Shown here: positions 1 to 64,000 of the stretch, one piece after another
How the letters are laid out: each line of letters starts with the position of its first letter
Position numbering within the stretch: the first letter of the stretch is position 1
Assembly (NCBI GenBank): GCA_965199175.1
Contig: OZ240684.1
Location: 1,058,337-1,122,336, forward strand
DNA: 64,000 nucleotides
Direction of reading: 5' to 3'
From: Alphaproteobacteria bacterium
GTDB lineage: Bacteria; Pseudomonadota; Alphaproteobacteria; G963923945
Program-made: the position numbers and the translations under genes
Notes under the pieces: model-generated
Told to the model about the DNA's origin: nothing
Database searches by the model: none
The model's input: only the letters and a program-made list of their open reading frames with translations

Positions 1-497
1 AACAGCCCAGTCTGTCAGACAAAGAATCCTTCCTTGATCTGAGACCCCGCTTACCGGCTGGACCAATACCGGCAGAACAGCAGAAGACAAGAATCACCAG
101 GCCAGAACCACATCCCGACAAGACACTCGACAATCCTGAGAACATCTTTCTTGCTGAACAGGAGAGCCGGGCCCGACTGCAGCAAGCATTGGCACAAATC
201 CAAAATCCCACCAATGATCTCAACATGATTAGGCAAAACGAAACCGGACAAAACAAGCCGCTCAGTCAACCGGAACAAAAACCAGTATCTGATCCTCAGC
301 GTGCTGAATTCTTCAGACGACAAAGGGAGATACAGCAAAAACGCAAACACATGCTCGACCCCAACCAACCATCTCTGCTCAATCTGGCACCTCCGGGTTC
401 TGAACTGGCCCGGATTCTCGAGGAGAGAAAACAGAAACTGGCAAAGGAAAAACGGAAATCGCTGCGCGCCAACGCCAACAATACTGCTGTTGCCTGA
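1..497 (+). CDS. 5'-truncated (window edge) duplicate of the C-terminal Q/P/K-rich region of the 3494-4585 protein
   Basis: Positions 1-840 are ~98% identical to 4087-4930. The reading frame is open from the window edge to a TGA at 495-497 (ORF 189-497 lies within it). Confidence 0.5.
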   Translation, partial: QPSLSDKESFLDLRPRLPAGPIPAEQQKTRITRPEPHPDKTLDNPENIFLAEQESRARLQQALAQIQNPTNDLNMIRQNETGQNKPLSQPEQKPVSDPQRAEFFRRQREIQQKRKHMLDPNQPSLLNLAPPGSELARILEERKQKLAKEKRKSLRANANNTAVA

Positions 498-810
498 ACC
501 GGTCTCTTGCTGAGAATATACGATGCCGGTGCAGGCCACCAGCATCGTATGAATCTGGCAACACCGGGAAATATGCAAAGCCAGGCCAGGCCACCAGCAT
601 CATATGAATCTGGCAACACCGGGAAAGACAACTCCTTGCCAACAACCAGCCCCTTTTTTCTGTCAATTCCTTGCTCTGGTTCTGGTGGCCGTACCGGTAC
701 AGGGACTGACCAACCCTGGCCCGTCACAGGCACCATGGGCTGGATGTTTTTATTCTTTTATTCCTTTAGTTTTCTCTGGCTTCAACGTCACAAACCCTCA
801 ACATCCGGGT

Positions 811-865
811 TGGTTGCGGGGGCAGGATTTGAACCAGCACCCTCCTGGTTATGAGGCTCAAGGTA
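811..865 (-). pseudogene. tRNA-Met-like 3'-half remnant (att-like partial tRNA copy)
   Basis: The reverse complement reads ...CTCATAACC...GGTTCAAATCCTGCCCCCGCAACCA, matching the anticodon loop, T-arm and acceptor 3' strand of the intact tRNA-fMet at 4857-4933. The 5' half is unrelated, so no cloverleaf forms. Confidence 0.5.
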
Positions 866-1062
866 TCAAGCTGAGGTTCTAAAACCCGGCCAAGCGGAAT
901 TTTCTGTATTTTCTGTTTCGGCACATCCTGAAGAGGTGAATAAAACCTTGACGTTGCGGAGGGATACAAACATATACTATTTGTAATTTTCTGGCCTGGC
1001 ATCTTCATTGACGACGGATATTCATCAACTCTGTCAAAGTCATAAAATCCTCGAAGATTACA

Positions 1063-3351
1063 ATGATCACTCTCCGGGAAGATCACAATTCTGCCCCGGA
1101 AAAATCCGCAAAGGACCCTTATCTTCCCCAAACACCCGAACAAATAAGGGATGAAAGAATGATTGCCTCAGATAACCGATATACCCACCAACGCCGTGCC
1201 GGGTCGTTCTGCTCCCGGCTGGTTCTATGCTGCCTGGCTGTGTTCTGGCTGATCCCCCCGGCAGGGGCGGATAGCCCGGCGACAAATGATACCGATGCGA
1301 TTGATATCTGTCGCTATAACTCGGAGAGCCTTGAGGATTTAAGAGACCTGGTCAAAGCCAGAGCATTGGGAAAAACACTGTCTGAACTGGCGCACGCACT
1401 CAGTAATGATCCCGACCAGCTCCTGGCTGAGTGGGAAAAACCTGAAATAAAAATCGACGAACGTCTTCATAATCTGGGCAAAATTCCATTTGGTCATATC
1501 TATATTCACCGTGTTTTTTGCCCACAAGGATTTGGTAATCAAAATGTCTGGTTTTTCGATATTTTTGAGAATGAGGACGGTATTATCAGGAGTGCCCACA
1601 CCCAACTTTTTTATAATGATCAAAATTTTGCGATGCGTAATGAAAGCATCAACGCCAACCACTATCTCTCTGAGGATTGGGTTGTGAAGGCCGTTGCCAG
1701 CATGGCGGAAGCCCGCTTGTATAACCGCGAACAAATGCGTGAAGAAATGATCGCCGGTGGTTTCTGGCTCAATCGATCCTGCATCACCGCCGGGACGGTG
1801 ACCGATAATTTTGTCATCCGCCCTCTTTCACCCGATAATATGTTCGTTCTTATTAGCTTTTATCATATTCCGGATCCTCCTCCCCATGCCGCGATTACTT
1901 TTGCCAGACCTTCCGAAGAATTCCTGAATGTAAAAAAGGACAACAACGAATGCAGCCATGATGCAAGAACATATGGTCGGCAATCATCGGCTTTCTTCTT
2001 AGAAAATTACCCGGAGAGTTGGATCGCAAAAGCGATCAAATACAAAAGGGAACAAAAACGTCAGAAAAAACAACGTACATCGGAAAATGTTGCATTTCTT
2101 CGATCCCTAACCCCCATAAGGACCGTAGCCAATTCGATGCTCATTAGTCTCTGCGGCTATGATGTGGAAAACTTCGACGATCTTGATGCCCTGGTTCAGG
2201 CCAGGGGGATTGGGGCAACACTGCCGGAACTGGCCCGTGTTCTCAGTAAGGATCCGGCCGATACCCTGGCCTACTGGGAAGAAACCAATAAACCCCTTAG
2301 TGATCAACTTCGGGAATTGAGTGGGGTGACAACCGGACGACTTTACGAAATTGGTCAGGGATGTCGTCAAGAATCCGGGCTTATTGATGTTTGGTGGTTC
2401 CGGATCATTAAAAACCAAGACGGGGTAGTGGCATGGATTGAGACCACTCTTCGCTACGATGATCATAAAAACCCTAAAATATCCGATGATCTGACAGGCA
2501 GTCCAAAACCCACCAGTGATCCGTCCACCAAGGCCGAAAATGATCCGGTCCATGAGACCTCAGCAGACAGCATAGCCGGTGATCTGATTGATCTGTGTCG
2601 CTATGGGTCTCAGAGTTTTGATGACCTGGCGGCTCTGGTCAAAGCCAGAGGGTTGGGGAAAAAACTGGTGGCACTGGCCCATGCCCTCAGTGAGGATCCC
2701 GATCAACTCCTGGCCGACTGGCACCAACACAACCGGCCAGTTGATCCGGAGATTCAGGAAGTGACCGGGATTATCCCCGGACGGCTCTATCGGTTTGTCC
2801 AACACTGCCCGCAGGCATTTGATAATTACAATATCTGGTCTTTCCATATCTTAGAAAATGAGGGTGGTCGGGTGAAACAGATTGATCCGTATCTTTTCTA
2901 TGATCGTGATCAGAACTTTGCCATGCGCAATGAAGCCATCAATGCGGCCCGCTATGCCACCCCTAAGGGGGTTGTTCAGGCTGTCACCAGCCTGGCTGAG
3001 GCCCGTTCCTACAGCCGGGAGGACATGCGTAAGACCATGAATAACGGTGGCTTTTGGCTCAACGGGTCTTGTGAGACCATTGAGATACTCAGAGATAACT
3101 TTGTAGCACCGTATTCATCTCCCAATAGTTTGGTTGGTCTGCATGGCTACCCATCCACTCCCTGGGATCAGTATCCACATGCGGCAGTAGTGTTTTCCCG
3201 ATCTTCGGGAGAGTTGATGAAGGTCCACACAGCCCCTGATGTTGATCACCGGGAATGCCGCTTGAACAACGATACAATGGAACAACAAGGCAGAGAATTT
3301 TTTAAAAAAACCTACCCGGATAGTTGGATAGTTAAAAAAATGGTTCAGTGA
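1063..3351 (+). CDS. Large secreted hypothetical protein with three internal ~230-aa repeat modules
   Basis: 762-aa ORF. A hydrophobic signal-like segment (LVLCCLAVFWLIPPAGA) follows Met33, which is an alternative start at 1159. Three modules each begin D-x-I-D-L/I-C-R-Y-x-S-x-S-x-x-D-L-x-x-L-V-K/Q-A-R-x-L/I-G-K/A-x-L and continue through LAHALSxDPDQLLAxW to FAMRNE and GGFWLN motifs. I recognise no family. Confidence 0.6.
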   Translation: MITLREDHNSAPEKSAKDPYLPQTPEQIRDERMIASDNRYTHQRRAGSFCSRLVLCCLAVFWLIPPAGADSPATNDTDAIDICRYNSESLEDLRDLVKARALGKTLSELAHALSNDPDQLLAEWEKPEIKIDERLHNLGKIPFGHIYIHRVFCPQGFGNQNVWFFDIFENEDGIIRSAHTQLFYNDQNFAMRNESINANHYLSEDWVVKAVASMAEARLYNREQMREEMIAGGFWLNRSCITAGTVTDNFVIRPLSPDNMFVLISFYHIPDPPPHAAITFARPSEEFLNVKKDNNECSHDARTYGRQSSAFFLENYPESWIAKAIKYKREQKRQKKQRTSENVAFLRSLTPIRTVANSMLISLCGYDVENFDDLDALVQARGIGATLPELARVLSKDPADTLAYWEETNKPLSDQLRELSGVTTGRLYEIGQGCRQESGLIDVWWFRIIKNQDGVVAWIETTLRYDDHKNPKISDDLTGSPKPTSDPSTKAENDPVHETSADSIAGDLIDLCRYGSQSFDDLAALVKARGLGKKLVALAHALSEDPDQLLADWHQHNRPVDPEIQEVTGIIPGRLYRFVQHCPQAFDNYNIWSFHILENEGGRVKQIDPYLFYDRDQNFAMRNEAINAARYATPKGVVQAVTSLAEARSYSREDMRKTMNNGGFWLNGSCETIEILRDNFVAPYSSPNSLVGLHGYPSTPWDQYPHAAVVFSRSSGELMKVHTAPDVDHRECRLNNDTMEQQGREFFKKTYPDSWIVKKMVQ

Positions 3352-3493
3352 TCTCCGGGTTCAGAAACCCGGGACTCATGATCTGAATATGCACCAACAC
3401 CATAGGGAGGGAATCAATCAACAAAACAAACAAAATATCAATAACAGCCCCAACCATCACCCGAAAACCAGAATTACAAGGAAAGGAAATATC

Positions 3494-4585
3494 ATGGCTG
3501 AAATACGAATCGAGGGACGCGAAGTCAAAATGGGGAAAAAAGATGGAAATAATATATTCGACGCCGGACATTTATATCTGGTTTATGTCGATGACGATGG
3601 CAAGGAAACTATTATCGGCGGGGGACCAAGTGATAATCCATTGACCAATGTAAACGCCACTCTTGATGTCATAATAGATTTTCCAATCCAGCTTTCACAA
3701 GAGAAATGGGACGGGAAAGACATAGAGGTCAGACGTCAAAAACGAGGAAGCATTACTCTTGATTTGGGCGACCGAGACCCAGAAGAAGTTTGGCAAGAAA
3801 TGCTGGTTGCTGCGAAAAAAATTGGTGATGCGAAAATTGATTACGATATACGTGGCCCCAATAGCAATACTCTGATTGCCGCCGTGCTCAATCATGTTGG
3901 AATTACGAACCTCAAGCTGCTGCCCCCAGTGGAAAGAGTCGATGGAAGCTGGGTTAATGCCCCCTATCCCGGTACTCGTCACGAAACCGTTACAGAGCTA
4001 ATGGAAAAAGCCGAGTTATCGCCCCCCCAGGGCCAGGACAACCAGCAAAACCCGGAAACCGGTAGAGATCAGCAGTTCCCAAAAAGAAAACAGCCCAGTC
4101 TATCAGACAAAGAATCCTTCCTTGATCTGAGACCCCGCTTACCGGCTGGACCAATACCGGCAGAACAGCAGAAGACAAGAATCACCAGGCCAGAACCACA
4201 TCCCGACAAGACACTCGACAATCCTGAGAACATCTTTCTTGCTGAACAGGAGAGCCGGGCCCGACTGCAGCAAGCATTGGCACAAATCCAAAATCCCACC
4301 AATGATCTCAACATGATTAGGCAAAACGAAACCGGACAAAACAAGCCGCTCAGTCAACCGGAACAAAAACCAGTATCTGATCCTCAGCGTGCTGAATTCT
4401 TCAGACGACAAAGGGAGATACAGCAAAAACGCAAACACATGCTCGACCCCAACCAGCCATCTCTGCTCAATCTGGCACCTCCGGGTTCTGAACTGGCCCG
4501 GATTCTTGAGGAGAGAAAACAGAAACTGGCAAAGGAAAAACGGAAATCGCTGCGCGCCAACACCAACAATACTGCTGTTGCCTGA
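3494..4585 (+). CDS. Hypothetical protein with ~190-aa N-terminal globular domain and Q/P/K-rich low-complexity C-terminus
   Basis: ATG at 3494 follows AGGAAAGGAAAT (Shine-Dalgarno-like); the ORF track gives 3389-4585. The C-terminal 165 aa are duplicated at window positions 1-497. Confidence 0.55.
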   Translation: MAEIRIEGREVKMGKKDGNNIFDAGHLYLVYVDDDGKETIIGGGPSDNPLTNVNATLDVIIDFPIQLSQEKWDGKDIEVRRQKRGSITLDLGDRDPEEVWQEMLVAAKKIGDAKIDYDIRGPNSNTLIAAVLNHVGITNLKLLPPVERVDGSWVNAPYPGTRHETVTELMEKAELSPPQGQDNQQNPETGRDQQFPKRKQPSLSDKESFLDLRPRLPAGPIPAEQQKTRITRPEPHPDKTLDNPENIFLAEQESRARLQQALAQIQNPTNDLNMIRQNETGQNKPLSQPEQKPVSDPQRAEFFRRQREIQQKRKHMLDPNQPSLLNLAPPGSELARILEERKQKLAKEKRKSLRANTNNTAVA

Positions 4586-4854
4586 ACCGGCCTCTTGCTG
4601 AGAACATACGATGCCGGTCGCTCGCACCGGCATCGTATAGATCGGCAACCCCCGGGAAAGACAACTCCTTGCCAACAACCAGCCCTTTTTTCTGTCAATT
4701 CCTTGCTCTGGTTCTGGTGGCCGTACCGGTACAGGGACTGACCAACCCCGGCGTCACAGGCATCATGGGTTGGACGTTCTTACTGTCTTACTGTCTTATT
4801 CTTTTATTCTCTTAGTTTTCTCTGGCTTCAACGTCACAAACCCTCAACGTCCGG

Positions 4855-4933
<79 letters not shown>

Positions 4934-5192
4934 TCAATCAAGGATTCTTCTTGTGACACGCATGATGCCATGATGATCTCTGATGCATGTGTCGGCTCAG
5001 GTACCATTCTGGCAAGCGTCTGTCCAGAAAACTTTGCAGAAAAATATCAATGTATTACCAATATCTGCAACAGGATGCCCCGAACACGGAGGGCTGGCTT
5101 GTGTGTTCATTTATTCTTAAAATGAGAGGAAGAGTTGTATCCGGTTCTGGCATTCATTGCCCGGTTTTTCTTGATCAAAGAGTTTATAAACC

Positions 5193-6776
5193 ATGCGGCA
5201 CTTCGTTCCTTCTCTGCGTGCGCTTCTTACCCTCAATGCGTTGATTGCTGTCCTGGCTCTCCTGACTGCCGCTTGTCTGGCTCTGTGGGGAGTTTATACC
5301 TTCAGCAATTACCATAAACGTGCTTCCCATTCCTACGAACAGCTTGCTCTTGCCATGAGTCTGGAGACGAATATCGGCTTTTTTCTGATCACTGAGATCA
5401 AGCAATTTGTTGATCCGGCCAACCCGTCAGCTGAGGTAACTGAAATCCAGAAAATTGAGCAAAACCTATCTGCATTGATCCAAACCATTGATGAGGAAAT
5501 CAATTTCCTGGATGGGGAAAGACAAAAAGCCGAAGAACAGGCCGAGTATCAGACTGTGCATGTCATTGACAGTCTGTTTCAAAAAATACGGCGCACCATG
5601 CGTAAGGAACGTCTTCGGGCCGAAGTATCTGACCGAGCGGAAGTCGTGCATGACGTCATCAATAACATTGTTTCTGTCGATTATCGGCGTTTGAGCGAAA
5701 TTGTTCACAGATTGGTTGCTGAGGAACGTCTCGAAGTAAAAGAGTCTGTCGAAAACATCCGTTTACTGGGCTGGAATATTCTCTTTTTCTCGATCTCGGC
5801 TATCATTTTAACGATGGTGTTTGCCCTGGGTGGGGCCATGGCGACTTACAACGTCTTGATGCGTCCGGTGGCCCAGCTTTCCAAAGGGTCTCAAGCACTG
5901 GCTCAGGGTGATCTTGACCACCGTATTACCATTGCCCGTCCTCCCGAATTTGCAGAACTTGCTGACCGCTTTAATAACATGGCACAGAGAATCTCTTTCC
6001 AGAAAACCCAGTTGGCCGACATCAATCAAGGGTTGGAAAAAATCGTTGCCGAACGAACCCAGGAACTGGCGGAGAAAATCAACCAGCTGGCTAAAATAGA
6101 CGACTCGCGGCGGCTTTTTTTCGCTAAGATTGGCCACGAATTGAGGACGCCGCTCACCGTATTGCTGGGGGAAGCCGATGTAGCATTGAGACGTCTGGAT
6201 TCCGATCCGGCTTTTTATAGGCAAGCTCTGACTCATATCGCCGCCAATGGTGAATTTTTGAAACGCCGTATCAGCGATCTGATTGGCCTTGCCCGTTCAG
6301 AGGATGGGCGAATCGTTCTCGAAAACCGGCCCATGGATTTGGAAACCGTTGTTGACGATGCGGTGCAGGTGGTTCAATCTTTTGCCCATTCCAGCGGTGT
6401 GGTTTTGCAAACCAGCCTCCCTGAACAACCGGTTGTTCTCCAGGGAGACCAGAGTTGGTTGCGACAAAGCATGCTGACATTGATCGACAATGCTGTTAAA
6501 TTTTCTCCTAAAGACGGGGTAGTTGAGATCAGGCTCGAACGTCATCAAACAGCGGCGATAATCGACGTAATTGATCAGGGTTTTGGCGTTCCGGATACTG
6601 ATCTGCATAACGTGTTTGACCCTTATTACCAATCGGCAAATGGCCGGGGCAGCGGGAGTGGTCTTGGGCTTGCCGTGGCTCATTGGGTGGCCAAACATCA
6701 CCAGGGGTGGATAAAGGCCGAAAACCTGACTCCCAGAGGTTTTCGCATTCGAATGGAGCTTCCGCTCAAGCCATGA
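5193..6776 (+). CDS. Membrane sensor histidine kinase (HAMP-HisKA-HATPase)
   Basis: N-terminal TM segment, HAMP-like region, H-box IGHELRTPL, and N/G-box motifs (DNAVKFS, GSGLGL). Confidence 0.85.
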   Translation: MRHFVPSLRALLTLNALIAVLALLTAACLALWGVYTFSNYHKRASHSYEQLALAMSLETNIGFFLITEIKQFVDPANPSAEVTEIQKIEQNLSALIQTIDEEINFLDGERQKAEEQAEYQTVHVIDSLFQKIRRTMRKERLRAEVSDRAEVVHDVINNIVSVDYRRLSEIVHRLVAEERLEVKESVENIRLLGWNILFFSISAIILTMVFALGGAMATYNVLMRPVAQLSKGSQALAQGDLDHRITIARPPEFAELADRFNNMAQRISFQKTQLADINQGLEKIVAERTQELAEKINQLAKIDDSRRLFFAKIGHELRTPLTVLLGEADVALRRLDSDPAFYRQALTHIAANGEFLKRRISDLIGLARSEDGRIVLENRPMDLETVVDDAVQVVQSFAHSSGVVLQTSLPEQPVVLQGDQSWLRQSMLTLIDNAVKFSPKDGVVEIRLERHQTAAIIDVIDQGFGVPDTDLHNVFDPYYQSANGRGSGSGLGLAVAHWVAKHHQGWIKAENLTPRGFRIRMELPLKP

Positions 6777-6916
6777 AAATTCTCGTTGTTAAAGATGACG
6801 TTGGCGTCAGACGATTGATTGAACAGGGTCTGCATGTTGAGGGATATGATGTCAACATCTCTGCAGTGGCCAGACGGCCCTCAAACCCTGGAATTATTCG
6901 CCAATGTCTTGATTGA
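6773..6916 (+). pseudogene. Truncated OmpR-family response regulator (receiver N-terminus only, 47 aa)
   Basis: MKILVVKDDVGVRRLIEQGL... begins at an ATG overlapping the kinase stop (ATGA), but a stop follows after 47 codons. Confidence 0.5.
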
Positions 6917-7087
6917 TGCCCATCCCCGGCATGCTGAATTTGAAAAAGATGGTTCCTCTGTTTGGGTCACGTCTGAAGTCGGTGCTATGGCCTGAGTGAT
7001 TGAGGCCGCAACCTAAAAAATGGTCAGGAAAATTTGTTTCGAAATTCCCGGTATAAAAATTCCCGGTATAAAACCAGAGTTAATCCA

Positions 7088-7366
7088 ACCTACAGGAATG
7101 CGTTTCAGTAAAGATGGTCAATGCGCTTTCGTTGCCCCTGGTCCCTCTGAGCACATTACAGTTATTGATACACCAGCCATGAGTTCCAGATGATATCCTG
7201 GTTGGTCAACGACCCTGGCATATCGAAATACATCCAGATGGCTCAAAGCTCTATGTTGCCAACGGAATGACCAATGACATGACCGTGATTGATGTGCGTA
7301 TTTTGAAAGCCGAATGTTGGGTTCCGGTCAGACGTCTGCCCTGGGGGGTCGCCATCATTCCCTGAG
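7088..7366 (+). pseudogene. Frameshifted remnants of a YVTN-type beta-propeller repeat protein
   Basis: Fragments FSKDGQCAFVAPGPSEHITVIDT and HPDGSKLYVANGMTNDMTVIDV in different frames match the ~40-aa YVTN beta-propeller repeat. No intact ORF. Confidence 0.4.
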
Positions 7367-7459
7367 AAGATCGAATCACCCTGGCATAGTTGACGCCAGG
7401 AATGGCCCCCGGATATTCATTTTGGCAGCAGGATCCGGGAAAATCAAAAAGGGTGTGCT

Positions 7460-7590
7460 CAATCACTGTGCAGGCTTTAAATCATTGATACAGATCTATT
7501 ATTGACACAGATCTATTATTGTCACATAGCAACGTGAGTAAAGTGTCGTGATTTTTTGAACCCCTTGCGGCGACAATTTCCTATACTGAA
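7460..7590 (+). repeat. Copy A of a ~125-bp direct repeat flanking the hydrogenase island (with internal 17-bp duplication)
   Basis: caatcactgtgcaggctttaaatcattgatacagatctatt...tgtcacatagcaacg...attttttgaa...cttgcggcgacaatt..cc.tac..gaa is ~85% identical to 25076-25190. Confidence 0.8.
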
Positions 7591-7855
7591 CTCACTTCCA
7601 GCAGTCAATTTTCTAAGCTTCAATGTCTGCCCCGAACCGATCTTGAGCAGGCTGTTTGGTCAATGGGATATGGACCCCGACTCATTGGGGTCAAAATCGA
7701 AATCGCGCCGGACTCTATTTAACCGGGATATTTTCGGACGATGATAACTGTGGATGACAGATGAAAGAGTGATGGTCGATTCGTAAATTTTATTTGCATA
7801 TTGAAAAGAAACTTAGCAGGATTGAACAAGACGTGATGATTAAAAAAATCCGCAT

Positions 7856-9298
7856 GTGACAACACAGAAAACAATTCTCCTGATCTCTGATGATACGGAA
7901 TTTGTAGAGGTCGCGCGTACGGCTTTCTCTCATACCGGCGATTACCGGCTTGTCCTCTGCGCAAACCGACATGCCGCGGCCAATCGTCTTGAGCAGATTG
8001 AGGCGCATCTTCTGATCGCGGATTACGATGTGGAGGATGGCCAGGGCGGCGAGGCACTTTGCGAGGCCAGAATCTCCCATCCTCAAATTCCAAGAATGCT
8101 CATCGCGAGGACAGAAATCGCGGTTACAGATTCAGATATTGTCCGCAGATGTGCTGCTTATTTGTTTTTGTTCAAGCCGGTTATGCCGACACAGTTGGAT
8201 ATTTCGGTTAAACGCGCATTGGAACTGAGCGAATTGTCACGTCGACACCGGTTGTTATCGCGTGAACTCAGAATTTCGATCGATGACGATATATTCGGTG
8301 ATGAGCACAAGATGTCGGTCAAAGGCGGCGTGTCGCAATTTGAGAAACTTGTGTTTGCCAGTCCAAAGATGGCTGAACTGGTTGAAGATGCAAGGCGGGC
8401 CGCTAAAACCGAGTTACCGGTATTGATTCATGGTGAAACAGGGACTGGAAAAGAATTGTTGGCGCGGGCGATACATTACAATTCGCAACGAATGGATTCA
8501 CCGCTTCTGGTTCAAAATTGCGGGGGGATGAGCGATGAAACTCTGCATTCTGAACTTTTTGGCCATCTGCGTGGCGCATTCACCGGAGCTGTTGCGGATC
8601 GTCTGGGTCTCTTTCGGGCCGCCGAAGGCGGGACTGTTTTTTTAGATGAAATCTCAGAAGTATCATCGAATTTTCAGGTCAGCTTGTTGAGGTTTCTCCA
8701 GGAAGGCGAAGTCAAACCTTTGGGATCGGACAAGGTGTCATACTCCAATGTTCGGATTGTCGCAGCATCCAATCGTTCACTGGAAGCAATGGTCGAATCT
8801 GGTGGCTTTCGACGAGATCTTTACTATCGGCTTAAAGGGTTTACCCTCTTAATTCCGCCGCTGCGGGAACGTCCGGAAGACATATCGGTCCTTGCTGAGT
8901 TTTTCCTTGAAAAATACGCAGGGGTTGTTGGTCGCCAGGTCATGGGTATTACGAAAGCTGCATTGGACGCGCTGGCTGCCTATAGATATCCGGGAAATGT
9001 CCGGGAGCTTGAAACAGAACTACAGAGAATGATCGCCGTTGCAGATCAAGGTGGATATATCTCGGAACGCCATTTGTCGCCTTCCATCCGACAAGCGGCA
9101 GCTGCCGGACACACCAATGGACCTCAAGCAATCGAAGGGGCCAATTTGAAAGAAATGGTAGAGAATCTAGAGCGTCAGGTGGTCAGGCAAACGCTGGAAA
9201 AAACACGATGGAATCAAAGCCAGGCGGCTCACATGCTCGGACTTTCCCGGGCTGGTTTGGCCAATAAAATCAAACGCTATAATCTTCAGGCGGAATAG
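7856..9298 (+). CDS. Sigma-54-dependent response regulator (NtrC family; HoxA/HupR-like hydrogenase activator)
   Basis: GTG start. Receiver domain, AAA+ sigma54-interaction domain (GETGTGKE, GAFTGA), and C-terminal Fis-type HTH. Confidence 0.85.
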   Translation: MTTQKTILLISDDTEFVEVARTAFSHTGDYRLVLCANRHAAANRLEQIEAHLLIADYDVEDGQGGEALCEARISHPQIPRMLIARTEIAVTDSDIVRRCAAYLFLFKPVMPTQLDISVKRALELSELSRRHRLLSRELRISIDDDIFGDEHKMSVKGGVSQFEKLVFASPKMAELVEDARRAAKTELPVLIHGETGTGKELLARAIHYNSQRMDSPLLVQNCGGMSDETLHSELFGHLRGAFTGAVADRLGLFRAAEGGTVFLDEISEVSSNFQVSLLRFLQEGEVKPLGSDKVSYSNVRIVAASNRSLEAMVESGGFRRDLYYRLKGFTLLIPPLRERPEDISVLAEFFLEKYAGVVGRQVMGITKAALDALAAYRYPGNVRELETELQRMIAVADQGGYISERHLSPSIRQAAAAGHTNGPQAIEGANLKEMVENLERQVVRQTLEKTRWNQSQAAHMLGLSRAGLANKIKRYNLQAE

Positions 9299-9308
9299 GT
9301 CGTTTCGG

Positions 9309-9542
9309 ATGTCTGAAAATGATGGGACCAAATGCTCCGGGAATATTGTGGGGTTTCCACAGTCACGCACCCGGATTGGACCTTTGCGTCCAGCAAAAGA
9401 CCTTGGTTTATCAAGGTTGTCGCGCCAAGTTGGGTCACATGGAAAAGCCGCTCAAGGTCATTGGTGCAGTCACTGCGAAGGCATTTGGTACAGCTATTTC
9501 CCGGAGTCCGAATGTCCCGTTTGTGGCAACCGGCATGGGTGA
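9309..9542 (+). CDS. Small hypothetical zinc-ribbon protein (C-terminal CxxC...CPxCG, rubredoxin-like)
   Basis: 77-aa ORF with WCSHC...CPVCGN. Three overlapping frames are open here, so coding status is uncertain. Confidence 0.3.
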   Translation: MSENDGTKCSGNIVGFPQSRTRIGPLRPAKDLGLSRLSRQVGSHGKAAQGHWCSHCEGIWYSYFPESECPVCGNRHG

Positions 9543-9672
9543 TCGAAACCTGCTCATTAACTTTACATCTGTAAAGTAAGTTGCATTGCTGTGTTGGGTA
9601 GGGAGGCTGAATTTTAGTGCCTGAATCTCATCAACTTGTTGATATTATGTATAAAAATTTTTGGACTAAAAC

Positions 9673-9689
9673 TGGCATTGTTTTTGCTT
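9673..9689 (+). promoter_or_regulatory. Sigma-54 (-24/-12) promoter upstream of hydrogenase small subunit
   Basis: TGGCATtgtttTTGCTT has GG and GC separated by exactly 10 nt and lies ~140 bp upstream of the hupS start. Two 16-bp direct repeats (aagttagcagacagaa) sit between it and the RBS. Confidence 0.6.
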
Positions 9690-9829
9690 AATATCGTGCT
9701 GTGGATCATACGGTGATTGATAATCCGTTCGAACAAGCAGATGAAAACCAAAACAAAGTTAGCAGACAGAACAAAAAAGTTAGCAGACAGAAAAAGAGAT
9801 AGAGACAGAAAAACGAAGGAGGAAAAAGA

Positions 9830-10792
9830 ATGGCTAATTTATTATGGCTCCAGGGCGGGGCCTGCTCTGGAAACACAATGTCGTTTCTGAATGCCGAGGA
9901 ACCCAGTGCCTGCGATCTTGTCACCGATTTCGGGATCAATGTTCTTTGGCAGCCGTCACTCGGCCTGGAACTCGGAGACGATGTTAAAGCGATACTGCAA
10001 AAATGTATTTCCGGTGATATCCAGCTGGATATTTTCGTTTTTGAAGGGACGGTTATTGACGCCCCCAACGGGACCGGCGAATGGAACCGGTTTTGTGGTC
10101 GGGCAATGAAAGAATGGGTCAAAGAACTTTCAGCAGCGGCTCAATTTGTTGTTGCTATTGGAGACTGTGCTACTTGGGGCGGTATTCCGGCAACCGCGCC
10201 CAATCCTTCGGATTCCAGGGGTCTGCAATTCCTGAAACGCGAGAAAGGTGGTGCCCTTGGGGAAGGGTTCACATCCAAAGCCGGCCTTCCGGTCATCAAT
10301 ATTCCGGGCTGCCCGGCTCACCCCGATTGGGTCACCCAAATTCTGGTGGCGGTTGCGACCGGACGGGCCGGAGACCTGACCCTTGATGAATTCCAGAGGC
10401 CAAAGACATTTTTCTCAAGTTTCACGCAAACTGGTTGTACTCGAAACATGCATTTTGCTTATAAAGTCTCCTCGACAGCGTTTGGCCAGCGTAAAGGCTG
10501 CCTGTTCTATGACCTTGGTTGCCGTGGGCCGATGACTCATAGCCCATGCAACCGGATTCTCTGGAACCGTCAGTCATCGAAAACTCGCGCCGGTATGCCT
10601 TGTCTGGGTTGCACGGAACCTGAGTTCCCGTTTTTTGATTTAGCACCTGGCACAGTCTTTAAAACTCAGACTGTGATGGGCGTACCCAAAGATCTGCCGA
10701 CAGGCGTGGAAAAAACTGGCTATGTAAAATTGACTGCCGCAGCCAAGGGTGCTGCCCCAGCCTGGGCTGAAAAAGACATTTTCGTCGTCTGA
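9830..10792 (+). CDS. hupS: [NiFe]-hydrogenase small subunit, no Tat signal peptide (group 2a-like HupS)
   Basis: Begins directly MANLLWLQGGACSGN. It has the conserved Cys ligands of the proximal, medial and distal FeS clusters. At 320 aa it matches cyanobacterial-type HupS length. RBS GGAGGAAAAAGA precedes the ATG. Confidence 0.9.
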   Translation: MANLLWLQGGACSGNTMSFLNAEEPSACDLVTDFGINVLWQPSLGLELGDDVKAILQKCISGDIQLDIFVFEGTVIDAPNGTGEWNRFCGRAMKEWVKELSAAAQFVVAIGDCATWGGIPATAPNPSDSRGLQFLKREKGGALGEGFTSKAGLPVINIPGCPAHPDWVTQILVAVATGRAGDLTLDEFQRPKTFFSSFTQTGCTRNMHFAYKVSSTAFGQRKGCLFYDLGCRGPMTHSPCNRILWNRQSSKTRAGMPCLGCTEPEFPFFDLAPGTVFKTQTVMGVPKDLPTGVEKTGYVKLTAAAKGAAPAWAEKDIFVV

Positions 10793-10841
10793 AGTCAGTG
10801 AACAAACAAAAGTCAGTGAACAAATAAAGGGAATTTAAACA

Positions 10842-12437
10842 ATGTCAGCAGCAGTTCAAACTCTTGATATTTCTCCTGTCGGGCGCGTTGAAGGCGACCT
10901 TGACGTTCGTGTCGATATTTCGGATGGCGTTGTAACCAATGCCTGGACAAATGCGGAAATGTTCCGCGGCTTTGAAGTCATCTTGAAAGACAAAGACCCC
11001 CAGGCTGGCCTGGTCGTCACGCCCCGCGCCTGTGGCATCTGTGGTGCGTCGCATCTGACATGTGCTGCCTGGGCGTTGGATACAGCCTGGAGCACGACTG
11101 TCCCAAGAAATGCCATTTTGGCCCGCAACCTTGGTCAGATTGTCGAATCGCTTCAGTCTTTGCCCAGGCATCATTACGGCTTGTTCATGATTGATTACAC
11201 GAACAAAAATTACGCCAATTCGGTTTTTTTCGAAGAAGCCGTCAAGCGCTATGCGCCGTTTACCGGTACTTCCTACGAAGCTGGCGTGACGATTTCCGGC
11301 AGACCGGTTGAGATTTATGCTCTGCTCGGTGGGCAGTGGCCGCACTCATCTTACATGGTGCCAGGTGGCGTGATGTGTGCGCCGACTTTGACGGATGTGA
11401 CCCGGGCCTGGTCGATCCTTGAACACTTTCGACGTAACTGGATTGAACCATTATGGCTTGGATGTTCGATGGAGCGGTATGAAAGCATTCAGACATTAGA
11501 AGATTTTGAGGCATGGCTTGATGAACGTCCGGAACATGCGCGTTCAGACCTCGGCCTTTATTGGCGAATGTCCAAAGATATCGGTCTGGATCAATACGGC
11601 AAAGGCCATGGCAAATTCATCACCTGGGGTTATCTGCCCCATGAGGACAAATATCAAAACCCAACCATTGATGCACGCAGCGGCGCGGTCATCATGAAGG
11701 CCGGGGTATATGATGGTGCTTCTGACAGCTTCCAACCGATGGAACAGTCGTTGGCCCGGGAAGATATGATCCATTCCTGGTACGATGAAGGCAATGATAT
11801 TCACCCTTTTGACCGCACAACCAATCCGATTATGAAGAATGAGATTGATCCGGATGGAAAATATTCCTGGTGCACTTCGGTTCGCCACACTGAAAACGGT
11901 CGCCTTGAGGCGGGTCCACTTGCGCGTCGCCTGGTTTCTGGAGGACCGGGTCAGGATTTCCAGCATTCGGACGGCCTGATCCTGGATATGTATCGGAAGA
12001 TGGGTGGTGCTTCGATTATGCTGCGCCATTTCGCACGGATGCATGAACTGTGTATTCTCTACCGCGAAGCTGAGCGTATTCTGCGTGAATTCAAGCTCAA
12101 TGACGAATGGTATATCAAACCAACCGAGAAAGATGGGCGTGGTTGGGGTGCTACGGAGGCAATTCGTGGTGCCCTCTGCCACTGGATTGATGTTGAAGGC
12201 GGTAAGATCAAGAACTATCAGATCATCGCGCCGACCACCTGGAATGTTGGTCCTCGCGCTGAGAACGGCGAACGGGGACCGATCGAAGAGGCACTCATTG
12301 GGACGCCGATTGCCAACTCTTCGGATCCGGTCGAAGTCGGCCATGTGTGTCGGTCCTATGACAGCTGTTTGGTCTGCACCGTCCATGCTCATGATGGCAA
12401 GACAGGCGAAGAGCTTGCGCGGTTTCGTACGGCGTAA
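10842..12437 (+). CDS. hupL: [NiFe]-hydrogenase large subunit with C-terminal extension
   Basis: N-terminal RACGICGASH and C-terminal DSCLVCTVH motifs ligate the Ni-Fe site. About 16 residues follow the final His, which is a substrate for endopeptidase cleavage. 531 aa. Confidence 0.9.
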   Translation: MSAAVQTLDISPVGRVEGDLDVRVDISDGVVTNAWTNAEMFRGFEVILKDKDPQAGLVVTPRACGICGASHLTCAAWALDTAWSTTVPRNAILARNLGQIVESLQSLPRHHYGLFMIDYTNKNYANSVFFEEAVKRYAPFTGTSYEAGVTISGRPVEIYALLGGQWPHSSYMVPGGVMCAPTLTDVTRAWSILEHFRRNWIEPLWLGCSMERYESIQTLEDFEAWLDERPEHARSDLGLYWRMSKDIGLDQYGKGHGKFITWGYLPHEDKYQNPTIDARSGAVIMKAGVYDGASDSFQPMEQSLAREDMIHSWYDEGNDIHPFDRTTNPIMKNEIDPDGKYSWCTSVRHTENGRLEAGPLARRLVSGGPGQDFQHSDGLILDMYRKMGGASIMLRHFARMHELCILYREAERILREFKLNDEWYIKPTEKDGRGWGATEAIRGALCHWIDVEGGKIKNYQIIAPTTWNVGPRAENGERGPIEEALIGTPIANSSDPVEVGHVCRSYDSCLVCTVHAHDGKTGEELARFRTA

Positions 12438-12507
12438 CCAATAAGGGTATGGAGAGTTCCAAACAAAATCCTGATAAAAAATCCGTAGAAACAAAATTGG
12501 GTTAGGT

Positions 12508-12897
12508 GTGGTGGCTTCGATGGTTGGTGATATTTCTGTTGCGGCGGAGTCTTCGGCTTATCGGCAACGTTACGGGGTTTTGCCTTCCGAGGCCGACCAC
12601 GCAACCCTCATGAAGATGATTGAGGATTTATTTAAGGAGGGTCTGGAGACTCAGATTGAGCCATTTCCGAAAACTGACCGGGAATTTGCGGCGATTCTTG
12701 ATGATCTGCGGATGCTTACGCCAGACCAGCTTCGGGAAAAACTGGTGCTTTCCGGATGGCTTCTCAAGCCCCATGGTGAAGATCAGATGCGTTGTCAGGA
12801 ATGCATGTATTTTCTTGTCCATCGTCGCTGGTGCGATCTTCCGGAGTTGAATTTGCCTGCGGAACCGGAATGGTGGTGCAGATTGTGGAGAATTTAG
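12508..12897 (+). CDS. Hypothetical protein, paralog 1, conserved C-terminal 4-Cys motif (hydrogenase-cluster associated)
   Basis: C-terminus QECMYFLVHRRWCDLPELNLPAEPEWWCRLWRI. Paralogous to the next gene. Confidence 0.5.
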   Translation: MVASMVGDISVAAESSAYRQRYGVLPSEADHATLMKMIEDLFKEGLETQIEPFPKTDREFAAILDDLRMLTPDQLREKLVLSGWLLKPHGEDQMRCQECMYFLVHRRWCDLPELNLPAEPEWWCRLWRI

Positions 12898-12907
12898 GAG
12901 AGAGGAA

Positions 12908-13240
12908 GTGTCTGACCAAGCGTCAAGTCCTGAAGACGATGCGTTGCGCGACCATATCGCGGAGACATTGTCTTCGGGGATAGAAACCGAAGTCTGGCCA
13001 CGCGCCGAAACTTCGGAGATGGTTGAGAATATTGTCAAGCGCTTACAAACCGAAGCCAGAGACGACCTGGACAAGAAGCTGATCATCGGCGGTTTCACCG
13101 ACCACATCATCGAAGCCGAAGGATTGGAACAACCCTGTGAGACTTGTATGTATTACTTGGTGCATCGGAAATTTTGCGAATTACCGGAGTTGATGTTGCC
13201 AGTCGAACCGCATTGGTCTTGCAGACTTTGGCGCATTTGA
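12908..13240 (+). CDS. Hypothetical protein, paralog 2, conserved C-terminal 4-Cys motif
   Basis: C-terminus CETCMYYLVHRKFCELPELMLPVEPHWSCRLWRI aligns residue-for-residue with the previous ORF. GTG start. Confidence 0.5.
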   Translation: MSDQASSPEDDALRDHIAETLSSGIETEVWPRAETSEMVENIVKRLQTEARDDLDKKLIIGGFTDHIIEAEGLEQPCETCMYYLVHRKFCELPELMLPVEPHWSCRLWRI

Positions 13241-13716
13241 ATCCGGCGACAGTCATCATCGGTTGCGGCAACCCGAACCGAAGCGATGATGGAGTCGGCC
13301 CCTATGTCGTTTCCTTGCTTCGTGATCGGGATCTTGGTGATCATGTCTCGCTTTATGATGGCGGGACCGATGGTATGGGTGTCATGTACCGGCTGCGGGG
13401 CTTTGAGCGTCTGGTCATCATTGACGCCCGCATGCCTCAGGGGACTCCGGGCGCATTATATGAAGTCCCCGGAGACGTTCTGGAAACGCGTCCGCCACAA
13501 AGTCTCAATCTTCATGATTTCAGATGGGATCATGCTCTTTATGTCGGCCGCCAAATATATGGCACGGCGTTTCCGGATGATGTATCGGTGTTTTTAATTG
13601 AAGCAGCCAATCTTGATCTGGGATTGGAGATCAGCCCACACATTCAGGCGACGGCCTTGAAAGTTGCAGCGCAGATTGAGCATATGGTGACCGCGCGTGA
13701 TGCGGCGGCTATTTAG
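13237..13716 (+). CDS. hupD: Hydrogenase maturation endopeptidase (HybD/HupD family)
   Basis: Motif VIIGCGNPNRSDDGVGPYVV matches the GxGNxxxxDDGxG signature. The proposed TTG start overlaps the upstream stop. An ATG at 13144 in the track would overlap the previous gene by ~100 nt. Confidence 0.75.
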   Translation: MNPATVIIGCGNPNRSDDGVGPYVVSLLRDRDLGDHVSLYDGGTDGMGVMYRLRGFERLVIIDARMPQGTPGALYEVPGDVLETRPPQSLNLHDFRWDHALYVGRQIYGTAFPDDVSVFLIEAANLDLGLEISPHIQATALKVAAQIEHMVTARDAAAI

Positions 13717-13719
13717 GGA

Positions 13720-14031
13720 GTGGCGATGGCGGTGCGTATTGGCGTCCGGGATGGGTCTGTGTATCTCAATCGGCAGACCGTTGAGACGTATTTCCGGCAT
13801 ATTGACGCTGTAATCATTTTGATCCGTGACCAACAGTTGCAGATTCTGCCGGTTCGGCAGATGGCTGCGGGGGGGTGTTTGCTAAAAGTCCGTAATGCGG
13901 TTGGGGACCGGGTGGCGAACAGCCCGGATGTCTTCGCCGAGCACGGGCTTTCGGCTTGGCGTGATGATGATATTGAGGCAGTTTGGTCGGCGACTCTCGG
14001 TGCTCTTGTTGCAGAGATATCCGCATACTAA
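13720..14031 (+). CDS. Hypothetical protein (hydrogenase cluster)
   Basis: 103-aa ORF. RBS GGGAG lies 6 nt upstream of the ATG, immediately after hupD. Confidence 0.35.
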   Translation: MAMAVRIGVRDGSVYLNRQTVETYFRHIDAVIILIRDQQLQILPVRQMAAGGCLLKVRNAVGDRVANSPDVFAEHGLSAWRDDDIEAVWSATLGALVAEISAY

Positions 14032-14132
14032 GTTTACATATTGAAAAACGACTAGACATAATTCGTATAAACGGGTTTACTTTCCTGAGCGTTCATTGTT
14101 AGCGGATCGAAATCCGTTTACGGGAGGAGAGT

Positions 14133-15122
14133 ATGGTCGCGCGCAGCCGTACCGAAGATGAGGTGAATGCGGCCTTAAAGACGGTCGAAGGAAGCGGCGC
14201 ATCGACGCAGGAAAAAGCCGAGATGCTTATGGAAATCGCCATGGGCCTCCAACAAAAGCCCAAAGCTCCGGGTGATCTTCATGCTGCGGTCACTCTCTAT
14301 AAAAGGAGTCTGGAGCAAGCCAGAGACGCAGATTCGCTGCTTCAGGCACGTATTCGTGCGCGCATGGCCACTGCTATGATGGCCATACCTGGCGATACGA
14401 CGCATTTTCTGGAAAGCGCCCGGGGCGAATTGCAGGACGCCCTGGAGATATTACAAACCGAAGGCCTTGATGCAGAAATCGCAGAAGCCGAAATGAATTT
14501 GGGCCTGGTCTTGCAAAACCTTGCAGAAGTTGGCCAGGGCCGCATTCAAGATGCCATATCGGCCTATCAACGTGCCTTAAGGGTCTTTGATAAAGCCAGT
14601 CATCCTGTAGAATTCGCCATTCTGCAAAATAACATCGCAACTGCTTTCCTTTCGATTCCTTTCACTCAGGAGAGTGGTAAGATGCGGGAGGCTCTGGCCG
14701 TGCAGGCATTTGAAGAGGGTTTGAAAGTGGTCAATCTGATTGACCACCCCCGTGAATACGCCATGTTACAGAATAATCTTGGCAACGCTCTTCAGTACGC
14801 TTCGTCAAGCCATCGGGTTGAAAATGGTTTTCGGGCACTGGAGGCTTATGACGAAGCCTTGAAAGTGAGAACATCCCGCGATATGCCGGATGAATATGCC
14901 AACACCATCGCCAATAAGGCAAATTGCCTGGTCAACCTACCTGATGACCCAGAAAACCCTGACACCGGCAATCAGCATCACTTGTCAATAGCCCAGACTC
15001 TCTACAAGGAAGCGCATACGATTTTCGAGAATACCGGAGCACTCGACAAAGCGGCAATGGTGGCCGAAGCCCTGGCGAACCTATCTTCCGAAACCCGTTT
15101 CGGCCAACCCATCGTTCATTGA
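14133..15122 (+). CDS. TPR-like repeat protein (hydrogenase cluster)
   Basis: 329 aa, helical, with repeated A/L/Y-rich ~34-aa units (ALxxYxxAL patterns). Confidence 0.55.
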   Translation: MVARSRTEDEVNAALKTVEGSGASTQEKAEMLMEIAMGLQQKPKAPGDLHAAVTLYKRSLEQARDADSLLQARIRARMATAMMAIPGDTTHFLESARGELQDALEILQTEGLDAEIAEAEMNLGLVLQNLAEVGQGRIQDAISAYQRALRVFDKASHPVEFAILQNNIATAFLSIPFTQESGKMREALAVQAFEEGLKVVNLIDHPREYAMLQNNLGNALQYASSSHRVENGFRALEAYDEALKVRTSRDMPDEYANTIANKANCLVNLPDDPENPDTGNQHHLSIAQTLYKEAHTIFENTGALDKAAMVAEALANLSSETRFGQPIVH

Positions 15123-15346
15123 AGAAAAAAGCCACAGAAGGAGACCTGGCAATGGAACCTCTCATATTCATCCTGGCATTGGTGCTCGGGGTTGCTGCAT
15201 CTATCGGTGCCGGCGTGTTATCGGGTCTTTGGATCGGCAAAGACGCTCTTGGCGGCGAACTTGCCGCCTTTATGGGCGGGCTTTACGGCCTCATGTCCGG
15301 CATCGTCGGCGTCAGCGCCGGTTTGGCCGCTCTATTACTGGTTTAA
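15119..15346 (+). CDS. Small membrane protein (2 predicted TM helices)
   Basis: 75 aa with Gly/Ala-rich hydrophobic segments. Overlaps the upstream stop. Confidence 0.4.
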   Translation: MKKKATEGDLAMEPLIFILALVLGVAASIGAGVLSGLWIGKDALGGELAAFMGGLYGLMSGIVGVSAGLAALLLV

Positions 15347-15357
15347 GGGGGAGTCGG

Positions 15358-15579
15358 ATGTTGAGTATAGCACTGAATTCAGCAAAATTGTTCTTCGCGG
15401 GAAAACTCTTCCAGGATAACAAGAAAGTCTTGCGTCAATTTGCCATTGGTGCCGGGGCTGGGGGAATTGCGACTGTTATCGTTGCTCAATTCACGCCGCT
15501 GTGGCTCGCCGCGATGGCTGGCGGTGCTGTTTGCGGCTTTCTTCAACCAATTTTGTTTAAAGATCTGAAATACGCGTGA
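15358..15579 (+). CDS. Small membrane protein (2 predicted TM helices)
   Basis: ATG follows GGGGGAG. 73 aa with two hydrophobic stretches. Confidence 0.4.
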   Translation: MLSIALNSAKLFFAGKLFQDNKKVLRQFAIGAGAGGIATVIVAQFTPLWLAAMAGGAVCGFLQPILFKDLKYA

Positions 15580-15583
15580 TCCG

Positions 15584-16459
15584 ATGTCTGATGGTCCCGC
15601 AGCGCAGGAAGGCCGCTCGCTTGATGATCTCCTGAAAGATCTATCGGCTCTTGAAGCCCTGGCGAACGGATGGGAGAGTGCTGAACGCAACGGTGCTCAG
15701 GCCCGTGCCGAGGCCGTTGATGCTCTGAATGCGGAGGCTTTCCGTCGACTGATCAGAGTTCTCCGGGATACACCGGGCATGGAAAGTGCCTTACGTAGCG
15801 CTGCTGGTGACGAAGTTGTTTATGCGGTCTTGCGCCGTCATGGAATTCTAAAACCATCGCTTTTTGAGCGCGTTGACACAGCCCTCGACAGCGTACGTCC
15901 CATGCTGGTCAATCATGGTGGAAATGCCGAACTGGTCGCCGTCGATGGTCACTGTGCCACCATCCGGTTTCTCGGCAACTGTGATGGCTGCCCGGCCTCC
16001 GCCCTGACATTCTACGCAGGAGTAAAAAAAGCGATTCAAGACCAGGTTCCGGAAATTAGCGAGATCAAGCAAGCTAAAGGACTGGGGGGAGGCAGTGGAG
16101 GCGACAGTCAAACGACCCATTTCATATCACCATTTGCTACCTATCAGAGTGAAGGCTGGAGCTATGCCTGTGGCCTGCATGAGCTTGCCGATGGTGCTAC
16201 CACTATCCTGGATATCGAAGAACACTCAATTTTGCTGTCCCGCTTCGGTGATCGGATAACATGTTTTGAAAATGCTTGCGCGCATATGGGAATGGCGATG
16301 GATGGCGGCGAAATCAGCGATGGTTTGATCACCTGTCCTCATCATGAATTCAGGTACTCCCTGGAAACCGGAGAATGTCTGACCGCCCCGGAGGTCCAGC
16401 TGCAACCCCATGGCGTTCGCGTTGTCAGCGATATGGTCGAGGTACGGTTGACGCAATGA
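15584..16459 (+). CDS. NifU-like plus Rieske [2Fe-2S] fusion protein (mycobacterial HucE/HhyE-like hydrogenase-associated FeS protein)
   Basis: NifU C-terminal-type segment LVNHGGNAELVAVDGHCATIRFLGNCDGCPAS, followed by Rieske motifs CAH...CPHH. Confidence 0.7.
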   Translation: MSDGPAAQEGRSLDDLLKDLSALEALANGWESAERNGAQARAEAVDALNAEAFRRLIRVLRDTPGMESALRSAAGDEVVYAVLRRHGILKPSLFERVDTALDSVRPMLVNHGGNAELVAVDGHCATIRFLGNCDGCPASALTFYAGVKKAIQDQVPEISEIKQAKGLGGGSGGDSQTTHFISPFATYQSEGWSYACGLHELADGATTILDIEEHSILLSRFGDRITCFENACAHMGMAMDGGEISDGLITCPHHEFRYSLETGECLTAPEVQLQPHGVRVVSDMVEVRLTQ

Positions 16460-17640
16460 AGGCAATGATGCTCTCCTCCTTCCAGCCGCTCAAGGCACCA
16501 GGAACTGTGAAAGCAGGCCGATTATTGCTGGATGAAGGCGGACCGGAAGTCATCCTTGGCTGGCGGCAGGGGGAATTGGCGGCTCCTCTTACACCAAGTC
16601 CCTCGACTATGTTCGGACCGCGGGGAGTATGCCTGCACCCTGATGGCTCATTTTGGGCTTCTGATACCGGACATCATCGCCTTCTGGGATGGCACACAAC
16701 ACCCTATCATGATAATGCGGCAGCCGATATCGTCATCGGCCAGCCGGATTTCCTGAGAGAAGGGCGCAATGCCAAGGCAGAGCCCAGTGCCGCAACACTG
16801 AACATGCCGACCGGCGTGGCGGCCTGGGGCAATGGTCTGGCGGTTGCCGATGCTTGGAATCACCGGATTTTGTTGTGGAAAACAACTCCCCGGCAAAGCG
16901 GTCAGGCCGCCGATATCATTTTGGGACAGGAGACCAATATTTCAATCGACGCCAACCGGGGTGCCGACCAACCGACCAAAGCCAGCCTGCACTGGCCTTG
17001 CGGGGTCTCGGTCATTGATGGAAAATTGGTTGTTTGCGACACCGGAAACCGTCGGGTTCTGATCTGGGATCATCCCAAAAAAACCGGGCAACCGGCTGAT
17101 TTGGTTCTGGGTCAATATGATTTTACGACCCGGGACGAGAATGCCGGTGGTCCTGTTTCGGCAATGTCTATGCGGTGGCCACATATGGCCACCTCCTGGT
17201 CTGGGCGTTTTGTTGTAGCTGATGCGGGCAATAACCGAATCATGGTCTGGAACCACATGCCCAGTCACAACGGTGCGTCATCAACATTCATTCTTGGCCA
17301 ACATGATGCGGTTGGATGCGACCATAATCTTGCTGATTATTATCCATGTGCGGCCTCGGTCAACATGCCTTATGCGGCTATCGCCGCAGGGCAAAGGCTG
17401 GTGGTCGCCGATACGGCGAATTCGCGGTTGATTGGATGGTCCAGGGCGGTCACAGGAAGTGATGCTGACCGGCTGACCGGTCAACCGGATTTTGCGGCCA
17501 AAGGGGATAATCGTTGGGGTATGGCGGAACGCGATAGCCTATGCTGGCCTTATGGCCTCTCGGTATTGGACGATTGGATTGCAATCGCAGATAGCGGGAA
17601 CAACCGCGTGCTTTTGTGGCGGGTCGCCGATGCCGGGTGA
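16456..17640 (+). CDS. NHL-repeat beta-propeller protein (hydrogenase-associated)
   Basis: The ATG overlaps the upstream stop (ATGA). At least six repeats of the DxGNxRIxxW/D type (ADAWNHRILLW, CDTGNRRVLIWD, ADAGNNRIMVWN, ADTANSRLIGW, ADSGNNRVLLW). Confidence 0.7.
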   Translation: MKAMMLSSFQPLKAPGTVKAGRLLLDEGGPEVILGWRQGELAAPLTPSPSTMFGPRGVCLHPDGSFWASDTGHHRLLGWHTTPYHDNAAADIVIGQPDFLREGRNAKAEPSAATLNMPTGVAAWGNGLAVADAWNHRILLWKTTPRQSGQAADIILGQETNISIDANRGADQPTKASLHWPCGVSVIDGKLVVCDTGNRRVLIWDHPKKTGQPADLVLGQYDFTTRDENAGGPVSAMSMRWPHMATSWSGRFVVADAGNNRIMVWNHMPSHNGASSTFILGQHDAVGCDHNLADYYPCAASVNMPYAAIAAGQRLVVADTANSRLIGWSRAVTGSDADRLTGQPDFAAKGDNRWGMAERDSLCWPYGLSVLDDWIAIADSGNNRVLLWRVADAG

Positions 17641-19996
17641 ACGTCATAAAATCCGTGGCCAGGTTCAAGGGGTCGGGTTTCGGCCAACCGTTTGGCGGGT
17701 TGCGCGTGAACTTGGCTTAACCGGCAATGTTCGCAATACCGGTGACAGCGTGGAGGTGCTTCTATGGGGAAAAAACAGCGATAGTTTCGTCGATCAATTA
17801 CGCCTCCAACTCCCGCCTCTGGCCAAAATCGATGACTGGGAGCGTGCACCTGTGAGCGGACCAGCACCCGAAACCTTCTCGATTGAGGCATCTTTGTCCG
17901 ATCATGTAAAAACTTCCGTGACCCCGGATACCAATATATGCGCCGACTGCCTGGCAGAGATCCGTGACCCCTTTGAAAGACGCTACCGCTATCCATTCGC
18001 GAATTGCACCAATTGCGGACCACGATTTTCAATCATTGAGAGTGTTCCTTACGACCGGGACGGGACAACCATGCGGTCATTTGACCTTTGTCCCGATTGC
18101 GCGGTTGAATACCGGGACCCGGCTGATCGGCGATTTCACGCTCAACCGGTCGCTTGCCATGCTTGCGGACCGCGCGCCTGGTTGGAAAAACTTGGTGGCG
18201 GTACCGTCAATTCCGAATCTTTTTCGATGATGGATGATGTTGATGCTGCAGGTGGTGCATTGATGCGCGGATTCATCCTCGCCATCAAAGGTATTGGCGG
18301 ATTTCATCTGGCCTGTGACGCCACCAAGCCAGACGTCGTGAATGCTTTAAGAGAGCGCAAGAATCGAAAGGGCAAAGCGTTTGCGCTGATGGCCCGTGAT
18401 CTCGATGTTATCAGTCAATATGCGGCGGTATCAGATGAGGAAGCAGCCCTCCTGAGAGGACCCGAAGCACCGATTGTTCTTCTAAGGGCCCAGGGTAAAC
18501 CATTACCTGAGGCGATCGCGCCGGGCCTTGATCGACTCGGCTTTATGCTGCCTCACACGCCTCTGCATCATTTGCTGCTGAGCCGGATGAAACGCCCGGT
18601 AGTCATGACCTCGGGAAACCTGTCCGGACAACCGCAATGCACCCGGAATACCGATGCTCGTAGGCGTTTGACAGGAATCGCTGACTTCGCACTCATGCAT
18701 AACCGCACCATCGCAAACCGCATTGATGATAGTGTGGTTCGGGTCGATATGGGGCGAATGCGGATGTTACGGCGGGCTCGGGGTTATACACCCAAGGCAA
18801 TCCCTCTGCCCAAAGGCTTTTCCCAAAACCATAAGATTTTAGCTCTTGGTGCCGAACTCAAAAACGCTTTCAGCCTTGTCAAAGAGGGTCAGGCAATCCT
18901 CAGCCAACATATGGGAGATATGGAAGACTTCTCCACCCAGGCCGATATCGACCACACTCTTGCTCTCTATCAATCCTTGTATCGGTTTTCGCCGGATCTG
19001 ATCGCCGTTGACAGCCATCCGGAATATCTTTCGACCAAGCGCGGCTACGCAATGGCCCGGGACTTGCCCATCATTGAGGTACAGCATCATCATGCTCATA
19101 TCGCCAGCTGCCTGGTTGAAAATGGCTACGCCCTCAATGCACCGCCGGTATTGGGAATCGCTTTAGATGGTCTTGGTTTGGGTGATGATGGAACCTTTTG
19201 GGGCGGCGAATTTCTGATCGCTGATTACCAGGGGTACCAACGCGCTGGCTGTTTGAAACCGGTCGCTCTGCCAGGGGGCGATTCGGCTGTGCGCGAACCT
19301 TGGCGGAATGCCTATGCGCATCTGATGGCCGAAATGGGCTGGGCGGAATTTGAAATGAATTTTTCCGATCTCGAACTGTATCATAAGCTCAACGCCACAC
19401 CGCGCAAAACTCTTGATGCGATGATATTGTCGAATACCAATGCGCCGCTATCATCATCCTGTGGCCGCCTGTTCGATGCTGCGGCTACGATGATCGGTAT
19501 TGCCTGGGAGCGCCAAGACTATGAAGGCCAGGCAGCCATGCAGTTTGAAGCCATCCTGGATGTTGATGCGCTCAATGAACCTGATGACCATGCCTATCCA
19601 TTCGCGATCCCGCTGTTGGGTGGTGCCGGCCTGCCCTATATTGAGCCGCTGGCAGTATGGCGGGCAATGCTGGGTGATTTAATTTTGGGGACACCCGTCG
19701 GCGTTATGTCGGCCCGGTTTCATCGCGGTCTTGCCAAAGCCATTGCGGCAATGACAAACCGGATCACGTCGAAAACTGAAATTGATACAGTCGTCCTCAC
19801 CGGCGGTTGTTTCCAGAATGCCACTTTGTTCAGGCTGGTGAGCACATATTTAAAAGATATAGGCTTGACGCTTTTCAGCCATTCGAAAATCCCCGCCAAT
19901 GATGGGGGACTTGCTCTCGGCCAGGCCGCAATCGCTTTGGCCCTCAACTCAAAAGGAGACAACCATGTGCCTCGGGATACCCGGACAGATCATTGA
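17630..19996 (+). CDS. hypF: Carbamoyltransferase HypF
   Basis: Acylphosphatase N-terminus (VQGVGFRP), two Zn-finger CxxC pairs, YrdC and Kae1-like domains. Internal start at 17630; the ORF track extends to 17492. Confidence 0.9.
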   Translation: MPGERHKIRGQVQGVGFRPTVWRVARELGLTGNVRNTGDSVEVLLWGKNSDSFVDQLRLQLPPLAKIDDWERAPVSGPAPETFSIEASLSDHVKTSVTPDTNICADCLAEIRDPFERRYRYPFANCTNCGPRFSIIESVPYDRDGTTMRSFDLCPDCAVEYRDPADRRFHAQPVACHACGPRAWLEKLGGGTVNSESFSMMDDVDAAGGALMRGFILAIKGIGGFHLACDATKPDVVNALRERKNRKGKAFALMARDLDVISQYAAVSDEEAALLRGPEAPIVLLRAQGKPLPEAIAPGLDRLGFMLPHTPLHHLLLSRMKRPVVMTSGNLSGQPQCTRNTDARRRLTGIADFALMHNRTIANRIDDSVVRVDMGRMRMLRRARGYTPKAIPLPKGFSQNHKILALGAELKNAFSLVKEGQAILSQHMGDMEDFSTQADIDHTLALYQSLYRFSPDLIAVDSHPEYLSTKRGYAMARDLPIIEVQHHHAHIASCLVENGYALNAPPVLGIALDGLGLGDDGTFWGGEFLIADYQGYQRAGCLKPVALPGGDSAVREPWRNAYAHLMAEMGWAEFEMNFSDLELYHKLNATPRKTLDAMILSNTNAPLSSSCGRLFDAAATMIGIAWERQDYEGQAAMQFEAILDVDALNEPDDHAYPFAIPLLGGAGLPYIEPLAVWRAMLGDLILGTPVGVMSARFHRGLAKAIAAMTNRITSKTEIDTVVLTGGCFQNATLFRLVSTYLKDIGLTLFSHSKIPANDGGLALGQAAIALALNSKGDNHVPRDTRTDH

Positions 19997-20258
19997 AATC
20001 TCTGATCCAGCCAAGAAACTCGCGCTGGTGGACGTATCTGGCGTTCGCCGTGAAGTGAATGTTGCCTGCATCGCCGAAAATAATCCGATTGACGACCTGA
20101 TTGGTGCCTGGGCGTTGATCCATGTCGGGTTTGCGATGTCTCGCATCAATGAGGAGGAAGCCGCCAAGACTCTGGAAGTCCTCAGGATGCTGGGCGAAGC
20201 GCAAGAAGAAATCGAAGCGATGCGCCAAAGCCAGCAGATGCTGGAGCAGACATCATGA
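19965..20258 (+). CDS. hypC: Hydrogenase maturation factor HypC
   Basis: N-terminal MCLGIPGQI signature; 97 aa. Confidence 0.85.
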   Translation: MCLGIPGQIIEISDPAKKLALVDVSGVRREVNVACIAENNPIDDLIGAWALIHVGFAMSRINEEEAAKTLEVLRMLGEAQEEIEAMRQSQQMLEQTS

Positions 20259-21394
20259 AATATGCCGACGAGTTCCGTGATCCCGTTGCGGCCAGAGGCG
20301 TCCTGGCAGCCATCGAAAACGTTGTCACCGAGCTGGGTGCAACAGCCGAGAAACCGATCCATATTATGGAGATTTGCGGCGGCCACACCCATGCAATCTT
20401 CCGTTATGGACTCGATAAACTGACGCCGCCGGGGCTGGAATTCATTCATGGTCCTGGATGCCCGGTTTGCGTACTTCCGATGCGTCGGGTCGATGAATGC
20501 GTCGAACTGGCTGAGCAGCATCAGGTCATTTTTACAACATTCGGTGACGCGATGCGGGTTCCGGGAACTCGAAAATCACTGATGCAAGCCAAGGCGGAGG
20601 GATGTGACATCCGCATGGTCTACTCGCCTCTGGATGCCCTTGAATTGGCCCGCCGCCATCGGGACCGGGAAGTCGTTTTCTTTGGTCTTGGGTTTGAGAC
20701 AACCACTCCATCAACCGCATTATCAATCCAGCAAGCGGCTTGTGAAAAGCTGGAGAATTTCACAATCTTCTGCAACCATGTGACGGTTCCACCGCCAATT
20801 AAGGCTTTGTTGGATGACCCACATATGATCCTCGACGGGTTTGTCGGTCCGGGCCATGTATCAATGGTGATCGGTGTCAGACCGTATGATTTTATTGCCC
20901 AGGAATACGGTAAACCGATTGTCGTAGCCGGGTTTGAGCCGCTGGATTTGTTGCAGTCAGTCTTGATGGTTTTAGAACAAATCCGTGATGGACGGGCTGA
21001 GGTCGAAAATCAATATTCCAGAGTGGTTCCAGATGAGGGCAACCCGGTCTCTGTCGCTGCTTGCGAAGATGTTTATGAACGTCGTGAAAGTTTTGAATGG
21101 CGGGGTTTGGGAGAGATTGACTTCTCTGGCCTGAAAATTCGCAAAAAATATGCGGCTTTTGACGCTGAGCGAAAATTCGCTATCGGCTATGGAACCAATC
21201 GCCAACCGACCAGGGAACCCGAAGGGTGCGCTTGCGGCGACGTGATGACGGGCCGGATTAAACCTCGGCAATGCCCACAGTTTGGCGGCGGCTGTACGCC
21301 GGAAACGCCTTTGGGTGCATTGATGGTTTCATCTGAAGGGGCGTGTGCGGCCTATTACCAATATGGTGGTGCTCAATTGGAAACCACGCAATGA
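20255..21394 (+). CDS. hypD: Hydrogenase maturation factor HypD
   Basis: Motifs CGGHTH, GPGCPVC and FETT; 379 aa. Confidence 0.9.
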   Translation: MKYADEFRDPVAARGVLAAIENVVTELGATAEKPIHIMEICGGHTHAIFRYGLDKLTPPGLEFIHGPGCPVCVLPMRRVDECVELAEQHQVIFTTFGDAMRVPGTRKSLMQAKAEGCDIRMVYSPLDALELARRHRDREVVFFGLGFETTTPSTALSIQQAACEKLENFTIFCNHVTVPPPIKALLDDPHMILDGFVGPGHVSMVIGVRPYDFIAQEYGKPIVVAGFEPLDLLQSVLMVLEQIRDGRAEVENQYSRVVPDEGNPVSVAACEDVYERRESFEWRGLGEIDFSGLKIRKKYAAFDAERKFAIGYGTNRQPTREPEGCACGDVMTGRIKPRQCPQFGGGCTPETPLGALMVSSEGACAAYYQYGGAQLETTQ

Positions 21395-22434
21395 CAACGC
21401 TTGCGCCATCGCGACGGCTCCGGGCCGATACGGTGACACTGGCTCACGGCGGTGGCGGTAAGGCAATGCGGGATCTTATCACGGATGTCTTCCTGTCTGT
21501 CTTCACGCCCACTGATCTGGAGGATCAAGCCCGCCTGCAATCAGATGCCCTGACCGAAACCGGAACCCAGCTGGCGTTCACGACCGATGGATTCGTTGTC
21601 GACCCCATTGAATTTCCGGGTGGAGATATCGGCAGAATTGCCGTCTGCGGAACAGTTAATGATCTGGCTGTCGGCGGTGCCCGTCCCCTCTGGCTGTCGG
21701 CCGGCTTTATTATTGAGGAGGGATGCGACGTCGCCTTGCTGCGCCGCATTGCCCACTCAATGCAGACGGCGGCGACAGAAGCAGATGTACGTATTGTCAC
21801 AGGTGACACCAAGGTGGTCGGAAAAGGATCGGCGGATGGCGTTTTCGTAACCACCTCCGGCATTGGCGTTATTTCTCCGGGTCGGTCTCTGAGTGCCGCC
21901 AATATACGGCCAGGGGATATCGCCATCGTCAATGGCGTTCTCGGTGATCATGGTGCTGCTATTCTGGCCGCACGCGGTGACATGGCTCTGTCTGCGACAA
22001 TCAAAAGCGATTGCCAACCACTGGCCGCGCTCATGAATGCGGTGCTTGAAGCCGCTCCCGGGGTCCGCGCAGCCAGAGATGCTACACGAGGCGGACTTGC
22101 TTCGGCGTTGAACGAAATTGCCGAGGCGGCAGGCTACGGCATAGAAATCGACGAAACTGATTTGCCTTTGAGGACTGAAGTTAAAGGGGTTTGCGAAATT
22201 CTTGGGTTGGATCCACTTTATCTGGCTAATGAGGGGACTCTAGTTCTATTCGTTCCGCCTGAACAAGAAGATGCCGCACTGGCTGCAATGCACAGTCTAC
22301 CGGCTGGTCGGCACGCTGTCTCTATTGGACACGTCGTTCAGTCCCATCCCGGTGTCGTTGTTATGCGTACAACATTTGGAAGTGCGCGTATCATTGACAT
22401 GCTGGTCGGTGAGCAACTGCCTAGAATCTGCTGA
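21391..22434 (+). CDS. hypE: Carbamoyl dehydratase HypE
   Basis: AIR-synthase-like fold. The ATG overlaps the hypD stop. Confidence 0.9.
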   Translation: MTTLAPSRRLRADTVTLAHGGGGKAMRDLITDVFLSVFTPTDLEDQARLQSDALTETGTQLAFTTDGFVVDPIEFPGGDIGRIAVCGTVNDLAVGGARPLWLSAGFIIEEGCDVALLRRIAHSMQTAATEADVRIVTGDTKVVGKGSADGVFVTTSGIGVISPGRSLSAANIRPGDIAIVNGVLGDHGAAILAARGDMALSATIKSDCQPLAALMNAVLEAAPGVRAARDATRGGLASALNEIAEAAGYGIEIDETDLPLRTEVKGVCEILGLDPLYLANEGTLVLFVPPEQEDAALAAMHSLPAGRHAVSIGHVVQSHPGVVVMRTTFGSARIIDMLVGEQLPRIC

Positions 22435-22441
22435 GATATAT

Positions 22442-23158
22442 ATGATTAGCTTTCTGTTTCTCGGATTTCTCATTGGTATGAGCCATGCAGTTGAGGCTGA
22501 TCACCTGGCCGCAATTGGGGCTTTGGCTGCTCGTGAAGCTGGCGGGAGACGATCCCTGGTCTTGAGGGGTGTTGCTTGGGGGATGGGTCATACAATCACC
22601 CTGTTTGCTTTGTGTTTTCTGGTTCTGATCTTCGGAATCGCCATCACCGACGAAGCAGCAGCAGCACTGGAATTCGGGGTTGGAGTCATGTTGGTGCTTC
22701 TGGGGTCTGATGTATTGTGGCGGATATATAAAAGACGTATTCATTTCCATCCGCACACCCATGATGGTGGTCAGCTGCATTTGCATGCGCATTCTCACCC
22801 TAAAACCGATACTCCTCATGAGGTTGATCACCACCACCATACCCATTCCGGTTTTTCACTTAAGGCCATGATGGTTGGCCTCATGCATGGAGCAGCTGGC
22901 GCGGCAGCACTTCTCGCGCTCGCTGTCGCCACCGCCAAAGATCCACTGGTCGCGCTGGCCTATACACTTGTCTTCGGGGTGGGATCCATCATTGGTATGG
23001 CACTGTTATCATTCGTTGCTGCGTGGCCGCTTCAAAGTGTCGAAGGACACGCCCATTTCATCTATCGGTTCTTGATAGCACTGGCTGGATGTGCCGCCAT
23101 TTTTATTGGCATTGATAGTATGTTCAATACCGGTGCGCTTGCATGGAGAGTGTTCTGA
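22442..23158 (+). CDS. Nickel transporter-like membrane protein (HupE/UreJ-NicO superfamily) with His-rich loop
   Basis: Multiple TM helices; the HAVEADH motif; loop HFHPHTHDGGQLHLHAHSHPKTDTPHEVDHHHHTHSGF. Confidence 0.65.
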   Translation: MISFLFLGFLIGMSHAVEADHLAAIGALAAREAGGRRSLVLRGVAWGMGHTITLFALCFLVLIFGIAITDEAAAALEFGVGVMLVLLGSDVLWRIYKRRIHFHPHTHDGGQLHLHAHSHPKTDTPHEVDHHHHTHSGFSLKAMMVGLMHGAAGAAALLALAVATAKDPLVALAYTLVFGVGSIIGMALLSFVAAWPLQSVEGHAHFIYRFLIALAGCAAIFIGIDSMFNTGALAWRVF

Positions 23159-23400
23159 TGCATGAACTTGGCCTCAGCAGAAATATTGTCGCCATCGTTT
23201 CGGAGCATGCGGCAGGTCGGCGGGTCAAACGCGTACGGATCGCCATTGGTCCGCTTGCATGCGTTGAACGCGCTGCCTTGGCGTTTTGCTGGCGTTTAGT
23301 CGTGGAAGGAACCGATCTTGCCATCGCCGAATTGGTCTTCATTGAAGCCGAAGGCGATACTTTTCTGATTAAAGACTACGAACTGGAGGAGGCAGCTTGA
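23158..23400 (+). CDS. hypA: HypA-like nickel metallochaperone, N-terminal domain only (zinc-finger module absent)
   Basis: Starts with the MHE Ni-binding motif (MHELGLS). At 80 aa it ends before the expected CxxC...CxxC motifs, and hypB starts immediately after. Confidence 0.6.
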   Translation: MHELGLSRNIVAIVSEHAAGRRVKRVRIAIGPLACVERAALAFCWRLVVEGTDLAIAELVFIEAEGDTFLIKDYELEEAA

Positions 23401-24215
23401 TGTGCGGAACATGCGGATGTTCAGATCCTAAGAATGACGTAGCTTTAATTGATCCTGAAACCGGAGAGAAAATGATTATGCGCCAGGGCAGTATTCTTGG
23501 ACAGGATCATCCGTCTCACAGCCATGGCGGTGATGATCCTCCGCATATCCATGGCCCGGACGGTGAGACTGTCAGTCTTGAGACAGCTGTGCTCGCTAAA
23601 AATGAAGCCATTGCGGCGCGTAATCGCGATTGGTTCGAGAGTAATAGCGTATTGGCGTTGAATCTTGTCAGTTCGCCGGGAGCCGGAAAAACAACCCTTC
23701 TTGAACGCACAATCAGGGAATTAAACCCTACTGTTGAGATTGCCGTGATCGAAGGTGATCAAATGACGACAAACGACGCCTATCGTATCCGGGCCGCCGG
23801 AGCCAAGGCAATCCAGATCAATACCGGGGCCGGATGTCATCTCGAAGCGGATATGATTGCGCAAGCGGTTACCCGTCTTGATCTTGCTCCCGGGGCTATT
23901 TTGATGATTGAAAATGTCGGGAATCTGGTTTGTCCAGCGATGTTTGATCTTGGAGAACATATGAAGGTCGCTGTTGTTTCGACAACTGAGGGCGAAGATA
24001 AACCACTGAAATACCCCCATATGTTCCGCGTTTGTGATCTTGTTGTGATCAACAAGATTGACCTGGTGCCTCATGTCGATTTCGATGAGACGCTGTGTCG
24101 GGACAATATTGCAAAAGTCAATCCGCACTCAAAGATCATATCCTTATCAAGTAAATCCGGGCATGGTTTTACGGCATGGACAGATTGGCTGGGAAGACAA
24201 CAACGCCCAGATTAG
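23400..24215 (+). CDS. hypB: Hydrogenase nickel incorporation GTPase HypB
   Basis: N-terminal MCGTCGC high-affinity Ni site, His-rich stretch, P-loop GSPGAGKTT, and ENVGNLVCP. Confidence 0.9.
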   Translation: MCGTCGCSDPKNDVALIDPETGEKMIMRQGSILGQDHPSHSHGGDDPPHIHGPDGETVSLETAVLAKNEAIAARNRDWFESNSVLALNLVSSPGAGKTTLLERTIRELNPTVEIAVIEGDQMTTNDAYRIRAAGAKAIQINTGAGCHLEADMIAQAVTRLDLAPGAILMIENVGNLVCPAMFDLGEHMKVAVVSTTEGEDKPLKYPHMFRVCDLVVINKIDLVPHVDFDETLCRDNIAKVNPHSKIISLSSKSGHGFTAWTDWLGRQQRPD

Positions 24216-25075
24216 ATGATGGTCGGGTCATATTCGGGAAAATGGAACGCTCTCAACACTGTCTGATCGAGACAATATCTCGGACTTGCAGGCCCCGGTG
24301 TTACAACAGAATGCGCAGGGCGACCACAGCGTTAGGATCATGGGCTTGTATATCATCAAATTCCCGTCCAGGTGCCATCAATTCATCATCTGTCAAGTAA
24401 TGAGCCGTAAAGTCAGTTTTGCCTCACCGCAGAACCCGGCAGAGATTGGAGTCTGGATGCCGCAGCCCAAGAATCTCGGCGATGATAACGCCGCCAGTGC
24501 CCCGTTGGCCGCTCCGGGATGGATGATGGCGATCTTGCCATGCCCGTTGCGGATATCCTTGGCAGGAAGGTCATTGATCAGGTAGTCTCGGAAAGTCAGC
24601 ACCCGCACGGTACGTACTGGCCCGCATTGATGGCTTCCAGCACGGTGCGCAATCGGTTAGGAATATTGGTGCGAACATCTGTATGGTTGGGATCGTTGCC
24701 TATGATGCGCCAGTTTGAGCCTCAATAGTGATTGTGCGCGCTGCATATTGGGCGTCTTCGAGGGTCAGGACATCCAATAGGCCGGGCATCTGTTTGATGA
24801 CTGAGCCACCCCAGCACCGATGTATGATTCATGTTTTGGTTTGTTCGTGCATAGCTCCAGACCCAGCCTGCCACTATCCCGCAGGCAAGCCTTGCGCCTT
24901 TGGGTCGGTATCAAAGCGCAAGACACGTATTTGCGCGATTTTTATTCGGCATTTTCCAATTTCTCCCATGCGTTTGGGGTACCAATAATCCGCCATCAAC
25001 CTGACCGGGGAATATCCGGGACAGGCTGGGTGACATTGTTCACGTTGGAAATTGGAAGGATTAAAACTATGCGTT
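24216..25075. pseudogene. Degenerate region with frameshifted gene fragments on both strands
   Basis: Only short ORFs that overlap one another in several frames. The minus-strand reading is broken across frames (NIPNRLRTVLEAINAGQYV..., then GKIAIIHPGAANGALAA...). No RBS-anchored intact gene. Confidence 0.3.
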
Positions 25076-25190
25076 CAATCACTGTGCAGGCTTTAAATCA
25101 TTGATACAGATCTATTTTTGTCACATAGCAACGGGAGTAGCATGTCGCCATTTTTTGAATATCTTGCGGCGACAATTCCCCATACCTGAA
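25076..25190 (+). repeat. Copy B of the ~125-bp direct repeat flanking the hydrogenase island
   Basis: See copy A at 7460-7590. Confidence 0.8.
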
Positions 25191-25331
25191 GTATCATTGA
25201 CATTTCAGGGTAGAATAACCGGATATTTGTTGGGTTTTTTTCTATCATCCTGCTAAATAAGGCTCTCTTTTTGTTTTTATTGATCCTTCTTATCTTTATT
25301 GATCCTTTTTGATTTCTTGTTCTTTTTGATA

Positions 25332-26390
25332 ATGTCTGTTTCTCTCAATGTCGCTGTTCTTGGAGCTGGTGGCTATACCGGTGGCGAAATTTTACGTCTT
25401 TTGCTGGCTCATCCCCAAATTCGCATCACGACCCTGACCGCAAAAAGCAAAGCCGGACATTCTGTTGCGAATATTCACCCTCATCTGAGTTCCGTAAACT
25501 GGCCGGTTCTCTGCCGTCTTGAGGACGCTGATTTTTCCTCAGTCGACTGTGTTTTTTGTTGTTTGCCCCATGCAGCCAGCCAGGAAACAGTTGCCTCCTT
25601 ACCTGAACATGTGCGGGTTATTGATCTTTCGGCTGATTTTCGTCTACGCGACCCGGCACTCTATCAATCCTGGTATGGTCGCGATCATACCGCCCGCCAT
25701 CTTCTGGATGATGCCATCTATGGTTTATCGGAATGGAGTCGTCATCGCTTGCCAACAGCACAGCTGGTTGCCAATCCTGGCTGCTATGCAACCGCTATTC
25801 TCCTGGCTCTGCGCCCCCTGATTGCCCATGGACTGATTGATCATCAGGGAATCACGATTGCGGCTGCTTCGGGAGTCTCGGGAGCCGGACGGGAAGCCAG
25901 GGAAGATTTACTCCTCAGCCAGGCCGGTGAATCCATAAAAGCATACGCATTAGGTGGTCATCGTCATGTTGCCGAAATTGAACAGGAACTCAATGCCGTC
26001 GATCCCAATAGGGATAAAACGGCCGCATCCCCGATCACATTCATCCCCCATCTGGCTCCCATGACCCGGGGTATTCTGGCCACCACCGTTGCCACAATGA
26101 CAGATGGACAAGATGTTGCTGATTTACGTACAGCCCTGACACAGGCTTATCAGGAATCGGCTTTTGTCCATATTCTGCCTGATGGTCATTTCCCGGCCAC
26201 CAAGGACGTCCGGGGGAGCAATTCCTGTCATATCGGCCTGGCCCAAGACCGAACCCCGAAGAGAGTCATTCTCCTTTCGGCCATTGACAATCTGGTGAAA
26301 GGTGCGGCGGGTCAAGCCATTCAGAATATGAATCTGATGTTTGGTTTCCCGGAAACAACCGGCCTTCCAATCGCTGGCCTTTCGCCTTAA
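25332..26390 (+). CDS. argC: N-acetyl-gamma-glutamyl-phosphate reductase
   Basis: NAD-binding VAVLGAGGYTGGE and the active-site Cys region NPGCYAT. Confidence 0.9.
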   Translation: MSVSLNVAVLGAGGYTGGEILRLLLAHPQIRITTLTAKSKAGHSVANIHPHLSSVNWPVLCRLEDADFSSVDCVFCCLPHAASQETVASLPEHVRVIDLSADFRLRDPALYQSWYGRDHTARHLLDDAIYGLSEWSRHRLPTAQLVANPGCYATAILLALRPLIAHGLIDHQGITIAAASGVSGAGREAREDLLLSQAGESIKAYALGGHRHVAEIEQELNAVDPNRDKTAASPITFIPHLAPMTRGILATTVATMTDGQDVADLRTALTQAYQESAFVHILPDGHFPATKDVRGSNSCHIGLAQDRTPKRVILLSAIDNLVKGAAGQAIQNMNLMFGFPETTGLPIAGLSP

Positions 26391-26537
26391 TATTATTCTG
26401 TTATCGAATCGCGTACGAGACTCAACAACCGCACCATGATCTCTCATCAATAAAGTAAGGAGAAAATAAAGTAAGGAGAAAATCAGTCGCCTGTTTCTGT
26501 ATTCTGTTCCGACACACAGAAAAATGGGAGTCACTCA

Positions 26538-27983
26538 ATGGAAAAACCCGAGTATTTACAGCAAGGAGAATCGGCCCGTTTATTTCCCGTCCTTTCAACA
26601 TCATCAAAGGAAAAACGACTCATATCAGTTTTTTTAGCCTGCTTGTCGAAAGTTGACGAATTTGGTCACTCGTTACTGGTATCCATTGGAAAAAAAGTCG
26701 GTAAACGTGGGTCGATTGTAACATATACGGAAGTTGTTTTTAAGAGTGATAACACGTTCAAAGACGACCGACCTGACGGCTTGATTGTCGTCAAAACCGG
26801 ATCACGGGAATGGCGCGCACTCGTGGAAGCCAAGGTCGGCGCAAACGCATTATGTGAGGAACAAACTGAGCGTTATCGTAGCCTTGCAAAGGAATACGGC
26901 GTTGATTGCCTGATAACGATCTCCAACCAATTCACTGCTTCTCCAAAGATACATCCCTTAGAGAGAATTCACAAAAAACGCTCAAAAATTCCGGTTTTTC
27001 ATTGGTCCTGGATGTCTATTCTGACGACTGTGGATATCTTGCTCAACAATCAGGATATTGCCGATACGGATCAATCTTTATTACTCAACGAATTTCGGCG
27101 TTTTTTAAGCCATGAAAGCAGCGGCGTCAGAGGGTTTAACCGCATGCCGGCCGCATGGTCTGATCTGAATCGTCTCATCTTAGCCAATGGCACAATACCG
27201 GCTAAGTCGCCAGAAGCGTATACTGTTCTTGAAGCATGGCACCAGGAAACCCGTAATCTGGCACTTATTCTCAGCCGGCAAACCGAGACATTCGTCATCG
27301 AAAAACTACCCCGTAAGCATATGAGGGATCCAAAAACCCGGCTAGAAAATGCGTTGAAACTGTTGCGGGAAAAAAATTATCTCTATTGCTGCATTGATAT
27401 CCCTGATAGCGCAGCACCGATTGAAATTCGTGCCAATATTGCGCGCCGCATATTGGAAGTTGGTATGACGATCTCTGCTCCAGAAGACAAAAAATCGTCC
27501 AAAGCTCGTGTTAACTGGTTAATCCGCCAGGTTAAATCCTCAAAGACCGAAGATATTCATATCCGGCTCAACTGGCCCGGAAGAAGCGAAATCACACAGT
27601 TTCCATTTTCAGAAATTTCTGCCGATCCATCAATCATTGAACAAGGAAAATCCGGCCTTCAGGTTGTCAGCTTCCATATCTATCTGGCAAAACCACTTGG
27701 GTCCCGGTTTGCGCAACAAACCAATTTCATTACTGATCTGGAAACATTGATCCCGCAATTTTACCGGGAAATCGGCCAAAATCTCACTGCCTGGCGCAAA
27801 CCACCCCCGCGTATCAGAGATAACGCAGAACATAACATGGGAAATAATCCAGAAACTGACATGGAAAATAGTGAAAATGGGACAAGTCAAAATGGCGCAA
27901 AAAGTACCTCCCTTGTCGATCATACTCAAAATGATTACACAAATAGATCTTTCAACCAGGAGGAAGCCGTTGCATCAGATTGA
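26538..27983 (+). CDS. Hypothetical protein with N-terminal PD-(D/E)XK nuclease-like motif set
   Basis: E11, RPDGLIVV and VEAKVG fit the E...PD...(D/E)xK arrangement within the first ~130 aa. About 350 aa of unassigned sequence follows. The gene is visibly more A+T-rich than its neighbours. Confidence 0.55.
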   Translation: MEKPEYLQQGESARLFPVLSTSSKEKRLISVFLACLSKVDEFGHSLLVSIGKKVGKRGSIVTYTEVVFKSDNTFKDDRPDGLIVVKTGSREWRALVEAKVGANALCEEQTERYRSLAKEYGVDCLITISNQFTASPKIHPLERIHKKRSKIPVFHWSWMSILTTVDILLNNQDIADTDQSLLLNEFRRFLSHESSGVRGFNRMPAAWSDLNRLILANGTIPAKSPEAYTVLEAWHQETRNLALILSRQTETFVIEKLPRKHMRDPKTRLENALKLLREKNYLYCCIDIPDSAAPIEIRANIARRILEVGMTISAPEDKKSSKARVNWLIRQVKSSKTEDIHIRLNWPGRSEITQFPFSEISADPSIIEQGKSGLQVVSFHIYLAKPLGSRFAQQTNFITDLETLIPQFYREIGQNLTAWRKPPPRIRDNAEHNMGNNPETDMENSENGTSQNGAKSTSLVDHTQNDYTNRSFNQEEAVASD

Positions 27984-28084
27984 TATCGCGAATAAAAATC
28001 CAGAACAGATCAACTGATATGGGTGATAAAAATACCCATGTCATACATCCTTCTATAAACACCATTGATGAAAGACGCATTCCC

Positions 28085-28615
28085 ATGCCTGGCCTTATTC
28101 TCCCCTATCTGGATCATATGCCCCGTCTGGCGGCCGATATCTTTATTGCCGATGGAGCGGTGGTCATTGGTGACGTGGAGCTGGGTGAAGGTGTCAATAT
28201 TTGGTTCAATGCGGTCTTGCGCGGTGATATGAACTCGATCCGGGTCGGGGCCAATAGCAATGTCCAGGATGGGGTGGTGGTCCATGTTCATTCCGATGGC
28301 TTGCCCACGACCATCGGTGCCAATGTCACCATCGGTCATCATGCCATTATCCATGCCTGTACCCTTGAAGACGGCTGCCTTATTGGTATGGGGGCGTGTG
28401 TTCTTGATGGTGCTGTTGTGGAAACCGGGGCTTTGGTCGCCGCCGGGGCTTTGGTCCCACCACGAAAAATCGTTAAAGCGGGTGAATTATGGGCCGGTAA
28501 TCCGGCTCAGTTCATGCGGCCAGTCAATGATGCCGAGCGGCACATACTCACCACAACGCCAGAAAAATATCGCGCATTGGCGCAGGAACACCGCCAGACC
28601 CACTCAGACCGGTGA
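28085..28615 (+). CDS. Gamma-class carbonic anhydrase family protein (left-handed beta-helix, YrdA/PaaY-like)
   Basis: Hexapeptide repeats and His ligands (HVHSDG...HHAIIH). Internal start at Met36 of the 27980 ORF. Confidence 0.8.
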   Translation: MPGLILPYLDHMPRLAADIFIADGAVVIGDVELGEGVNIWFNAVLRGDMNSIRVGANSNVQDGVVVHVHSDGLPTTIGANVTIGHHAIIHACTLEDGCLIGMGACVLDGAVVETGALVAAGALVPPRKIVKAGELWAGNPAQFMRPVNDAERHILTTTPEKYRALAQEHRQTHSDR

Positions 28616-28724
28616 TCGCTCCCGATACAAGAACACGCTCTATCTGACCAACAGATTCGATCAACCCGGACGCATCAGAGCATCAGAGCACCAACGCATC
28701 GCCCTCTCCAAAGGGTGGATATGA

Positions 28725-30557
28725 TCAAGCCTTTGATTGATCCAGAACATAGGATCCTGGTGCATCCTCAACAGGCTTGAGGACATCTCCTCCCGGTGAG
28801 CGGGGCGCAACAGAACCACCCGAAAATTCGGCAACCCATTCATTCCATTGCGGCCACCACGATCCTTCAGTCTGGGTGCTGGTCTCAAACCATGAATCCG
28901 GATCCTGAGGCTTGCTCTGATTATTCCAAAAACAATACTTCCCGGCTTCGGGCGGATTGATCACCCCGGCAATGTGACCAGAGCCGGCAAGAACAAAATT
29001 GACCGGACCTGAAAATTGACGCATGCCGGCATAAGTCGATTTCCAGGGAGCAATATGGTCATCATGGGTCGAAAGAAAATAACAGGGAATCTTGATCTTC
29101 CTCAGATCAATCGATTTGCCATTCAGCTTGATACCGCCCGGTTTAACCAGCTTGTTTTCCAAATAACAACTGCGCAGATAAAAGCTATGCATCGCCCTGG
29201 GCATACGGGTCGAATCGCCGTTCCAATACAATAAATCAAATGGGAAGGGATCTTTGCCGAGCAGATAGTTATTCACCACAAAAGACCAGATTAAATCATT
29301 GGCCCGTAACATGTTAAAAACATTGGCCATATCCTGGCCCTCAAGATAGCCGGCTTCCTCCATGCGCGATTCCAGTTTCTCAATCTGAGCTTCGTCAGTA
29401 AAAACGCCGAGTTCTCCCGGATCAGAAAAATCAAGCAACGTGGTCAGAAAAGTCGCGCTCTTGATTCGCTGGTCACGGGCAGCCGCCATATACGCCAATG
29501 TGCAACCGAGCAAAGTCCCGCCGATACAATAGCCAACTGCGTTGACATCTTTTTCGCCGGTTATTTTGATCACAGAATCCAGAGCCGCAAAAATGCCCTG
29601 AATCATATAATCTTCAAAATTCTTATCAGCCAGATCAGCCTGAGGATTAACCCATGAAATAATGAAAACAGTATGACCCTGGGCGACAGCCCATTTGACG
29701 AAAGACTTCCTGGTATTCAAATCAAGGATATAATATTTATTGATCCAGGGAGGAACAATCAGCAAAGGCCGCTTATTGACTTTTTCCGTTGTCGGTGTGT
29801 ATTGGATCAACTGCATCATCTCATTCTGGAAGACCACTTTTCCGGGAGTTACGGCGATATTTTCGCCGATTTTGAAGGCGGACCGGTCCGTCATGCTGAT
29901 ATTGAATCGACCATTCTTCTGATCGAGATCATCCAGCATATTGCGCAAACCTTTGACCAGATTTTCACCACGGGTCTCAACGGTTGCCTGCAAAACCTCC
30001 GGGTTGGTCAGCGCGAAATTACTCGGTGACATGGCGTCAATAAATTGGCGGGTAAAGAAATCCATCTTGCGTGCTGTTTGCGGATCAAGACCATCCACAT
30101 CACGCACTAAACCAGTCAGCCATTGAGATGTAAAAAGATACGATTGCTTGATATAATCAAAGACCGAATGATCATTCCAGTGATCATGCCGAAAACGTCG
30201 ATCAAGGGCATCGGCTGCAACGACTGGTTCTACCTTCTGGCCATCAAAACTTTTCGCTGCATTCTGCCAGATATTGGCGTATCCTTGCCATAAATTGAAG
30301 CCCGCTTCTGCCATTTTAGCCGGATCAGCAGCCATTTTGGTTGCCCATTGAAGAAAGGCATCTCCCAGATTAAACGGGTCTGCGTCAACCTTACCGTCAC
30401 CGCTTTGCGTACCGTGATGATGGTGAGCATTCTGCCCCAGAAATTGTCTGATCATTTCCTGACTTTTTTCAGCAGCCTCAGAGACAATCCGTGACATATC
30501 ATCGGATTGTGGAGGATGATCGGCAGATGGTCCGGGAGAACGGGTTGGATTGGTCAT
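28725..30557 (-). CDS. phaC: Class I poly(3-hydroxyalkanoate) synthase
   Basis: 610 aa alpha/beta-hydrolase with the lipase-box variant GYCIGG, conserved Asp and His, and a PhaC N-terminal domain. Confidence 0.9.
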   Translation of the reverse strand: MTNPTRSPGPSADHPPQSDDMSRIVSEAAEKSQEMIRQFLGQNAHHHHGTQSGDGKVDADPFNLGDAFLQWATKMAADPAKMAEAGFNLWQGYANIWQNAAKSFDGQKVEPVVAADALDRRFRHDHWNDHSVFDYIKQSYLFTSQWLTGLVRDVDGLDPQTARKMDFFTRQFIDAMSPSNFALTNPEVLQATVETRGENLVKGLRNMLDDLDQKNGRFNISMTDRSAFKIGENIAVTPGKVVFQNEMMQLIQYTPTTEKVNKRPLLIVPPWINKYYILDLNTRKSFVKWAVAQGHTVFIISWVNPQADLADKNFEDYMIQGIFAALDSVIKITGEKDVNAVGYCIGGTLLGCTLAYMAAARDQRIKSATFLTTLLDFSDPGELGVFTDEAQIEKLESRMEEAGYLEGQDMANVFNMLRANDLIWSFVVNNYLLGKDPFPFDLLYWNGDSTRMPRAMHSFYLRSCYLENKLVKPGGIKLNGKSIDLRKIKIPCYFLSTHDDHIAPWKSTYAGMRQFSGPVNFVLAGSGHIAGVINPPEAGKYCFWNNQSKPQDPDSWFETSTQTEGSWWPQWNEWVAEFSGGSVAPRSPGGDVLKPVEDAPGSYVLDQSKA

Positions 30558-31060
30558 AAGCTATCTCACTTGCAAAAAATGAAAAATATGCTGGTTGCTC
30601 TTTCGCTTTAAAGTTCTTTCTTAAGGTATTCTGAGATTTTTTGTCTTAAGGTTTTTGTTTCAGGAAACAAATGGGTTAAGGAAATGAATGGGTTAAGAAA
30701 ACGAATATATGTCGTTGCTCAGGCAAATATCCGACAATCTCATACCTGAAATTTAAATTTTTTAAAGAGCATCATCCAGTAAAACACAAGCCCGGTATTG
30801 GTCACAGGATAACGATTGAATATCTCTGTTAAGCCACCTCAGTCATCAGGTCAATTATGACTCTTTGCATGAAAACACAAAACATTCGATTGATCTTATC
30901 ATTTGGATTGATGCTTGAGAATTGGTAAAAAATAGGCTTTATTTTATAATATGATGGGTTCTGTGAAGTAAAATAATCACAAAAATAATAATCTGGAAAA
31001 ATGACAATGCATAAGCATAAAATGCATAAGCATAAAAACAGCATACGAAAAAAGAAACAA

Positions 31061-31990
31061 ATGTCTTCCAGATTGGTATTGTTTCCTGCCCGGAATGTGG
31101 CGGCTCTTTGGGCCATTTGTTCGGTTTTAAGTTTATCGGCCTGTGAATCGCTTAATCCATTGAACTGGTTTGGCGATGAAGAACACGAATCACCTTATGC
31201 GGGACAAGAAGCCCCTGGCAGTGACCAGGACTACCCGGATGTTTCTTCAGTTCCCGCACGCCCTGCCGAAGGATTGATTGCTGATACCCGTGATCGCCTT
31301 TATGAAGAAGACGAAAAACAGCAAGAGCAAAACCGCCAGGAAACCGGGATCGAACAGGAAACCGCGCTCGAAGACGCATCGCTTACAGCTTCCGGGGCAC
31401 TCTTATCTTCCGCTGAACCGACACCCGCACCGGTTCAGCCAGTTATTGCCGATACCGTTGCCCCACTATCCGCACCGCCAGCACCTTTTGACATAGATGC
31501 TCCTTCTCAGCAGGTGACCCCGGAGCCGATTGCTGAAACCACTATGGATGCCTCCTCCATGGATGAACCTATCCGTGATGAAACCATCATCACCCAATGG
31601 GCCGCCCCCACACCAAAACCAGAGCAACGTTTTGTTTCCATGAAAATGGGAACTCTCTTTTTCCCTTTTGGATCATCTTATATTTCTCTGGATGATCGCC
31701 GCCATATCAAGAAAGTGGTTGACCTGGCCAATCAGAAAAATGCCCGTTTGCGGGTTGTCGGTCACGCCAGCAGCTTTACCAATGATATGCCGCTTCTGGA
31801 TCATCAACTTGCCAATTTTTCAGTATCTCTGGAGCGTGCCCAGGCTATTGCCAACCTGATTTTAGCCAATGGCTTTGACAGTGACCGGTTATCTGTTCGC
31901 GCCCTTTCGGATTCTGCCCCCCTTTTTCTGGAAGTCATGCCAGCCGGACAACGGGGGAATCAGCGTGCTGAAATTCATATGGAGTATTGA
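31061..31990 (+). CDS. OmpA-family lipoprotein (C-terminal OmpA-like peptidoglycan-binding domain)
   Basis: Lipobox LSLSAC, acidic Pro-rich linker, then OmpA-like C-terminus (RLRVVGHASS...NRRAEIHME). The ORF track starts at 31001 inside a 15-bp tandem repeat (atgcataagcataaa x2). Confidence 0.75.
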   Translation: MSSRLVLFPARNVAALWAICSVLSLSACESLNPLNWFGDEEHESPYAGQEAPGSDQDYPDVSSVPARPAEGLIADTRDRLYEEDEKQQEQNRQETGIEQETALEDASLTASGALLSSAEPTPAPVQPVIADTVAPLSAPPAPFDIDAPSQQVTPEPIAETTMDASSMDEPIRDETIITQWAAPTPKPEQRFVSMKMGTLFFPFGSSYISLDDRRHIKKVVDLANQKNARLRVVGHASSFTNDMPLLDHQLANFSVSLERAQAIANLILANGFDSDRLSVRALSDSAPLFLEVMPAGQRGNQRAEIHMEY

Positions 31991-32102
31991 TCCGATATTC
32001 AGTATTGATGGCTGATATATCCGCAAGGATTGAGAAGAATCATTTGATTTCTTCGTTGAAATTTCCCCGGGACGTTTTCTCTGAGTATTCTCGATTTTTG
32101 GT

Positions 32103-33383
32103 ATGTCTGATCATCCGTTCTCCCGCTTACAGCGTTTGCCGCCTTATGTCTTCTCAAAAGTCAACGCCATGAAGGCAGCCGCCCGGGCAGCTGGTGAAGA
32201 TATTATTGATTTCGGCATGGGCAATCCTGACAGTCCAACCCCGCCTCATATCCTTTCCAAACTGGCTGAGGCTGCACAGGATCCCAAGACTCATCGCTAC
32301 TCTAATTCCCGGGGTATTCCGGGTTTACGCAAGGCTTTGGCGGGTTATTATCAACGCCGCTTTGATGTTGATCTGAACCCTGAAACAGAATGTATTGTCA
32401 CCATTGGTTCTAAAGAAGGTCTTTCCAACCTCGCCCAGGCAATCAGCGGACCAGGGGATGTTTTTCTTGCTCCTGATCCCAGCTATCCCATTCATGCTTT
32501 TGGCTTTATTATTGCCGGGGCAGCCATCCATTCGGTTCCCATCGGATCTCAGCATGATTTCGTGACAGGGCTGAGTCTGGCTGTGAAAAACACCGTGCCA
32601 AAACCCCTGGGAGTGATTGTTAATTTTCCCGCTAATCCGACTGCGGAAATGGCTGATCTGGATTTTTACCAAGCCATTGTTGATTTTTGCCGGTACCATG
32701 ATCTGATTTTAATTTCCGATAATGCGTATGCTGAAATTTATTTTGGCGATCCCCCGCCTTCGATATTGCAGGTTAAAGGCGCAAAAGATTACGCTGTTGA
32801 ATTTTATTCAATGTCTAAAACATATTCGATGCCGGGGTGGAGAGTCGGTTTTGCCGCCGGTAATCCCCGCTTGATTGAAGCCCTTGCCCGCATAAAATCC
32901 TATGTTGATTATGGGATTTTTACCCCTATTCAGGTTGCTGCGGCAGCGGCACTCAATGGAGATCAGAGTTGCGTCAATGATATCCGTATTCTCTATCGCC
33001 GCCGCCGTGATATTCTGGTTGATGGATTAAATGCTCTGGGCTGGCCGGTTACTAAGCCGTTGGGGACTATGTTTGTCTGGGCTCCTGTTCCGCCGGCTTT
33101 TGCAGCCCTGGGATCGGTGGAATTTTCCAAATTACTGTTGCGTGAAGCAAAAGTTGCCGTGGCTCCGGGGCTGGGTTTTGGGACTTATGGTGATGATCAT
33201 GTTCGTTTTGCCCTGGTTGAAAACCGGGAACGTATCCGTCAGGCCTTACGGGGAATCAAAGCCATGTTCAAAAAATACGCTGCGGCTCAAACCGATTCCC
33301 CTCCATCATCTGACCTCAATACCCAGGCACTCAGCCAATCGCTTGTTCCGGATAGCCCAAAACAACACAGTGCCAATCTTTGA
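32103..33383 (+). CDS. alaC: PLP-dependent aminotransferase class I, AlaC (YfdZ)-like alanine transaminase
   Basis: High similarity to E. coli AlaC along its whole length (RLPPYVF...GEDIIDFGMGNPD...SKTYSMPGWRVGF...ARIKSYVDYG). Confidence 0.8.
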   Translation: MSDHPFSRLQRLPPYVFSKVNAMKAAARAAGEDIIDFGMGNPDSPTPPHILSKLAEAAQDPKTHRYSNSRGIPGLRKALAGYYQRRFDVDLNPETECIVTIGSKEGLSNLAQAISGPGDVFLAPDPSYPIHAFGFIIAGAAIHSVPIGSQHDFVTGLSLAVKNTVPKPLGVIVNFPANPTAEMADLDFYQAIVDFCRYHDLILISDNAYAEIYFGDPPPSILQVKGAKDYAVEFYSMSKTYSMPGWRVGFAAGNPRLIEALARIKSYVDYGIFTPIQVAAAAALNGDQSCVNDIRILYRRRRDILVDGLNALGWPVTKPLGTMFVWAPVPPAFAALGSVEFSKLLLREAKVAVAPGLGFGTYGDDHVRFALVENRERIRQALRGIKAMFKKYAAAQTDSPPSSDLNTQALSQSLVPDSPKQHSANL

Positions 33384-33413
33384 TTCCTGGTGCCGGTTTG
33401 ATGGATAATACGC

Positions 33414-34718
33414 ATGAATAAGCCATTCACGATTGCCCTTGCCGGTCTTGGCACAGTTGGCAGCGGGACCACCCGCATCCTCCTGGATAAAGCTGAGTGG
33501 CTGGCTGCGCGCTGTGGGCGTGCGTTACGTATCGTCGCCTGGTCGGATTTGGATCGTAACGGCAATCGTGATGGTTTTGATCTTTCGGCGGTTCCCTGGT
33601 TTGAGGATGCCATCCAGATGGCCACTCAGGTGGAGGCTGATGCGGTGGTCGAGTTGATCGGAGGAGCACAAGGCATTGCCAAGAATGTCTGCGAAGCCGC
33701 CATTGCCCATGGTCGCCATGTCGTCACTGCCAATAAAGCATTGCTTGCCCATCATGGTCTCGATTTAGCCAGAGCTGCTGAAGAAAAAGGGGTTTGTCTG
33801 GCATTTGAAGCCGCTATTGCCGGCGGGATTCCGATTGTAAAATCGCTGCGTGAAGGTCTGGTTGCCAATCGTTGCCACCGGGTTGTCGGTATCCTCAACG
33901 GGACCTGTAATTATATTCTCACCGAAATGTCCCGGACCGGGCGTCCTTTTGCCGATATCCTGAAGGAAAGTCAGGAACTTGGCTATGCCGAAGCCGATCC
34001 TGGCTTTGATATTGATGGTGTTGATAGTGCCCATAAACTGGCTTTGCTGGCGGCACTTGCTTTTGGCCGTTGCGTTGATTTTGGATCAGTCCATATTGAG
34101 GGAATTCGATCCATTACCCCTACGGATATTACCCATGCTGAGGAGCTTGGTTTTCAAGTGAAGCTGCTTGGGATCACCAAAGAGCAAGATGGTCAGATTG
34201 AACAACGGGTCCATCCGTGTCTGATCCCTCAGGACAGTGATATTGCCCGGGTTGCAGGGGTCGAAAATGGCATCCAGGTTGGAAGCGACTCAGTTGGCCC
34301 AACCTTTTACCAGGGGGCCGGAGCAGGCGGTCTGGCTACCGGTTCGGCTGTTGTTGCTGATCTGGCAGATCTGGCGCGTGGTTTGGTATGCCCGGCTTTT
34401 TCTCTCCCTGTCACCGCTCTGGAGCCATTGCTCCCGGCCCCGATATCCCAACGCCACGGGGCTGCTTATCTTCGTTTCATGGCCCAGGATCAACCCGGCG
34501 TGGTCGCCCGGATTGCCCATTGTCTTTCTGAGCGTTCGATTTCAATGGAAACCGTCATCCAGCATGGCCAGAAAGATCACAACGGGTTGGTCCCTGTGAT
34601 CATTGTCACCCATGCCTGCCTCGAGGCCGATCTCTGTGCAGCTTTAGAAACCACCGCTGCTATTCCGGAAATTGCCGAAAACCCTCTGATGATTCGTATC
34701 GAGTCCTTCGAAGACTGA
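33414..34718 (+). CDS. hom: Homoserine dehydrogenase
   Basis: N-terminal NAD-binding GLGTVG, catalytic domain, and C-terminal ACT domain. Confidence 0.9.
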   Translation: MNKPFTIALAGLGTVGSGTTRILLDKAEWLAARCGRALRIVAWSDLDRNGNRDGFDLSAVPWFEDAIQMATQVEADAVVELIGGAQGIAKNVCEAAIAHGRHVVTANKALLAHHGLDLARAAEEKGVCLAFEAAIAGGIPIVKSLREGLVANRCHRVVGILNGTCNYILTEMSRTGRPFADILKESQELGYAEADPGFDIDGVDSAHKLALLAALAFGRCVDFGSVHIEGIRSITPTDITHAEELGFQVKLLGITKEQDGQIEQRVHPCLIPQDSDIARVAGVENGIQVGSDSVGPTFYQGAGAGGLATGSAVVADLADLARGLVCPAFSLPVTALEPLLPAPISQRHGAAYLRFMAQDQPGVVARIAHCLSERSISMETVIQHGQKDHNGLVPVIIVTHACLEADLCAALETTAAIPEIAENPLMIRIESFED

Positions 34719-35074
34719 TTCTGCTCAATTTTCATTATTCCGCTCACAACCAGAATACTCTTAAGAAAACCAGTTGAACCATGGTCTCATGATGCTGTAG
34801 GGCAGAATATATGCCATAAATCTGACCTAAACCCGACCATCTCTTGAAAAAAATCAGGGTTTACGACTATAAGTCCCGGGTGATTGTAATCCGGATCGGT
34901 TATAGGAAGCAAAACAGGAAATAATCCAAAATAGGAAATAATCACTGTCAATGACGAATCACTGTAAACCCGGTTCTTATAGCCCGTTGGTGCATCATTA
35001 TAACAGATAAGGAAAAACACAGAATAATCACTGTAAACTCAGGTCTTACAGACCATTGACGGATCAATCATAAA

Positions 35075-35148
35075 GGTGCGGTGGCAGAGTGGCTATGCAG
35101 CGGATTGCAAATCCGTGTACGCCGGTTCGATTCCGGCCCGTACCTCCA
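35075..35148 (+). tRNA. tRNA-Cys (GCA)
   Basis: 74-nt cloverleaf with anticodon loop GATTGCAAATC, discriminator U73 and a CCA end. Confidence 0.9.
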
Positions 35149-35382
35149 TGATGTTCTTTTTGTCAATCACAGAATGATCCCGAATATGTCTCAGACCAAA
35201 ACCGAACCACCAGATACGCTTGCCCGTCGAGTGCTCTCAGGGTGTTCATCAATATAAAAGCCATGTACTGCCTCTCAACGGCTTTTATATCAACGTCTTT
35301 TACGTCAATTTTGGAAATTCTTGTTTGTTACACAATCTGCTATAGAGTAAGTTTAATAGAATCGATTGGTTTGACTGATTTT

Positions 35383-35458
35383 TCCGGCGTAGCTCAGTTG
35401 GTAGAGCAAGCGGCTGTTAACCGCTGGGTCACAGGTTCGAGTCCTGTCGCCGGAGCCA
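35383..35458 (+). tRNA. tRNA-Asn (GTT)
   Basis: 76 nt with TAGCTCAGTTGGTAGAGC D-arm, anticodon loop GGCTGTTAACCGC, T-arm GGTTCGAGTCC, and a CCA end. Confidence 0.9.
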
Positions 35459-35480
35459 TCCCTTTATCAGCGACCAATTT

Positions 35481-35509
35481 CTCCAGGCCAGTCTGTTCTG
35501 GAGTCTTTT
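35481..35509 (+). terminator. Putative intrinsic terminator downstream of tRNA-Asn
   Basis: ctccag-N11-ctggag hairpin followed by tctttt. Confidence 0.35.
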
Positions 35510-35593
35510 AGTACCGGTAGTTGTTCGTCTTGAAAAAATTCGGGAAGTCATTCAACATCAGAAGAAACCTGAAAAAAAAGCACGGGGGCATGT

Positions 35594-36739
35594 ATGAGCA
35601 ATTCAGCGATCATTGACCAGGAACAAAATGTCCTGAACCGTTATGCCGGGGCCGCCCAGAAACCGGAACAGGCACTCTGTTGCCCGGTCGATTATGATCC
35701 CCGTTATCTGGAGGTTTTGCCTCAGGAAATTCTGGAAAAAGATTATGGCTGTGGTGATCCCTCCCGCTATGTCCAGCCAGGAGAAACCATTCTTGATCTG
35801 GGATCTGGTGGTGGAAAAATTTGCTACATCGCTTCCCAGATTGTTGGCAGGGATGGGCATATCATCGGGGTTGATTTTAACCCGGATATGCTGAATTTAG
35901 CTCGTAGTCACCACAAGGCGATTGCCGGAAAAATTGGCTGGGATAATGTCACCTTTCATCGTGCGAAAATTCAGGATCTCAAAACAGATATTGATGCGGT
36001 GGTGCATTACCTGGCCGCCAATCCGGTAAGCGGGTTGGATGGTCTGGCGGCCTATGAAACTTTTTTATCCGATTTACGTGCACAGCCTCTGATTGCTGAC
36101 AATAGTATTGATTGCGTCTTATCCAACTGTGTCCTCAACCTGGTGCGGCCGGAAGATAAGGGCCATTTGTTTCGCGAGATTTACCGGGTTTTGAAATCCG
36201 GAGGACGGGCCGCCATATCGGACATTGTTTGTGATGAACCGGTCCCGGATCATTTGCGCGCTGACCCGGATCTCTGGTCGGGCTGCATTTCAGGAGCGTA
36301 TCAGGAACGTGATTTTCTCACTGCCTTTGAGGAAACCGGCTTTCATGGGATTGAGATTGTAGAGCGGGCCTCTCAACCCTGGCAGGTCATTGAGGGTATT
36401 GAATTCCGCTCCATGACTGTGGTCGCCCATAAAGGAAAAGAAGGTCCCTGTTTTGATCATAAGCATGCGGTCATTTATAAAGGACCCTGGCGCAGGGTGA
36501 CCGATGATGATGGCCATACCCTGGAGCGCGGGGAGCGTATGGCTGTATGCGAAAAGACCTTCCGCCTGTATACCTCACCCCCTTACGCTGGTCAGCTGGT
36601 GGGTGTTGAGCCTTTGGTCGGGGTAACCGCAGAACAAGCACCCCCCTTTGACTGTAGCAGAGATACACGCCGTCACCCCAGGGAAAGCAAAGGGGAGGAT
36701 TATACTGTCACCCTGGAACCCTCAGAAAGCTGCTGTTAA
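35594..36739 (+). CDS. arsM: SAM-dependent methyltransferase, arsenite methyltransferase (ArsM/AS3MT)-like, with ~100-aa C-terminal extension
   Basis: SAM motif ILDLGSGGG. Cys residues at ArsM-like positions (CCPVDYDP, DYGCGD, SNCVLN, SGCISG). Confidence 0.65.
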   Translation: MSNSAIIDQEQNVLNRYAGAAQKPEQALCCPVDYDPRYLEVLPQEILEKDYGCGDPSRYVQPGETILDLGSGGGKICYIASQIVGRDGHIIGVDFNPDMLNLARSHHKAIAGKIGWDNVTFHRAKIQDLKTDIDAVVHYLAANPVSGLDGLAAYETFLSDLRAQPLIADNSIDCVLSNCVLNLVRPEDKGHLFREIYRVLKSGGRAAISDIVCDEPVPDHLRADPDLWSGCISGAYQERDFLTAFEETGFHGIEIVERASQPWQVIEGIEFRSMTVVAHKGKEGPCFDHKHAVIYKGPWRRVTDDDGHTLERGERMAVCEKTFRLYTSPPYAGQLVGVEPLVGVTAEQAPPFDCSRDTRRHPRESKGEDYTVTLEPSESCC

Positions 36740-36761
36740 TCCCCTCTCAGCAGATACCTTT

Positions 36762-37799
36762 TTAGCTACCGGCCGGATGATTTGTGATCTGATAGGCTAT
36801 CACAAAATCATCAAGCATCATCGGTATAAGGATAATCCCGCTTTGAGATGAACCAGCACCGGAAGCAGACCCGGACCCTGGGATCATATGATGGTCGGCA
36901 CTGCCTTTATTCAGATCGAGTAATTTGCGGGGCGCGGCATCCGTTTCAGCCAGCCATAACCCACCGGTCAACCAATCCGTCACTGTATAACCGCTCCTGT
37001 CAGGAAGCATAACAACCCCGTCTAAGTTCCCGAAAGGCGGGCTGATTGTGGTCACTGACCGGTCAGCGATCCGGACATTTTTCAGACTGCCCGGGATTTT
37101 GGTTGCAAAAGAGCTGGGGTCTATCTCGGTTCCCCAGGAACCAACAATCAGATCATCGCCATTGACTTCCAGGCCGTTGGGGGACTCCAGAGCACTGTCC
37201 CTGAGCCAAAGATGCAACAGACCGTCCTTGAGCCGGTAAATAGAATCACTCAGCATGTCAGAAACATAAACGATTCGGTTGGAATCGACAGCCACATCAT
37301 TGAGAAATTTGGCCCCATCGACCCGGTAAGATCCCTTCTCTCCGGTCTCGATATTCACAAAGATCAAATGATCAATATCGGCGATATAGAGCGTATCATC
37401 GACGACCCCCATCCCCTTGGGAGCATTCAACCCATCGATCCAGCGTAACTCAAGAATATTCCCTTCTGGTGATATACGGGAGATGAAACCCTGACCATTT
37501 TTTTCGGTCCCCCCTCCATTCATATTCGATACATAAACAACTTCCCGGGCGGGATCATAGAGAACCGATTCGGGACGTAAAAAACCCGGCAGCCGCCATA
37601 TTTCCTCAAGAACAGTATTCTCCCCAAACAGTTTCTTTGATGAATCATCAGAGCATGCCGCCACCAAAGATAACGGAATCATCACAGCCAAAAAGAGGGC
37701 ACGCCGACAAAAACGAAAAGACTGCTTACCGGTCGCATCGCATGGCGTAAAAAAACGTCTTTGTCTGTGAGTTCTGTGAGACAGGTCAGGAATAAACAT
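36762..37799 (-). CDS. Six-bladed beta-propeller lipoprotein (SMP-30/gluconolactonase/LRE-like or NHL-type)
   Basis: Lipoprotein-like signal (LSLVAAC), then repeated VYVSxMxxDxIYR/LYIADIDHLI-type blades. Confidence 0.5.
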   Translation of the reverse strand: MFIPDLSHRTHRQRRFFTPCDATGKQSFRFCRRALFLAVMIPLSLVAACSDDSSKKLFGENTVLEEIWRLPGFLRPESVLYDPAREVVYVSNMNGGGTEKNGQGFISRISPEGNILELRWIDGLNAPKGMGVVDDTLYIADIDHLIFVNIETGEKGSYRVDGAKFLNDVAVDSNRIVYVSDMLSDSIYRLKDGLLHLWLRDSALESPNGLEVNGDDLIVGSWGTEIDPSSFATKIPGSLKNVRIADRSVTTISPPFGNLDGVVMLPDRSGYTVTDWLTGGLWLAETDAAPRKLLDLNKGSADHHMIPGSGSASGAGSSQSGIILIPMMLDDFVIAYQITNHPAGS

Positions 37800-37998
37800 G
37801 GAAAAATCTCCGTGATAATGATGAACGTAAAAAAATTTTTAATCCAGAATGCCTGAATCCCGGCGAAAACAAAAACTCAAAACAATGACCACAGCCGGAA
37901 CGGGAATAAGAGACAAAAGAACATGACTGACCAAAGAACACAACCGACCAAAGAACACCCAACCCGGCAAACAGGTTGCCTGGTCTGATGCTGAATGA

Positions 37999-38072
37999 TG
38001 GCTGGGGCGGCAGGATTCGAACCTGCGATCACGGGATCAAAACCCGATGCCTTACCGCTTGGCTACGCCCCA
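37999..38072 (-). tRNA. tRNA-Gln (TTG)
   Basis: The reverse complement TGGGGCGTAGCCAAGCGGTAAGGCATCGGGTTTTGATCCCGTGATCGCAGGTTCGAATCCTGCCGCCCCAGCCA has anticodon TTG. Confidence 0.9.
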
Positions 38073-38153
38073 AATTCTCTCACCACAAAACGACCCTGTC
38101 AATCAGGGGCGCAGATTAAGCATTTTGTCCGCAAGGCGCAACGCCTTCAATCA

Positions 38154-38495
38154 ATGTCTGAGAGAATGATTTCCCAAACACCCGTTCGTGGCCAATTCAT
38201 TGTCTATGTTGAATGGGGAAAAGAAGGGATGAGTTTCCGCGATTTTACCGATAAAGAGCGGCGGCGGGATATCGTGATTTTACTCTCGCAAGGATCAACA
38301 GCCAGCCGATGGGCGGTGGGGGAGGCTCTGGCTGATTTAGGATACAAAGCATCCGATGACCTGGTCGGGAGCGACCTGGCGTGGCTGGATGAGCAAGGGC
38401 TGATTGAACAAGGAGCCGGAGGGCGGTGGTCCCTGACGACAAGGGGGCGCGATGTCGCACGGGGCCGGGCCTGGCATCCCGGACTGCGCCATTGA
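38154..38495 (+). CDS. Hypothetical phage protein
   Basis: 113-aa ORF directly upstream of, and translationally coupled (TGATG) to, the terminase small subunit gene. Confidence 0.4.
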   Translation: MSERMISQTPVRGQFIVYVEWGKEGMSFRDFTDKERRRDIVILLSQGSTASRWAVGEALADLGYKASDDLVGSDLAWLDEQGLIEQGAGGRWSLTTRGRDVARGRAWHPGLRH

Positions 38496-39028
38496 TGAGC
38501 AGACTATCTAAAATAGACCGGCTTCCGCTGGAAATCCGGCAGGAAATCCGGCGGCTGTATTTAGAAGAAAGTTACAACCTGAAGCAAATCGTCAGCTGGC
38601 TGGAGCGGCAGGGAATTGAAGCATCGCGCTCTTCGGTTGGTCGCTGGATGAAGAAGGCTCGTGAAGTCGCCGTCCGGCTGGCCGAAACAACACAGATTGC
38701 CAAAGCGATTGCTCAGGATATCGGGCCGGATATGGATCATTCAAAGACCCTGAGTGTCCTGGTCAACCTGGTTCAGGATGCCGCATTTCGGGTTCTGCAG
38801 GCTGGCACGCTGGAGATTAAAGAGATCGAGTCCTTAGGCCGTCTGGTCAAAAACACCGCAACGGCCCTAAAATTTAACACCGAACAAGAAGCTAAAGCAC
38901 GCCTGGAGAAGGCGGCCCGGGACAAGGCAAAAACCGATGCCAAAGCTCTCGCCAAAGTCGCCAACGAACAGGGCTTGTCGCCTGAATCGATTGCGGCCTT
39001 GAATGCTGCCTTAGGGATCAAAGATTAA
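38495..39028 (+). CDS. Phage terminase small subunit-like protein (Mu gp27/DUF3486-like)
   Basis: 177 aa, helical and basic; in position before terL. Confidence 0.6.
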   Translation: MSRLSKIDRLPLEIRQEIRRLYLEESYNLKQIVSWLERQGIEASRSSVGRWMKKAREVAVRLAETTQIAKAIAQDIGPDMDHSKTLSVLVNLVQDAAFRVLQAGTLEIKEIESLGRLVKNTATALKFNTEQEAKARLEKAARDKAKTDAKALAKVANEQGLSPESIAALNAALGIKD

Positions 39029-40515
39029 TGAAACCTTCGGTCAACACATTGTTGCCATATCAGCGCCGGGTCCTCCAGGCGGCGCAGCAACACTCAGTCT
39101 TGGTTGTTGAAAAATCGCGGCGGATTGGCATCACCTGGTCCCTGGGAGGGGCCGCCGTCCTGACGGCGGCAGCCCGGCGGGATGCCGGGGGCATGGATGT
39201 GCTTTACATTGGGACCTCCCGCGATATGGCGCGCGAGTTTATCGATGTGGCGGCCCAATGGGGTGAAGGGGTGGATGCGGCCATCGCTGAATATGGCGAG
39301 ACTTTGTGGCAGGGAAATGGTGAAAGCATTCAGGCGTTTCGCCTGAAGTTCAAGTCCGGATTTGAGGTTCTGGCTCTTTCATCACGGCCCCGGTCGCTGC
39401 GGGGTCGGCAGGGATTTGTCATTATTGATGAGGCGGCCTGGCATGACGATTTACCTGGCCTGATGAAAGCAGCGGTTGCGATGCTGGTTTGGGGTGGTCG
39501 GGTCTGTGTCGTTTCAACCCATAACGGGGTTGATAACCCGTTCAATTTGCTGGTCCAGGATTGCCGGTCAGGGGATAAGAAACATGAAGTGATACGGATT
39601 ACATTTTCTGATGCAATCAGAGACGGGCTGGCCGAGCGGATTGCCCACCAAAAAGGCGTTCCTTATTCGGCTGGTTTTTCGGTGGATTTTGAGGCAGGCA
39701 TCCGGGCTGAATATGGGGCAGATTCCGGGGAAGAACTGGATGCAATCCCGGCAGCAGGCCGGGGGGCTTTTTTGAATGCTGCCCTGATAGAAGCCCGGAT
39801 GGACCGGAGCATTCCGGTTTGTTGCTGGGCCGGGGATGGGGACCTGAAAGACTGGATCAAAGATCATCTTTCACCAATCATCGAAGGATGTGATCCATTG
39901 CTTTTAACCTATGTTGGCATGGATGTTGGCCGGACGGGTCACCCTTCAGCCATTTATATTCTGCAAACGGATCGAACTTTGAGGCGGCTGGGCCGGGGGT
40001 TGATAGAATTGCGCCGCCTTCCGTTTTCGGTTCAGGAAAAGATTGCTGATTTTTTGATTACCAGCTTGCCGCGGCTGATTTTGTTTTCGATTGATGCCGG
40101 AGGGATTGGGGCCGGCTTAGCCGAACGCCTCAATCAGAACTGGGGCAGCCTGGTCCGGGAAACCAAGCTGAGCCGCGAATGGTATCGCATCGCCATGCCG
40201 CCGCTCAGAGCTGCATTCGAAGATGGTTCGATTACCATTCCGTCATTTCTTGATTTACGATTAGATTTACGGGCCATTCGTGAGGAAGGGGGAATCGCAA
40301 AAATTGGTGGCGAGGCTTACAAAGGCAGTGATGGCCAGCCCCGTCATGGCGATGCAGCCATGGCTCTGGCCCTGGCCTATCAGGCCAGCCGGGAGCAAGA
40401 CAGCGCATATGCCTATGATGCCTGGCATGATCCGAATCCGGATGAAGAAGATATCCCTGACCCGGTCTGGGCCGGAGCCAGGGGGACATTTTATAAAAGA
40501 GGGCTGGCGTTATGA
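39028..40515 (+). CDS. Phage terminase large subunit (Mu gp28-like)
   Basis: N-terminal LLPYQRRVL..., Walker A-like VEKSRRIGITW, a C-terminal nuclease region with acidic residues. 495 aa. Confidence 0.8.
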   Translation: MKPSVNTLLPYQRRVLQAAQQHSVLVVEKSRRIGITWSLGGAAVLTAAARRDAGGMDVLYIGTSRDMAREFIDVAAQWGEGVDAAIAEYGETLWQGNGESIQAFRLKFKSGFEVLALSSRPRSLRGRQGFVIIDEAAWHDDLPGLMKAAVAMLVWGGRVCVVSTHNGVDNPFNLLVQDCRSGDKKHEVIRITFSDAIRDGLAERIAHQKGVPYSAGFSVDFEAGIRAEYGADSGEELDAIPAAGRGAFLNAALIEARMDRSIPVCCWAGDGDLKDWIKDHLSPIIEGCDPLLLTYVGMDVGRTGHPSAIYILQTDRTLRRLGRGLIELRRLPFSVQEKIADFLITSLPRLILFSIDAGGIGAGLAERLNQNWGSLVRETKLSREWYRIAMPPLRAAFEDGSITIPSFLDLRLDLRAIREEGGIAKIGGEAYKGSDGQPRHGDAAMALALAYQASREQDSAYAYDAWHDPNPDEEDIPDPVWAGARGTFYKRGLAL

Positions 40516-42071
40516 AATTGACAACCGCTGCCAAAAATATCAGCGAGAAAATCCAGTCGCTGTTTCAAAATAAACCTTCAGGAAATGCGTTGCGGATTGG
40601 GCCGGGGGATGATGGGCCGATGGGTCGGGTTAATCTTATGACATTGGCCAGAGCATCCTCAGCTGCTGATAGCGGGGATCCTTCGGCATGGTTCCGGCTG
40701 GCGGAATATCTGGAGCGTATTGATGCACATTATGCTGCCGTCCTGCAGCAGCGTAAAAATCACCTGATCCAGATGCCGATGCGTATTGAAACTGGTCCGG
40801 AAGTCCCAATCCAGGCCCGGCGGCTGGCGGAAGATTTTTTAGAAAGTGGCATCTTGCAAGAACAGCTGGGTTATTTTCTTGATGCGATTGGGAAAGGAAT
40901 CGCCATCATAGAAATGCGGTGGCGCAGCATGAATGGGCGGTGGTTGCCGTTTGAGTTTATTCATCACGGGCCGCATCTTTTTGCTTTCGATCAAAAAGGT
41001 CAAATTGGGTTGCGGGACCAGGCCGGGCGGTGGAAACAGCCGCCGCCAGCCCGTCTCCTCACGCCACGGATTGGATTGAAGACCGGATTGCCCTGGCAGA
41101 CGGGTCTGGCCCGGCCGGCCGGGCTTTCTATCATAGCCAAACAATTTGCCATCAGAGACTGGATGACTTTCCTGGAAACCTATGGCCGGCCGATACGGCT
41201 GGGTCGCTATGGCCGGGGGGTCAATTCCCAAGAAAAAAAGGAACTCTTAAACTCAGTTTATCATATCTTTTCTGATGCTGCGGCGATCATTCCCGATGCG
41301 ATGAACATTGAGTTTATTCAAGCCTCAACACGGGGCAGTCAGGAAGGGTATCAGAAGCTGGCCCAGTACATGGATCAGCAGCTTTCCAAGCTGGTCCTGG
41401 GCCAGACCACAACCACGGATGCAATCGCCGGCGGTCATGCGGTCAGCAAGGAACATGATAAGGTGCGCAGAGATATCGGCAGGGCTGATGCGCGGGCTAT
41501 TGAAAGATGCCTCAACAACCAGCTGATGCCGTGGTTGATTGGATTTAACCTGGATCAGGGATATGCCGGCTGGCCCGGTCAGGCCCTGCCCCAGTTCCGG
41601 ATAGGTGAGGAAAAGGAAGAAGAGCGAACCAATGATCCCCGGGCCTGGGCGGCAGCGTTAGAGAGCCTAACCAGTCTGGGGGTTGAGATTTCAGCTGATG
41701 AAGCCCGGCGGCGGCTGGGGCTGGGGGCACCACAAAAAGGTGAGGCTGTGCTTAAACTGCCCACACAACAGCGGACAATTGCAGGAGGAGCTGAGGGTGC
41801 CGCAAAACCGGATGACCGGGATTGGTTGGCGGAATTGGCCGCTGAGACACTGACCGAATGGGATCACGAAAGCATCACCGGTCCCTTAGGCAAGGTGGTC
41901 TTAGAATCTCAAACTTACGATGATCTGGGAACCCGGCTGGCAACCGTTGCTGATCAAATTCCCACCAAAAAGGTTGAAAATCAGTTGGCTCAGAGCCTGT
42001 TTGCAAGCCGGCTGGCTGGACGGGTCGGGGTTGAGGAAGATTCCGGAACGCAGGGACCCGTTAAAAAATGA
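40512..42071 (+). CDS. Phage portal protein (Mu gp29/DUF935-like)
   Basis: 519 aa, follows the terminase. DUF935-like conserved regions. Confidence 0.75.
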   Translation: MKLTTAAKNISEKIQSLFQNKPSGNALRIGPGDDGPMGRVNLMTLARASSAADSGDPSAWFRLAEYLERIDAHYAAVLQQRKNHLIQMPMRIETGPEVPIQARRLAEDFLESGILQEQLGYFLDAIGKGIAIIEMRWRSMNGRWLPFEFIHHGPHLFAFDQKGQIGLRDQAGRWKQPPPARLLTPRIGLKTGLPWQTGLARPAGLSIIAKQFAIRDWMTFLETYGRPIRLGRYGRGVNSQEKKELLNSVYHIFSDAAAIIPDAMNIEFIQASTRGSQEGYQKLAQYMDQQLSKLVLGQTTTTDAIAGGHAVSKEHDKVRRDIGRADARAIERCLNNQLMPWLIGFNLDQGYAGWPGQALPQFRIGEEKEEERTNDPRAWAAALESLTSLGVEISADEARRRLGLGAPQKGEAVLKLPTQQRTIAGGAEGAAKPDDRDWLAELAAETLTEWDHESITGPLGKVVLESQTYDDLGTRLATVADQIPTKKVENQLAQSLFASRLAGRVGVEEDSGTQGPVKK

Positions 42072-43375
42072 TTGATATCAAACCGTTGCCGCCGGAAGAA
42101 GCGGTACAATTTTTTCGCTCCAAAGGCTATGCGATTGGTTTTTCGTGGCGAGATATTTGGAAGGAAGAACATGCTTTAGCCTTTACAGTCGCCAAGGCAA
42201 TGCGCATTGATATCCTTGAAGATATTCGCGCCGCTGTCGATCAGGCCATATCGAAAGGGATTGCTTATTCTGAGTTTAAAAAAAATCTTGAGCCAATCCT
42301 TCAGGCCAAGGGCTGGTGGGGGCGCAAAAAACTCCGGGACCCGAAAACCGGAAGACTGGTCAATGCCCAGCTGGGGTCTAACCGGCGTCTTAAGATTATT
42401 TTTGATACCAATACAAGAATGGCCTATGCGGCTGGCCGGTGGCAGCGCATCGAGGCGGTTGCCGCGCAGCGGCCCTATCTGAGATATGTTGGGGTGCTGG
42501 ATGATCGCATCCGAGAACAACACCGGGGGTGGCATGGCACGGTGCGGTTGGTTGGTGATGGTTTCTGGGACAGCCATTACCCACCCAATGGCTGGCGATG
42601 CCGGTGTACGGTTGAGCAGCTTTCGCAAGATGATATGGATGCGTTTGGGTATGAAGTCTCCCCGCCGCCCAAAATCAAACATCGCCTGGTAAAAAACCGC
42701 CGAAACGGGCGGATGATGCGGGTCCCCGAAGGCATTTCCCCGGGATTTGATTATAATGTCGGCAAAGCCCGGCTGCGGGCCTATATCCCGCCGCCTTTAG
42801 ATGAGGGACCATTGCCGGTTTCCTTTCCTGCCGGGGTAAAACTGCCGCCATTGCCGCCAGCCCGGTCCTTGCCTGCCAGTATTTTAATTGATCCATCGAC
42901 TCCGGATGAAGAAGCGGTGGCACAGTTTCTGGGGTCATTCAGCCTCAGTGCCGGGCGATCAGGTGCCGGGCCGCAGGAAGCATTTGTGTTTATTGACAAG
43001 GCCGGGGAGCCGTTAGCAATCGGGCAGGATCTTTTCCGGCGAAGTGACGGGCAGCTTAAGGTTGGGAAACGGGGCCGAAAAAAATATCTGATGGCTTTGG
43101 CTCTGGCCCTTCAGGACCCGGATGAAATCTGGTGGCATTGGGAGCGGTCGCGTGATGGCCGGGCCTTATTGAGGCGGCGCTATCTGGCCCGGTTTGTATT
43201 CCCGCCCGGGGGCACCCCCCCTGCGGGTCCCCCAGGCGGGGGAATAATCCCAGGGGTGACAGTTTTTGACTGGCATAAATCAGGCTGGCGGGGTGTTACG
43301 ATTTTTCAAAGCGAAGGTGAAAATTATCTATTTAATCTCCGCAAAGGAACTTTGGCCTATCGCCGCCAAAAATGA
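42068..43375 (+). CDS. Phage head morphogenesis protein, MuF/SPP1 gp7 family
   Basis: Region REQHRGWHGTV...PNGWRCRC is typical of Phage_Mu_F. The C-terminal part carries an in-frame GC-palindrome insertion (FPPGGTPPAGPPGGG). Confidence 0.85.
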   Translation: MIDIKPLPPEEAVQFFRSKGYAIGFSWRDIWKEEHALAFTVAKAMRIDILEDIRAAVDQAISKGIAYSEFKKNLEPILQAKGWWGRKKLRDPKTGRLVNAQLGSNRRLKIIFDTNTRMAYAAGRWQRIEAVAAQRPYLRYVGVLDDRIREQHRGWHGTVRLVGDGFWDSHYPPNGWRCRCTVEQLSQDDMDAFGYEVSPPPKIKHRLVKNRRNGRMMRVPEGISPGFDYNVGKARLRAYIPPPLDEGPLPVSFPAGVKLPPLPPARSLPASILIDPSTPDEEAVAQFLGSFSLSAGRSGAGPQEAFVFIDKAGEPLAIGQDLFRRSDGQLKVGKRGRKKYLMALALALQDPDEIWWHWERSRDGRALLRRRYLARFVFPPGGTPPAGPPGGGIIPGVTVFDWHKSGWRGVTIFQSEGENYLFNLRKGTLAYRRQK

Positions 43376-43562
43376 AAAAGGCCGAAGCGGCGCCCCCTTC
43401 GGCCATTCAATCGGTTACGGACAGTCAGACGCCACATCTCGCCGATTGAATATAAGGCGACTATAGCGCGGTTGGCGTTCTGGGGCAAGGGGAAACGCAT
43501 AGAAAAAGCCAACGGCATTTAGCGGCGGCTTAACGGGGCTTTGAGAGGGGGTTGGCGGTTGA

Positions 43563-43766
43563 TTTTGTCTGGCCGGGGGACCCGGTTACCTCTGGGGGAC
43601 CCGTAGGGGGGGAACCCCCAGAGGGAAAACCGGAAAAACACCAATTACCTCTGGGGGACCCGTAGGGGGGGTACCCCCAGAGGGAAAAACAAAGACAGGG
43701 GCACCCCCAGGAGGAAAATCTGATACTCCTGGGGGACCCGTAGGGGGGGCACCCCCAGGAGGAAAA
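43563..43766 (+). repeat. Cluster of three GC-rich palindromic repeat elements (core cctctgggggacccgtagggggggtacccccagagg)
   Basis: Three copies spaced ~60-75 bp apart. Each forms a ~10-bp GC stem around a loop containing the palindrome gggggtaccccc. Confidence 0.85.
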
Positions 43767-43787
43767 TATGCCAATCTGGATGATCTG

Positions 43788-44213
43788 GTGGCGGCCTATG
43801 GCCGGGACCGGATGATCGAGTTGAGCGACCGCGATGGAACCGGATCGATCAATGCCGATGTGGTCGCTGCCGGGCTGGCGGCTGCCAGTGCTGAAATTGA
43901 TACCTATCTGAGGGGGGTGGCCCGGCTGCCGCTGCCAGATCCACCACCTGTGCTTAAACGGCTGGCGGTGGATCTGGCCTATGTTCATATGCTGGCTGAC
44001 CGGGCCGGGGAGAATGACCGGGCCATCCGGGGTGAAGCGATTGCGCTGTTGGACAAGATTGTGGCCGGGAAAATTAAACTGGGGCTGGATGCTCTGGCAT
44101 CACAAACTGCGGGGCACAGCGTCCAGGTGTTGTATCCGGATCACCGCCGTTGGGGAACATTTGGTTCCCCCGTGGGGGGTCCCCCCCTACGGGACCCCCA
44201 CGGGTCATTATAA
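43788..44213 (+). CDS. Phage head-tail joining protein, Mu gp36/DUF1320-like
   Basis: ...IDTYLRGVARLPLPDPPPVLKRLAVDLAYVHML... matches the DUF1320 core. GTG start. The in-frame upstream sequence YANLDDLVAAYG also looks native, but the only ATG (43768) is out of frame. Confidence 0.55.
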   Translation: MAAYGRDRMIELSDRDGTGSINADVVAAGLAAASAEIDTYLRGVARLPLPDPPPVLKRLAVDLAYVHMLADRAGENDRAIRGEAIALLDKIVAGKIKLGLDALASQTAGHSVQVLYPDHRRWGTFGSPVGGPPLRDPHGSL

Positions 44214-44647
44214 TGACCGGGGTGCGTCTGACCTGGCGGGGGATGGACCAGATTCGCCACCGCCTGACCGCGTTGGCCGGGCGGGATCTTAGCCACCCAA
44301 TGGCGTTGATTGCCGCCCATTTAGAAACCGCAACGCGTCATCGTTTTGGCTGGGGGACTTCTCCGGATGGGAAAGCCTGGAAGCCTTCAAAGCGGGTGCT
44401 TGCTCATGGGGGGCAGACCCTGGTTAAGAGCACAATTTTACGCGACAGCATCACCAGCCGCTCCTCGGACAAAGAGGCTGAGGTCGGAACCAATGTGATT
44501 TATGGAGCCATCCATCAGCTGGGCGGCCAGGCCGGACGCAAGCATGCAGTCAGGCTCCCGGCCCGGCCTTATCTGGGGCTGTCTTCGCGGGATGGGCAGG
44601 TTGTGGAAAAAATTATCGCAGACTTTCTGCGTAAAAGCCTGGCGTGA
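44213..44647 (+). CDS. Phage virion morphogenesis protein (Mu G / P2 gpS tail-completion family)
   Basis: 144 aa (MTGVRLTWRGMDQIRHRLTAL...). The upstream 60 nt of the ORF track are palindromic repeat sequence. Confidence 0.55.
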   Translation: MTGVRLTWRGMDQIRHRLTALAGRDLSHPMALIAAHLETATRHRFGWGTSPDGKAWKPSKRVLAHGGQTLVKSTILRDSITSRSSDKEAEVGTNVIYGAIHQLGGQAGRKHAVRLPARPYLGLSSRDGQVVEKIIADFLRKSLA

Positions 44648-45069
44648 TGATCATGATTACTCAAGTTATTTCTCAATTACAAAAAATAAAGACCCTGCGC
44701 CATGTAGCTGGCGCAGCGGCTCTGGCGGCGGTGAATGAAAAGTCCCTGCCCCCCAGCCCGACAGCTTATGTGGTCCTGCTCAATGAAGCTGCCGGGAACA
44801 ACCGGCTGACCGCCGGGATTGAGCAGGTGGTGACCGAAAAGATCGGGGTCATTTTGGTGGTCAAAAATCTGCGGGATGCCAAAGGTGAAGCGGCGGCCAA
44901 AGAAATTGAAACCCTGAGGGCAGCTGTGTTGGATCAGCTGATTGGCTGGTTGCCTTCGGGATATGACGATCCGTTGACATTTTCAGGCGGCGACCTGGCC
45001 GGGATGGAAGGTGGCGCGGTTTGGTATCAACTGATTTTCACGGCCAAACGGCGTTTTCGAAAAATTTAA
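44644..45069 (+). CDS. Hypothetical phage structural protein (possibly Mu gp37/tail-terminator-like)
   Basis: 141 aa; sits between the head-tail joining genes and the major tail gene. Confidence 0.4.
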   Translation: MMIMITQVISQLQKIKTLRHVAGAAALAAVNEKSLPPSPTAYVVLLNEAAGNNRLTAGIEQVVTEKIGVILVVKNLRDAKGEAAAKEIETLRAAVLDQLIGWLPSGYDDPLTFSGGDLAGMEGGAVWYQLIFTAKRRFRKI

Positions 45070-45079
45070 AGCGTAAAGG

Positions 45080-46019
45080 AAAAAATATGTTGCAGTTCAG
45101 AAAACGCCTGGTCCTGGCAAAGGTTGAAACAACTTACGGGGTTGATGCAGCCCCGGTCGGGGGGGATGCTATTTTGCTGCGTGAGGTCACCCTCACCCCT
45201 TATGCCGCAGACGCCCGGGACCGGGGGACCATCCGCGATGCATTAGGGGCATCGCCGCAAACCCTGGCCAATCGCCATGTGGAATTGACGGCCCAGGTTG
45301 AACTGGCCGGGGCAGGAACAGCAGGCAGTGTTCCCGGCTATGGTCCCTTGCTCAGAGGCTGTGGGTTTTCCCAAACCATTTCAGACGCCGATGATAATGA
45401 AAGCGTCATCTATCAACCCGTAAGTACCGGGTATGAATCAGTCTCGTTTCATTTTTACATCGATGGGGTTCGGCATAAGATGCTCGGCTCACGGGGCAAT
45501 GTGGCCTTCCGGATTGAAGCCGGAGAACCCCCGGTTATGGATTTTTCCTTCATCGGTTTGTGGGAGACACCAACCACAACCACCGCACCACAGGCCGATT
45601 TTACAGCCTTTCAAAAACCACTGGCCGTAGGGAAAGACAACACGCCGGTTTTTATGGCCCATGGAGCCAGCGCGATTGCCCGATCGATTGAGATCGATAT
45701 GAATAATGCGGTGAAACATATCGCGCTGATTGGGTCTGAGGAAGTCATCATCGGGGACCGGGATGCCGGGGGACGAATCAGCCTGGAAGCCAAACGGCCC
45801 AATGAACAGGATTGGTTTGCCACGGTGGCGGCTGAAAACACCGGCGCATTTACGGTGCAAAACGGCAACCAGGCCGGGGAGATTGTTGAGTTGGCTTTGC
45901 CAGCGGTGCAGATTCTGGCCCCTTCCTATGAGGATTATGAGGGCTATACCCTTTTTTCAGCCAATATCAAGGCCATCCCCCATAACGGTGATGATGAACT
46001 GGTTTTGACGGTTAAATAA
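45080..46019 (+). CDS. Putative major tail protein (lambda gpV position), possibly a capsid/structural protein
   Basis: 313 aa, high expression-style RBS, immediately upstream of the TAC/tape-measure genes. The family assignment is positional only. Confidence 0.45.
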
Positions 46020-46028
46020 AGACCAAAT

Positions 46029-46290
46029 GACCTCTGGGGGACCCGTAGGGGGGGTACCCCCAGAGGAAAAACCAGAAGACCCGTAGGGGGAAAACACCAA
46101 TTACCTCTGGGGGACCCGTAGGGGGGGTCCCCCCAGAGGGAGAACCAGAAGACCCGTAGGGGGAAAACACCAATTACCTCTGGGGGACCCGTAGGGGGGG
46201 TCCCCCCAGAGGGAGAACCAGAAGACCCGTAGGGGGAAAACACCAATTACCTCTGGGGGACCCGTAGGGGGGGTCCCCCCAGAGGGAGAA
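46029..46290 (+). repeat. Tandem array (~3.7 x ~72 bp) of the GC-rich palindromic element plus a conserved linker
   Basis: Unit cctctgggggacccgtagggggggtccccccagagggagaaccagaagacccgtagggggaaaacaccaattac. The linkers are identical between units, so it is not CRISPR-like. It ends at the RBS of the next gene. Confidence 0.9.
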
Positions 46291-46305
46291 CCAAGGAGAA
46301 AAAAT

Positions 46306-46647
46306 ATGTTCCGATTTGATCCCGACTATCAATTTTCCTGGCCGGTTTCTTTCAAAATGCCTCTGAATGGGGGAAAATGGGGCCAGCGCAGTTTTACGGT
46401 CACATATAAATATATGGCCGGGAAATTATTAACAACAGCCCTGAAGGGGGCTGAGAGTGATCCGCAGAAACTGCGCAGCCTTTTGAAAGAGGTCATGGTT
46501 TCAGTCGAAGGCATTGCCGGGACGGATGGAGAGGAACTGGATAGTTCCCCGGACCTTATTGATCAGCTGTTGGATGTGCCGGCGATTTTGAATGCAATTT
46601 TTTATGCCTATATCCAGGCATTGGCCGGGGTTGCGGAAAAAAACTGA
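46306..46647 (+). CDS. Putative phage tail assembly chaperone
   Basis: 113 aa, acidic, with position equivalent to lambda gpG ahead of the tape measure gene. Confidence 0.5.
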   Translation: MFRFDPDYQFSWPVSFKMPLNGGKWGQRSFTVTYKYMAGKLLTTALKGAESDPQKLRSLLKEVMVSVEGIAGTDGEELDSSPDLIDQLLDVPAILNAIFYAYIQALAGVAEKN

Positions 46648-46694
46648 TTGAAGCCGCGCGGGTCTGGGCGCGCGGCAGGAGGGATCATGAATTA

Positions 46695-46919
46695 TTGGCC
46701 ATTCATCCGGAAAACCAAACGGCCGTGCAGGCGTTTTTGGTCGGGTCCAGTCAGTGGCGGTTTGCCAGCGGGATTCCAGTCGGGCTGGATTATGAGGGGC
46801 TGAGGGCCGCATTAACATGGCACCGCCTCCGGCTCAGTCGGGATGACTTTACGAGGGTAAGGGTTTTGGAGGCAGCGGCGTTGGAAGCGATGCAAAAAAA
46901 GATGGCTAAAAAAACATGA
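46695..46919 (+). CDS. Hypothetical small phage protein (possible chaperone frameshift partner, gpT-like)
   Basis: 74-aa ORF with a TTG start, between the TAC and tape measure genes. A short overlapping ATG ORF starts at 46687 in another frame. Confidence 0.3.
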   Translation: MAIHPENQTAVQAFLVGSSQWRFASGIPVGLDYEGLRAALTWHRLRLSRDDFTRVRVLEAAALEAMQKKMAKKT

Positions 46920-49768
46920 CTGATCTGGAAGTCTCTCTGGTTCTTAAGGCCGACAGCCAGGGGCTGGTCGGTCAGGTCAGGCTGTCTAAACAAGAACTGG
47001 ATCGGCTCAGCACCGCTGGCCGGGATGCCGGGAAGGGTCTGGGCCGGTATGGTCGCGAAGCCAAAAAAGCCGGGACTGCAACCAAAAATCTCAATCACCA
47101 AAGCCGGGACCTGCAGAGCCAATTCCGGGGGCTGAAAGCAGCCATTGCCGGGCTGGGGCTGGGGCTGGCGGCCCGTGAAATGTTCCGGGCCGGGGCAGCC
47201 ATGCAGGGGATTGAGTCAGCATTGCTGGCGGTCTTTAAGACCACCCGCCGGGCCAGGTCGGAGTTCCAATTTATTCAGACTGAGGCCGAGCGGCTGGGGC
47301 TGAATCTTGAATCGGCGGCCTCGCAATATTCCAAGCTGGCCGCGGCTGCGGATGGGACAGCTCTGGCCGGAGAGCCGGTGAGAGAAATCTTCATCGCGGT
47401 CAGTGAAGCCGCCCGGGTGTTTAATCTTTCGGTTGCTGATACTTCCGGAGCGTTGCGGGCATTCCAGCAAATCATATCCAAAGGCAATGTGCAGGCCGAA
47501 GAATTGCGCAACCAGCTGGGTGATCGCATTTACGGTGCCTTTAATAAGGCCGCCGCCGCCATCGGGGTCACGGTGGAGCAACTCAATGATCTGTTGCAGG
47601 CCGGGGAAGTCACCGCCGAAAAATTACTGCCACCCCTGGCCAGAGAGTTGCGCAAAGCAGCCGCCCCAGGATTGCCCAAGGCCCTGCAAAACGCAACAAC
47701 AGAAATGGAGCGTCTGGGCAATGCGGCGACCCTTTTGAAGCGAGACTTTAATCAAGGCGGCTTTATGGCCGATCTGGCCGAGGCCACCCGTGATTTAACC
47801 CAGGCCATGCGGTCCCCGGCGTTGCGGCAATTCAGCCATGCCCTGGGTGGGAATGTCGCCGCACTGACGGCGGCGGTTGGTGGATTTGCCGCAGGAAAAC
47901 TCGGTGTCCTGGCCTATGGCGCAGCTGTCAGGTCCGCTGCGGCATCAACCGGGACGCTGACCAAACGGCTGAAAGGATTGTTGAGTCGGTTCAATGTCCT
48001 GGGGCTGGCATTGGCGGCCCTGAGTTTTCTATCATTCAAAGACAGTGATGCTGAACGGGCGATTGAACGGCATTCAGCCAATTTTGAGGATCTGGGAGAA
48101 AAAGCCACCACCGCCGCCAAAGCGGTGGCCAATATTCAATGGGACCTGGATAAGGAGCGTGTGGCGGCTGATATTACATATATTGAAGACGAGATCAGTC
48201 GGTTGCACGGCGCATTGGCGGCAAACATAAGCACTATTTCCGGCGGTGACGCCCTATCGGATGGGGTCGCCGCCGGGTTGGACCTTGTACGAAAAGATAT
48301 GGAAGCGGGTCTGATCACGGCAGATGAGTATTCTCATTCTGTTCAAAAAATACTGGCGCAAAATAATGATCTTTTAGGCAAAGGAACAGAACTGACGGCA
48401 CAGCAGATTGAACATTTTACCCAGCTGAGGGCGGCTGTTGTGGCATTGACGAATGCTCAAATCAGACAGGAAGAACTGGCAAAGCAAAACCCGAATCGAC
48501 CCAAAACTGACATAAAAAATCCTGCGCCCAGGACAGCTCCGGAGCCAGGGGAAAAGGCCACAAAAATCATTGCTGAACTGAAAGCTGAGGCTGAGGCTGT
48601 GCGCATTCTGGCTCTGGCCCGGCTGCAAGGCCAGGAAGCCCTGCAGAAGGCTGAGGCAGCTCTGGCCGCTGAGGCGGTATTTCGTGGTGAAGCCAAAGAT
48701 GCAACCGCAGCTCAGAGAGCCGAGATTGAAAAACTCATTACAACAATTACCCAGGCCGAAGCCGCTGAGGAATCCCGGCAGAAAACCCTGGCCGAACATG
48801 AGGCGGCGGTCAAAAATATAAAAACCCAGCTGGTGGCGACTCTCCCGGCCTATGAACGGGCACGGGCAGCGGCCAATCAATGGCATCGCGATGTTGTCGC
48901 CGGTCTGGACCCTGCGGTGAAAGGATACCAACAACTCAAGGCCCAGGCCGATGAGGTCCATCGTCGAATGCTGGCAAATGCCGATGAAGGCATAGAAAAA
49001 AATCTGTCCTTCAGCGAGGCGGCAGCCCGTGGGTTCACCCAATTTGCTGAGGCCGCCCAAAATGCCGCCGGGACGGCTGAGCGGGTCGTCACCGGGGCTT
49101 TCTCAGGCATGGAGAGTGCCCTGGCTCAATTTTTGGTCACCGGTAAGATCACATTCACATCTTTTGTCAATTCAATTCTGGTCGATATCGCACGGCTTCA
49201 GATCCGCCAAAGCATCACCGGTCCTTTGGCGTCAGTTTTGGGTGGGGCTTTGGGGGGTGTTTTTGGCGGCAGCCCGGCAGCAGCCTCTGCCGGGGGTGGT
49301 CTCTCTCTTGGCGGGGGTTTTGATGCGGCCTTTGATTTGTTCCATTCTGGTGGAATTGTCGGGCAGATGGCGGCCAGACGCCAGGCCGCCATCACGGCTT
49401 TTCAGGATGCTCCCCGATTGCATAGCGGGGGCCGGATCGCCGGGTTGCGCAGCGGGGAGGTCCCCATCATCGCCCAGACCGGTGAGGCGGTTTTTACGCC
49501 CCAACAAATGAATAATGCTGATGCGTTGTTGCGGGCTGCGCTGGCCCGGCCAACAGGCGGGGTCACTGTTGCGGTCAATATCCAGCAACCAGCCGGATTG
49601 CCACCAGCCCGGGTTGAACACCGGGATGATGGACAAGGCGGTCTTGAGATTGATGTTGTGATCGAAGAGATCACGGACCGGTTAAATGACGATATTGAGC
49701 GGGGTGGTGGTTTGTATCCTGTGCTGGCGAAACGCTTCACGGCCAAACCCGGTGGGGGCGGATCATGA
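46916..49768 (+). CDS. Phage tail tape measure protein
   Basis: 950 aa, Ala/Gln/Glu-rich helical, with Gly-rich segments and a C-terminal region typical of TMPs. Confidence 0.85.
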   Translation: MTDLEVSLVLKADSQGLVGQVRLSKQELDRLSTAGRDAGKGLGRYGREAKKAGTATKNLNHQSRDLQSQFRGLKAAIAGLGLGLAAREMFRAGAAMQGIESALLAVFKTTRRARSEFQFIQTEAERLGLNLESAASQYSKLAAAADGTALAGEPVREIFIAVSEAARVFNLSVADTSGALRAFQQIISKGNVQAEELRNQLGDRIYGAFNKAAAAIGVTVEQLNDLLQAGEVTAEKLLPPLARELRKAAAPGLPKALQNATTEMERLGNAATLLKRDFNQGGFMADLAEATRDLTQAMRSPALRQFSHALGGNVAALTAAVGGFAAGKLGVLAYGAAVRSAAASTGTLTKRLKGLLSRFNVLGLALAALSFLSFKDSDAERAIERHSANFEDLGEKATTAAKAVANIQWDLDKERVAADITYIEDEISRLHGALAANISTISGGDALSDGVAAGLDLVRKDMEAGLITADEYSHSVQKILAQNNDLLGKGTELTAQQIEHFTQLRAAVVALTNAQIRQEELAKQNPNRPKTDIKNPAPRTAPEPGEKATKIIAELKAEAEAVRILALARLQGQEALQKAEAALAAEAVFRGEAKDATAAQRAEIEKLITTITQAEAAEESRQKTLAEHEAAVKNIKTQLVATLPAYERARAAANQWHRDVVAGLDPAVKGYQQLKAQADEVHRRMLANADEGIEKNLSFSEAAARGFTQFAEAAQNAAGTAERVVTGAFSGMESALAQFLVTGKITFTSFVNSILVDIARLQIRQSITGPLASVLGGALGGVFGGSPAAASAGGGLSLGGGFDAAFDLFHSGGIVGQMAARRQAAITAFQDAPRLHSGGRIAGLRSGEVPIIAQTGEAVFTPQQMNNADALLRAALARPTGGVTVAVNIQQPAGLPPARVEHRDDGQGGLEIDVVIEEITDRLNDDIERGGGLYPVLAKRFTAKPGGGGS

Positions 49769-50301
49769 CGCAAGAACCCCTCATTCCCGCGGGAACACCC
49801 CCGGCAGGAAGCCAACTCTTTCAAAAATGGCCGGAGATACTCCCGCTGCCCGAGCGGGATGGCTATCAGCTGAAATTGAATGACGGCGTCATGCGCACAA
49901 GTATGGAAGGCGGGCCACCACGCGCCAGACGGGTCACCACCGATGTTGAATCGTTGTATCAGGCCCGGTTCGTTTTTGACGAAGATCAGTTCCTGACCTT
50001 CCAGGCCTGGTTCCAGGAAATTGGAGCCGGCGGTGCGGCGGCGTTTTTAATCCCGCTGCGCAACGGGCTGGGGCTGGTTGAACAACAGGCCCGGTTTGCC
50101 GGGCCGTATGAAGCCCGGCTGGATGGGCATCTCTGGCGGGTTACAGTCTCACTGGTGGTGCGTGGAGCACCCATGCTGTCAGGTGAAATGCTTGAACTGG
50201 TTCTGGCCGAACCGATCAATGGCCTGATCAATGCCATTGATCAATTCAGCATCCTGGTTCACGCCACCCTGCCCGATCATTCAATTTTTGGCTTAAATTA
50301 G
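49765..50301 (+). CDS. Phage minor tail protein (lambda gpM / GTA g12-like position)
   Basis: 178 aa, translationally coupled to the TMP gene. Confidence 0.5.
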   Translation: MTQEPLIPAGTPPAGSQLFQKWPEILPLPERDGYQLKLNDGVMRTSMEGGPPRARRVTTDVESLYQARFVFDEDQFLTFQAWFQEIGAGGAAAFLIPLRNGLGLVEQQARFAGPYEARLDGHLWRVTVSLVVRGAPMLSGEMLELVLAEPINGLINAIDQFSILVHATLPDHSIFGLN

Positions 50302-50313
50302 AGAGATAACATT

Positions 50314-51690
50314 ATGACCACGACTTTGCGTGAAAGAATCACCGCCGCCGTTACCGCGATTGAAACGGCAGGCCGTAAATTGCATCAGATTGTTCATGGC
50401 GGGGCTGAGATGACTGTCTCAACCGATGGTGGCCCGGTTAAATCACTGGCTAAAGTGGTTGCCGATCTGGAGCAACAAGGCGGGGAGATCCCGGCCCAGG
50501 TTGCCCATGCCCAAAGATACCGGACTGAGGCACGGGAAGCCCGGGATGAAACCCGGGATGCTCTGCAAACCGCGCGTATCACCAAAGCCAGCCCGACCGA
50601 AGCCCGTGCGGGCACCAACAACACCAAACTGATGACGCCGTTGCGGGTTAAGGAAGCCACAGATACTCGCCGGGCCACCGGAGCCGAGGCCCGTACCGGA
50701 ACCAATAATACTAAGCTGATGACGCCGTTGCGGGTTAAACAAGCCACAGAGCATTTCAATGCTCCCCGTTTTTCTCAGACCTCGCCCTATATCCAAACCA
50801 TCAAGACACCCGGTGATACCCGGCATTACTACCCGGTCCAGCTGGGGGGTGGGTCATTTCTGGGCGATGTGCTGATCCAAAGACATCAACATATGGATGC
50901 TGTGTATAGTGGGGGGCTTTTATTTGATGTGCGATGCTATCCAGATGGACGGGGGTATTGGCCGAAACGATATGATGTTCGGGCTTATCAGGAAGTGGTT
51001 TACCGAAACACAGGAAGCCACACACCACAATTTATTGCCAAGCTGCAAGTGGATGCCGGGGCACGGCAAGGAAAAACAGTTATCTGGCTGAGGGGTGCGA
51101 CCACCTATCGGGTGTGGTTGTCGGATGGGGTGGCGGCACTCTCCAATGCTCAGGGACGCATTGGGACTCAAACGTTTGGGGTGTTGGATAAAAACTATGC
51201 TCCCCTGTTGCCTAAATACACAGATAGGGGGGGATTGCCGGTTGGCACTATAATTGCCTTTTCAGGTCCACAAACTGTCCCCGGTTGGCTCCGTTGCAAT
51301 GGGGCGCGGGTTCTAAAGAGCCATTACAACGACCTCTATAATATCATCGGTCACAATTACGCATTGACCACAGACACCACCGCTAACAAAGCCAACCATT
51401 TCCGCGTACCTGATACACGCGATTTATTCATTCGCGGAGCGACACAAAGCAACCCGGTCTCGTCAATCAGAGAACAAGGTGCTTTGAGTGTTCCCCCAAC
51501 TGGGTGGGGAGTATTCGGGCATCATCCTGCACCTACCAGGCCGGCCACCAGAGGGCGACTCCTTGTTGGCAGTGGGATTGGGGAACACAGAGAAGTTTTG
51601 GAGAGCGTTTTTCAAGCCGGACAAAATGTAAATGTGACGGGCAATGTTGTCCCCCGACATCTTAATCTTATCCATTGGATCAAATTTTAA
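50314..51690 (+). CDS. Phage tail fibre protein with tail-collar domain
   Basis: GTIIAFSGPQTVPGWLRCNGARVLKSHYNDLYNIIGHNYALT...FRVPDTRDLFIRGA matches the collar motif. Tandem 20-aa repeat (TNNTKLMTPLRVK[EQ]AT) in the N-terminal shaft. Confidence 0.75.
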   Translation: MTTTLRERITAAVTAIETAGRKLHQIVHGGAEMTVSTDGGPVKSLAKVVADLEQQGGEIPAQVAHAQRYRTEAREARDETRDALQTARITKASPTEARAGTNNTKLMTPLRVKEATDTRRATGAEARTGTNNTKLMTPLRVKQATEHFNAPRFSQTSPYIQTIKTPGDTRHYYPVQLGGGSFLGDVLIQRHQHMDAVYSGGLLFDVRCYPDGRGYWPKRYDVRAYQEVVYRNTGSHTPQFIAKLQVDAGARQGKTVIWLRGATTYRVWLSDGVAALSNAQGRIGTQTFGVLDKNYAPLLPKYTDRGGLPVGTIIAFSGPQTVPGWLRCNGARVLKSHYNDLYNIIGHNYALTTDTTANKANHFRVPDTRDLFIRGATQSNPVSSIREQGALSVPPTGWGVFGHHPAPTRPATRGRLLVGSGIGEHREVLESVFQAGQNVNVTGNVVPRHLNLIHWIKF

Positions 51691-51705
51691 CCTGAGGTGT
51701 CTTTT

Positions 51706-52227
51706 ATGAAAATCTATCACTACAACCCTGAAACGGGTCTTTTACTCGGTGAGGACAAAGCAACCCAATCACCCATTCTGGTTGATGACGAAGGCCGGGA
51801 ACTGCAAGAACCAGATGCAGAAAATCCTGACCATTGGCTGATCCCGGCTTATGCGACTGAGACAGCCCCGCCTAAGGCTGGCAAAAATCAGCAAGCTGTT
51901 TGGGGCGGGGACTCATGGTCATTGCAGGCCATACCCACGCCACCGCCAGAGCCACCGCCACCATCTCTGAGTGAGCGCAAGGCCACAATGGTGATCCGCA
52001 TCAAGACGGAAGCTCGTTACCGGATTGAGGCCGTCATGCCAACCTGGAAGGTGGTGCGTTCTCTGACCGGTGGCCCGGCAGTTGGGACTGATACCCAGGC
52101 TGAGGCGCAAAGATTACGGGCTGTTTCAAACACCCTGGAAACCCAGATCAACGCCATGAATGCTGAGGCACTGGACGCCTTTGATCCCGGCGATGATACG
52201 CATTGGGTAGAAAGTCCGGACTCATGA
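51706..52227 (+). CDS. Tail fibre assembly protein (Tfa family)
   Basis: N-terminus MKIYHYNPETGLLLGE and the PDHWLIP motif are typical of Caudovirales tail-fibre assembly chaperones. Confidence 0.65.
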   Translation: MKIYHYNPETGLLLGEDKATQSPILVDDEGRELQEPDAENPDHWLIPAYATETAPPKAGKNQQAVWGGDSWSLQAIPTPPPEPPPPSLSERKATMVIRIKTEARYRIEAVMPTWKVVRSLTGGPAVGTDTQAEAQRLRAVSNTLETQINAMNAEALDAFDPGDDTHWVESPDS

Positions 52228-52775
52228 AACCGCCCGCCTGGTCACAAAAAGCACAAGAAACGCTGGCCCAGTCCCCGGCTGATGAAGTCGTTCTGGAAAC
52301 CTTCGAATTCCGGCATCCTCTGTTTATCACAGAAGATAACCAACCGGCCCCAATCCGGGTGGTCAGGGATATCCGGCCCGGCGATGTTCTGCGGGCCAAA
52401 CTGGAAAGAAATGCCCCGGTCAATGGCGGGCAATGGGTTGATTTTATTTGCGTGGCCTTTGAGGCCACCTTACCAAAAATAAGCGAAGAAGCCGCCGCCG
52501 ATTTTATTCTGACCATTGACAACACTGATCCGGTGATTGCCCAGTCACTCCGCCAGGCTGCAACCGGCAGCGACCCGGTATTGATGATCTTCAGGCCCTA
52601 TCTGGCCAGTGATCTCACAACACCACAATGGCTGCCGCCGCCGGAATTTACACTCAGCCAGGCCCGTATCGGTGGTGGGCAGATCCAGGCCCGGGCCAGG
52701 GCATTTAATCTGGCCGATCGTTCGGTCCCGTCCCGGCTCTATCAATCCGGCGATTTTCCCGGCCTGGTCCGATGA
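52224..52775 (+). CDS. Phage minor tail protein (lambda gpL / GTA g13-like position)
   Basis: 183 aa. The ATG overlaps the upstream stop (ATGA). It precedes the NlpC/P60 gene as in lambda M-L-K-J. Confidence 0.5.
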   Translation: MKPPAWSQKAQETLAQSPADEVVLETFEFRHPLFITEDNQPAPIRVVRDIRPGDVLRAKLERNAPVNGGQWVDFICVAFEATLPKISEEAAADFILTIDNTDPVIAQSLRQAATGSDPVLMIFRPYLASDLTTPQWLPPPEFTLSQARIGGGQIQARARAFNLADRSVPSRLYQSGDFPGLVR

Positions 52776-53161
52776 GTTGGCCGACAAAATATATCGGGCT
52801 GGCCTATGATCAGAGCGAAAAAAACGGGCACACCTGCTGGTCGCTGGTCCGGGCCATCCAGCTGCAAGAGTTTGGTCGTAAGGTCCCCGATATTCCCTAT
52901 CACCACAACATCCGGACTCGTTTGATTTTTTTTCGGGATCATCCCGAACGGCAAAGATGGCAAGCGGCAAAAACACCGCGGGAAGGCGACTGTGTGTTGT
53001 TGGCTCAGGCCCGGTTCCCCAGCCATTGCGGGGTCTGGAGCCAGGCTGATGGCGGAGGCGTGGTTCATGCGGTCGAAGGGGTCGGGGTGGTCTGGCAGAA
53101 CAGAGCGGCATTGAGGGCCCATGGCTGGCGACTGGAAGGATTTTATCGATATGCCCCATAA
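52772..53161 (+). CDS. Phage tail NlpC/P60-family peptidase (lambda gpK / GTA g14-like)
   Basis: Cys motif GHTCWSLV and His motif HCGVW; 129 aa. Confidence 0.7.
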   Translation: MSWPTKYIGLAYDQSEKNGHTCWSLVRAIQLQEFGRKVPDIPYHHNIRTRLIFFRDHPERQRWQAAKTPREGDCVLLAQARFPSHCGVWSQADGGGVVHAVEGVGVVWQNRAALRAHGWRLEGFYRYAP

Positions 53162-55478
53162 TCTGATGATCGCCGCCAATCCGTTCCGGCCCCGGATGAT
53201 ATCTGTGCAAGCCGGGGAGAGTCTGACCGCTCTGGCCGACCAGTTGGATCTCTCGGGGTTAAGGTGTCAGATCAATGCTGAGGATATTCCGCCCATAGCC
53301 TGGGCAACCCGGCGGCTTGAGGCCGGAGAACACTGTGTTTTTTATGCCCATCTGCAAGGTGGGGGTGGCGGGTCTAATCCTCTGCGAGCCATTTTAATGA
53401 TTGCGGTGGCTGTTGCCGCCGGGCCACTGGCCGGGGCCATCGCCCCAGGGCTGGCAGCAGGCAGCCTTGGTTTCAGCGCGCTTCAGATTGGAATCACCGT
53501 TGCCGGCGCAGCCCTGGTTTCGGCTATTCTGCCGCCGCCAGATTTTTCAGCAGCATCCCCCAATTTTGGGGCCAATGGGCTGGCGGCACCATCCCCAACC
53601 TATTCGCTGCAGGCCCAGGGGAACCAGGCCCGGCTGGGGCAGCCCATCCCGGTCATCTATGGCCGCCACATCGTCTATCCGGATTTTGCCGCAACACCCT
53701 GGACGGTGTTTGATGAACAGGATGAGCAATATCTCCATCAGCTTCTGGTGATTGGGCAGGGGGACTATGACATTGAGGCCATGCGGATTGAGGACAGCCC
53801 GCTGAGTTCTTTTGACGGGGTGGAGACAGAGATTATTCCCCCAGATGGCCGGGTGACTCTGTTTGACCCCCATATTATCCAGGCCAGTGAAGTGGTGGGT
53901 CAGGAAGCACTGAGCAGCAGTGATGACGGGGGGTGGCTGGGGCCGTTTGCCGCCAACCCAGCCGGGACCCAGGCCACCAAAATCGGCATTGATATTGTCG
54001 CACCGCGCGGGCTGTTTTTCGCAAATAATCAAGGGAATCTAGAAAACAAATCATTATCATTTGAGGCCGCAGCCAGAACCATTGATGCCGATGGAAAAGC
54101 CACCGGAAATTGGCGGCGTTTGGGCCGACATAACCTGAGTGCTGCTAAAAACAAACCAGTACGGAGATCTTACAGCTATAGCGTGGCCCAAAACAGGTAT
54201 GAGGTGCGGTTTCGAAGACTGGATACCCGCGATACACGGGCACGGGTCGGGCATGATCTGCGCTGGGCCGGGCTGAAAGCCACCCTGACCGACCAGTCCA
54301 ATTTTGGTGGTGTGACCTTACTCGCAGTAAAAATGCGGGCAACCGATCAGCTTTCCAATCGGTCGGCCAGACTGATCAATGTCATTGCTCAGCGTCGCAT
54401 TCCAAAATGGACGAAAAAGGGGGGCTGGAGCACATCCAAAGCCACGGCTTCTCCGGCCTGGGCATTGGCTGATCTGGCGAGAAACAGCATCTATGGCGCG
54501 GGCCTGCCCGAACGCCGGCTGGATTTAGAAGGACTGGCGGCCTGGGCAGCAACCTGTGCCAGCACCGGGGATGAGTTCAACGGGGTCTTTGATACCTCGC
54601 TCAGTTTCCATCAGGCAGCGCAAAGGATTGCTCGATGTGGCCTGGCTGCGCCCATCCAGCAGAACGGGACACTCTCAATTATCCGTGATGAAACCAGGAC
54701 CATCCCCACCGCCATGTTTACACCGCGCAATATTGTGAAAGGCTCCTGCTCAATCCGGTTCAACCTGCCCACAGAACACAGCCCAGATGGTGTTGAGGCC
54801 GAATATTTTGACCGCAAAAATTGGGCACGCAAAACCATCACAGTCGGTCTGGGTGAAGCCAGCCCAAAACAGCCAGCTAAAATCCAACTATTCGGCGTTA
54901 CGGATAAAAAACAGGCCCAGAGGCTGGCATTCCACAGTGCAGCTGAAACCCGATACCGCCGCATAACTGTTGTGTTCCGGACCGAAATGGAAGGACTGAT
55001 CCCTCATTTTGGTGACCTGATTGCCCTCAGCCATCCGGTGCTGGTGGCCAGTCAGGGCGGAGAGATTGTGCGTTGGGATTCTAAAACGCAAATTGCAACC
55101 GTGAGCGAAGCCTTGCCCCTTGAATGGGATGCCGAAGATGAGACCTGGCTGATTGCCTTAAGAAAGCCCAACGGTGCCCCCAGCGGCGATCATCCGGTCC
55201 GCCGGGTTGGGGAAGATCAGCTCCGGATCATCGGTAAAATTGATTTTCCAATCTATACCGGCGGACAACGCGAACGGACACACTACTCGATTGGGCCGGG
55301 GCAGGCATTTGACCTGAAAGCCCGGGTCATCAAGATCATGCCCCGGGCCAACCTGCAGGTTGAAATAACCGCGGTTAATGATGATGACCGGGTCTTTGAT
55401 GTCCCCGATGACTATCTCAATACCCCGCCCGCAAAAAAAGGCGGGGGCCGGGGCGTGACAGCGTCCCGAACCGAGTGA
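53151..55478 (+). CDS. Phage host-specificity / central tail fibre protein (lambda gpJ / GTA g15-like)
   Basis: 776 aa, follows the M-L-K-like genes. N-terminal hydrophobic Gly/Ala-rich segment. Confidence 0.65.
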   Translation: MPHNLMIAANPFRPRMISVQAGESLTALADQLDLSGLRCQINAEDIPPIAWATRRLEAGEHCVFYAHLQGGGGGSNPLRAILMIAVAVAAGPLAGAIAPGLAAGSLGFSALQIGITVAGAALVSAILPPPDFSAASPNFGANGLAAPSPTYSLQAQGNQARLGQPIPVIYGRHIVYPDFAATPWTVFDEQDEQYLHQLLVIGQGDYDIEAMRIEDSPLSSFDGVETEIIPPDGRVTLFDPHIIQASEVVGQEALSSSDDGGWLGPFAANPAGTQATKIGIDIVAPRGLFFANNQGNLENKSLSFEAAARTIDADGKATGNWRRLGRHNLSAAKNKPVRRSYSYSVAQNRYEVRFRRLDTRDTRARVGHDLRWAGLKATLTDQSNFGGVTLLAVKMRATDQLSNRSARLINVIAQRRIPKWTKKGGWSTSKATASPAWALADLARNSIYGAGLPERRLDLEGLAAWAATCASTGDEFNGVFDTSLSFHQAAQRIARCGLAAPIQQNGTLSIIRDETRTIPTAMFTPRNIVKGSCSIRFNLPTEHSPDGVEAEYFDRKNWARKTITVGLGEASPKQPAKIQLFGVTDKKQAQRLAFHSAAETRYRRITVVFRTEMEGLIPHFGDLIALSHPVLVASQGGEIVRWDSKTQIATVSEALPLEWDAEDETWLIALRKPNGAPSGDHPVRRVGEDQLRIIGKIDFPIYTGGQRERTHYSIGPGQAFDLKARVIKIMPRANLQVEITAVNDDDRVFDVPDDYLNTPPAKKGGGRGVTASRTE

Positions 55479-55566
55479 AAGGAGCACTCCTGACCAACAC
55501 CGGCCGCATGTCGGCCAACCCGCCACCGCGATACACGGCGGGGCATATTTTAGAGTGAGTTTATTC

Positions 55567-55782
55567 ATGGAGTCTAGTTTTGCCGACCAAAATCAATGCA
55601 CACCCATCAAGCCCGTGGCCGCCTATGTCGGCGGCAAACGCCTACTAGCCAAACGGATTATCGAGACAATCGGGACGGTCCCTCATGTCTGCTATGTTGA
55701 GCCTTTTGTTGGCATGGGTGGGGTCTTCTTTCGCCGTCCGGCCCGGCATTCTTTCTTGGCATGTTTGGGGAAAGTGTTCTGA
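55567..55782 (+). pseudogene. Truncated N6-adenine DNA methyltransferase (Dam/D12-class) N-terminal fragment
   Basis: AAYVGGKRLLAKRI and YVEPFVGMGGVFF correspond to Dam motifs. The ORF stops after ~72 aa and the downstream 250 bp are non-coding. Confidence 0.55.
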
Positions 55783-56041
55783 AATTAAACGGACTTGAGC
55801 ATTTTTTTCAGAAGTATCAGTTCACCGGGCCGATCCATGTCTTAGATCAGATACGCCAAGCCGCTGAGCGGGTGATGATGAAGCCGCTCACAAACATCTA
55901 GCCGCGACAAACTTATCCACAAAAAAGCGATGCAAAAGTAACCCGCCATTTACGCAAAAATAACCCGCCAGCTACAGTCTAAAACAACATCAATCACAAA
56001 GCATTGATACAGTTTCTGCCATGCCCCCATCCGGCCCGGCA

Positions 56042-57004
56042 TCACTGTGACTTTGATGAATCAGAAGCCCTTTTGGCCGGCGGCGTTTGAGACAGCAGAG
56101 ATGTTGCAACAACCCATAAATCAGAGTGATAAGAATAAATTTGTGCTGCTGCCTGCCGGGCTGTTTCAAGATCAGCAAAAAGAGCAAAACATGTTGCACC
56201 ACTCCCCGACATACGGGTCAGCAAAACCCCATCAAGCTGTGACAACATCACCAGAATATCGCGTAAAGAGGGCATCAATTCTGATGCAGCAGCCGTTAAA
56301 TCATTTCTCCGGTCACTCAAAACCGCCACCATCTGTTGGGGGTCCCCAGGATCACAGTCACCCGGAAAGGGAAATGATGCTGAAAAACCGGCCCGATGGG
56401 AACAGGAATAACGTTCAAAAACCGCTGCTGTTGAAAGAGGTTGCTGCGGATTGACCAGTAAAACCCCCAACGGGGGCAGATCAGCAACCGGCAAGAGGCA
56501 CTCGCCAATCCCGGAAACATAAGCCGCCTGACCCTTGAGAAAAAACGGCACATCTGCCCCCAGGCGAAGAGCTGCCTCCCGCATCTTCCGGGTGTTGATA
56601 TCCATCCCCCACAGCAAAGCAAGGCTGCGCATAACGGCGGCTGCATCCGCCGAACCACCACCCAAACCGGCGGCAGGAGGAAGATTCTTGATCAATTTAA
56701 TCCGGACCGAAACTGACTGACCCGCCAGTTCAGCCATAATCTGAGCGGCAGTAAGAGCCAGATTATCCGCCCCCCCTGGAATCTCCAAACCATACCGACC
56801 CTCAGTCTCTAAGGAAAATTCAGAAACCGGGCTGGATGAATCAACAGCAACAAAAACATGATCACCCAGCGCGATAAATGTCATCAGGCTGGCCAGAGTA
56901 TGATACCCATCGGCCCGGCGTCCGGTAATTTCCAAAAACAGATTGATCTTAGCATACGCAAGGCAAGATACCGCCGATTGCATCATCGACCTATCATATG
57001 TCAT
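56042..57004 (-). CDS. ispE: 4-diphosphocytidyl-2-C-methyl-D-erythritol kinase
   Basis: GHMP kinase motifs: KINLFL near the N-terminus and PxGAGLGGGSADAA. Confidence 0.85.
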   Translation of the reverse strand: MTYDRSMMQSAVSCLAYAKINLFLEITGRRADGYHTLASLMTFIALGDHVFVAVDSSSPVSEFSLETEGRYGLEIPGGADNLALTAAQIMAELAGQSVSVRIKLIKNLPPAAGLGGGSADAAAVMRSLALLWGMDINTRKMREAALRLGADVPFFLKGQAAYVSGIGECLLPVADLPPLGVLLVNPQQPLSTAAVFERYSCSHRAGFSASFPFPGDCDPGDPQQMVAVLSDRRNDLTAAASELMPSLRDILVMLSQLDGVLLTRMSGSGATCFALFADLETARQAAAQIYSYHSDLWVVATSLLSQTPPAKRASDSSKSQ

Positions 57005-57106
57005 GGCGAATCGTCATATGCAGAGGAACTTTTCCGCCCATATCGACAACAATATCGACAACAATATCGTCAACACCAACAGCTACCCGGACCTGGAATA
57101 AACAGG

Positions 57107-59047
57107 CTATAATTCAGAATCACTGCGGCGCGTATGCTTTGAATGCTGGTGATCGTCAAGCTTTTTCCGGATTTCAATCGCAGCATCAGGATCAGGATCA
57201 AGGCTTAAGGCGCGTCCCCATTGAAACCGGGCTTCAGAAAATCGGCCCACGCGCCAATAGGCATCGCCCAGATGATCATTGATTGTTGGATCCTGGGGAC
57301 GCAACTCTACCGCGCGTTCCAATTCTCTGACCGCGCCTTCCAGGTCACCTAAATGATACAAAGCCCAACCCAGCGAATCGACAATATAGCCGTCATGGGG
57401 TTTCAACTGCACGGCGCGTTCAATCATTTTTTGGGCACGCTCAAGATGAACACCTTGCTCAACCCAGGAATAACCGAGATAATTCAATACATAAGGCTGA
57501 TCCGGTTTCAGTTCCAGGGCCTGTAAAAAATCGCTTTCAGCCCGCTGCCATTGCTTGGCGCGTTCCAGAGATATTCCTCTGGCATATAACAGATTCCAAT
57601 GTCTGGTATCCAGGTCTCCGATCTGATCAATCGCTTTATCGTAAACGGCGATTGCTTCTTCATAACGTTTCTGCCCACTGAGTAAATCACCAAGATTGAT
57701 CAAAGCATCCGTACGCTCCGGATACATCCCGGTTACATGTTGCAACAACGCAACCGCATCCTCTGTCTCGCCGAGGATATCGGTAATCATGGCAATACGG
57801 ATATCAACCAACCAGCGATAGGGTGTTTGCGGATCAACCTGCCGGTACATTTCCCGGGCGGCCAGCCAGCGTTCCTGAGACTCAAGAATTTCACCGGCTA
57901 AGACTGCAAAAACCGGCATATCCGGTCTTAGATACAGCGCAAAACGGATATAAATCAGGGCCATTTCATGGACATCTTCTTTGTAAAGAGCACGTGCGAT
58001 ATTATAAAATGTCTCAGCAACACCATCCCTGACGTTGCGGACTGCTTTTTTCAGTCCATCATCATGGGCCAATGATTCAGCAAAGAACCAATCTGCTTCA
58101 GAATCAGCATACATTTGGCGCAGAGCCTCAATTTTCTCGTGATTACCGGTCCGCTCAAAGAAATTGATCAAAATCTCCAACAAACGAAACGTTGTTGGCA
58201 CACCGCTATCCAACAAATGAGCATAACGTTCCTGGGCCTGAGTCGTATAGCCGGCAACATCATAAATAAGGCCCACATGAAGCTCATGGAGAATCGCAAA
58301 AGCACTATTTTCAGACAGTTCCTCCAGGGCTTTGAGTGCCAGGTCGGTCTCGCCCCGACCCGCTAAAATCCAGGCCGACAACAAAGGACCAAAATACCGC
58401 CCCAAATTCTTCCGGGAAATTTTCCCTAACCGCCGTTCAGCCAAATCCAGATCATCCGCACCGATTGCAGAAACAATACGCACCAGATTGGCCAAAACAG
58501 CATCTGGCTGTTGTTTAAGAATACGTTCTGCCAACCGGTCTGCTTCATCGAACCGGTTTTCTTCAATCATCAGAATATGGGCCCGGTTGAGAATATCGGG
58601 ATTATCCGGAATCGATTCCAGTGCCCGCAGCATGAAATCACCAGCAACCTGTTTTTGACCGCGCTTGTCGGCCAATAAGCCTGCTAAATAATTGCCCCGG
58701 GCCGAAGCCCCGGATATTTTCCGTGCGTCCTTAGACTCTAAAATCGGATGCTCAGAGTCGAATTGATCCGGTAAATCGGGATCAGATGACGGGGGCGCAG
58801 ACGGGTTGGTTGTGGGTGTGGCCAATTCTGGCGATGGTTCAACACCAGAAAGCTGCTCCCCGGATTGCTCAGCCGATTGCCGGGAATTAGAATTCTGCAC
58901 AAGCGGATCAGGAGCAGCACAGGACCCCAGAATGCCCACAGCCAGAACGCAGAATAAGAGACGACACCACCGGAAGAAAGAAAGACGATACGCCATTCCC
59001 CCAACAGGAAAGAGCCAACCCAATACATGCGCGCTGATGTTCCTCAT
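57107..59047 (-). CDS. TPR-repeat lipoprotein
   Basis: Signal peptide with lipobox ILGSC, then more than ten TPR-like repeats (AxxxYxxAL...P) across 646 aa. Confidence 0.7.
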   Translation of the reverse strand: MRNISAHVLGWLFPVGGMAYRLSFFRWCRLLFCVLAVGILGSCAAPDPLVQNSNSRQSAEQSGEQLSGVEPSPELATPTTNPSAPPSSDPDLPDQFDSEHPILESKDARKISGASARGNYLAGLLADKRGQKQVAGDFMLRALESIPDNPDILNRAHILMIEENRFDEADRLAERILKQQPDAVLANLVRIVSAIGADDLDLAERRLGKISRKNLGRYFGPLLSAWILAGRGETDLALKALEELSENSAFAILHELHVGLIYDVAGYTTQAQERYAHLLDSGVPTTFRLLEILINFFERTGNHEKIEALRQMYADSEADWFFAESLAHDDGLKKAVRNVRDGVAETFYNIARALYKEDVHEMALIYIRFALYLRPDMPVFAVLAGEILESQERWLAAREMYRQVDPQTPYRWLVDIRIAMITDILGETEDAVALLQHVTGMYPERTDALINLGDLLSGQKRYEEAIAVYDKAIDQIGDLDTRHWNLLYARGISLERAKQWQRAESDFLQALELKPDQPYVLNYLGYSWVEQGVHLERAQKMIERAVQLKPHDGYIVDSLGWALYHLGDLEGAVRELERAVELRPQDPTINDHLGDAYWRVGRFSEARFQWGRALSLDPDPDAAIEIRKKLDDHQHSKHTRRSDSEL

Positions 59048-59419
59048 CCGGATACAGCCTGTCTCGATAAAACCTGCCTGGATACAATAACCATTTCTGC
59101 CGCCATTCCTGACATCAGGATATCAGGAACCGAATATCAAAACGTAAGAATACCAGAATTGAGCCTGATCATACACAGAATTTGAGACCGAAAATGATTT
59201 GAGACCGAAAACGCAATCCCGGACCGAAGATACTTGTCACCGGGTAATCTATAATAATCCAAATGAACGACACATGACCAACGTCTCAATCAAGGTTCAA
59301 TGTCTCAATCAAGGTTTCAGAAATATCCTGATACCACTGTACCCCATTCATCGCTACCCTGACAGGTCAGGATTCCCCTTCTCATGGTTGAGAAAGCGGC
59401 AGGCAAACAAAGCTGATCG

Positions 59420-61063
59420 TTACATATTGGAGTAATTGGGGCCACCACCCCCTTCGGGGGGTACCCAGACGATATTTTGCGTAAAATCCTTAATATCGCA
59501 TGTCTTACAATGCAGACAGTTCTGAGCATTGATTTGCAAACGGGATGCCGCACCATCACCGATAATTTCGTAAACACCGGCCGGACAATATCGTTGCTCA
59601 GGTGAATCATATGTATTCAGATTGATATCAATAGCCACAGCGGCATCTTTTAATTTCAGGTGACAGGGTTGGTCTTCTTCGTGATTGGTCCCGGAAAAAG
59701 CCACATTGGTCAACCGGTCGAATGTAAGGCAGCCATCCGGCTTCGGGTAGGTGATTGGTTTGCTTTTGCTCTTATGGTGCAAAGTTTCGTGATCACGATG
59801 GGCGTGTTGCAATGTCCAGGGAGCATGCCCGCGCAAAAAAATCTGATCAAACCCGGCATGGATCATCCCCCGGATCAACCCTTTTTTGAACCCCGGACGA
59901 ACATTGCGCGCCGCCTGGAGTTCCTGAGAAACCCAGGAATTTTTGAAAGATTCGGCATACATGGTCAATTCACGCGGCCCGGCCTGGCCTTGTTCTAAAG
60001 CAGCATGGGCTGCTTCGGCAGCCAGCATACCTGATTTCATGGCTGTATGGCTGCCTTTGATTTTCGGTACATTCAGGGTTCCGGCTTCACAGCCAATCAA
60101 AACACCCCCCGGGAACGTCATTTTGGGGAGTGATTGCCACCCCCCTTCATTCAAAGCCCGGGCACCATAGGCAATACGCCGACCACCCTCAAAAACACCG
60201 CGTATTTTAGGATGTGTTTTGAATCGCTGAAATTCCTCATAGGGGTTCAGATACGGGTTCTCATAATCAAGCCCGATAACCAGACCGACCGAAAGCTGAT
60301 GACCAGCCAGATGATACATGAATGAGCCACCATATACGCTGTTATCAAGCGGCCAGCCAACGCTATGGGTCACCGAACCGGGATGGTGGCGATCCGGATC
60401 AATCTCCCACAGTTCCTTCAGGCCAATCCCGTAGGTTTGGGGCTTGCACCCGGAGCGCAGATGAAAGTGATCCATCAATTCTTTGCCCAGGCTCCCCCGG
60501 CACCCTTCGGCAAAAAAACTATAGCGTGCCTGCAACGCAATCCCCGGCTGATAGGCTGGTTTATGCTCACCATTTTTACCAATCCCCATATCGCCGGTCG
60601 CAACCCCGATGACCGCACCCGAATCGTCATAGAGGATTTCACTGGCGGCAAAGCCGGGATAAATCTCGACCCCGAGGTCTTCGGCCCGTTCACCCAGCCA
60701 ACGACAGAACGCCCCCAGAGAAATGATATAGTTCCCGGTGTTTTGCAGTGCCGAAGGCAGAAAAAAATGCGGTAACGCCAAACCTCTTTTTTCAAAGAGG
60801 TATAAAAAAATTTCCTGGGTGACCGGGGTCTGCACCGGTGTATTCTGCTCTTGCCAGCCGGGAAATAATTCATCAAGGGCGCGTGGCTCTAAGATCGCAC
60901 CCGAAAGAATATGTGCACCAATTTCAGAGCCTTTTTCGACCACGCAAACACTGGTCTGGCGTCCCGATTCCAGGGCCAGCTGCTTCAGGCGGATAGCCGC
61001 TGAAAGACCCGATGGGCCAGCCCCGATAATCACCACATCATACTGCATCGTTTCGCGTGTCAT
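59420..61063 (-). CDS. Electron-transfer flavoprotein:ubiquinone oxidoreductase (ETF-QO)
   Basis: FAD-binding DVVIIGAGPSGLSAA, a C-terminal 4Fe-4S CxxCxxC...C region, and the characteristic ending PPEGGGGPNYSNM. Confidence 0.9.
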   Translation of the reverse strand: MTRETMQYDVVIIGAGPSGLSAAIRLKQLALESGRQTSVCVVEKGSEIGAHILSGAILEPRALDELFPGWQEQNTPVQTPVTQEIFLYLFEKRGLALPHFFLPSALQNTGNYIISLGAFCRWLGERAEDLGVEIYPGFAASEILYDDSGAVIGVATGDMGIGKNGEHKPAYQPGIALQARYSFFAEGCRGSLGKELMDHFHLRSGCKPQTYGIGLKELWEIDPDRHHPGSVTHSVGWPLDNSVYGGSFMYHLAGHQLSVGLVIGLDYENPYLNPYEEFQRFKTHPKIRGVFEGGRRIAYGARALNEGGWQSLPKMTFPGGVLIGCEAGTLNVPKIKGSHTAMKSGMLAAEAAHAALEQGQAGPRELTMYAESFKNSWVSQELQAARNVRPGFKKGLIRGMIHAGFDQIFLRGHAPWTLQHAHRDHETLHHKSKSKPITYPKPDGCLTFDRLTNVAFSGTNHEEDQPCHLKLKDAAVAIDINLNTYDSPEQRYCPAGVYEIIGDGAASRLQINAQNCLHCKTCDIKDFTQNIVWVPPEGGGGPNYSNM

Positions 61064-61330
61064 GGTACAATACTCTGGAAAATGCTCCGGGAAAGAAATC
61101 TACAAATAGGGACTATGCCGCACAACGAAGGCTTTTATATAAACTTAAGAATATACTTAAAATAAACAGAGGACTAAAATAAAGAGATAACTCAAAAAGG
61201 ACTCTATCCATTTTTTTTAAGAATATCCCGACAACCACAATCACAGATCACCACAGCGTAAGTGATGATGGAAACGTAAATGATGATGGAAACGAAATGA
61301 TGTTAAATAAGAAATGATGTTAAATAAGAA

Positions 61331-62281
61331 ATGATGGCTTCTCAAACCGAATATGAATGTTTGCGGTGGCAGATTGAGGCCGGAGCCGATGAAGCCATCC
61401 TTGATCAACCCATCAACCGCTATCATCAACCCCCGGCAACCGACCAGACAACCGGGAAAAACCGGGCTTTTGATCAATCAGTATCCGGTTTTCACGATCC
61501 CTTGCCCGGGCAAGCAGGGGATTCTGCCGGTAGCCCCCATAATGACCCGGTCAAACATCCACCCATAACAGCATCGACACAGCTGCCATCATCAGGCAAT
61601 CCTTCCAATATGCCGGAACCCAATCAGACCTCCCGATCCGGGAATACAGCGATTCATCATCAACAGAGCAGCCAGGCTGCTCGTGATCATGCGCAATCCT
61701 GTCAAACCCTTGATGATCTGCGGGATGCTCTGGAGGCTTTTGATGGCTGCCCACTCAAGGAAACAGCGATGAATCTGGTTTTTTCCGATGGCAATCCTCA
61801 GGCATCGATCATGCTGGTTGGCGAAGCCCCTGGTGCCGATGAGGACCGCCAGGGCCTTCCCTTTGTGGGTGTGAGTGGCAAACTTCTGGACCGGATGATT
61901 GCGACAATCGGCTTCAATCGCCAAAACACATATATCAGCAATATTCTGCCCTGGAGACCCCCGGGAAACCGCAATCCTGCCCCCGATGAAATTGCAGTCT
62001 GCCTGCCCTTTATCGAACGGCATATTGAGTTGATTAACCCGAAAATTCTGATCTTCGTTGGTGGTGTTGCAGCCAAGACGTTGCTGGGTGTCAAAGAGAG
62101 TATCGGCAAACTGCGCGGCCGATGGTTCCCTTATCAATCGCCTGGTCTTGCCCGCCCGATCACCGCTTGTGCTACCTTTCATCCGGCTTATTTGCTGCGC
62201 TCTCCGGCACAAAAACACAAGGCCTGGCAGGATCTTCTTGATATCGAAGCCAAATTGAAAACACTGTCTGAGACGAATTGA
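61331..62281 (+). CDS. Uracil-DNA glycosylase, family 4, with ~120-aa Pro/Ser-rich N-terminal extension
   Basis: Motif [20 protein letters not shown] and the C-terminal FHPAYLLR. Confidence 0.7.
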
Positions 62282-62510
62282 AACGCTGAGACGTACTGAA
62301 ACGCTGAGACGAACTGAAACGCTGAGACGAACTGAGGCAAAAGACCTGATTTTCTTCCTGACCGGTCATTCAAATACTGGTCATTCAAATCACCGAATCA
62401 TTCAAAATCTTTTTCATCAATGCCTGTATAAAGGCATTATCATACTCAAAATAGAATCATACCGAAAATAGATATCATACTGAGAACAAATATCATACTG
62501 AGGACAGATC

Positions 62511-63041
62511 ATGTCAGGACTGGATCCCAAAATATCGTTTAAGCCGGTTACAATCGCTTTGATGACTGTCTCTGATAGCCGCACTCTGGAAAATGATAAA
62601 TCAGGGGATATCCTGGTTAAGAAAATAGAAGAAGCCGGGCATCATTTGGCTGAACGATTGATCATGCCTGATGAACCTGATCAGATTGCAGCACGCCTCA
62701 GGATATGGATTGATGACCCCCATATTGATGTCGGGATTGCCACCGGCGGGACTGGCCTCACTGGCCGGGATTCGACACCAGAAGCCTTTCAATCAGTTTA
62801 TGAAAAGGAAATTCCCGGCTTTGGAGAAGTTTTTCGCATGCTCAGCTATGCGAAAATCGGTGCATCAACCATTCAGTCACGAACAACCGCCGGGGTGGCA
62901 AACCGAACCTATCTGTTTGCTCTGCCTGGTTCACCGGGAGCCTGCCGTGACGCCTGGGAAGATATTCTCAAATGGCAACTCGACTCGCGGTTCCGGCCGT
63001 GCAATCTGGTCGATTTAATGCCCCGCCTGAAAGAAAAATAA
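62511..63041 (+). CDS. moaB: Molybdenum cofactor biosynthesis protein B (MoaB/MogA family)
   Basis: Motifs IALMTVSDSRT and GGTGLTGRD; 176 aa. Confidence 0.8.
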   Translation: MSGLDPKISFKPVTIALMTVSDSRTLENDKSGDILVKKIEEAGHHLAERLIMPDEPDQIAARLRIWIDDPHIDVGIATGGTGLTGRDSTPEAFQSVYEKEIPGFGEVFRMLSYAKIGASTIQSRTTAGVANRTYLFALPGSPGACRDAWEDILKWQLDSRFRPCNLVDLMPRLKEK

Positions 63042-63194
63042 GCGACAGCTGACTAAAACGCGCGTAACTGAGAGGTGGATGACCGAGAAGCACAGGATAC
63101 TGAGAGATACAGGATACTGAGAGATACAGTATTAAGAGGCATAGTATATTATAAAGCCTGATATGATGAAGCCTGTTGTCTTAATCCTGTTGTA

Positions 63195-63815
63195 TTATAA
63201 TGTCCGTTTCTTTGCTGAATGCTCGCTCATCCAGGCCCGATACGACACCGCATCATCAATATCACGTATCTTTTCCAGAAAACCGGCGGTGAAACACTGT
63301 CCAAGATTGGCCCGGGTATCGGCCAAAGCATGCTCGGTTGACCATCGTACAGATCGGAATAAACCCCATACAGCCAGGGCATGCCGCGCCCCGATGAGCC
63401 AGTATCCACCATCAACCGCCGGACCAAAAACCACATCATGATACCCCAGCAACCGCACAGCAGAAACAATATGGCCCGGTGCAATATCCGGCGCATCTGT
63501 GCCCAGAATAATCACCGGCGCCGGGCCGGCCAGGGATAAAAAACGCCCCATACGCTGACCAAGATCACCTGTCCCTTGTCGATACCGCACAGGACCCTTT
63601 GGCCACAGCCGTTGACAACGCCATGCAGCATCCGGAGTCACCGCCAAAGCCAACCGCCACCGTTTGTCGAATCCCAAACGGCGCACGAGAGAAAATAAGC
63701 TCCGGCGATAAAAGCGGGACGCCGCCAACAAACCAATATCCTTACCCAAACGGGTCTTTACACGACCAAGGCACGGTTGACGGGCAAACAAGACTACCAG
63801 TGGTTGATGTCGCAA
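63195..63815 (-). CDS. DUF2064-family nucleotidyltransferase-like protein
   Basis: N-terminal VVLFARQPCLGRVKTRL and GTDAPD motifs are typical of this glycosyltransferase-A-like family. Confidence 0.55.
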   Translation of the reverse strand: MRHQPLVVLFARQPCLGRVKTRLGKDIGLLAASRFYRRSLFSLVRRLGFDKRWRLALAVTPDAAWRCQRLWPKGPVRYRQGTGDLGQRMGRFLSLAGPAPVIILGTDAPDIAPGHIVSAVRLLGYHDVVFGPAVDGGYWLIGARHALAVWGLFRSVRWSTEHALADTRANLGQCFTAGFLEKIRDIDDAVSYRAWMSEHSAKKRTL

Positions 63816-64000
63816 TAAATAAAACTCCCCTCATGGGTATCATTGCATATCCCGGGAAAATCAGCACCCCATGCGAGGAATCATCCTGATTCAGTCATAT
63901 CCAGACAATAGTGAAGAAAAATACATATAAAAACAAACAGATAACGTCTTTGTTCAATCACTCTGGGTCAGGAATATTTCCATAGAAAGAGACTGAATAT

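Follow-up and report, generated by a model that had tools for sequence, protein, structure and literature searches.

The 64,000-nucleotide window analysed here (the whole stretch of DNA, from an uncultured alphaproteobacterium) encodes, between 14133 and 17640, a NifU-Rieske protein and an NHL-repeat protein close to the genes of a [NiFe]-hydrogenase. Does such a set belong in a proteobacterium, and what does its Fe-S protein do for the enzyme? The initial annotation saw an actinobacterial-style accessory set in an unusual host. We find that the segment almost certainly holds the conserved accessory genes (TPR, two small membrane proteins, HucE and NHL) of an alphaproteobacterial group 2a (Huc-type) hydrogenase cluster. 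The presence of NifU-Rieske and NHL genes beside this enzyme is ordinary, because they are usual, published companions of the oxygen-tolerant Huc-type hydrogenase in many phyla including Proteobacteria. Taken as a whole, the locus is best explained by Huc-type accessory genes among which HucE probably serves maturation or assembly.

The 291-aa HucE orthologue (15584–16459, + strand) comprises a helical N-terminal domain, a NifU-C-like CxxC domain, a Gly-rich linker and a Rieske-type [2Fe-2S] ferredoxin domain. Pfam placed NifU (PF01106, E 3.5e-19) at residues 97–161 and Rieske (PF00355, E 5.9e-14) at residues 192–271, and both motifs read from this ORF in the initial annotation are present. 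The NifU-like motif is C133-D-G-C136, with both cysteines invariant across the alignments, and the middle domain matched NfuA and NifU as well as plant and bacterial Nfu structures. The Rieske motif was defined as a C-terminal CxH-(x15-18)-CxxH pattern; the window protein carries it as C232-A-H234...C251-P-H-H254, with 16 residues from H234 to C251 (CAHMGMAMDGGEISDGLITCPHH). Rieske proteins of the bc1 type have an additional cysteine pair that forms a disulphide, and the loops read from the window sequence (CAHMGM and CPHHEF) are without this pair. The AF2 model (pLDDT 87) contains three domains, with helices within residues 13–85, and fold comparison likened the C-terminal domain to Rieske ferredoxins (TM-scores of 0.7–0.8 relative to the target). 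HucE has no membrane segment.

Comparison with M. smegmatis HucE gave full-length homology (28% identity, residues 6–290 against 3–294, E 1e-36, 120 bits), well beyond generic Rieske motifs. In contrast, the match to M. smegmatis HhyE covered residues 14–253 only (28% identity, E 4e-23, 84 bits). Identity to HucE of Pseudaestuariivita atlantica reached 69%. The window protein fell within the HucE clade, beside alphaproteobacterial HucE, in a neighbor-joining tree of 13 HucE and 4 HhyE sequences (small, distance-based and with no bootstrap support). It lacks the C-terminal CxxC...CxxC of the HhyE type, which is present in 4/4 HhyE sequences examined. A NifU-Rieske architecture, at first ascribed to both families, thus applies to HucE but not to HhyE (PMC6883350).

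The TPR, mp1, mp2, hucE and NHL genes all lie on the + strand together with hucS, hucL and hypF, as originally described. The first (14133–15122, +) encodes a 329-aa TPR-like helical-repeat protein (Pfam TPR_12, E 1.9e-07; 31.6 bits, where the cutoff is 30.1). It has tblastn matches in 76/80 related loci, and is homologous to the 416-aa protein directly upstream of HucE in a mycobacterial locus, L081 (27% over 216 aa, E 2e-21). The 394-aa NHL-repeat protein (16456–17640, +; Pfam NHL, E 5.1e-26) likely starts at the ATG at 16456, overlapping the hucE stop, within a longest ORF of 16375–17640. Six repeats at regular intervals, whose D-x-[GAW]-[NH]-x-R-[ILV] cores fall at residues 70, 132, 195, 256, 319 and 379, agree with the six units that the initial annotation read as propeller blades. 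The protein is present in 79/80 related loci, and the NHL protein whose gene follows mycobacterial hucE matches it at 44% identity across 351 aa (E 3e-93).

Two small proteins are encoded between TPR and hucE, each behind a GGAG-type ribosome-binding site. The 64-aa mp1 (15152–15346, +) is a membrane protein that has a pair of hydrophobic segments (its highest 19-residue Kyte-Doolittle mean is 2.59), and the 73-aa mp2 (15358–15579, +) is moderately hydrophobic (maximum hydropathy 1.64). Homologues of both occur in 76/76 related loci having the TPR–HucE interval (jackhmmer for mp2), and tblastn recovered mp2 in 78/80 loci at a median identity of 60%. Neither has a match in the mycobacterial locus, and mp2 belongs to no Pfam family.

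The hydrogenase genes, hucS (9830–10792, +) and hucL (10842–12437, +), lie 3.1 kb upstream of hucE on the same strand. M. smegmatis Huc is the closest solved relative of both HucL (PDB 7UTD/7UUS, E 2e-181) and HucS (7UUR/7UTD, E 5e-157, in an end-to-end alignment), and HucS has no Tat signal peptide. Directly after hucL come two HiPIP-like cytoplasmic proteins, p129 and p110 (12508–13240), for which HiPIP is indicated by fold comparison alone. Membership of the HiPIP family, judged by four Cys ligands in the typical order, a terminal W-x-C-x-x-W and the fold, is tentative for these proteins. By sequence, they gave chance-level matches to solved structures (PHD fingers, E 0.3–5; designed helical repeats, E 2e-4 to 1e-2, without a significant stretch), to neither HucM nor HiPIP, and no Pfam match. 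A maturation protease (TIGR00072, E 5.5e-33) and the 103-aa protein p103 follow (13246–14031, +). The 265-aa mycobacterial protease has a C-terminal extension to which p103 is homologous (E 6e-10); a mycobacterial 90-aa protein was rejected as a counterpart of p103 for want of similarity.

HucM was sought by single-sequence tblastn with the HucM of L081, a 99%-identical HucE neighbourhood, which found no match at E < 1 across the whole window. HucM itself scores DUF1641 in Pfam; p129, p110, p103, mp1 and mp2 have neither this domain nor any other family. A very divergent HucM analogue may still be encoded in the window. Since no HucM was detected, another component may have to connect the enzyme to the quinone pool.

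Downstream, hypF (about 17630–19996), hypC, hypD, hypE, a NicO-like nickel permease gene, hypA and hypB, assigned by Pfam domains, occupy 17630–24215 on the + strand. This block is colinear in 63–76 of the 80 loci, with the NicO-like gene in 47/80. Its frames overlap or abut, and connect in this way to hucE and NHL. Consecutive genes overlap by 4 nt (hucE and NHL), 11 nt (NHL and hypF), 32 nt (hypF and hypC), 4 nt (hypC and hypD) and 4 nt (hypD and hypE). From this layout hucE is predicted to be translationally coupled to the hyp maturation genes and not to hucSL; overlap of this kind is a sign of co-expression, not of function.

The TPR gene is preceded by an intergenic gap (14032–14132, +) bearing TGYAAAC-N3-GTTTRCA, then GAAAA and TAGACA/TTGACA. 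This gap measures 85–130 bp (median 108) in 70 loci, nearly all of which carry the palindrome or a close variant; the left arm of the window copy is degenerate. With a sigma70-like match at 14033–14062, the gap motif may represent a putative operator plus internal promoter. Generic scans for terminators and promoters inside the cluster scored no higher than shuffled expectation. An RNA hairpin in the p103–TPR gap was rejected, because in several loci C stands opposite A in the two arms, a pattern suited to a Y/R-degenerate DNA half-site and not to base pairing. Upstream of hucS the window also has a gene for a sigma54 activator and a -24/-12 site, in agreement with the sigma54 regulation first suggested. 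Co-transcription of the TPR–HucE–NHL genes with hucSL is uncertain; the conserved gap of ~108 bp, with its palindrome and -35-like hexamer, precedes the TPR gene.

We favour a maturation or assembly mechanism for HucE, which we hold at about even confidence. HucE would be a soluble cytoplasmic Fe-S protein needed for producing active enzyme. Through its Nfu-type CxxC domain it would carry or hand over an Fe-S cluster, and its Rieske-type domain would give or take electrons while the small-subunit clusters assemble under oxygen. TPR and NHL would serve as scaffolds for protein binding, the TPR/HucE/NHL set would be produced together with HypFCDE, and HucE would form no obligatory link between H2 and quinone in the electron path. 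This role is suggested by the 4–32 nt overlaps that run from hucE through NHL to hypF, hypC, hypD and hypE, by the conserved, motif-bearing gap that separates the hucE–hyp block from the hucSL–protease genes, and by the NifU-C/Nfu domain, which is typical of Fe-S carrier proteins.

Published results point the same way. A requirement for HucE in hydrogenase activity has been shown only in M. smegmatis deletion mutants, where loss of hucE abolished activity, also when nitroblue tetrazolium was the acceptor, and the authors regarded an assembly role as compatible with their data (PMC6883350). Purified active Huc consists of HucS, HucL and HucM only, an 833 kDa oligomer without HucE, TPR or NHL proteins, and in air it reduces menaquinone analogues (PMC10017518). 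Atmospheric H2 oxidation has also been coupled to ATP synthesis by a reconstituted three-enzyme chain (PMC12318194). Counter-points to a maturation role are the Rieske-type domain, the failure to detect HucM and two arguments of Islam et al. 2019 for a relay, namely that HucE has co-evolved with hucSL and that no other acceptor subunit is known. A Rieske-type ferredoxin domain is a classic module for electron transfer.

Electron relay, from the distal cluster of HucS through the HucE Rieske centre to the quinone pool and perhaps with mp1/mp2 as anchor, is the rival that survives best, although we consider it rather doubtful. It was also the reading of the initial annotation, where it was not new. 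Islam et al. 2019 (PMC6883350) had argued for it from the conserved Fe-S motifs, essentiality, co-evolution with hucSL and absence of a cytochrome b subunit, and Kucera et al. 2020 (PMC7735108) had proposed it for Acidithiobacillus ferrooxidans. The Rieske ferredoxin fold with intact ligands is consistent with relay, as is the lack of detectable HucM/DUF1641 in the window. The position of mp1/mp2 directly upstream of hucE and their retention in all 76 loci also favour it, but both are missing from the mycobacterial cluster, where HucE is essential. HucE is itself without a membrane segment, and its predicted translational coupling is to the hyp genes. The relay idea is further weakened because purified Huc reduces menaquinone analogues without HucE, and nitroblue tetrazolium did not rescue the hucE deletion.

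Even so, electrons may pass from H2 to quinone by a route different from that of the solved mycobacterial enzyme, because HucM went undetected here, and the proteobacterial clade has HiPIP-like proteins and very small membrane proteins instead. We think it unlikely that quinone coupling in proteobacterial group 2a enzymes uses an uncharacterised module of the two HiPIP-like proteins (12508–13240) and mp1/mp2 (15152–15579), possibly with the HucE Rieske centre. If true, this module would be an alternative to the HucM quinone tube; for A. ferrooxidans a differing route was partly suggested in 2020.

TPR and NHL propellers are modules for protein-protein interaction. Together with HucE they might form a platform that assembles or stabilises the large hydrogenase oligomer, or senses O2 or redox state, with neither Fe-S delivery nor relay. 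Linkage of the TPR, HucE and NHL genes from Actinobacteria and Bacillota to Alphaproteobacteria is consistent with such a platform, and Islam et al. 2019 (PMC6883350) named a 'structural scaffold' as possible. We judge it improbable: the CxxC and Rieske ligands are invariant across phyla, which argues that the bound metal clusters are functionally required, and the purified 833-kDa oligomer includes none of the three proteins.

The role of the HucE, NHL and TPR proteins is a question that reaches beyond this window. About 65–76 of the 80 related genomes, which are nearly all alphaproteobacterial, have the cluster in colinear form, with Rhodobacterales, Sphingomonadales, Rhodospirillales and Hyphomicrobiales represented; this group 2a neighbourhood survey confirmed the co-occurrence of NifU-Rieske and NHL genes. 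Identity of HucE to most of these loci was 58–84%, with 84% the best among species-representative genomes, and the P. atlantica and Tistlia consotensis loci have a gene order identical to that of the window. The TPR–HucE–NHL order recurs in L081, and an annotated Parageobacillus cluster has a matching order (protease-hyp-TPR-hyp-NifU-NHL-HypCDE). Because the genome scan, made with a narrow HucE alignment, gave mostly Alphaproteobacteria, the extension to distant phyla draws on the literature plus one mycobacterial locus. Islam et al. 2019 (PMC6883350) recorded HucE/HhyE from 14 phyla, with full-length HucE in 12 Proteobacteria, and hucE and NHL genes are common hucL neighbours (Islam et al. 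2020). The supposedly unusual host was therefore a misreading, given that the hydrogenase itself is group 2a, the published range of HucE is this wide and colinear alphaproteobacterial clusters number in the dozens. Recent import of an actinobacterial module into a proteobacterial hydrogenase island, which a cluster G+C slightly above that of the immediate flanks (0.52–0.55 against 0.46–0.50) and the first study of this set in mycobacteria might suggest, is already contradicted and has next to no likelihood: other parts of the window have G+C of 0.55–0.58, HucE lies far from the actinobacterial branch of the tree and is much closer to its alphaproteobacterial relatives than to M. smegmatis, the whole cluster is colinear across four alphaproteobacterial orders, and a Proteobacteria-associated HucL radiation has been described (Islam et al. 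2020).

For genome annotation the locus is of little consequence, being another Huc-type cluster of the Alphaproteobacteria that has the accessory genes one would expect. The catalogued HucE proteins of P. atlantica, Sphingopyxis alaskensis, T. consotensis and Phreatobacter (PMC6883350 supplement) fall in the same clade and show no difference of substance; the window simply comes from a different, uncultured alphaproteobacterium. M. smegmatis HucE (MSMEG_2268; PMC6883350) shares the helical N-domain, NifU-like CxxC and Rieske CxH...CxxH. Its gene likewise sits between TPR and NHL genes, downstream of group 2a hucSL and the protease. The window differs in the two small membrane-protein genes preceding hucE, in the hypF gene directly following the accessory genes, and in its sigma54 activator, where mycobacterial huc has an AraC-type protein. 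Mycobacterial Huc (HucS-HucL-HucM) includes the HucM/DUF1641 scaffold and quinone-tube subunit that was not detected here, whereas the HiPIP-like and small membrane proteins are specific to the clade of the window.

The hup (group 2a) operon of A. ferrooxidans, a locus compared through its publication, shares a hupR-type regulator and a nifU/Rieske gene; it also has a putative HiPIP gene beside hupLS, where the window has two candidate HiPIP-like genes. Its HucE is only 40% identical to that of the window in the alignment. Kucera et al. 2020 (PMC7735108) put forward both the HiPIP and the NifU/Rieske protein of this operon as the electron link that had been lacking. HhyE (MSMEG_2718) has the helical N-domain and NifU-like CxxC domain in common with HucE, but ends in a rubredoxin-like CxxC...CxxC without Rieske ligands (PMC6883350 and the four sequences here), and goes with group 1h enzymes as HucE does with group 2a. 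The middle and C-terminal domains of HucE resemble, respectively, Nfu/NfuA carriers and the Rieske-type ferredoxins of oxygenase systems or NirD. Unlike these proteins, HucE is dedicated to a hydrogenase cluster, and it has both domains fused behind a helical domain that is found specifically in HucE and HhyE.

A single co-oriented hydrogenase cluster spans ~9.3 to 24.2 kb of the window on the + strand. Its gene assignments agree with Pfam and NCBIfam, and gene starts were our own choices wherever the longest ORF was clearly too long. The ORF of u77, a 77-aa Cys4 protein (9309–9542, +), is flanked by the sigma54 activator gene and by hucS, and was matched in 65 related loci by tblastn. Its C-terminal end, W-C-x-x-C...C-P-x-C-G, is a zinc-ribbon or rubredoxin-knuckle-like motif. 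The cluster continues on the same strand with hucS (9830–10792, +), hucL (10842–12437, +), the small paralogous proteins p129 (12508–12897, +) and p110 (12908–13240, +), a maturation protease (about 13246–13716, +) and the 103-aa p103 (13720–14031, +). p103 is in frame with the protease, with one stop codon and one further codon between them. The next block comprises a TPR protein (14133–15122, +), the small membrane proteins mp1 (15152–15346, +) and mp2 (15358–15579, +), the NifU-Rieske protein (15584–16459, +) and an NHL protein with six regularly spaced repeats (16456–17640, +), as described in the initial annotation and confirmed here by ORFs and domain matches. The genes hypF, hypC, hypD, hypE, a NicO-like permease, hypA and hypB complete the cluster up to 24215 (+).

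Membrane-like hydrophobic segments were found only in mp1 and mp2; by hydropathy, none was present in the NifU-Rieske, NHL, TPR, p129 or p110 proteins. The HucS N-terminus carries no Tat signal peptide. The NicO-like membrane protein between hypE and hypA (22436–23158, +) has His-rich loops, and its match to the NicO nickel transporter is weak (E 6e-06, just under the Pfam cutoff). Elsewhere in the window, a 90-nt tRNA-His call by ARAGORN (anticodon ATG; 26297–26386, +) falls wholly within the 3' end of a 363-aa ORF (25299–26390) and is probably false. ORFs of 762, 398 and 481 aa (1063–3351, 3389–4585 and 26538–27983, +) matched no Pfam family at E 1e-05.

By sequence comparison, the hydrogenase itself is assigned to the Huc type, group 2a. 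The nearest solved relatives of HucS and HucL are M. smegmatis Huc (PDB 7UTD, 7UUR and 7UUS), with E 2e-181 for HucL and E 5e-157 for HucS, the latter aligned from first residue to last. The remaining solved hydrogenases scored far more weakly (about 1e-61 and 1e-36). The 291-aa protein is likewise identified as a HucE orthologue. It is soluble and combines an Nfu-type CxxC domain (PF01106, residues 97–161, E 3.5e-19; C133-x-x-C136) with a Rieske-type ferredoxin domain (PF00355, residues 192–271, E 5.9e-14; C232-x-H234...C251-x-x-H254), separated by a disordered Gly-rich linker. Reference sequences were those in the supplementary data of Islam et al. 2019 (PMC6883350). Residues 6–290 of the 291-aa protein aligned with residues 3–294 of M. 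smegmatis HucE (28% identity, E 1e-36), a similarity that extends well beyond generic Rieske motifs. Identity to HucE of the alphaproteobacterium Pseudaestuariivita atlantica, catalogued in the same paper, reached 69%, and the protein fell with alphaproteobacterial HucE in a small neighbor-joining tree of 13 HucE and 4 HhyE. The proposed homology to both HucE and HhyE is thus correct for HucE, at full length, and wrong for HhyE, with which only the N-terminal region and NifU domain aligned (E 4e-23). HhyE had also been credited with the Rieske architecture, which is incorrect: CxH...CxxH occurs in 13/13 HucE and CxxC...CxxC in 4/4 HhyE, and the source paper likewise states that HhyE lacks it (PMC6883350).

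The distribution of relatives was surveyed next. A protein search with the window HucE gave 1438 clusters at 90% identity among 5878 scored candidates, and those with names were alphaproteobacterial. Two HucE peptide patterns, run against a single genome for each species, matched 290 genomes. The best 80 of these 290 were nearly all Alphaproteobacteria (Rhodobacterales, Sphingomonadales, Rhodospirillales, Kiloniellales and Hyphomicrobiales), and also included one Granulosicoccaceae and one Planctomycetaceae MAG. Colinearity was judged in these best 80 loci by tblastn with all cluster proteins, which matched NHL in 79, TPR in 76, hypF in 76, hucSL in 70 and hypCD in 68. Essentially all loci with enough flank shared the order activator, hucS, hucL, p129, p110, protease, p103, TPR, mp1, mp2, hucE, NHL, hypFCDE, hypA, hypB. 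Culturable species with this cluster include Sphingopyxis alaskensis, Tistlia consotensis and Roseovarius lutimaris. Both mp1 and mp2 were present in 76/76 loci holding the TPR–HucE interval, and the NicO-like gene lay between hypE and hypA in 47 of the 80.

The block extends to other phyla. A mycobacterial contig (L081) whose HucE is 99% identical to that of M. smegmatis carries, in order, an AraC regulator, HucM (DUF1641), HucS, HucL, a 265-aa protease, a 90-aa protein, a TPR-like protein, HucE and NHL. Its NHL and TPR proteins are 44% (E 3e-93) and 27% (E 2e-21) identical to those in the window. Parageobacillus thermoglucosidasius has protease, hypothetical, TPR, hypothetical, NifU family, NHL, HypC, HypD and HypE (PMC12976888). 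Published expression values for this cluster are near zero (0.01–0.04) for TPR and NHL, and the two genes in between, hypothetical and NifU-family, are up several-hundred-fold, which is odd for one predicted operon (PMC12976888). Together, the gene orders in the colinear loci, L081 and P. thermoglucosidasius indicate that the TPR–HucE–NHL block is ancient and conserved in group 2a clusters and is not peculiar to Actinobacteria. The literature agrees: HucE/HhyE-type proteins were reported in 14 phyla and 104 genera, full-length HucE was tabulated in 12 Proteobacteria with group 2a enzymes (PMC6883350), a HucL radiation associated with Proteobacteria was described by Islam et al., who also named hucE and NHL genes among the usual neighbors of hucL (PMC7784904), and HucE is an expected component in later genome papers. 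The initial annotation had wrongly considered this set unusual in a proteobacterial island. That apparent paradox disappears once the enzyme is placed in group 2a, since a group 2a accessory set then simply adjoins a group 2a enzyme.

The regulator upstream of hucS contains a sigma54-interaction domain and a Fis-type HTH, and a –24/–12-like site, TGGCATTGTTTTTGC, lies at 9673–9687 (+), 143 nt upstream of hucS. In 34/68 related loci, a site of this kind lay within 300 nt upstream of hucS (at 69–115 nt), compared to 0/68 control segments inside hucL. Further downstream, most genes are closely spaced or overlap (hucE>NHL –4, NHL>hypF –11, hypF>hypC –32, hypC>hypD –4, hypD>hypE –4). The exception is the 101-bp gap before the TPR gene (14032–14132, +), which measures 85–130 bp (median 108) in 70 loci. 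Conserved in this gap is a palindrome, TGYAAAC-N3-GTTTRCA, followed by GAAAA and then TAGACA/TTGACA; the left arm of the window's copy is degenerate. This motif resembles a transcription-factor binding site next to a –35 element, and a generic sigma70 scan also gave a match at 14033–14062. With C/A mismatches between its two arms, the palindrome is unlikely to act as an RNA hairpin. The gap is therefore a possible operator with an internal promoter, in which case a separate transcription unit may run from TPR to the hyp genes, possibly in addition to read-through.

The proposed function of HucE in the electron path is an already published hypothesis. Deletion of hucE in M. smegmatis abolished Huc activity, also in zymograms supplied with an artificial acceptor, and the authors left relay, assembly and scaffold roles all open (PMC6883350). 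Purified Huc comprises HucS, HucL and HucM only, holds menaquinone in an internal chamber and reduces menaquinone analogues in air (PMC10017518). ATP has been made from atmospheric H2 by a reconstituted three-enzyme chain (PMC12318194). These results, together with the tight coupling of hucE/NHL to hypFCDE, favor a role in maturation or assembly of the hydrogenase, which we regard as the best-supported reading at about even confidence. Electron relay by HucE is a more doubtful possibility. Its likelihood would be higher in the window's clade than in mycobacteria, given that HucM, the scaffold and quinone-tube subunit of mycobacterial Huc, was not detected: tblastn with HucM of L081 (4380–4949) found no match at E < 1 anywhere in the window, and Pfam scans of p129, p110, p103, mp1 and mp2 found no DUF1641. 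Even so, conservation of HucS extends to its C terminus. Invariance of the metal ligands makes a role purely as a scaffold less probable still.

HucE is co-inherited with group 2a enzymes. Beyond HucE, the window cluster differs from the mycobacterial one in several small proteins. The protease and p103 are two separate ORFs, whereas the mycobacterial Huc protease is one fused protein, whose C-terminal extension p103 matches (41% over 54 aa). p129, p110, mp1, mp2 and u77 had no counterpart in L081. p129 and p110 (39% identical) are members of a family comprising at least 779 clusters, all called hypothetical where named. Four cysteines are invariant in this family, as is a terminal W-x-C-x-L-W-R-I. 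In A. ferrooxidans, Kucera et al. 2020 noted a putative HiPIP adjoining hupLS and proposed the HiPIP or the NifU/Rieske protein as the missing electron link (PMC7735108). The clade-specific set of the HiPIP-like p129 and p110 and the small membrane proteins, in a cluster without detectable HucM, is the sole mildly novel angle here; most of it falls outside the original finding, and part had been foreseen in 2020. The window cluster is another instance of the already described Huc-type accessory set.

Follow-up and report, generated by a model that had tools for sequence, protein, structure and literature searches.

The locus studied here raises three questions: whether the 481-aa protein encoded between argC and a hexapeptide-repeat gene is a nuclease, how its gene came to lie there, and what role such a protein could play in the cell. 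The DNA analysed, called the window below, is a stretch of 64,000 nucleotides from an alphaproteobacterium, and the gene and its product are called gene X and protein X. An original prediction, made from the sequence, described gene X as a recently inserted orphan that encodes a stand-alone nuclease with a candidate defence role. The explanation that we prefer, with a probability of roughly 45%, is that gene X is predicted to encode an active, metal-dependent PD-(D/E)XK endonuclease which plays a gated, single-gene role in conflict or stress.

The gene is defined by the ORF list, the sequence, its full-length homologues and an AlphaFold model. It and the two features ahead of it are as follows.

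26449 to 26483, forward strand: 16-nt tandem duplication in the spacer between argC and gene X (TRF: period 16, 2.2 copies, 100% identical)
26526 to 26530, forward strand: Shine-Dalgarno-like site GGGAG, 7 nt 5' of the ATG, read from the sequence
26538 to 27983, forward strand: gene X (coordinates include the stop codon), whose 481-aa product belongs to an uncharacterised nuclease family

The reading frame is as first proposed, with an ATG start codon in both the ORF list and the sequence, and GGGAG may act as its ribosome-binding site. The flanking genes were also read correctly: argC (with Semialdhyde_dh domains) and the hexapeptide-repeat gene lie on the same strand as gene X, and phaC is found beyond the latter on the opposite strand. 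The claim of A+T richness stands for the overall composition, since the GC content of 0.447 is the lowest among the 46 ORFs of the window (mean 0.527, sd 0.033), but not for third codon positions, where the GC3 of 0.429 is within the window spread and is no outlier (mean 0.53, sd 0.06). Similarly, the tandem repeat noticed before the gene is perfect and its pattern occurs once only in the window, but it was not found in the closest relative of the gene X locus (locus L004). As it lies about 55 nt 5' of the start codon, it is not a ribosome-binding site, and we treat the duplication as a lineage-specific slip without a demonstrated role. Promoter and terminator scans from 26300 to 28200 returned chance-level candidates only, and no upstream motif common to the gene X loci was seen. 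An alphaproteobacterial SOS box 5' of the gene was also considered and was rejected, being present in one of 79 loci.

Protein X was divided into the following parts, all on the forward strand.

26538 to 27008, forward strand: N-terminal PD-(D/E)XK (restriction-endonuclease-fold) domain, residues 1-157
26772 to 26876, forward strand: predicted catalytic core P79-D80 ... E97-x-K99 ... Q109-x-x-x-Y113, from an alignment of 105 members
27123 to 27797, forward strand: helical and alpha/beta C-terminal module, residues 196-420, with a predicted fold like YktB/DUF1054 and like YbjN and type III secretion chaperones
27798 to 27980, forward strand: disordered, acidic, Asn-rich tail, residues 421-481, from pLDDT below 50 and composition

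The case for a nuclease begins with the active site. Conservation was counted in an alignment of 105 diverse family members with a mean column identity of 29%, and the RPDG and VEAK motifs already pointed out in the original prediction were recovered in 105 of 105, with D80, E97, K99, Q109 and Y113 each present in every sequence. Further invariant columns are H155, W158 and W207, while R14, L15, P17, E25, E65, R78, P79 and G81 are nearly invariant. Judged from the alignment, the conservation of RPD80G and VE97AK99 at this level of overall identity is far beyond chance. The first catalytic acid had been placed in the GESARLF segment (E11), and this candidate was rejected, for Glu is found there in just 51 of the 105 relatives; the acids conserved besides D80 and E97 are instead E25 (104/105) and E65 (103/105). 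The same catalytic residues are kept in a second alphaproteobacterial subfamily and in the actinomycete proteins that are fused to a TerD domain, both described below.

The predicted structure agrees with this assignment. In the AlphaFold model of protein X (pLDDT 81, pTM 0.75), D80 is located at the start of strand 81-87 and E97 and K99 at the end of strand 90-98, which in the model is the canonical PD-(D/E)XK geometry; helix 24-38 carries E25, and strand 59-68 carries E65. The features by which the PD-(D/E)XK superfamily is recognised are all found, namely an alpha/beta core with a central mixed sheet, the D...(D/E)xK residues on strands 2 and 3, and an upstream acid. The remainder of the protein had been described as helical, which does not hold, for residues 281-386 form a six-stranded sheet; a separate model of residues 196-425 (pLDDT 91) consists of a helical layer together with this sheet. 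In order from the N-terminus, protein X comprises the restriction-fold domain, a helical segment, the alpha/beta module and the tail. The tail is disordered, acidic and Asn-rich as described, with 10 Asn and 11 Asp or Glu in 61 residues. It cannot be aligned with L004 at the nucleotide level, where the match stops at 27824, and the acidic tail of the homologues is shorter than that of protein X. Conservation over the whole length is high: proteins from different orders are about 60% identical, and column identity averages 69%.

Structural neighbours of the N-terminal domain confirm the restriction-endonuclease fold. The best of them are catalytic domains of the Mrr/FokI/MspJI/AspBHI type (AF1548, the LlaBIII nuclease domain, N.BspD6I, FokI, MspJI, AspBHI and EcoT38I), but their identity to protein X is just 10-16%, with no sequence match in Pfam or PDB. 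Unlike them, protein X has its nuclease at the N-terminus, joined to a different partner domain, and lacks a DNA-reader, methyltransferase or helicase module. These neighbours, and the occurrence of a solitary gene without a methyltransferase, are what one would expect of a type IV, Mrr-like, modification-dependent restriction enzyme whose C-terminal module reads modified DNA. Against this, no profile of Mrr_cat, Mrr_N, SRA, EVE or another reader domain matches, and the C-terminal fold is like that of protein-binding chaperones, YbjN and YktB and unlike known modified-base readers. We consider a type IV enzyme very unlikely.

The neighbours also include the ligand-gated effector nucleases Can2, Card1 and Cap4. 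When compared with the effectors of type III CRISPR and CBASS (Can1, Can2, Card1, Cap4 and NucC), protein X differs in that it lacks CARF and SAVED domains, is not encoded near cyclase or CRISPR genes and gives no PADLOC match. Shedu (SduA) and Hachiman HamA differ from it in domain order and accessory fold; protein X matches neither DUF4263 nor DUF1837, and it has no helicase partner. For the C-terminal module, the similar folds are YktB/DUF1054, the YbjN family (AmyR, DR_1245) and the type III secretion chaperones Spa15, SicP and SycN, with identity of 5-16% only and no Pfam match to DUF1054 or YbjN. By analogy with them, the module, which is tightly conserved in the family, has a type of fold that in other proteins serves for protein binding and dimerisation. 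Unlike protein X, these are small proteins that occur on their own, with no nuclease attached to any of them; we know of no function for YktB. From these comparisons, protein X appears to resemble the stand-alone or sensor-coupled PD-(D/E)XK effectors (Mrr/FokI-type, Can2/Card1/Cap4 and Shedu), while none of the family-level profiles run gives it a significant match.

The profile searches agree on this point. No model of Pfam, NCBIfam, PADLOC or PHROGs matches protein X, and in PDB no sequence match was obtained by phmmer or by two profiles. PADLOC-DB v2 gave no match at E values up to 10, either for protein X or for 10 distant members. Membership of Shedu, Hachiman, Mrr or NERD had been suggested for checking, and neither their profiles (DUF4263 for Shedu, DUF1837 for Hachiman HamA) nor that of VRR-NUC matched. 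There were sub-threshold VRR_NUC matches in two distant members (E 0.004 and 0.12) and a weak Tox-REase-7 match in one TerD fusion (E 0.04). Protein X also has the QxxxY after ExK, a trait of RecB/Cas4-like nucleases, without a Pfam match.

The gene is not an orphan. A word-indexed search returned 851 homologues. One of them shares 80% of its residues with protein X, and hundreds of others align over the full length at about 60% identity, among them proteins from Roseovarius, Phaeobacter, Ruegeria, Sulfitobacter, Thalassospira and Oricola. When 1.84 billion cluster representatives were searched exhaustively with HMMER, 1459 clusters (50% identity) matched at E <=1e-3 and 403 at E <=1e-30, and nearly all of these clusters are of 430-500 aa and are matched end to end. 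The family has two or more subfamilies, with about 35% identity between them, within the same bacterial orders, and one member has a GYF_2 domain at its C-terminal end. The distribution is patchy: in a genome scan of 185,579 species representatives, relatives were located in 293 stretches, each counted as a species. In the searchable literature on TerD with nucleases or defence, a scope which does not extend to the Ter paper of Anantharaman et al. (2012), we found no description of the family. The family is large, consists of single genes and is new to the literature covered here, and its combination of a restriction-fold nuclease and a YktB/chaperone-like module, with or without TerD, has no curated model or solved relative.

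We now turn to the history of gene X in this genome. L004 has the same gene order (argC, X, hexapeptide gene, phaC, an ompA-like gene and an aminotransferase gene), and a single nucleotide match of 80.8% between it and the window spans argC, the spacer and gene X. The collinear block extends to the homoserine dehydrogenase gene, and synteny ends just upstream of argC, where the window has a hyp cluster and L004 has an autotransporter and IalB. Protein identities between the two are 81% for argC, 80% for protein X, 84% for the hexapeptide protein and 87% for phaC. Because the block is shared and gene X is as diverged as its neighbours, the gene predates the split of the two lineages, and the proposed recent insertion was rejected for this locus. 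Here gene X is a long-standing resident accessory gene between argC and the hexapeptide-repeat gene.

What remains of the horizontal transfer idea is found at the level of the family. Out of 73 loci, gene X has a lower GC content than its neighbours in 66, with a mean difference of 7.4 points, and a lower GC3 in 62, with a mean difference of 11.8 points (for example, GC3 of 0.35 versus 0.74 in Marivita and 0.51 versus 0.74 in Phaeobacter). The genomic positions vary. A subset of Roseobacter-group genomes has the order DUF6455-like/X/MiaB-like/AsmA, in Thalassospira the gene follows alaS, and in Oricola it lies between leuA and trpE. Linkage to argC, absent at the other loci examined, occurs in L004 only (80% identical). 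Across about 80 loci, no neighbour or partner gene recurs and no methyltransferase is a conserved partner, which bears out the proposal of a stand-alone nuclease. A 2.2-kb cassette with gene X is present in unrelated flanks at seven loci in Ruegeria species and Roseibium, with about 86% nucleotide identity (73% in Roseibium). It has no recombinase, and its second gene, divergent from gene X and clade-specific, encodes a 223-aa protein with three transmembrane segments and no Pfam family. One Thalassovita copy is bracketed on both sides by an integrase and IS91, strain KLH11 has two copies, and in one Phaeobacter strain the copy is split. On one IMG/VR contig, gene X is part of an element that also encodes a serine integrase and a ParB-methyltransferase. 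Since this was the only such contig and tblastn gave no match in phage genomes, the reading as a phage gene was rejected. Taken together, the observations support a family that is accessory and behaves like horizontally mobile DNA.

Two alternatives meet this evidence directly. A housekeeping nuclease of DNA repair or recombination, vertically inherited like NucS or a RecB-family enzyme, would have been indicated by a match to a repair family and by conserved linkage to argC in related genomes. No repair-family profile of Pfam or NCBIfam matches protein X, and the argC linkage of the single closest relative, the patchy spread, the foreign-looking GC3 at 62 of the 73 loci, and the split, extra and plasmid-borne copies all speak against it, so that this explanation is quite unlikely. 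Another alternative is a selfish mobile nuclease, homing or addiction-like, whose cutting would help its own cassette to spread or persist while the host gains nothing. The recombinase-free cassette in unrelated flanks and the persistently AT-rich gene would fit; its stability at one site in several lineages does not, nor does the fact that the cassette has no antitoxin-like partner save the three-transmembrane protein in one clade. We regard a selfish nuclease as highly improbable.

A side observation on composition is that gene X stays AT-rich even in groups that seem to have inherited it vertically, the Phaeobacter/Leisingera clade being an example. One idea is that such AT-richness persists through selection for the silencing of a toxic gene.

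The contexts of gene X were also examined for signs of conflict. Near the copy on the Rhodococcus plasmid pLP337 there are SIR2, ThiF, MPN, DUF6602 and IS110 genes. Locus L092 contains a RADAR-like deaminase and ATPase pair, GmrSD, IS110 and TrwC, L094 is rich in insertion sequences, and at L091 a VapBC-like pair adjoins gene X; L085, L087 and L019 belong, with L092 and L094, to the contexts rich in defence genes or mobile elements. Among 149 unique neighbours within three genes of gene X, about 8-10 match PADLOC models, as a raw count with no background rate, and five are recombinases. Ordinary contexts are those of L001-L003, L088, L090, L093 and L095, and most of the annotatable chromosomal contexts are ordinary housekeeping neighbourhoods. 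The Nocardia and Rhodococcus copies on chromosomes lie in ordinary contexts, with one adjoining an ECF sigma factor.

In actinomycetes, the family is linked to the Ter system. A tblastn search of plasmids located the X module on 11 Rhodococcus and Streptomyces plasmids, with 83-90% query cover, 26.5-29% identity and E values of 1e-33 to 1e-44. In all 10 annotated records the match is inside a gene named 'TerD family protein'; the eleventh record is unannotated. The fusion proteins have 650-700 aa, with TerD (PF02342) at residues of about 1-175 and the X module behind it; for example, a 698-aa Rhodococcus protein has TerD at residues 6-171. PF02342 was found in 114 of the best 120 relatives of the Rhodococcus module, and several of the fused members carry the name 'stress response protein SCP2'. 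TerD occurs only in these actinomycete fusions, whereas protein X has no PF02342 match and the alphaproteobacterial members are all without the domain. The label 'stress response protein' on some alphaproteobacterial members has therefore most likely spread by similarity from their TerD-fused relatives. TerD is described in the literature as a ligand-binding part of the Ter system, which confers phage and xenobiotic resistance (PMC7824862, PMC3710099), and Ter-system domains have a precedent in defence, as proteins with a TerB domain are found in the validated systems Bunzi and Shango (bioRxiv 10.1101/2022.05.11.491447).

The same fusions bear on the remaining alternative, a stress nuclease that is not antiviral. 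It would be a Ter-like effector which responds to metal, xenobiotic, Ca2+ or envelope stress and acts on chromosomal DNA or RNA, with the stand-alone forms regulated in trans. The dominance of the TerD fusion in actinomycetes, the ordinary contexts in Nocardia and Rhodococcus (including the one by an ECF sigma factor) and the high protein conservation are in its favour. However, no other ter genes are near gene X in the window or in the loci examined, no SOS box is found upstream, and the foreign-looking composition and mobile cassettes fit conflict genes better. On balance, such a nuclease is unlikely.

For the preferred reading, an active endonuclease with a gated single-gene role in conflict or stress, we count the conservation of the active site, the single-gene unit, the mobility, the conflict contexts of some loci, the TerD fusion and the structural neighbours. 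Counted against it are the missing PADLOC match, the mostly ordinary contexts, a whole-length conservation that is unusually high for a defence gene, the absence of TerD from protein X, and the divergence of gene X in this lineage, which is about as large as that of its housekeeping neighbours. Under this reading, the N-terminal restriction-fold domain would cut invading or cellular DNA when triggered. The C-terminal module would hold the nuclease in check or assemble it, perhaps with the participation of the acidic tail, and in the fused forms TerD would add Ca2+ or ligand sensing. The enzyme would then be directed at invading DNA, or would serve as a suicide or stress nuclease. We infer that the substrate is DNA, that the C-terminal module gates the activity and that the role is one of defence or stress; the part played by the module in particular is drawn from distant structural neighbours which are themselves mostly uncharacterised. 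A defence role of the family is plausible.

A bolder version, which we find doubtful, is that the family forms a new class of single-polypeptide immune nucleases. In such a class, the chaperone/YktB-like module would sense a phage or plasmid protein or control assembly, and would thereby unleash the nuclease. The TerD-fused members would be the missing nuclease effector arm of the Ter system of tellurite, phage and colicin resistance, in which ligand or Ca2+ sensing by TerD would be tied to DNA cleavage.

In the window itself, gene X is an ordinary resident accessory gene, and the wider value of the finding is in the X family and its TerD fusion. With no solved relative for the nuclease and chaperone-like architecture, much could be learned from a structure. 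What TerD domains sense and what they control has, to our knowledge, been unclear ever since the ter operon became associated with resistance to phages and colicins, and the fusion of TerD to a nuclease is a testable handle on both. If the family does consist of defence or stress nucleases, it would be a widespread single-gene system of marine Alphaproteobacteria, fused to TerD in Rhodococcus, Nocardia and Streptomyces, which is wholly missed by the present annotation and defence-finder libraries.

In other genomes, homologues of the nuclease gene were found in the surroundings listed below.

~5150-7400 in each of L047, L050, L051, L057, L060, L074 and L076: two-gene cassette of 2.2 kb
L019 (Thalassovita), 3355-5505: integrase and IS91 (Y2_Tnp) gene pair, with a matching pair downstream of the nuclease gene
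L092, 1135-14213: defence island adjoining a homologue of subfamily 2

The cassette consists of the nuclease gene and a divergently transcribed gene for a 223-aa protein with three transmembrane segments, for which no Pfam family was found. Its flanks are unrelated among the Ruegeria species, strain KLH11 and Roseibium. The nucleotide identity of the cassette is about 86% (73% for Roseibium), and strain KLH11 carries two copies of it. In Thalassovita, the same integrase and IS91 pair stands on either side of the nuclease gene, an arrangement resembling a composite transposon. The island in L092 includes a RADAR-like pair (an 855-aa adenosine-deaminase protein and a 743-aa AAA_16 ATPase), and it further holds an IS110 transposase, GmrSD and a TrwC relaxase.

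Three contigs carrying homologues are binned as MAGs of Acidimicrobiales (L012), Zixiibacteriota (L054) and Chloroflexi (L065), and their copies are of Rhodobacterales or Oricola type. The gene content and order of L012 are identical to those of the Marivita cryptomonadis locus (L013). These contigs are probably mis-binned rather than examples of cross-phylum transfer.

For the window itself, the comparison with the locus of its closest relative (L004) involves the following features.

17492-24215, + strand: hydrogenase maturation cluster (hypF, hypD, hypE, NicO-like nickel transporter, short hypA of 85 aa, hypB)
24216-25298: hypB-argC spacer, about 1.08 kb
27980-28615: hexapeptide-repeat gene as called mechanically, with a TTG start at 27980

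The hyp cluster is absent from the equivalent position of L004, where an autotransporter and IalB are found instead, and the synteny break coincides exactly with the hypB-argC spacer. Neither a convincing ORF nor a match to an Rfam family was found in this spacer, and the GC content dips to 0.41 around 25000-25500. Outside the collinear block, an 83-nt stretch (4857-4939 in the window, 4181-4263 in L004) is 100% identical and coincides with a tRNA gene, which lies at 4860-4933 of the window on the minus strand.

On the other side of the nuclease gene, the TTG codon overlaps the nuclease stop codon and is probably too early as the start of the hexapeptide-repeat gene. Nucleotide homology with L004 in this region begins at 28082, and the gene in L004 encodes 178 aa. 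The start is likely the ATG at 28086, which would leave a spacer of about 100 nt between the two genes.

A comparison of base composition covered the window and 73 related loci (L001-L083). The GC3 of the nuclease gene falls below that of the neighbouring genes in 62 of the 73, with a mean difference of 11.8 points, and the deficit is also seen at loci whose synteny and gene tree suggest vertical inheritance. One strain, Phaeobacter sp. BS52, has a split homologue, in pieces of 178 aa and 271 aa (P0124 and P0125), which suggests that the nuclease gene is dispensable.

Follow-up and report, generated by a model that had tools for sequence, protein, structure and literature searches.

The window analysed here is a 64-kb stretch of a 2,069,867-bp source chromosome, in which phage-derived DNA runs from a left limit at about 38.11-38.23 kb to a right limit at about 55.98 kb. 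The host neighbours on the left are genes for a methyltransferase, a lipoprotein and tRNA-Gln (37999-38072, minus strand; ARAGORN and Rfam tRNA), and as the promoter scan places a promoter-like site for tRNA-Gln at 38074-38102, host DNA extends to at least about 38.1 kb. On the right are ispE, a TPR protein gene and the gene for ETF-QO. The GC content of the element is 0.54-0.585, as against 0.48-0.50 in the flanks. In Pfam and PHROG profile searches 18 ORFs matched families of phage packaging, connector and tail proteins, and their order is the canonical one; all phage features given below are on the plus strand.

The first surviving phage gene is a small ORF (38229-38495) of the uncharacterised family phrog_436 (E 3.9e-11; the match spans residues 77-164 of the long ORF), with its stop overlapping the start of TerS (TGATG). 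TerS is of the Mu gp27 family (38495-39028; PF11985, E 1.5e-22; phrog_426) and is followed by TerL (39028-40515; phrog_2, E 2.5e-33), for which the Pfam search gave no match and which has 41-45% identity to the gene at the TerL position in related viral contigs. Next are a Mu-type portal gene (40512-42071; PF06074, E 4.8e-81; tblastn matches to portals of Rhodovulum and Rhodobacter phages) and a gene for a fusion of MuF, the head-morphogenesis protein, with a PBECR2 nuclease-fold domain (42068-43375; PF04233), the closest homologue having 66% identity and the next no more than 57%. The gp27-gp28-gp29 (portal)-gp30 (MuF) block is thus present, with PF11985, phrog_2, PF06074 and PF04233 in sequence. 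Beyond a gap lie the gp36/DUF1320 head-tail adaptor gene (43788-44213; E 1.2e-22) and that for a gpG-like virion morphogenesis or tail completion protein (44213-44647; Phage_tail_S, PF05069, E 3.6e-29; phrog_26).

The siphovirus tail module is also present, with terminator, tube, chaperones, tape measure and M/L/K/J-like proteins. The terminator gene (44644-45069; PF23840, E 3.1e-33) precedes that for the major tail tube protein (45087-46019; PF18906, Phage_tube_2, E 1e-16; phrog_290, E 2.6e-28), an ORF of 310 aa from the ATG at 45087 or 332 aa from a TTG at 45021. This ORF, earlier called 313 aa, had been read as a putative major tail protein, a reading that an HK97-fold capsid identity would have overturned, and the profile scan settles for the tail tube: the capsid is rejected on the PF18906 and phrog_290 matches and on the similarity to RcWaterboi gp46 (34% identity over 97%), which is annotated 'tail tube protein'. 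Then come two tail assembly chaperone ORFs (46306-46647 and 46695-46919, the latter DUF1799; Pfam, PHROG), the 950-aa tape measure protein (46916-49768; PF20155, PF09718; phrog_2335), a 'virion structural protein' at the gpM position (49765-50301; phrog_384), a collar-domain tail fibre (50314-51690; Pfam, PHROG) and a fibre-assembly-like protein (51697-52227; Pfam, PHROG) with 60% identity to the product of a gene in a sister-genome prophage. The tail genes end with those for L-like DUF1833, K-like NlpC/P60 and a J-like tip protein of 785 aa (52203-55478; Pfam, PHROG), and the last 13 codons of J have a homologous counterpart in the sister-genome prophage, where it lies upstream of Dam.

At the right end (55555-55888) only an N-terminal fragment of Dam is left: a 75-aa ORF at 55555-55782 includes 64 Dam residues, which a deletion has brought up against the 3' portion of the gene that follows. 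Mapped on the sister-genome prophage L089, 55438-55739 corresponds to 3118-3415 and 55739-55888 to 4235-4384, so that an internal deletion of 819 bp at about 55739 has taken out the greater part of Dam together with the beginning of the following gene. The stretch at 55904-55976 is a putative phage right end, with a 26-mer in common with the sister-genome prophage, two direct repeats of the form AAAA(G/A)TAACCCGCCA and a terminus in GCTACA, soon after which the homology to that prophage ends. The count of the direct-repeat motif is not above chance for the window, and the element has no left end.

The whole 64-kb window is without a gene for an integrase, transposase, repressor, lysis protein, protease, scaffold or capsid, and neither the element nor its flanks matched a holin, endolysin or regulator family. 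The left arm is lacking, the remnant beginning beside the promoter of the host tRNA-Gln, and no gene for a DDE transposase A or a B ATPase occurs in the interval from tRNA-Gln to TerS or in the remainder of the window. Promoter-like sites are at chance level in the promoter scan (13 against 11 +/- 3.5). The sequence-only reading had described a late-gene-only prophage remnant unable to make a capsid, with a truncated Dam methylase, with the order TerS-TerL-portal-MuF, DUF1320, gpG-like, tail proteins and a 950-aa tape measure, and with no early, regulatory, transposase or integrase genes between tRNA-Gln and TerS; the profile calls, the Dam deletion and the missing head genes discussed below bear this out.

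The gap between MuF and gp36 is only 412 bp (43376-43787), with three palindromic repeats inside it, whereas all six related viral contigs compared carry 3.3-4.6 kb there. The earlier suggestion that the capsid block is missing from a repeat-filled gap is thus upheld. The block was annotated in two of the six relatives, L001 and L011, and a gpI protease (PF10123) was recognised in both (E about 1e-75 and 4e-76), the gpT capsid family (PF10124, E 4e-124) being recognised in L001 only; the L011 block has a cement-like ORF and an unrecognised 312-aa ORF at the capsid position. The gpI protease, gpZ scaffold and gpT major head protein are absent from our element and have left no remnants. Frame-shifted head genes, which could have overturned the earlier reading, were not found, as tblastn with seven head proteins of this kind against the whole window gave no match better than E 0.3 and six-frame translation of the gap gave repeat-derived sequence. 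The element therefore belongs to the group of Mu-like head phages by descent only, since the head genes that it lacks are present in the relatives examined. The first part of the gap (43376-43495) is a conserved non-coding stretch downstream of MuF, with a hairpin and a dyad and about 88% identity to the nearest relative, L153. Comparison with the six relatives puts the deletion junction at 43573-43773, which comprises a half core GGGGGACCCG at 43575-43584 and the three hairpin repeats. The three have matched flanks, and the half core is the only possible recombination scar. There being no close intact relative, the deleted block is inferred from distant ones.

The search for a capsid gene elsewhere on the 2.07-Mb chromosome, of which the 64 kb were read directly, was an indirect one by way of best-120 homologue lists. 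The list for a cognate-type gpT (52-100% identity) includes no source-chromosome protein, and neither does that for the capsid protein of the sister genome. Several other contigs of the MuF list recur among the gpT homologues, with 69-86% identity to the gpT query. As far as these best-120 lists go, a cognate capsid gene would appear to be lacking from the rest of the source chromosome, where the earlier reading thought the head genes might lie. In the sister genome (a chromosome of 2,099,932 bp) there is no MuF homologue among the best 120 hits, which go down to 44% identity; it shares with our element only the fibre-assembly and Dam module, located within another prophage, and has other Mu-like-head prophages with the same right-end module. 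The capsid-less arrangement was seen in none of 33 related viral loci and not in the sister genome.

The repeats at the junction are members of a hairpin family specific to the clade, in which a 26-nt G/C core, GGGGGACCCGTAGGGGGGGNACCCCC, is invariant and the covarying flanks form a stem of 5-20 bp. There are nine copies in the window, where none is expected, and at least 23 in eight blocks of the sister genome; in the sampled blocks the repeats are over-represented in prophage DNA, and the sampled sites are mostly prophage. The apical core does not vary, whereas the basal stem differs from locus to locus and yet remains complementary: seven basal pairs change on both sides, with 56 compensatory cells against 19.4 +/- 4.5 in shuffles (none of 500 reached the observed value) and much lower values in slid controls. 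Four 73-nt units form a tandem array between the tube and chaperone genes (46015-46297). In MuF a repeat is inserted in frame (43194-43247), adding about 10-11 residues that are absent from all five aligned homologues. In gp36 the flank of the third junction repeat overwrites the native start codon; the frame is open through that repeat and has no start codon upstream of the conserved Tyr-4, an SD and ATG created by the repeat flank are out of frame, and the only start left is an internal GTG. The 3' end of gp36 is formed by a repeat in reverse orientation (44160-44213). The repeats are also mobile, the hypF-hypC junction being empty in the window and carrying a 120-nt composite insert in the sister genome.

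As short palindromes in many copies, mobile between sister genomes and supported as hairpins, these repeats are REP or MITE-like. Their core contains GTAG, a motif of RAYT-associated REPs, which for the repeats here is only a lead; the window has no candidate gene for a transposase linked to them. It is conceivable, though we think it unlikely, that they are a new kind of small mobile element, with a basal stem made or corrected locally, that prefers prophage DNA of this alphaproteobacterial clade, inserts in frame in structural genes and drives deletions, such as the loss of the capsid genes here, by recombination between copies. A stem made or corrected locally would explain flanks that are locus-specific yet complementary, and the hairpin repeat would then be an agent of prophage inactivation and not a bystander.

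We conclude that the region is probably a defective (cryptic) prophage of about 17.8 kb, derived by deletions from a temperate siphovirus that belonged to the phages with a 'Mu-like head' (RcapMu, RC1 or vB_PeaS-P1 type), which are 38-40 kb when intact. The entire left arm, where the repressor, transposition or integration genes, middle genes and lysis genes would lie, is lost. About 3.3-4.6 kb between MuF and gp36 have been deleted, together with the gp36 start codon, and 819 bp are lost over the bulk of Dam and the beginning of the following gene. Hairpin repeats of the host clade sit at the head-gene junction, in the array between tube and chaperone genes, in MuF and at the end of gp36, and recombination at repeat cores may have produced the head-gene deletion; there are no repeats at the junctions of the left-arm loss and the Dam deletion. 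The remnant is probably not expressed as a unit and would make no particles, since it lacks capsid genes, lysis genes and a late activator and its promoter signal does not exceed chance. At least two independent deletions (head block and Dam) are documented in addition to the missing left arm. However, other than the gp36 start and Dam, all surviving ORFs are full length and without frameshift, which is also to be expected under selection for function; they may be intact only because decay ran by deletion and fairly recently.

The sequence-only reading had left the choice between a decaying prophage and a domesticated tailocin or GTA module. The first is supported and the second is not, as the damage points to decay: the early and lysis arm is missing, the gp36 start is overwritten, Dam has a deletion, repeats lie in coding sequence, packaging genes are kept with no lysis or regulatory genes, the GC contrast is not ameliorated, nothing close to the element is seen in the sister genome and the best-120 check gave no cognate capsid elsewhere. 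The best of the alternatives, itself improbable, is a domesticated flexible-tail bacteriocin (F-type tailocin), for which the tail was kept to kill competitors and the head genes discarded. F-type tailocins such as the F-pyocins have a lambda-like tail gene set and no capsid gene, and so has our element, with a complete and apparently intact siphovirus tail from terminator to J that includes a fibre and fibre-assembly gene. However, tailocin loci are not known to have terminase, portal or MuF and have their own lysis cassette and regulators, whereas our element has kept TerS, TerL, portal, MuF and the head-tail adaptors, which would be useless to a tailocin, and there is no holin/endolysin pair or regulator in the element or flanks. 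The lost start codon of gp36, the 286-nt repeat array between the tube and chaperone genes, the unameliorated GC and the lack of a close sister-genome counterpart are also against it.

Even less probable is a GTA-like or satellite-like module that supplies terminase, portal and tail and takes its capsid from elsewhere in the genome or from a co-resident helper phage of Mu-like type. In its favour, packaging genes and connectors are intact, replication and integration genes are absent, and the right-end module is shared with other Mu-like-head prophages of the sister genome. However, the best-120 lists for the cognate gpT and the sister prophage capsid include no source-chromosome protein, the gp36 adaptor needed for head-tail joining has no start, late activator and promoter signal are absent, and neither the 33 related loci nor the sister genome has the arrangement. 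GTA clusters as a rule carry prohead protease and major capsid protein and are vertically inherited across species; our element resembles RcGTA in being a late-gene-only cluster with no replication or integration genes in an alphaproteobacterial host, but has neither of these two proteins and no close sister-genome counterpart. It is highly improbable that the head genes were collapsed out between direct repeat copies in a single-contig metagenome assembly: direct repeats are exactly at the junction, the source is a single contig (2.07 Mb), as is the sister long-read MAG, and G-runs are error-prone in long reads, but the repeats of about 45-75 nt are far below long-read length, the left-arm and Dam losses have no junction repeats, and the gp36 start codon went too, unlike a clean inter-repeat collapse.

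With regard to known phages, a Mu-type head with a siphovirus tail had by implication been treated as an oddity, but is the standard layout of RcapMu/RC1/D3112-type phages, and the closest cultured phages for both portal and tube are Mu-like-head siphoviruses of Alphaproteobacteria. RcapMu, which has siphovirus morphology, was the first transposing phage reported for that class (PMC5488378). In RcapMu and RcWaterboi of Rhodobacter capsulatus the Mu-type packaging and head block is likewise followed by the siphovirus tail (tube, chaperones, tape measure, M/L/K/J), and tube proteins of this type have 34-35% identity over 97% of length and an equivalent position. The full order in RcWaterboi (MW677528) is repressor, transposase A/B, lysis, terminase, portal, MuF, G, peptidase, scaffold, MCP, tube, TMP and M/L/K/J. 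Intact phages of this type are 38-39 kb and have repressor, transposase A/B, lysozyme/holin, peptidase, scaffold and MCP, none of which our element has. It differs also in having gpG behind gp36 and not ahead of the protease as in RcWaterboi, and in two additional genes, one for a fibre and one for fibre assembly, that lie between M and L. The best cultured portal matches are Rhodovulum phage vB_RhkS_P1, Pelagibaca phage vB_PeaS-P1, Rhodobacter phage RC1 and Rhodovulum phage RS1 (32-37% identity), and the tube is matched also by RC1, RS1, a Rhodovulum P5-host phage and Thiobacimonas phage vB_ThpS-P1. [quoted passage not shown] The paper that defined the group sets several members apart from true transposing Mu-like phages, so a Mu-like head does not imply a transposable ancestor (PMC5488378).

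The prophage is an ordinary broken one and of low interest; apart from the small hairpin repeats by which it has been colonised, themselves a modest curiosity, nothing in it is unusual. The repeats resemble the Rickettsia palindromic elements (RPEs) and REP or MITE-like elements in being short multi-copy palindromes that differ in presence between related genomes. RPEs are the classic example of in-frame insertion into protein-coding genes (PMC10969869), and the repeat in MuF is likewise in frame. However, RPEs are about 150 bp, and the repeats here, with a 26-nt core and 5-20 bp stem, are much shorter; they also differ from the RPE and REP comparison set in the invariant apical core, in the locus-specific complementary basal stem and in having sites that are mostly prophage.

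We think it highly probable that the element lying at about 38.2-56.0 kb of the window, between host tRNA-Gln and ispE, is a decaying prophage of the siphovirus group with Mu-like heads. In Pfam and PHROG scans every large + strand ORF from 38.2 to 55.8 kb was assigned a phage late function, and the assignments match the late-gene order proposed in the sequence-only reading. The GC content is 0.54-0.585, against 0.48-0.50 in the flanks. Those are ordinary host DNA: to the left lie genes for a methyltransferase and a lipoprotein as well as tRNA-Gln, and to the right ispE and genes for a TPR protein and ETF-QO. A search of Rfam over 37.5-56.5 kb at E <= 1 gave tRNA-Gln and one sub-threshold miRNA chance match on a repeat and nothing else, and a promoter scan found no excess of promoter-like sites over chance within the element.

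The remainder of the window is host DNA, with asd, phaC, an OmpA-family protein, an aminotransferase, homoserine dehydrogenase, two-component regulators and a hydrogenase-maturation (hyp) operon. The hyp cluster is 82% identical (window 17685-24259) to the corresponding locus in OZ000551.1, an alphaproteobacterial MAG of 2.10 Mb that we take on this identity to be a sister species; the N-terminus of HypC, MCLGIP, was read directly. The wider block (9830-24215), taken from this identity and the HypC motif to be a hydrogenase and hyp maturation cluster, has a GC content of 0.52-0.55, versus 0.47-0.49 in adjoining host DNA. ARAGORN calls a 90-nt tRNA-His with anticodon ATG at 26297-26386, inside the aspartate-semialdehyde dehydrogenase ORF (25299-26390) at its 3' end, and this call is very likely a false positive.

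With regard to the ancestor, the best cultured matches to the portal and tube proteins are vB_RhkS_P1, vB_PeaS-P1, RC1, RS1, RcapMu and RcWaterboi, siphoviruses of Alphaproteobacteria with Mu-type heads. The genome of RcWaterboi (38.3 kb), an RcapMu-type phage of Rhodobacter capsulatus, has a repressor, transposase A/B, middle genes, lysozyme/holin, terminase, portal, MuF and G, followed by peptidase, scaffold, major capsid protein, connectors, tube, chaperone, tape measure and M/L/K/J-type tail proteins. About 17.8 kb is left in our element of an expected 38-40 kb. Some phages in the Mu-like head group have been set apart from true transposing phages (PMC5488378). No transposase gene survives in the element, and its right end shares a 26-mer with a sister-genome prophage and has two direct repeats and a terminus ...GCTACA at 55976, soon after which the likeness to that prophage ends. 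These right-end features may be signs of a transposing ancestor and are suggestive only. The tRNA-Gln gene is ruled out as attachment site, as the remnant is on its 5' (promoter) side. Nor is a rearrangement scar to be seen in the two genes, for tail fibre and fibre assembly, that separate M from L, since Achromobacter phage phiAxp-1 likewise carries two genes in that position.

One loss is that of the head genes. The stop codon of MuF (43375) and the first possible start of gp36, the DUF1320 head-tail adaptor (43788), are separated by 412 bp that include three palindromic repeats, much as the sequence-only reading had it (about 400 bp, filled by such repeats). Related viral loci were gathered by MuF, and in the six of the 33 in which MuF and gp36 are both visible the spacing is 3.3-4.6 kb. 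In the related locus L001 the block comprises a Mu-like gpI protease (PF10123, E 1e-75), an ORF with no family, gpT (PF10124, E 4e-124) and one more ORF, and in another, L011, gpI (E 4e-76) is accompanied by a cement-like protein and, in capsid position, a 312-aa ORF. Seven head-block proteins from these two loci were compared by tblastn with all 64 kb and the best E value was 0.3, while six-frame translation of the gap gave only repeat-derived Gly/Pro peptides. The absence of head genes from the gap is thus upheld, and the broader claim of an element with no capsid also survives, as we found neither frame-shifted head genes nor a capsid identity for the 313-aa ORF at 45087-46019. In profile-HMM scans that ORF matches Pfam Phage_tube_2 and PHROG 290, and it has 34% identity over 97% of its length to gp46 of RcWaterboi, annotated as tail tube protein and in the syntenic position. 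It is therefore a tail tube protein and not a capsid protein; a sequence search of the PDB with it gave no match.

Deletions are also cleanly mapped against relatives at the gp36 start and from Dam to the next gene, as for the head block. In gp36 the conserved N-terminal residues Y-A-x-L-D-D-L are still there, and no stop codon interrupts the frame back through the third gap repeat. The right flank of that repeat (AGGAGGAAAA) has taken the place of the three codons where homologues have their start, and the start that is left is an internal GTG with no Shine-Dalgarno sequence. Within 43755-43815 the same flank creates a perfect AGGAGG-N5-ATG, with the ATG at 43768, heading an ORF of 15 codons in a different frame from gp36. 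In the case of Dam, window 55438-55739 aligns with 3118-3415 of L089, a locus in the Dam-carrying Mu-like prophage of the sister genome, and window 55739-55888 with 4235-4384, both at 76%. The two alignments meet at 55739, which indicates an 819-bp deletion that has left 64 N-terminal codons of a 279-aa Dam joined to the end of the gene that follows.

On the left, the first phage ORF starts at 38229, beside a strong promoter-like site for the host tRNA-Gln at 38074-38102, so the left arm is lost. Measured against RcWaterboi, about 15 kb of expected early, middle and lysis genes has gone, and the junction is placed within about 120 bp. The J-like gene's last 13 codons (55438-55478) and a stretch upstream of the sister prophage's Dam (L089 3118-3158) are homologous, which suggests that the 3' end of J is a recombination joint. 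J is possibly shortened (785 aa, versus 1331 aa in phiAxp-1); truncation is open to doubt in that other relatives split J near the same point, yet the last 13 codons are foreign.

The sequence-only reading had offered as alternatives a decaying prophage and a domesticated tail/packaging module, and the evidence favours the first. An F-type tailocin is unlikely, since the packaging genes have been kept and lysis and regulatory genes are absent. A GTA- or satellite-like module that draws on capsids encoded elsewhere is very unlikely: the gp36 start is lost, and the capsid-less arrangement is not conserved in the sister genome, whose chromosome gave no match among the MuF matches listed and shares only the fibre-assembly and Dam module, within a different prophage. 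Nor did the best database matches include a capsid protein from the source contig. In the protein database the window's MuF is carried by a single contig of 2,069,867 bp, and no contig of that length is among the best 120 matches to either gpT of L001 (down to 52% identity) or the protease-capsid fusion of the sister prophage (to 47%). The gpT matches do include several other contigs with MuF relatives, 69-86% identical to the query, and a cognate gpT on the source chromosome would therefore probably have been among the best 120; the evidence from these lists is indirect. Collapse of the head genes during assembly is most improbable, the repeats being far shorter than long reads, and the left-arm loss and Dam deletion having no repeats at their junctions. 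The case shows that to call a "head-less tail cluster" a tailocin or GTA takes evidence of conservation, lysis genes and regulation.

MuF itself (42068-43375) is fused to a toxin-like domain of PBECR2 nuclease fold. In L153, the nearest MuF relative, the C-terminus of MuF is found again just downstream as an orphan duplicate (2976-3101), and in a sister-genome prophage (L096 2322-3944) MuF is fused to an ADP-ribosyltransferase. The non-coding stretch after MuF (43376-43495) is about 88% identical to L153 2836-2955, versus 66% for the MuF protein. It includes a hairpin with compensatory change (GGCCGAAG/CTTCGGCC versus GGCCGGAG/CTCCGGCC) and a dyad, TTCAATCGG...CCGATTGAA, and may be a late-operon regulatory site.

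The repeats share an invariant 26-nt core, GGGGGACCCGTAGGGGGGGNACCCCC, with nine copies in the window against 0 expected by chance, all at 43.19-46.30 kb. There is a reverse copy inside the MuF coding sequence (43193-43247), three copies and a half core at the head-gene junction (43573-43773), a reverse copy that forms the 3' end of gp36 (44160-44213) and, between the genes for tube and chaperone, four 73-nt units in tandem (46015-46297). The copy in MuF is inserted in frame: five homologues are shorter by about 10-11 residues at that point, and in L153 a variant core is in frame at another position. The element folds as a long hairpin. Its flanks vary by locus yet are complementary over 5-20 bp, with seven basal pairs changed on both sides and 56 compensatory cells versus 19.4 +/- 4.5 in shuffles (0/500); slid controls fall far below the observed covariation. 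In several copies the basal stem pairs anti-SD-like CCTCT/CTCCT with SD-like AGAGG/AGGAG, and such pairing could sequester ribosome-binding sites. The tandem arrays are not CRISPR, as the inter-repeat segments are identical.

The exact core has no match in IMG/VR or JGI metagenomes and no matching Rfam family. A reference-genome pattern scan used a version with 16 specified bases, and among the matches listed, which do not include the window's own genome, most are chance matches in GC-rich genomes. The same core is however present in at least eight 8-kb blocks of OZ000551.1 (L036, L083, L089, L092, L096, L136, L143 and L151), and as far as the scans show the family is restricted to the window genome and this one MAG. 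Host intergenic copies lie after genes that are gyrA-like and mfd-like by N-terminal sequence, beside an oxidoreductase-like ORF and at hypF-hypC; prophage-like sites are two capsid-bearing regions, a lysozyme remnant and a Mu-like tail/Dam end. Of the 14 sampled sites about 10 are in prophage-like DNA, and in this sample the family is over-represented there.

The hypF-hypC junction is empty in the window (19950-19960), whereas the sister genome has a 120-nt composite insert (L036 5590-5705) with one full core and two partial ones. The insert ends in GCCATTTATAAGGAG shortly ahead of the hypC start, and this tail is also found after repeats at L151 and L083. The repeat has thus moved since the two genomes diverged. 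In the sister genome several copies carry left and right flanks of different types, a sign that copies have recombined, and this makes repeat-mediated deletion of the head genes plausible. The part of the repeats in that deletion is inferred only, since the flanks of the three junction copies match and the sole candidate scar is the half core at 43575-43584.

The hairpin repeats, with their invariant core, covarying locus-specific stems, in-frame insertions and prophage bias, are the only part that might interest a specialist, as a possible small model of host repeats that invade and erode prophages. As a prophage remnant the element is of little importance, and is a further example of a well-known kind, the deletional decay of a temperate phage.

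Follow-up and report, generated by a model that had tools for sequence, protein, structure and literature searches.

Why should a GC-rich palindrome crowd into a few kilobases of phage-derived DNA and be missing from the host DNA on either side? The locus that raises this question lies in a 64-kb stretch of alphaproteobacterial DNA (the window), within a phage-derived block at 38155..56040 (+ strand) delimited by Pfam, PHROGs and synteny with locus L021, which encodes gp27, TerL, Portal_Mu, MuF, gp36, tail S, terminator, tube, TAC, TMP and gpL/K/J-like proteins. Pfam supports MuF with PBECR2, Gp36, Phage_tail_S, tail terminator, tube and TMP, while TAC was assigned by a PHROG match and its gene position. 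The initial annotation had reported at least nine palindromes within 3 kb and none elsewhere in the window, and both statements hold. A search for the core GGGGGACCCGTAGGGGGGG with at most one mismatch returned nine sites, all within 43215–46273 (0.04 expected by chance), and a covariance model of the family recovered the same nine at 54–68 bits each, scores that are not independent because the window copies were included in the model; the next-best, unrelated match in the 64 kb reached 13 bits. Each full copy is a nested palindrome of ~50 nt, all nine fall between 43194 and 46294, and seven have + and two have − orientation: one in MuF, three (plus a half copy) in the MuF–gp36 gap, one in the 3′ end of gp36 and four in a tandem array. 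Their predicted hairpins are stable on folding, as had been proposed (−28 to −38 kcal/mol, z −1.8 to −4.5), and a structure-aware search found no copy in the 46 kb of host DNA flanking the block.

The copy inside MuF (43194..43245, −, 54.2 bits) lies in the PBECR2 domain, has the outer stem CCCGCCT/GGGCGGG and is translated in frame as FPPGGTPPAGPPGGG. The in-frame reading had already been noted and is confirmed, and the copy corresponds to an 11-aa insertion missing from 10 homologs. In the predicted structure the insertion sits between two predicted β-strands, where pLDDT dips to about 50. Downstream of MuF, a 390-nt gap (43376..43766, +) begins with the MuF terminator-like hairpin and lacks a protease/scaffold/major-head module. 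It holds three full + strand copies, as first counted, at 43582..43633 (55.7 bits, −28.1 kcal/mol, stem CCTCT/AGAGG), 43641..43692 (68.4 bits; family D1, with a 64-nt unit in common with the array units at 89–92% identity) and 43719..43770 (59.9 bits, stem CTCCT/AGGAG). That count was incomplete, as reading the sequence also reveals a half copy consisting of the right arm only, GGGGCACCCCCAGGAGGAAAAT, at 43697..43718 (+), which repeats the 3′ end of the third copy in direct orientation (a tandem duplication of period 47 nt, ~1.5 units), and the array linkers described below hold three further partial copies.

The head–tail adaptor gene gp36 (43767..44213, +; Pfam Gp36) carries a copy within its 3′ end (44160..44211, −, 54.4 bits, stem CCCGT/ACGGG), which frame analysis reads as SPVGGPPLRDPHGSL up to the stop codon and which accounts for a C-terminal insert of ~12 residues relative to the gp36 of relative L020. 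This copy does directly precede the start at 44213 of the Phage_tail_S gene, first described as gpG-like, but it also belongs to the gp36 reading frame, whose TAA stop overlaps the next ATG (ATAATG). The tandem array that separates the tail tube gene from TAC (46018..46293, +) is real and consists of palindrome plus conserved linker, although its period is 73 nt rather than the 72 nt first given, over 3.8 units (TRF score 508, 97% matches). It contains four full + strand copies of 58–64 bits each (46024–46075, 46097–46148, 46170–46221 and 46243–46294) and one loop-only partial copy per linker (46078–46095, 46151–46168 and 46224–46241, +), and stops 12 nt short of the SD-ATG (46306) that opens the TAC gene.

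Across the family, the unit spans ~45–60 nt and follows the scheme (C)CAATCC-NNN-YT-GGGGG / ACCCGTAGGGGGGGYA / CCCCC-AR-N'N'N'-GGA(TTGG), in which a stem of 13–17 bp with a covarying outer part encloses an invariant, asymmetric 16-nt centre containing GTAG. Among 79 distinct copies, G22, T23, A24 and the next G are invariant or at least 90% conserved. Double-sided compensatory cells in the same set number 138, versus 59.7 ± 9.6 in shuffles (0/500) and 29–88 in slid registers, in statistics that draw on two genomes only, so that the copies are not phylogenetically independent and the covariation partly reflects subfamilies. At column pair 9/43, for example, UA occurs 25 times, CG 14, GC 12 and AU 2. 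Compensatory changes preserve the hairpin, and its asymmetric centre does not vary. A second related motif, TTGGGGYACCCC...GGGTTTATTTAAATC, occurs combined with full copies. Linkers are identical within each array and some array periods are 40–49 nt; the copies multiply locally into head-to-tail arrays. A comparison with Rfam 15 returned only a chance match to mir-331 (26.8 bits; gathering score 80), and a known RNA family was rejected.

Is the element confined to phage DNA? Within the window it is, as the initial annotation stated, but the sister genome OZ000551.1, a MAG at ~80% nucleotide identity, also has arrays between housekeeping genes. It holds about 103 copies at ~41 sites in 16 of ~263 8-kb blocks, a census made with exact 19-mers per block in which degenerate host copies may be under-counted and for which the only check covers 21.6 kb. 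Two unrelated prophages contain ~30 of the ~41 sites, one a Mu-like myovirus at 1.480–1.512 Mb (about 27 copies) and the other a podovirus-like element across the origin (about 29 copies). Host arrays occupy nine 8-kb blocks at intergenic positions (mfd|tRNA-Ser, fabG|fabD|rpsF, dnaJ 3′, purC and hypF|hypC), and some, such as L014, are highly degenerate. The hypF|hypC site is filled in the sister genome and empty in the window, and its insert is flanked by the SD-like motifs AAGAGGA and AAGGAGA, a motif that recurs in array linkers. Over the two genomes, phage-derived DNA is 40–120 times denser in sites than host DNA (1 site per 1.5–4.5 kb versus ~1 per 185 kb of host chromosome, and still ~9-fold over host intergenic DNA alone). 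Copies do occur in non-phage intergenic DNA, which goes part of the way towards the ordinary REP family that the initial annotation would have counted as a refutation, yet their density is far higher in three prophages or phage remnants that are unrelated to one another. Searches of 185,579 other species genomes, IMG/VR, JGI metagenomes and INPHARED phages returned no member of the family, whose only carriers are two related alphaproteobacterial genomes.

This distribution could be read as passive accumulation, in which an ordinary host REP family without phage preference is purged elsewhere from a streamlined 2.1-Mb genome and its old host copies are under-counted. The small, gene-dense genome, the nine host blocks with their degenerate arrays and the exact 19-mer census all fit such a reading, and prophage enrichment could arise from relaxed constraint alone. 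However, 68 kb of unselected host DNA (46 kb of the window and 21.6 kb of the sister genome) yielded no copy in structure-aware searches, not even a degenerate one, and the ~9-fold excess over host intergenic DNA persists. The window block is missing from the syntenic site in the sister genome (synteny with L021) and was acquired after the two genomes split, yet it holds four sites against none in its 46-kb flanks. Prophages of P. fluorescens, moreover, are reported to be essentially REP-free (PMC2718517). We consider passive accumulation unlikely.

The vacant hypF|hypC junction of the window, the 11-aa MuF insert, the C-terminal insert of gp36 and four inserts of ~14–30 aa in the Mu transposase MuA of the sister genome together show that the copies are secondary insertions. 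The sister genome carries 13 in-frame copies in seven phage genes, and both genomes together carry 15 intragenic copies in nine supported genes (MuF, gp36, MuA, TerL, a portal-sized ORF, capsid, gpN, gpP and a second TerL), in both orientations and always in one of four stop-free frames, all four of which are used, with the reading frame preserved. The periods of intergenic arrays are mostly not multiples of 3, which suggests that frame preservation within genes reflects selection. Transposase, terminase, portal, capsid and baseplate genes remain intact despite their in-frame copies.

The repeats also bear on the decay of the block. Pfam and PHROGs detected no early region, lysis genes, protease or capsid within 38155..56040, and the block is a defective remnant. 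In L020, four genes (protease of 387 aa, ORF of 259 aa, gpT of 297 aa and ORF of 208 aa) lie between MuF and Gp36 where the window has 390 nt, and relative L019 shares with the window the post-MuF sequence, including the MuF terminator-like hairpin. The capsid module is therefore absent exactly at the first repeat cluster, as anticipated. The same junction affects gp36, whose N-terminus reads AAA-TAT-GCC where relatives read M-x-x-Y (alignment to L020 gp36). Position 1 of the Pfam profile aligns to gp36 residue 1, and the homologous N-terminus has no canonical start, the first in-frame one being GTG 43788. In the gp36 alignment the 3′ arm of the third gap copy, with its AGGAGG, adjoins codon 2–3, and ATG 43768, inside TAT-GCC, is out of frame and opens a 15-codon ORF. 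The earlier statement that each cluster ends at an RBS-ATG therefore fails for gp36. Loss of the capsid genes through the repeats, also proposed earlier, is consistent with this anatomy, in which the absent capsid genes and the vanished start codon of gp36 coincide at the cluster, although the mechanism is deduced from position only.

The initial annotation offered an mRNA-processing or packaging signal as alternatives to a selfish element. Phage-borne functional RNA hairpins could act as 3′-end protectors or processing sites of late-operon mRNA that tune neighbouring genes, for example to high tube and low TAC expression. REPs stabilize upstream mRNA (PMC3733652), and the intergenic window copies after MuF and tube are co-oriented with transcription at about −30 kcal/mol; among intergenic clusters, nine are co-oriented with the upstream gene and four opposed, a bias that is not significant. 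The same element lies within coding sequences in both orientations (15 cases), in three unrelated phages, in host operons and in divergent promoter regions, and has no U-tract. Selection for fine-tuned late expression is also doubtful because the window block is defective and its gp36 has no start codon. Neither signal is supported by these observations, and we judge the RNA-hairpin reading improbable. An intrinsic terminator was rejected separately: a scan of the + strand flagged none of the nine window copies, and their 3′ flanks are rich in A and G (GGGAAAA, GGGAGAAC).

The invariant 16-nt centre may point to a sequence-specific binder, and the copies might then be sites used by the phage, either BIME-like sites of the gyrase/IHF type that help Mu-type replication, or RNA anti-CRISPRs that imitate CRISPR repeats. 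BIMEs bind gyrase, and Mu needs a central gyrase site. Phages are known to carry solitary repeat mimics (PMC10651486). Against both versions, the copies are scattered through coding regions without a defined phage position and also occur in host operons, and no sequenced phage in IMG/VR or INPHARED carries the element. The 'spacers' within each array are identical, the 40–49-nt periods leave no room for spacers, and no cas genes were found in the sequence examined from both genomes; a CRISPR array or solitary repeat mimic was rejected on these grounds. Binding or decoy sites are thus very improbable.

What kind of element remains? It appears to be of a known kind, REP- or RPE-like, with a GTAG-centred family and its phage enrichment as the new features. 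RAYT-associated repetitive extragenic palindromes were reportedly described by Nunvar in 2010 and by Bertels and Rainey in 2011. GTAG-tagged REPs share with the present family a short GC-rich palindrome in which near-invariant GTAG is followed directly by a G/C stem with a 2-nt spacer (GTAG-GGGGGG-YA-CCCCC; here GTAG-G6/7-(C/T/A)A-C5/6), about 100 copies per genome, intergenic host copies within operons, a narrow lineage, occasional clustering in blocks (T. roseum GTAG-23) and occasional intragenic copies. Unlike those REPs, in which GTAG forms an unpaired terminus, the covariation-backed helix joins the C5 run, together with its 3′ flank, to the G5 run and flank that lie upstream, which puts GTAG in the loop of the outer 13–17 bp stem. 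Arrays are head-to-tail rather than inverted dimers, most independent sites lie in prophages, where REPs are normally scarce, and Alphaproteobacteria mostly carry CGTC-type REPs. Rickettsia palindromic elements (RPE-1, of 100–150 bp, and the REP-sized RPE-4 and RPE-6) are likewise alphaproteobacterial palindromes that sit in frame in genes, sometimes several per gene, and add short peptides while leaving the ORF intact. Their targets are housekeeping genes, whereas those found here belong overwhelmingly to phages (genes for transposase, terminase, portal, capsid, baseplate and MuF). RPE-4 and RPE-6 are CGTC-type, in contrast to the GTAG-type unit of ~45–60 nt, and both the GTAG-tagged format and intragenic REPs/RPEs have been documented (Di Nocera et al., 2013; PMC3733652). 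BIMEs and REPINs resemble the family in their regular arrays, conserved linkers, second related motif and long hairpins from two complementary arms, but here the units are direct rather than alternating, and the two arms flank one asymmetric centre instead of being two complete REPs. MITEs have terminal inverted repeats and a target-site duplication; the unit here is palindromic over its whole length, and the motif on either side of the hypF|hypC insert, which recurs inside array linkers, does not establish such a duplication.

Together, the GTAG tag, covarying hairpin, ~100 copies per genome, intergenic arrays and phage density favor the third option of the initial annotation, and the repeats are probably a selfish, lineage-specific GTAG-tagged REP/RPE-like palindromic element that accumulates in prophages. 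Such an element would be mobile but non-autonomous, relying on an enzyme of the host lineage that acts in trans and recognizes the hairpin and GTAG centre; the obvious candidate is an HUH transposase of the RAYT type, which works on single-stranded DNA. A cognate RAYT is typically REP-flanked, and tblastn with approximate RayT/IS200 queries and an HUH...Y motif scan found no RAYT/Y1 or other candidate transposase in 228 kb of the two genomes. Phage DNA may tolerate the element and perhaps offer more single-stranded or replicating target; selection would then retain only those copies that keep the frame and lengthen surface loops, and slippage or unequal recombination could extend the arrays. 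Copies in the same orientation on either side of the capsid module may have recombined, with loss of ~3.6–4 kb and the gp36 start codon. The transcribed hairpins would form stable stem-loops and could buffer mRNA decay, although there is no sign that they are present for this reason.

A bolder version, which we regard as possible but doubtful, is that an actively mobile element lives chiefly in prophages and travels with them, prefers replicating single-stranded phage genomes, survives in frame in functional virion and transposase genes, spreads in virions and rarely seeds the host chromosome; if true, this would be a phage-tropic REP and the opposite of the usual REP-free prophage. REP-type repeats are usually taken as markers of old, native chromosome, the reverse of the pattern in these three unrelated prophages. 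Should the preference prove mechanistic, two complete 2.1-Mb genomes with ~100 copies and with sites that are clearly either filled or empty would form a small, near-closed system for asking how REPs move, what governs their choice of target, and whether repeats reshape phage proteins and promote prophage decay such as the capsid-module loss.

Two minor features of the sequence concern its reading. The G-quadruplex potential attributed to the coding strand is marginal, with no canonical motif (loops ≤7) and only relaxed motifs (loops ≤12). The element is also open in five of its six reading frames, which creates spurious ORFs, and it supplies a misleading 'RBS-ATG' that pipelines and readers alike are liable to mis-call.

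The window contains nine copies of the core GGGGGACCCGTAGGGGGGG at no more than one mismatch, all between 43215 and 46273, where 0.04 would be expected by chance. Three full copies lie at 43582-43770 and four in a tandem array (73 nt x 3.8; 46018-46293), all on the forward strand, and single full copies lie on the reverse strand within the MuF gene (43194-43245) and at the 3' end of gp36 (44160-44211). A half copy is found at 43697-43718, and every linker of the array contains a loop-only fragment of the element. Sequence reading at 42.8-46.8 kb, repeat finding and, for the array, TRF bore out the repeats described in the initial annotation. A covariance model built from all family members, window copies included, scored these nine at 54-68 bits and the rest of the 64 kb at 13 bits or less. 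Each window copy is predicted to fold into a strong hairpin (-28 to -38 kcal/mol), as the annotation had proposed.

All 79 distinct copies align to the architecture (C)CAATCC-NNN-YT-GGGGG / ACCCGTAGGGGGGGYA / CCCCC-AR-N'N'N'-GGA.., in which the centre is near-invariant and the outer stem varies among copies with complementarity kept. Paired cells amount to 79.6% across these copies, compared with 70.8 ± 0.8 in shuffles, and changes on both sides affect 138 cells (shuffles, 59.7 ± 9.6, 0/500; slid registers, 29-88). A single stem pair can show as many as four Watson-Crick types, the unpaired cells belong mostly to internal array units in which linker replaces the left arm, and some copies have a longer palindrome that reaches CCAAT/ATTGG (~17 bp). 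The hairpin is maintained through compensatory change. Full copies in the sister genome described below are frequently preceded by another, related motif, TTGGGG(T/C)ACCCC ... GGGTTTATTTAAATC (L001 5590-5705, L015 7540-7620 and L016 4620-4680), which also occurs in the MuA and ParB-like ORFs of that genome, where it is translated as WGTPKQDLNKPGGTP; this suggests BIME-like composites of two unit types.

Several other identities were considered and rejected. A CRISPR-like array is at odds with linkers that are identical within arrays and periods as short as 40 nt, an intrinsic terminator with the absence of a 3' U-tract on the coding strand at all nine window copies, and a known RNA family with the lack of any Rfam match. 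The annotation had also seen G-quadruplex potential in the long G-runs, but the coding strand holds only relaxed-loop motifs and no canonical one, and a hairpin of about -30 kcal/mol should dominate on predicted energies. Orientation relative to transcription is not strict, with nine intergenic clusters co-oriented and four opposed.

The element is instead a real, new and lineage-restricted palindromic family resembling REPs and RPEs. In GTAG REPs as defined by Di Nocera et al. (PMC3733652), the terminal GTAG is unpaired and precedes a stem of 6-9 bp whose loop is very short. The inner part of the element, GTAG-G6/7-YA-C5/6, matches this format; however, the helix supported by covariation is the outer one, which places GTAG in the loop. 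The same study describes block-clustered REP families and intragenic REPs encoding 20-80 aa, and classes R. conorii RPE-4 and RPE-6 as CGTC REPs (PMC3733652). Like RPEs, the element is inserted in frame, but it differs from them in size and tag.

Among 185,579 species-representative genomes the exact core occurs in only one, the 2.10-Mb alphaproteobacterial MAG OZ000551.1, which holds ~103 copies (three or fewer mismatches) in 16 8-kb blocks. IMG/VR and INPHARED phages returned no match to the element, and the only two metagenome matches, in JGI data, were dismissed as poly-G/A sequences without the right arm. The window genome is a sister of this MAG and distinct from it: host DNA is ~80% identical, and ETF-QO is 85% identical between the two, with no other sequence above 74%. 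Despite this similarity, host gene order is rearranged, such that window 17.7-24.2 kb corresponds to MAG 1.344-1.352 Mb and window 31.6-38.1 plus 56.1-63.8 kb to MAG 1.957-1.979 Mb, placing window-adjacent blocks ~0.6 Mb apart.

Two prophages hold most of the MAG sites. A Mu-like myovirus prophage (1,480,001-1,512,000, four contiguous blocks; Mu transposase, TerL, MuF-ART, capsid, sheath, gpN and gpP) carries ~27 copies dispersed on both strands, and its proteins are only 25-32% identical to the window gp27 and TerL. A podovirus-like prophage spanning the chromosome origin (L006, L003 and L013; holin, lysozyme, tail tubular proteins, major head protein, T7-type portal and TerL) carries ~29 copies. 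The initial annotation had regarded the family as confined to the prophage, yet the remaining nine MAG blocks are ordinary chromosome, with contexts that include mfd-tRNA-Ser, fabG-fabD-rpsF, the dnaJ 3' flank, ferredoxin-helicase, purC-zeta, PNPOx, amidohydrolase and hypF-hypC. These host copies are intergenic and mostly arranged head to tail, in arrays whose linkers are identical and whose periods range from 40 to 109 nt. At hypF-hypC, the MAG carries a ~117-nt composite insert just 5' of the hypC Shine-Dalgarno, whereas the window junction is uninterrupted.

The element is nonetheless strongly concentrated in prophages, including in frame within phage genes. About 30 of ~41 independent MAG sites fall in the two prophages, which jointly cover at most ~76 kb, or 3.6% of the genome. 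Because this census used exact 19-mers, the covariance model was also run on DNA unselected for the element, and it detected no copies, not even degenerate ones, in either 46 kb of host DNA from the window or 21.6 kb of host DNA taken from the MAG by synteny. Site density is ~1 per 1.5 kb in the MAG myovirus prophage, ~1 per 4.5 kb in the window phage remnant (four sites, with none in the flanks) and ~1 per 185 kb in the MAG host chromosome. REP-type repeats are reportedly absent from the prophages and other acquired regions of P. fluorescens (PMC2718517), and the concentration seen here is therefore unusual. The annotation's suggestion of a selfish REP-like element with phage tropism is partly supported: the family is REP-like and concentrated in prophages, but the host chromosome carries copies too.

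Comparison with homologs shows that the element inserts secondarily, and the arrays that it amplifies locally. The window MuF (42068-43375, with a PBECR2 C-domain) contains 11 extra residues, PPGGTPPAGPP, that are absent from all ten aligned homologs (50-72% identity), so that the in-frame copy noted in the annotation is an insertion. AlphaFold places the insert between β-strands 366-378 and 394-403, with pLDDT ~50 there and 76-86 on either side, in a model that is moderate overall (mean pLDDT 66); this predicted position is supportive rather than strong evidence for insertion. Compared with eight homologs, the MAG transposase MuA has four inserts: one in the variable N-terminal region that cannot be sized, one clean insert of ~14-15 aa corresponding to the whole hairpin, and composites of ~19 aa and ~25-30 aa. 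The net MuF insert of only 33 nt had prompted the idea that the outer stem is copied from the target site, which was abandoned given the whole hairpin added at the clean MuA site.

In total, 15 copies lie inside ORFs of nine independently supported genes, using four of the five stop-free frames and encoding GGPVGGAPP (five copies), WGTRRGGTP (three), LGVPPLRVP-type (four) and GGAPPxGPP-type (three) peptides; none of the 15 uses the TAG frame. The periods of intergenic arrays are mostly not multiples of three, so the element itself does not account for the preserved frame within genes, which implies that the phage genes came under purifying selection once it had inserted.

In the closest MuF relative (L019, 66% identity), a separate Gly/Pro-rich segment, CCGGGGGAACCGGTGGGGGGGACC, is read in frame elsewhere in MuF; this G/C-rich degenerate segment is core-like by eye and, lacking a covariance-model score, was not counted as a family member. 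The same locus also repeats part of the MuF C-terminus (2976-3101) ~140 nt downstream of MuF. The MAG myovirus MuF (concatenated 18322-19944, L011/L010/L004/L008) ends in an ADP-ribosyltransferase domain, compared with the PBECR2 nuclease-fold of the window MuF; the toxin-like cargo domain differs while the MuF scaffold is the same.

Pfam and PHROGs order the window phage genes as gp27 small terminase, TerL, Portal_Mu, MuF, a 390-nt gap, Gp36 (43767-44213), Phage_tail_S, tail terminator, tail tube (45087-46019), the array, a TAC-like gene (46306-46647) and TMP, followed by the distal gpL/K/J-like tail genes. No protease, scaffold or major head genes were found across the whole window. In a relative whose MuF is 57% identical (L020), MuF and Gp36 are separated by four genes (Mu-like_Pro_N, a 259-aa ORF, gpT and a 208-aa ORF), and the window is therefore short of ~3.6-4 kb precisely at the first repeat cluster, where the annotation had placed the missing capsid genes. 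Its further claim that each cluster ends at an RBS-ATG fails at gp36. The gp36 profile alignment begins at Tyr codon 43767, directly preceded by AAA, and MTAY... of the L020 protein lines up with ..GGKY.. in the window. The ATG at 43768 lies out of frame inside TAT-GCC and starts a 15-codon ORF, and no canonical start occurs in frame before GTG 43788; the gp36 start was therefore lost at the repeat boundary. At the other end of gp36, ~12 C-terminal residues are repeat-encoded and the gene ends in ATAATG, overlapping the start of the next gene.

We hypothesize that an enzyme acting in trans, probably an HUH-type one, mobilises the element, that prophages would serve as preferred targets or permissive sinks, and that the defective remnant may have lost its capsid module and gp36 start through recombination between copies. 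The annotation had suggested looking for a RAYT/TnpA(REP)-type transposase; the 228 kb searched, which covers part of both genomes, yielded no RAYT/Y1 gene, and the single match was spurious, antisense to a leuB-like gene.

The phage block (~38155-56040, ends set by synteny with L021:14892-15166) is missing from the syntenic MAG site, where the tRNA-Gln region follows within ~100 nt of the GHMP kinase; it therefore postdates the divergence of the two genomes, unless the MAG has lost it. The remnant, inserted ~80-100 nt upstream of tRNA-Gln (37999-38072, reverse strand), lacks, besides the capsid module, the entire early/transposase/lysis arm. At its right end, a short ORF (55555-55782) resembles the N-terminus of a Dam-type N6-adenine methylase (..YVGGKRLLAKRII....YVEPFVGMGGVFF..) before a stop, and is probably a truncated phage methylase. 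Elsewhere in the window, a 90-nt ARAGORN 'tRNA-His' with anticodon ATG (26297-26386) overlaps the 3' end of an aspartate-semialdehyde dehydrogenase-like ORF (25299-26390) and is probably spurious. Finally, AT-richer host intergenic DNA (7042-7526, 9750-10828, 26449, 30662-31372 and 61257-63129) holds numerous short tandem repeats whose periods are 15-21 nt, a class unrelated to the GC-rich palindrome, with the densest run at 62268-62509.
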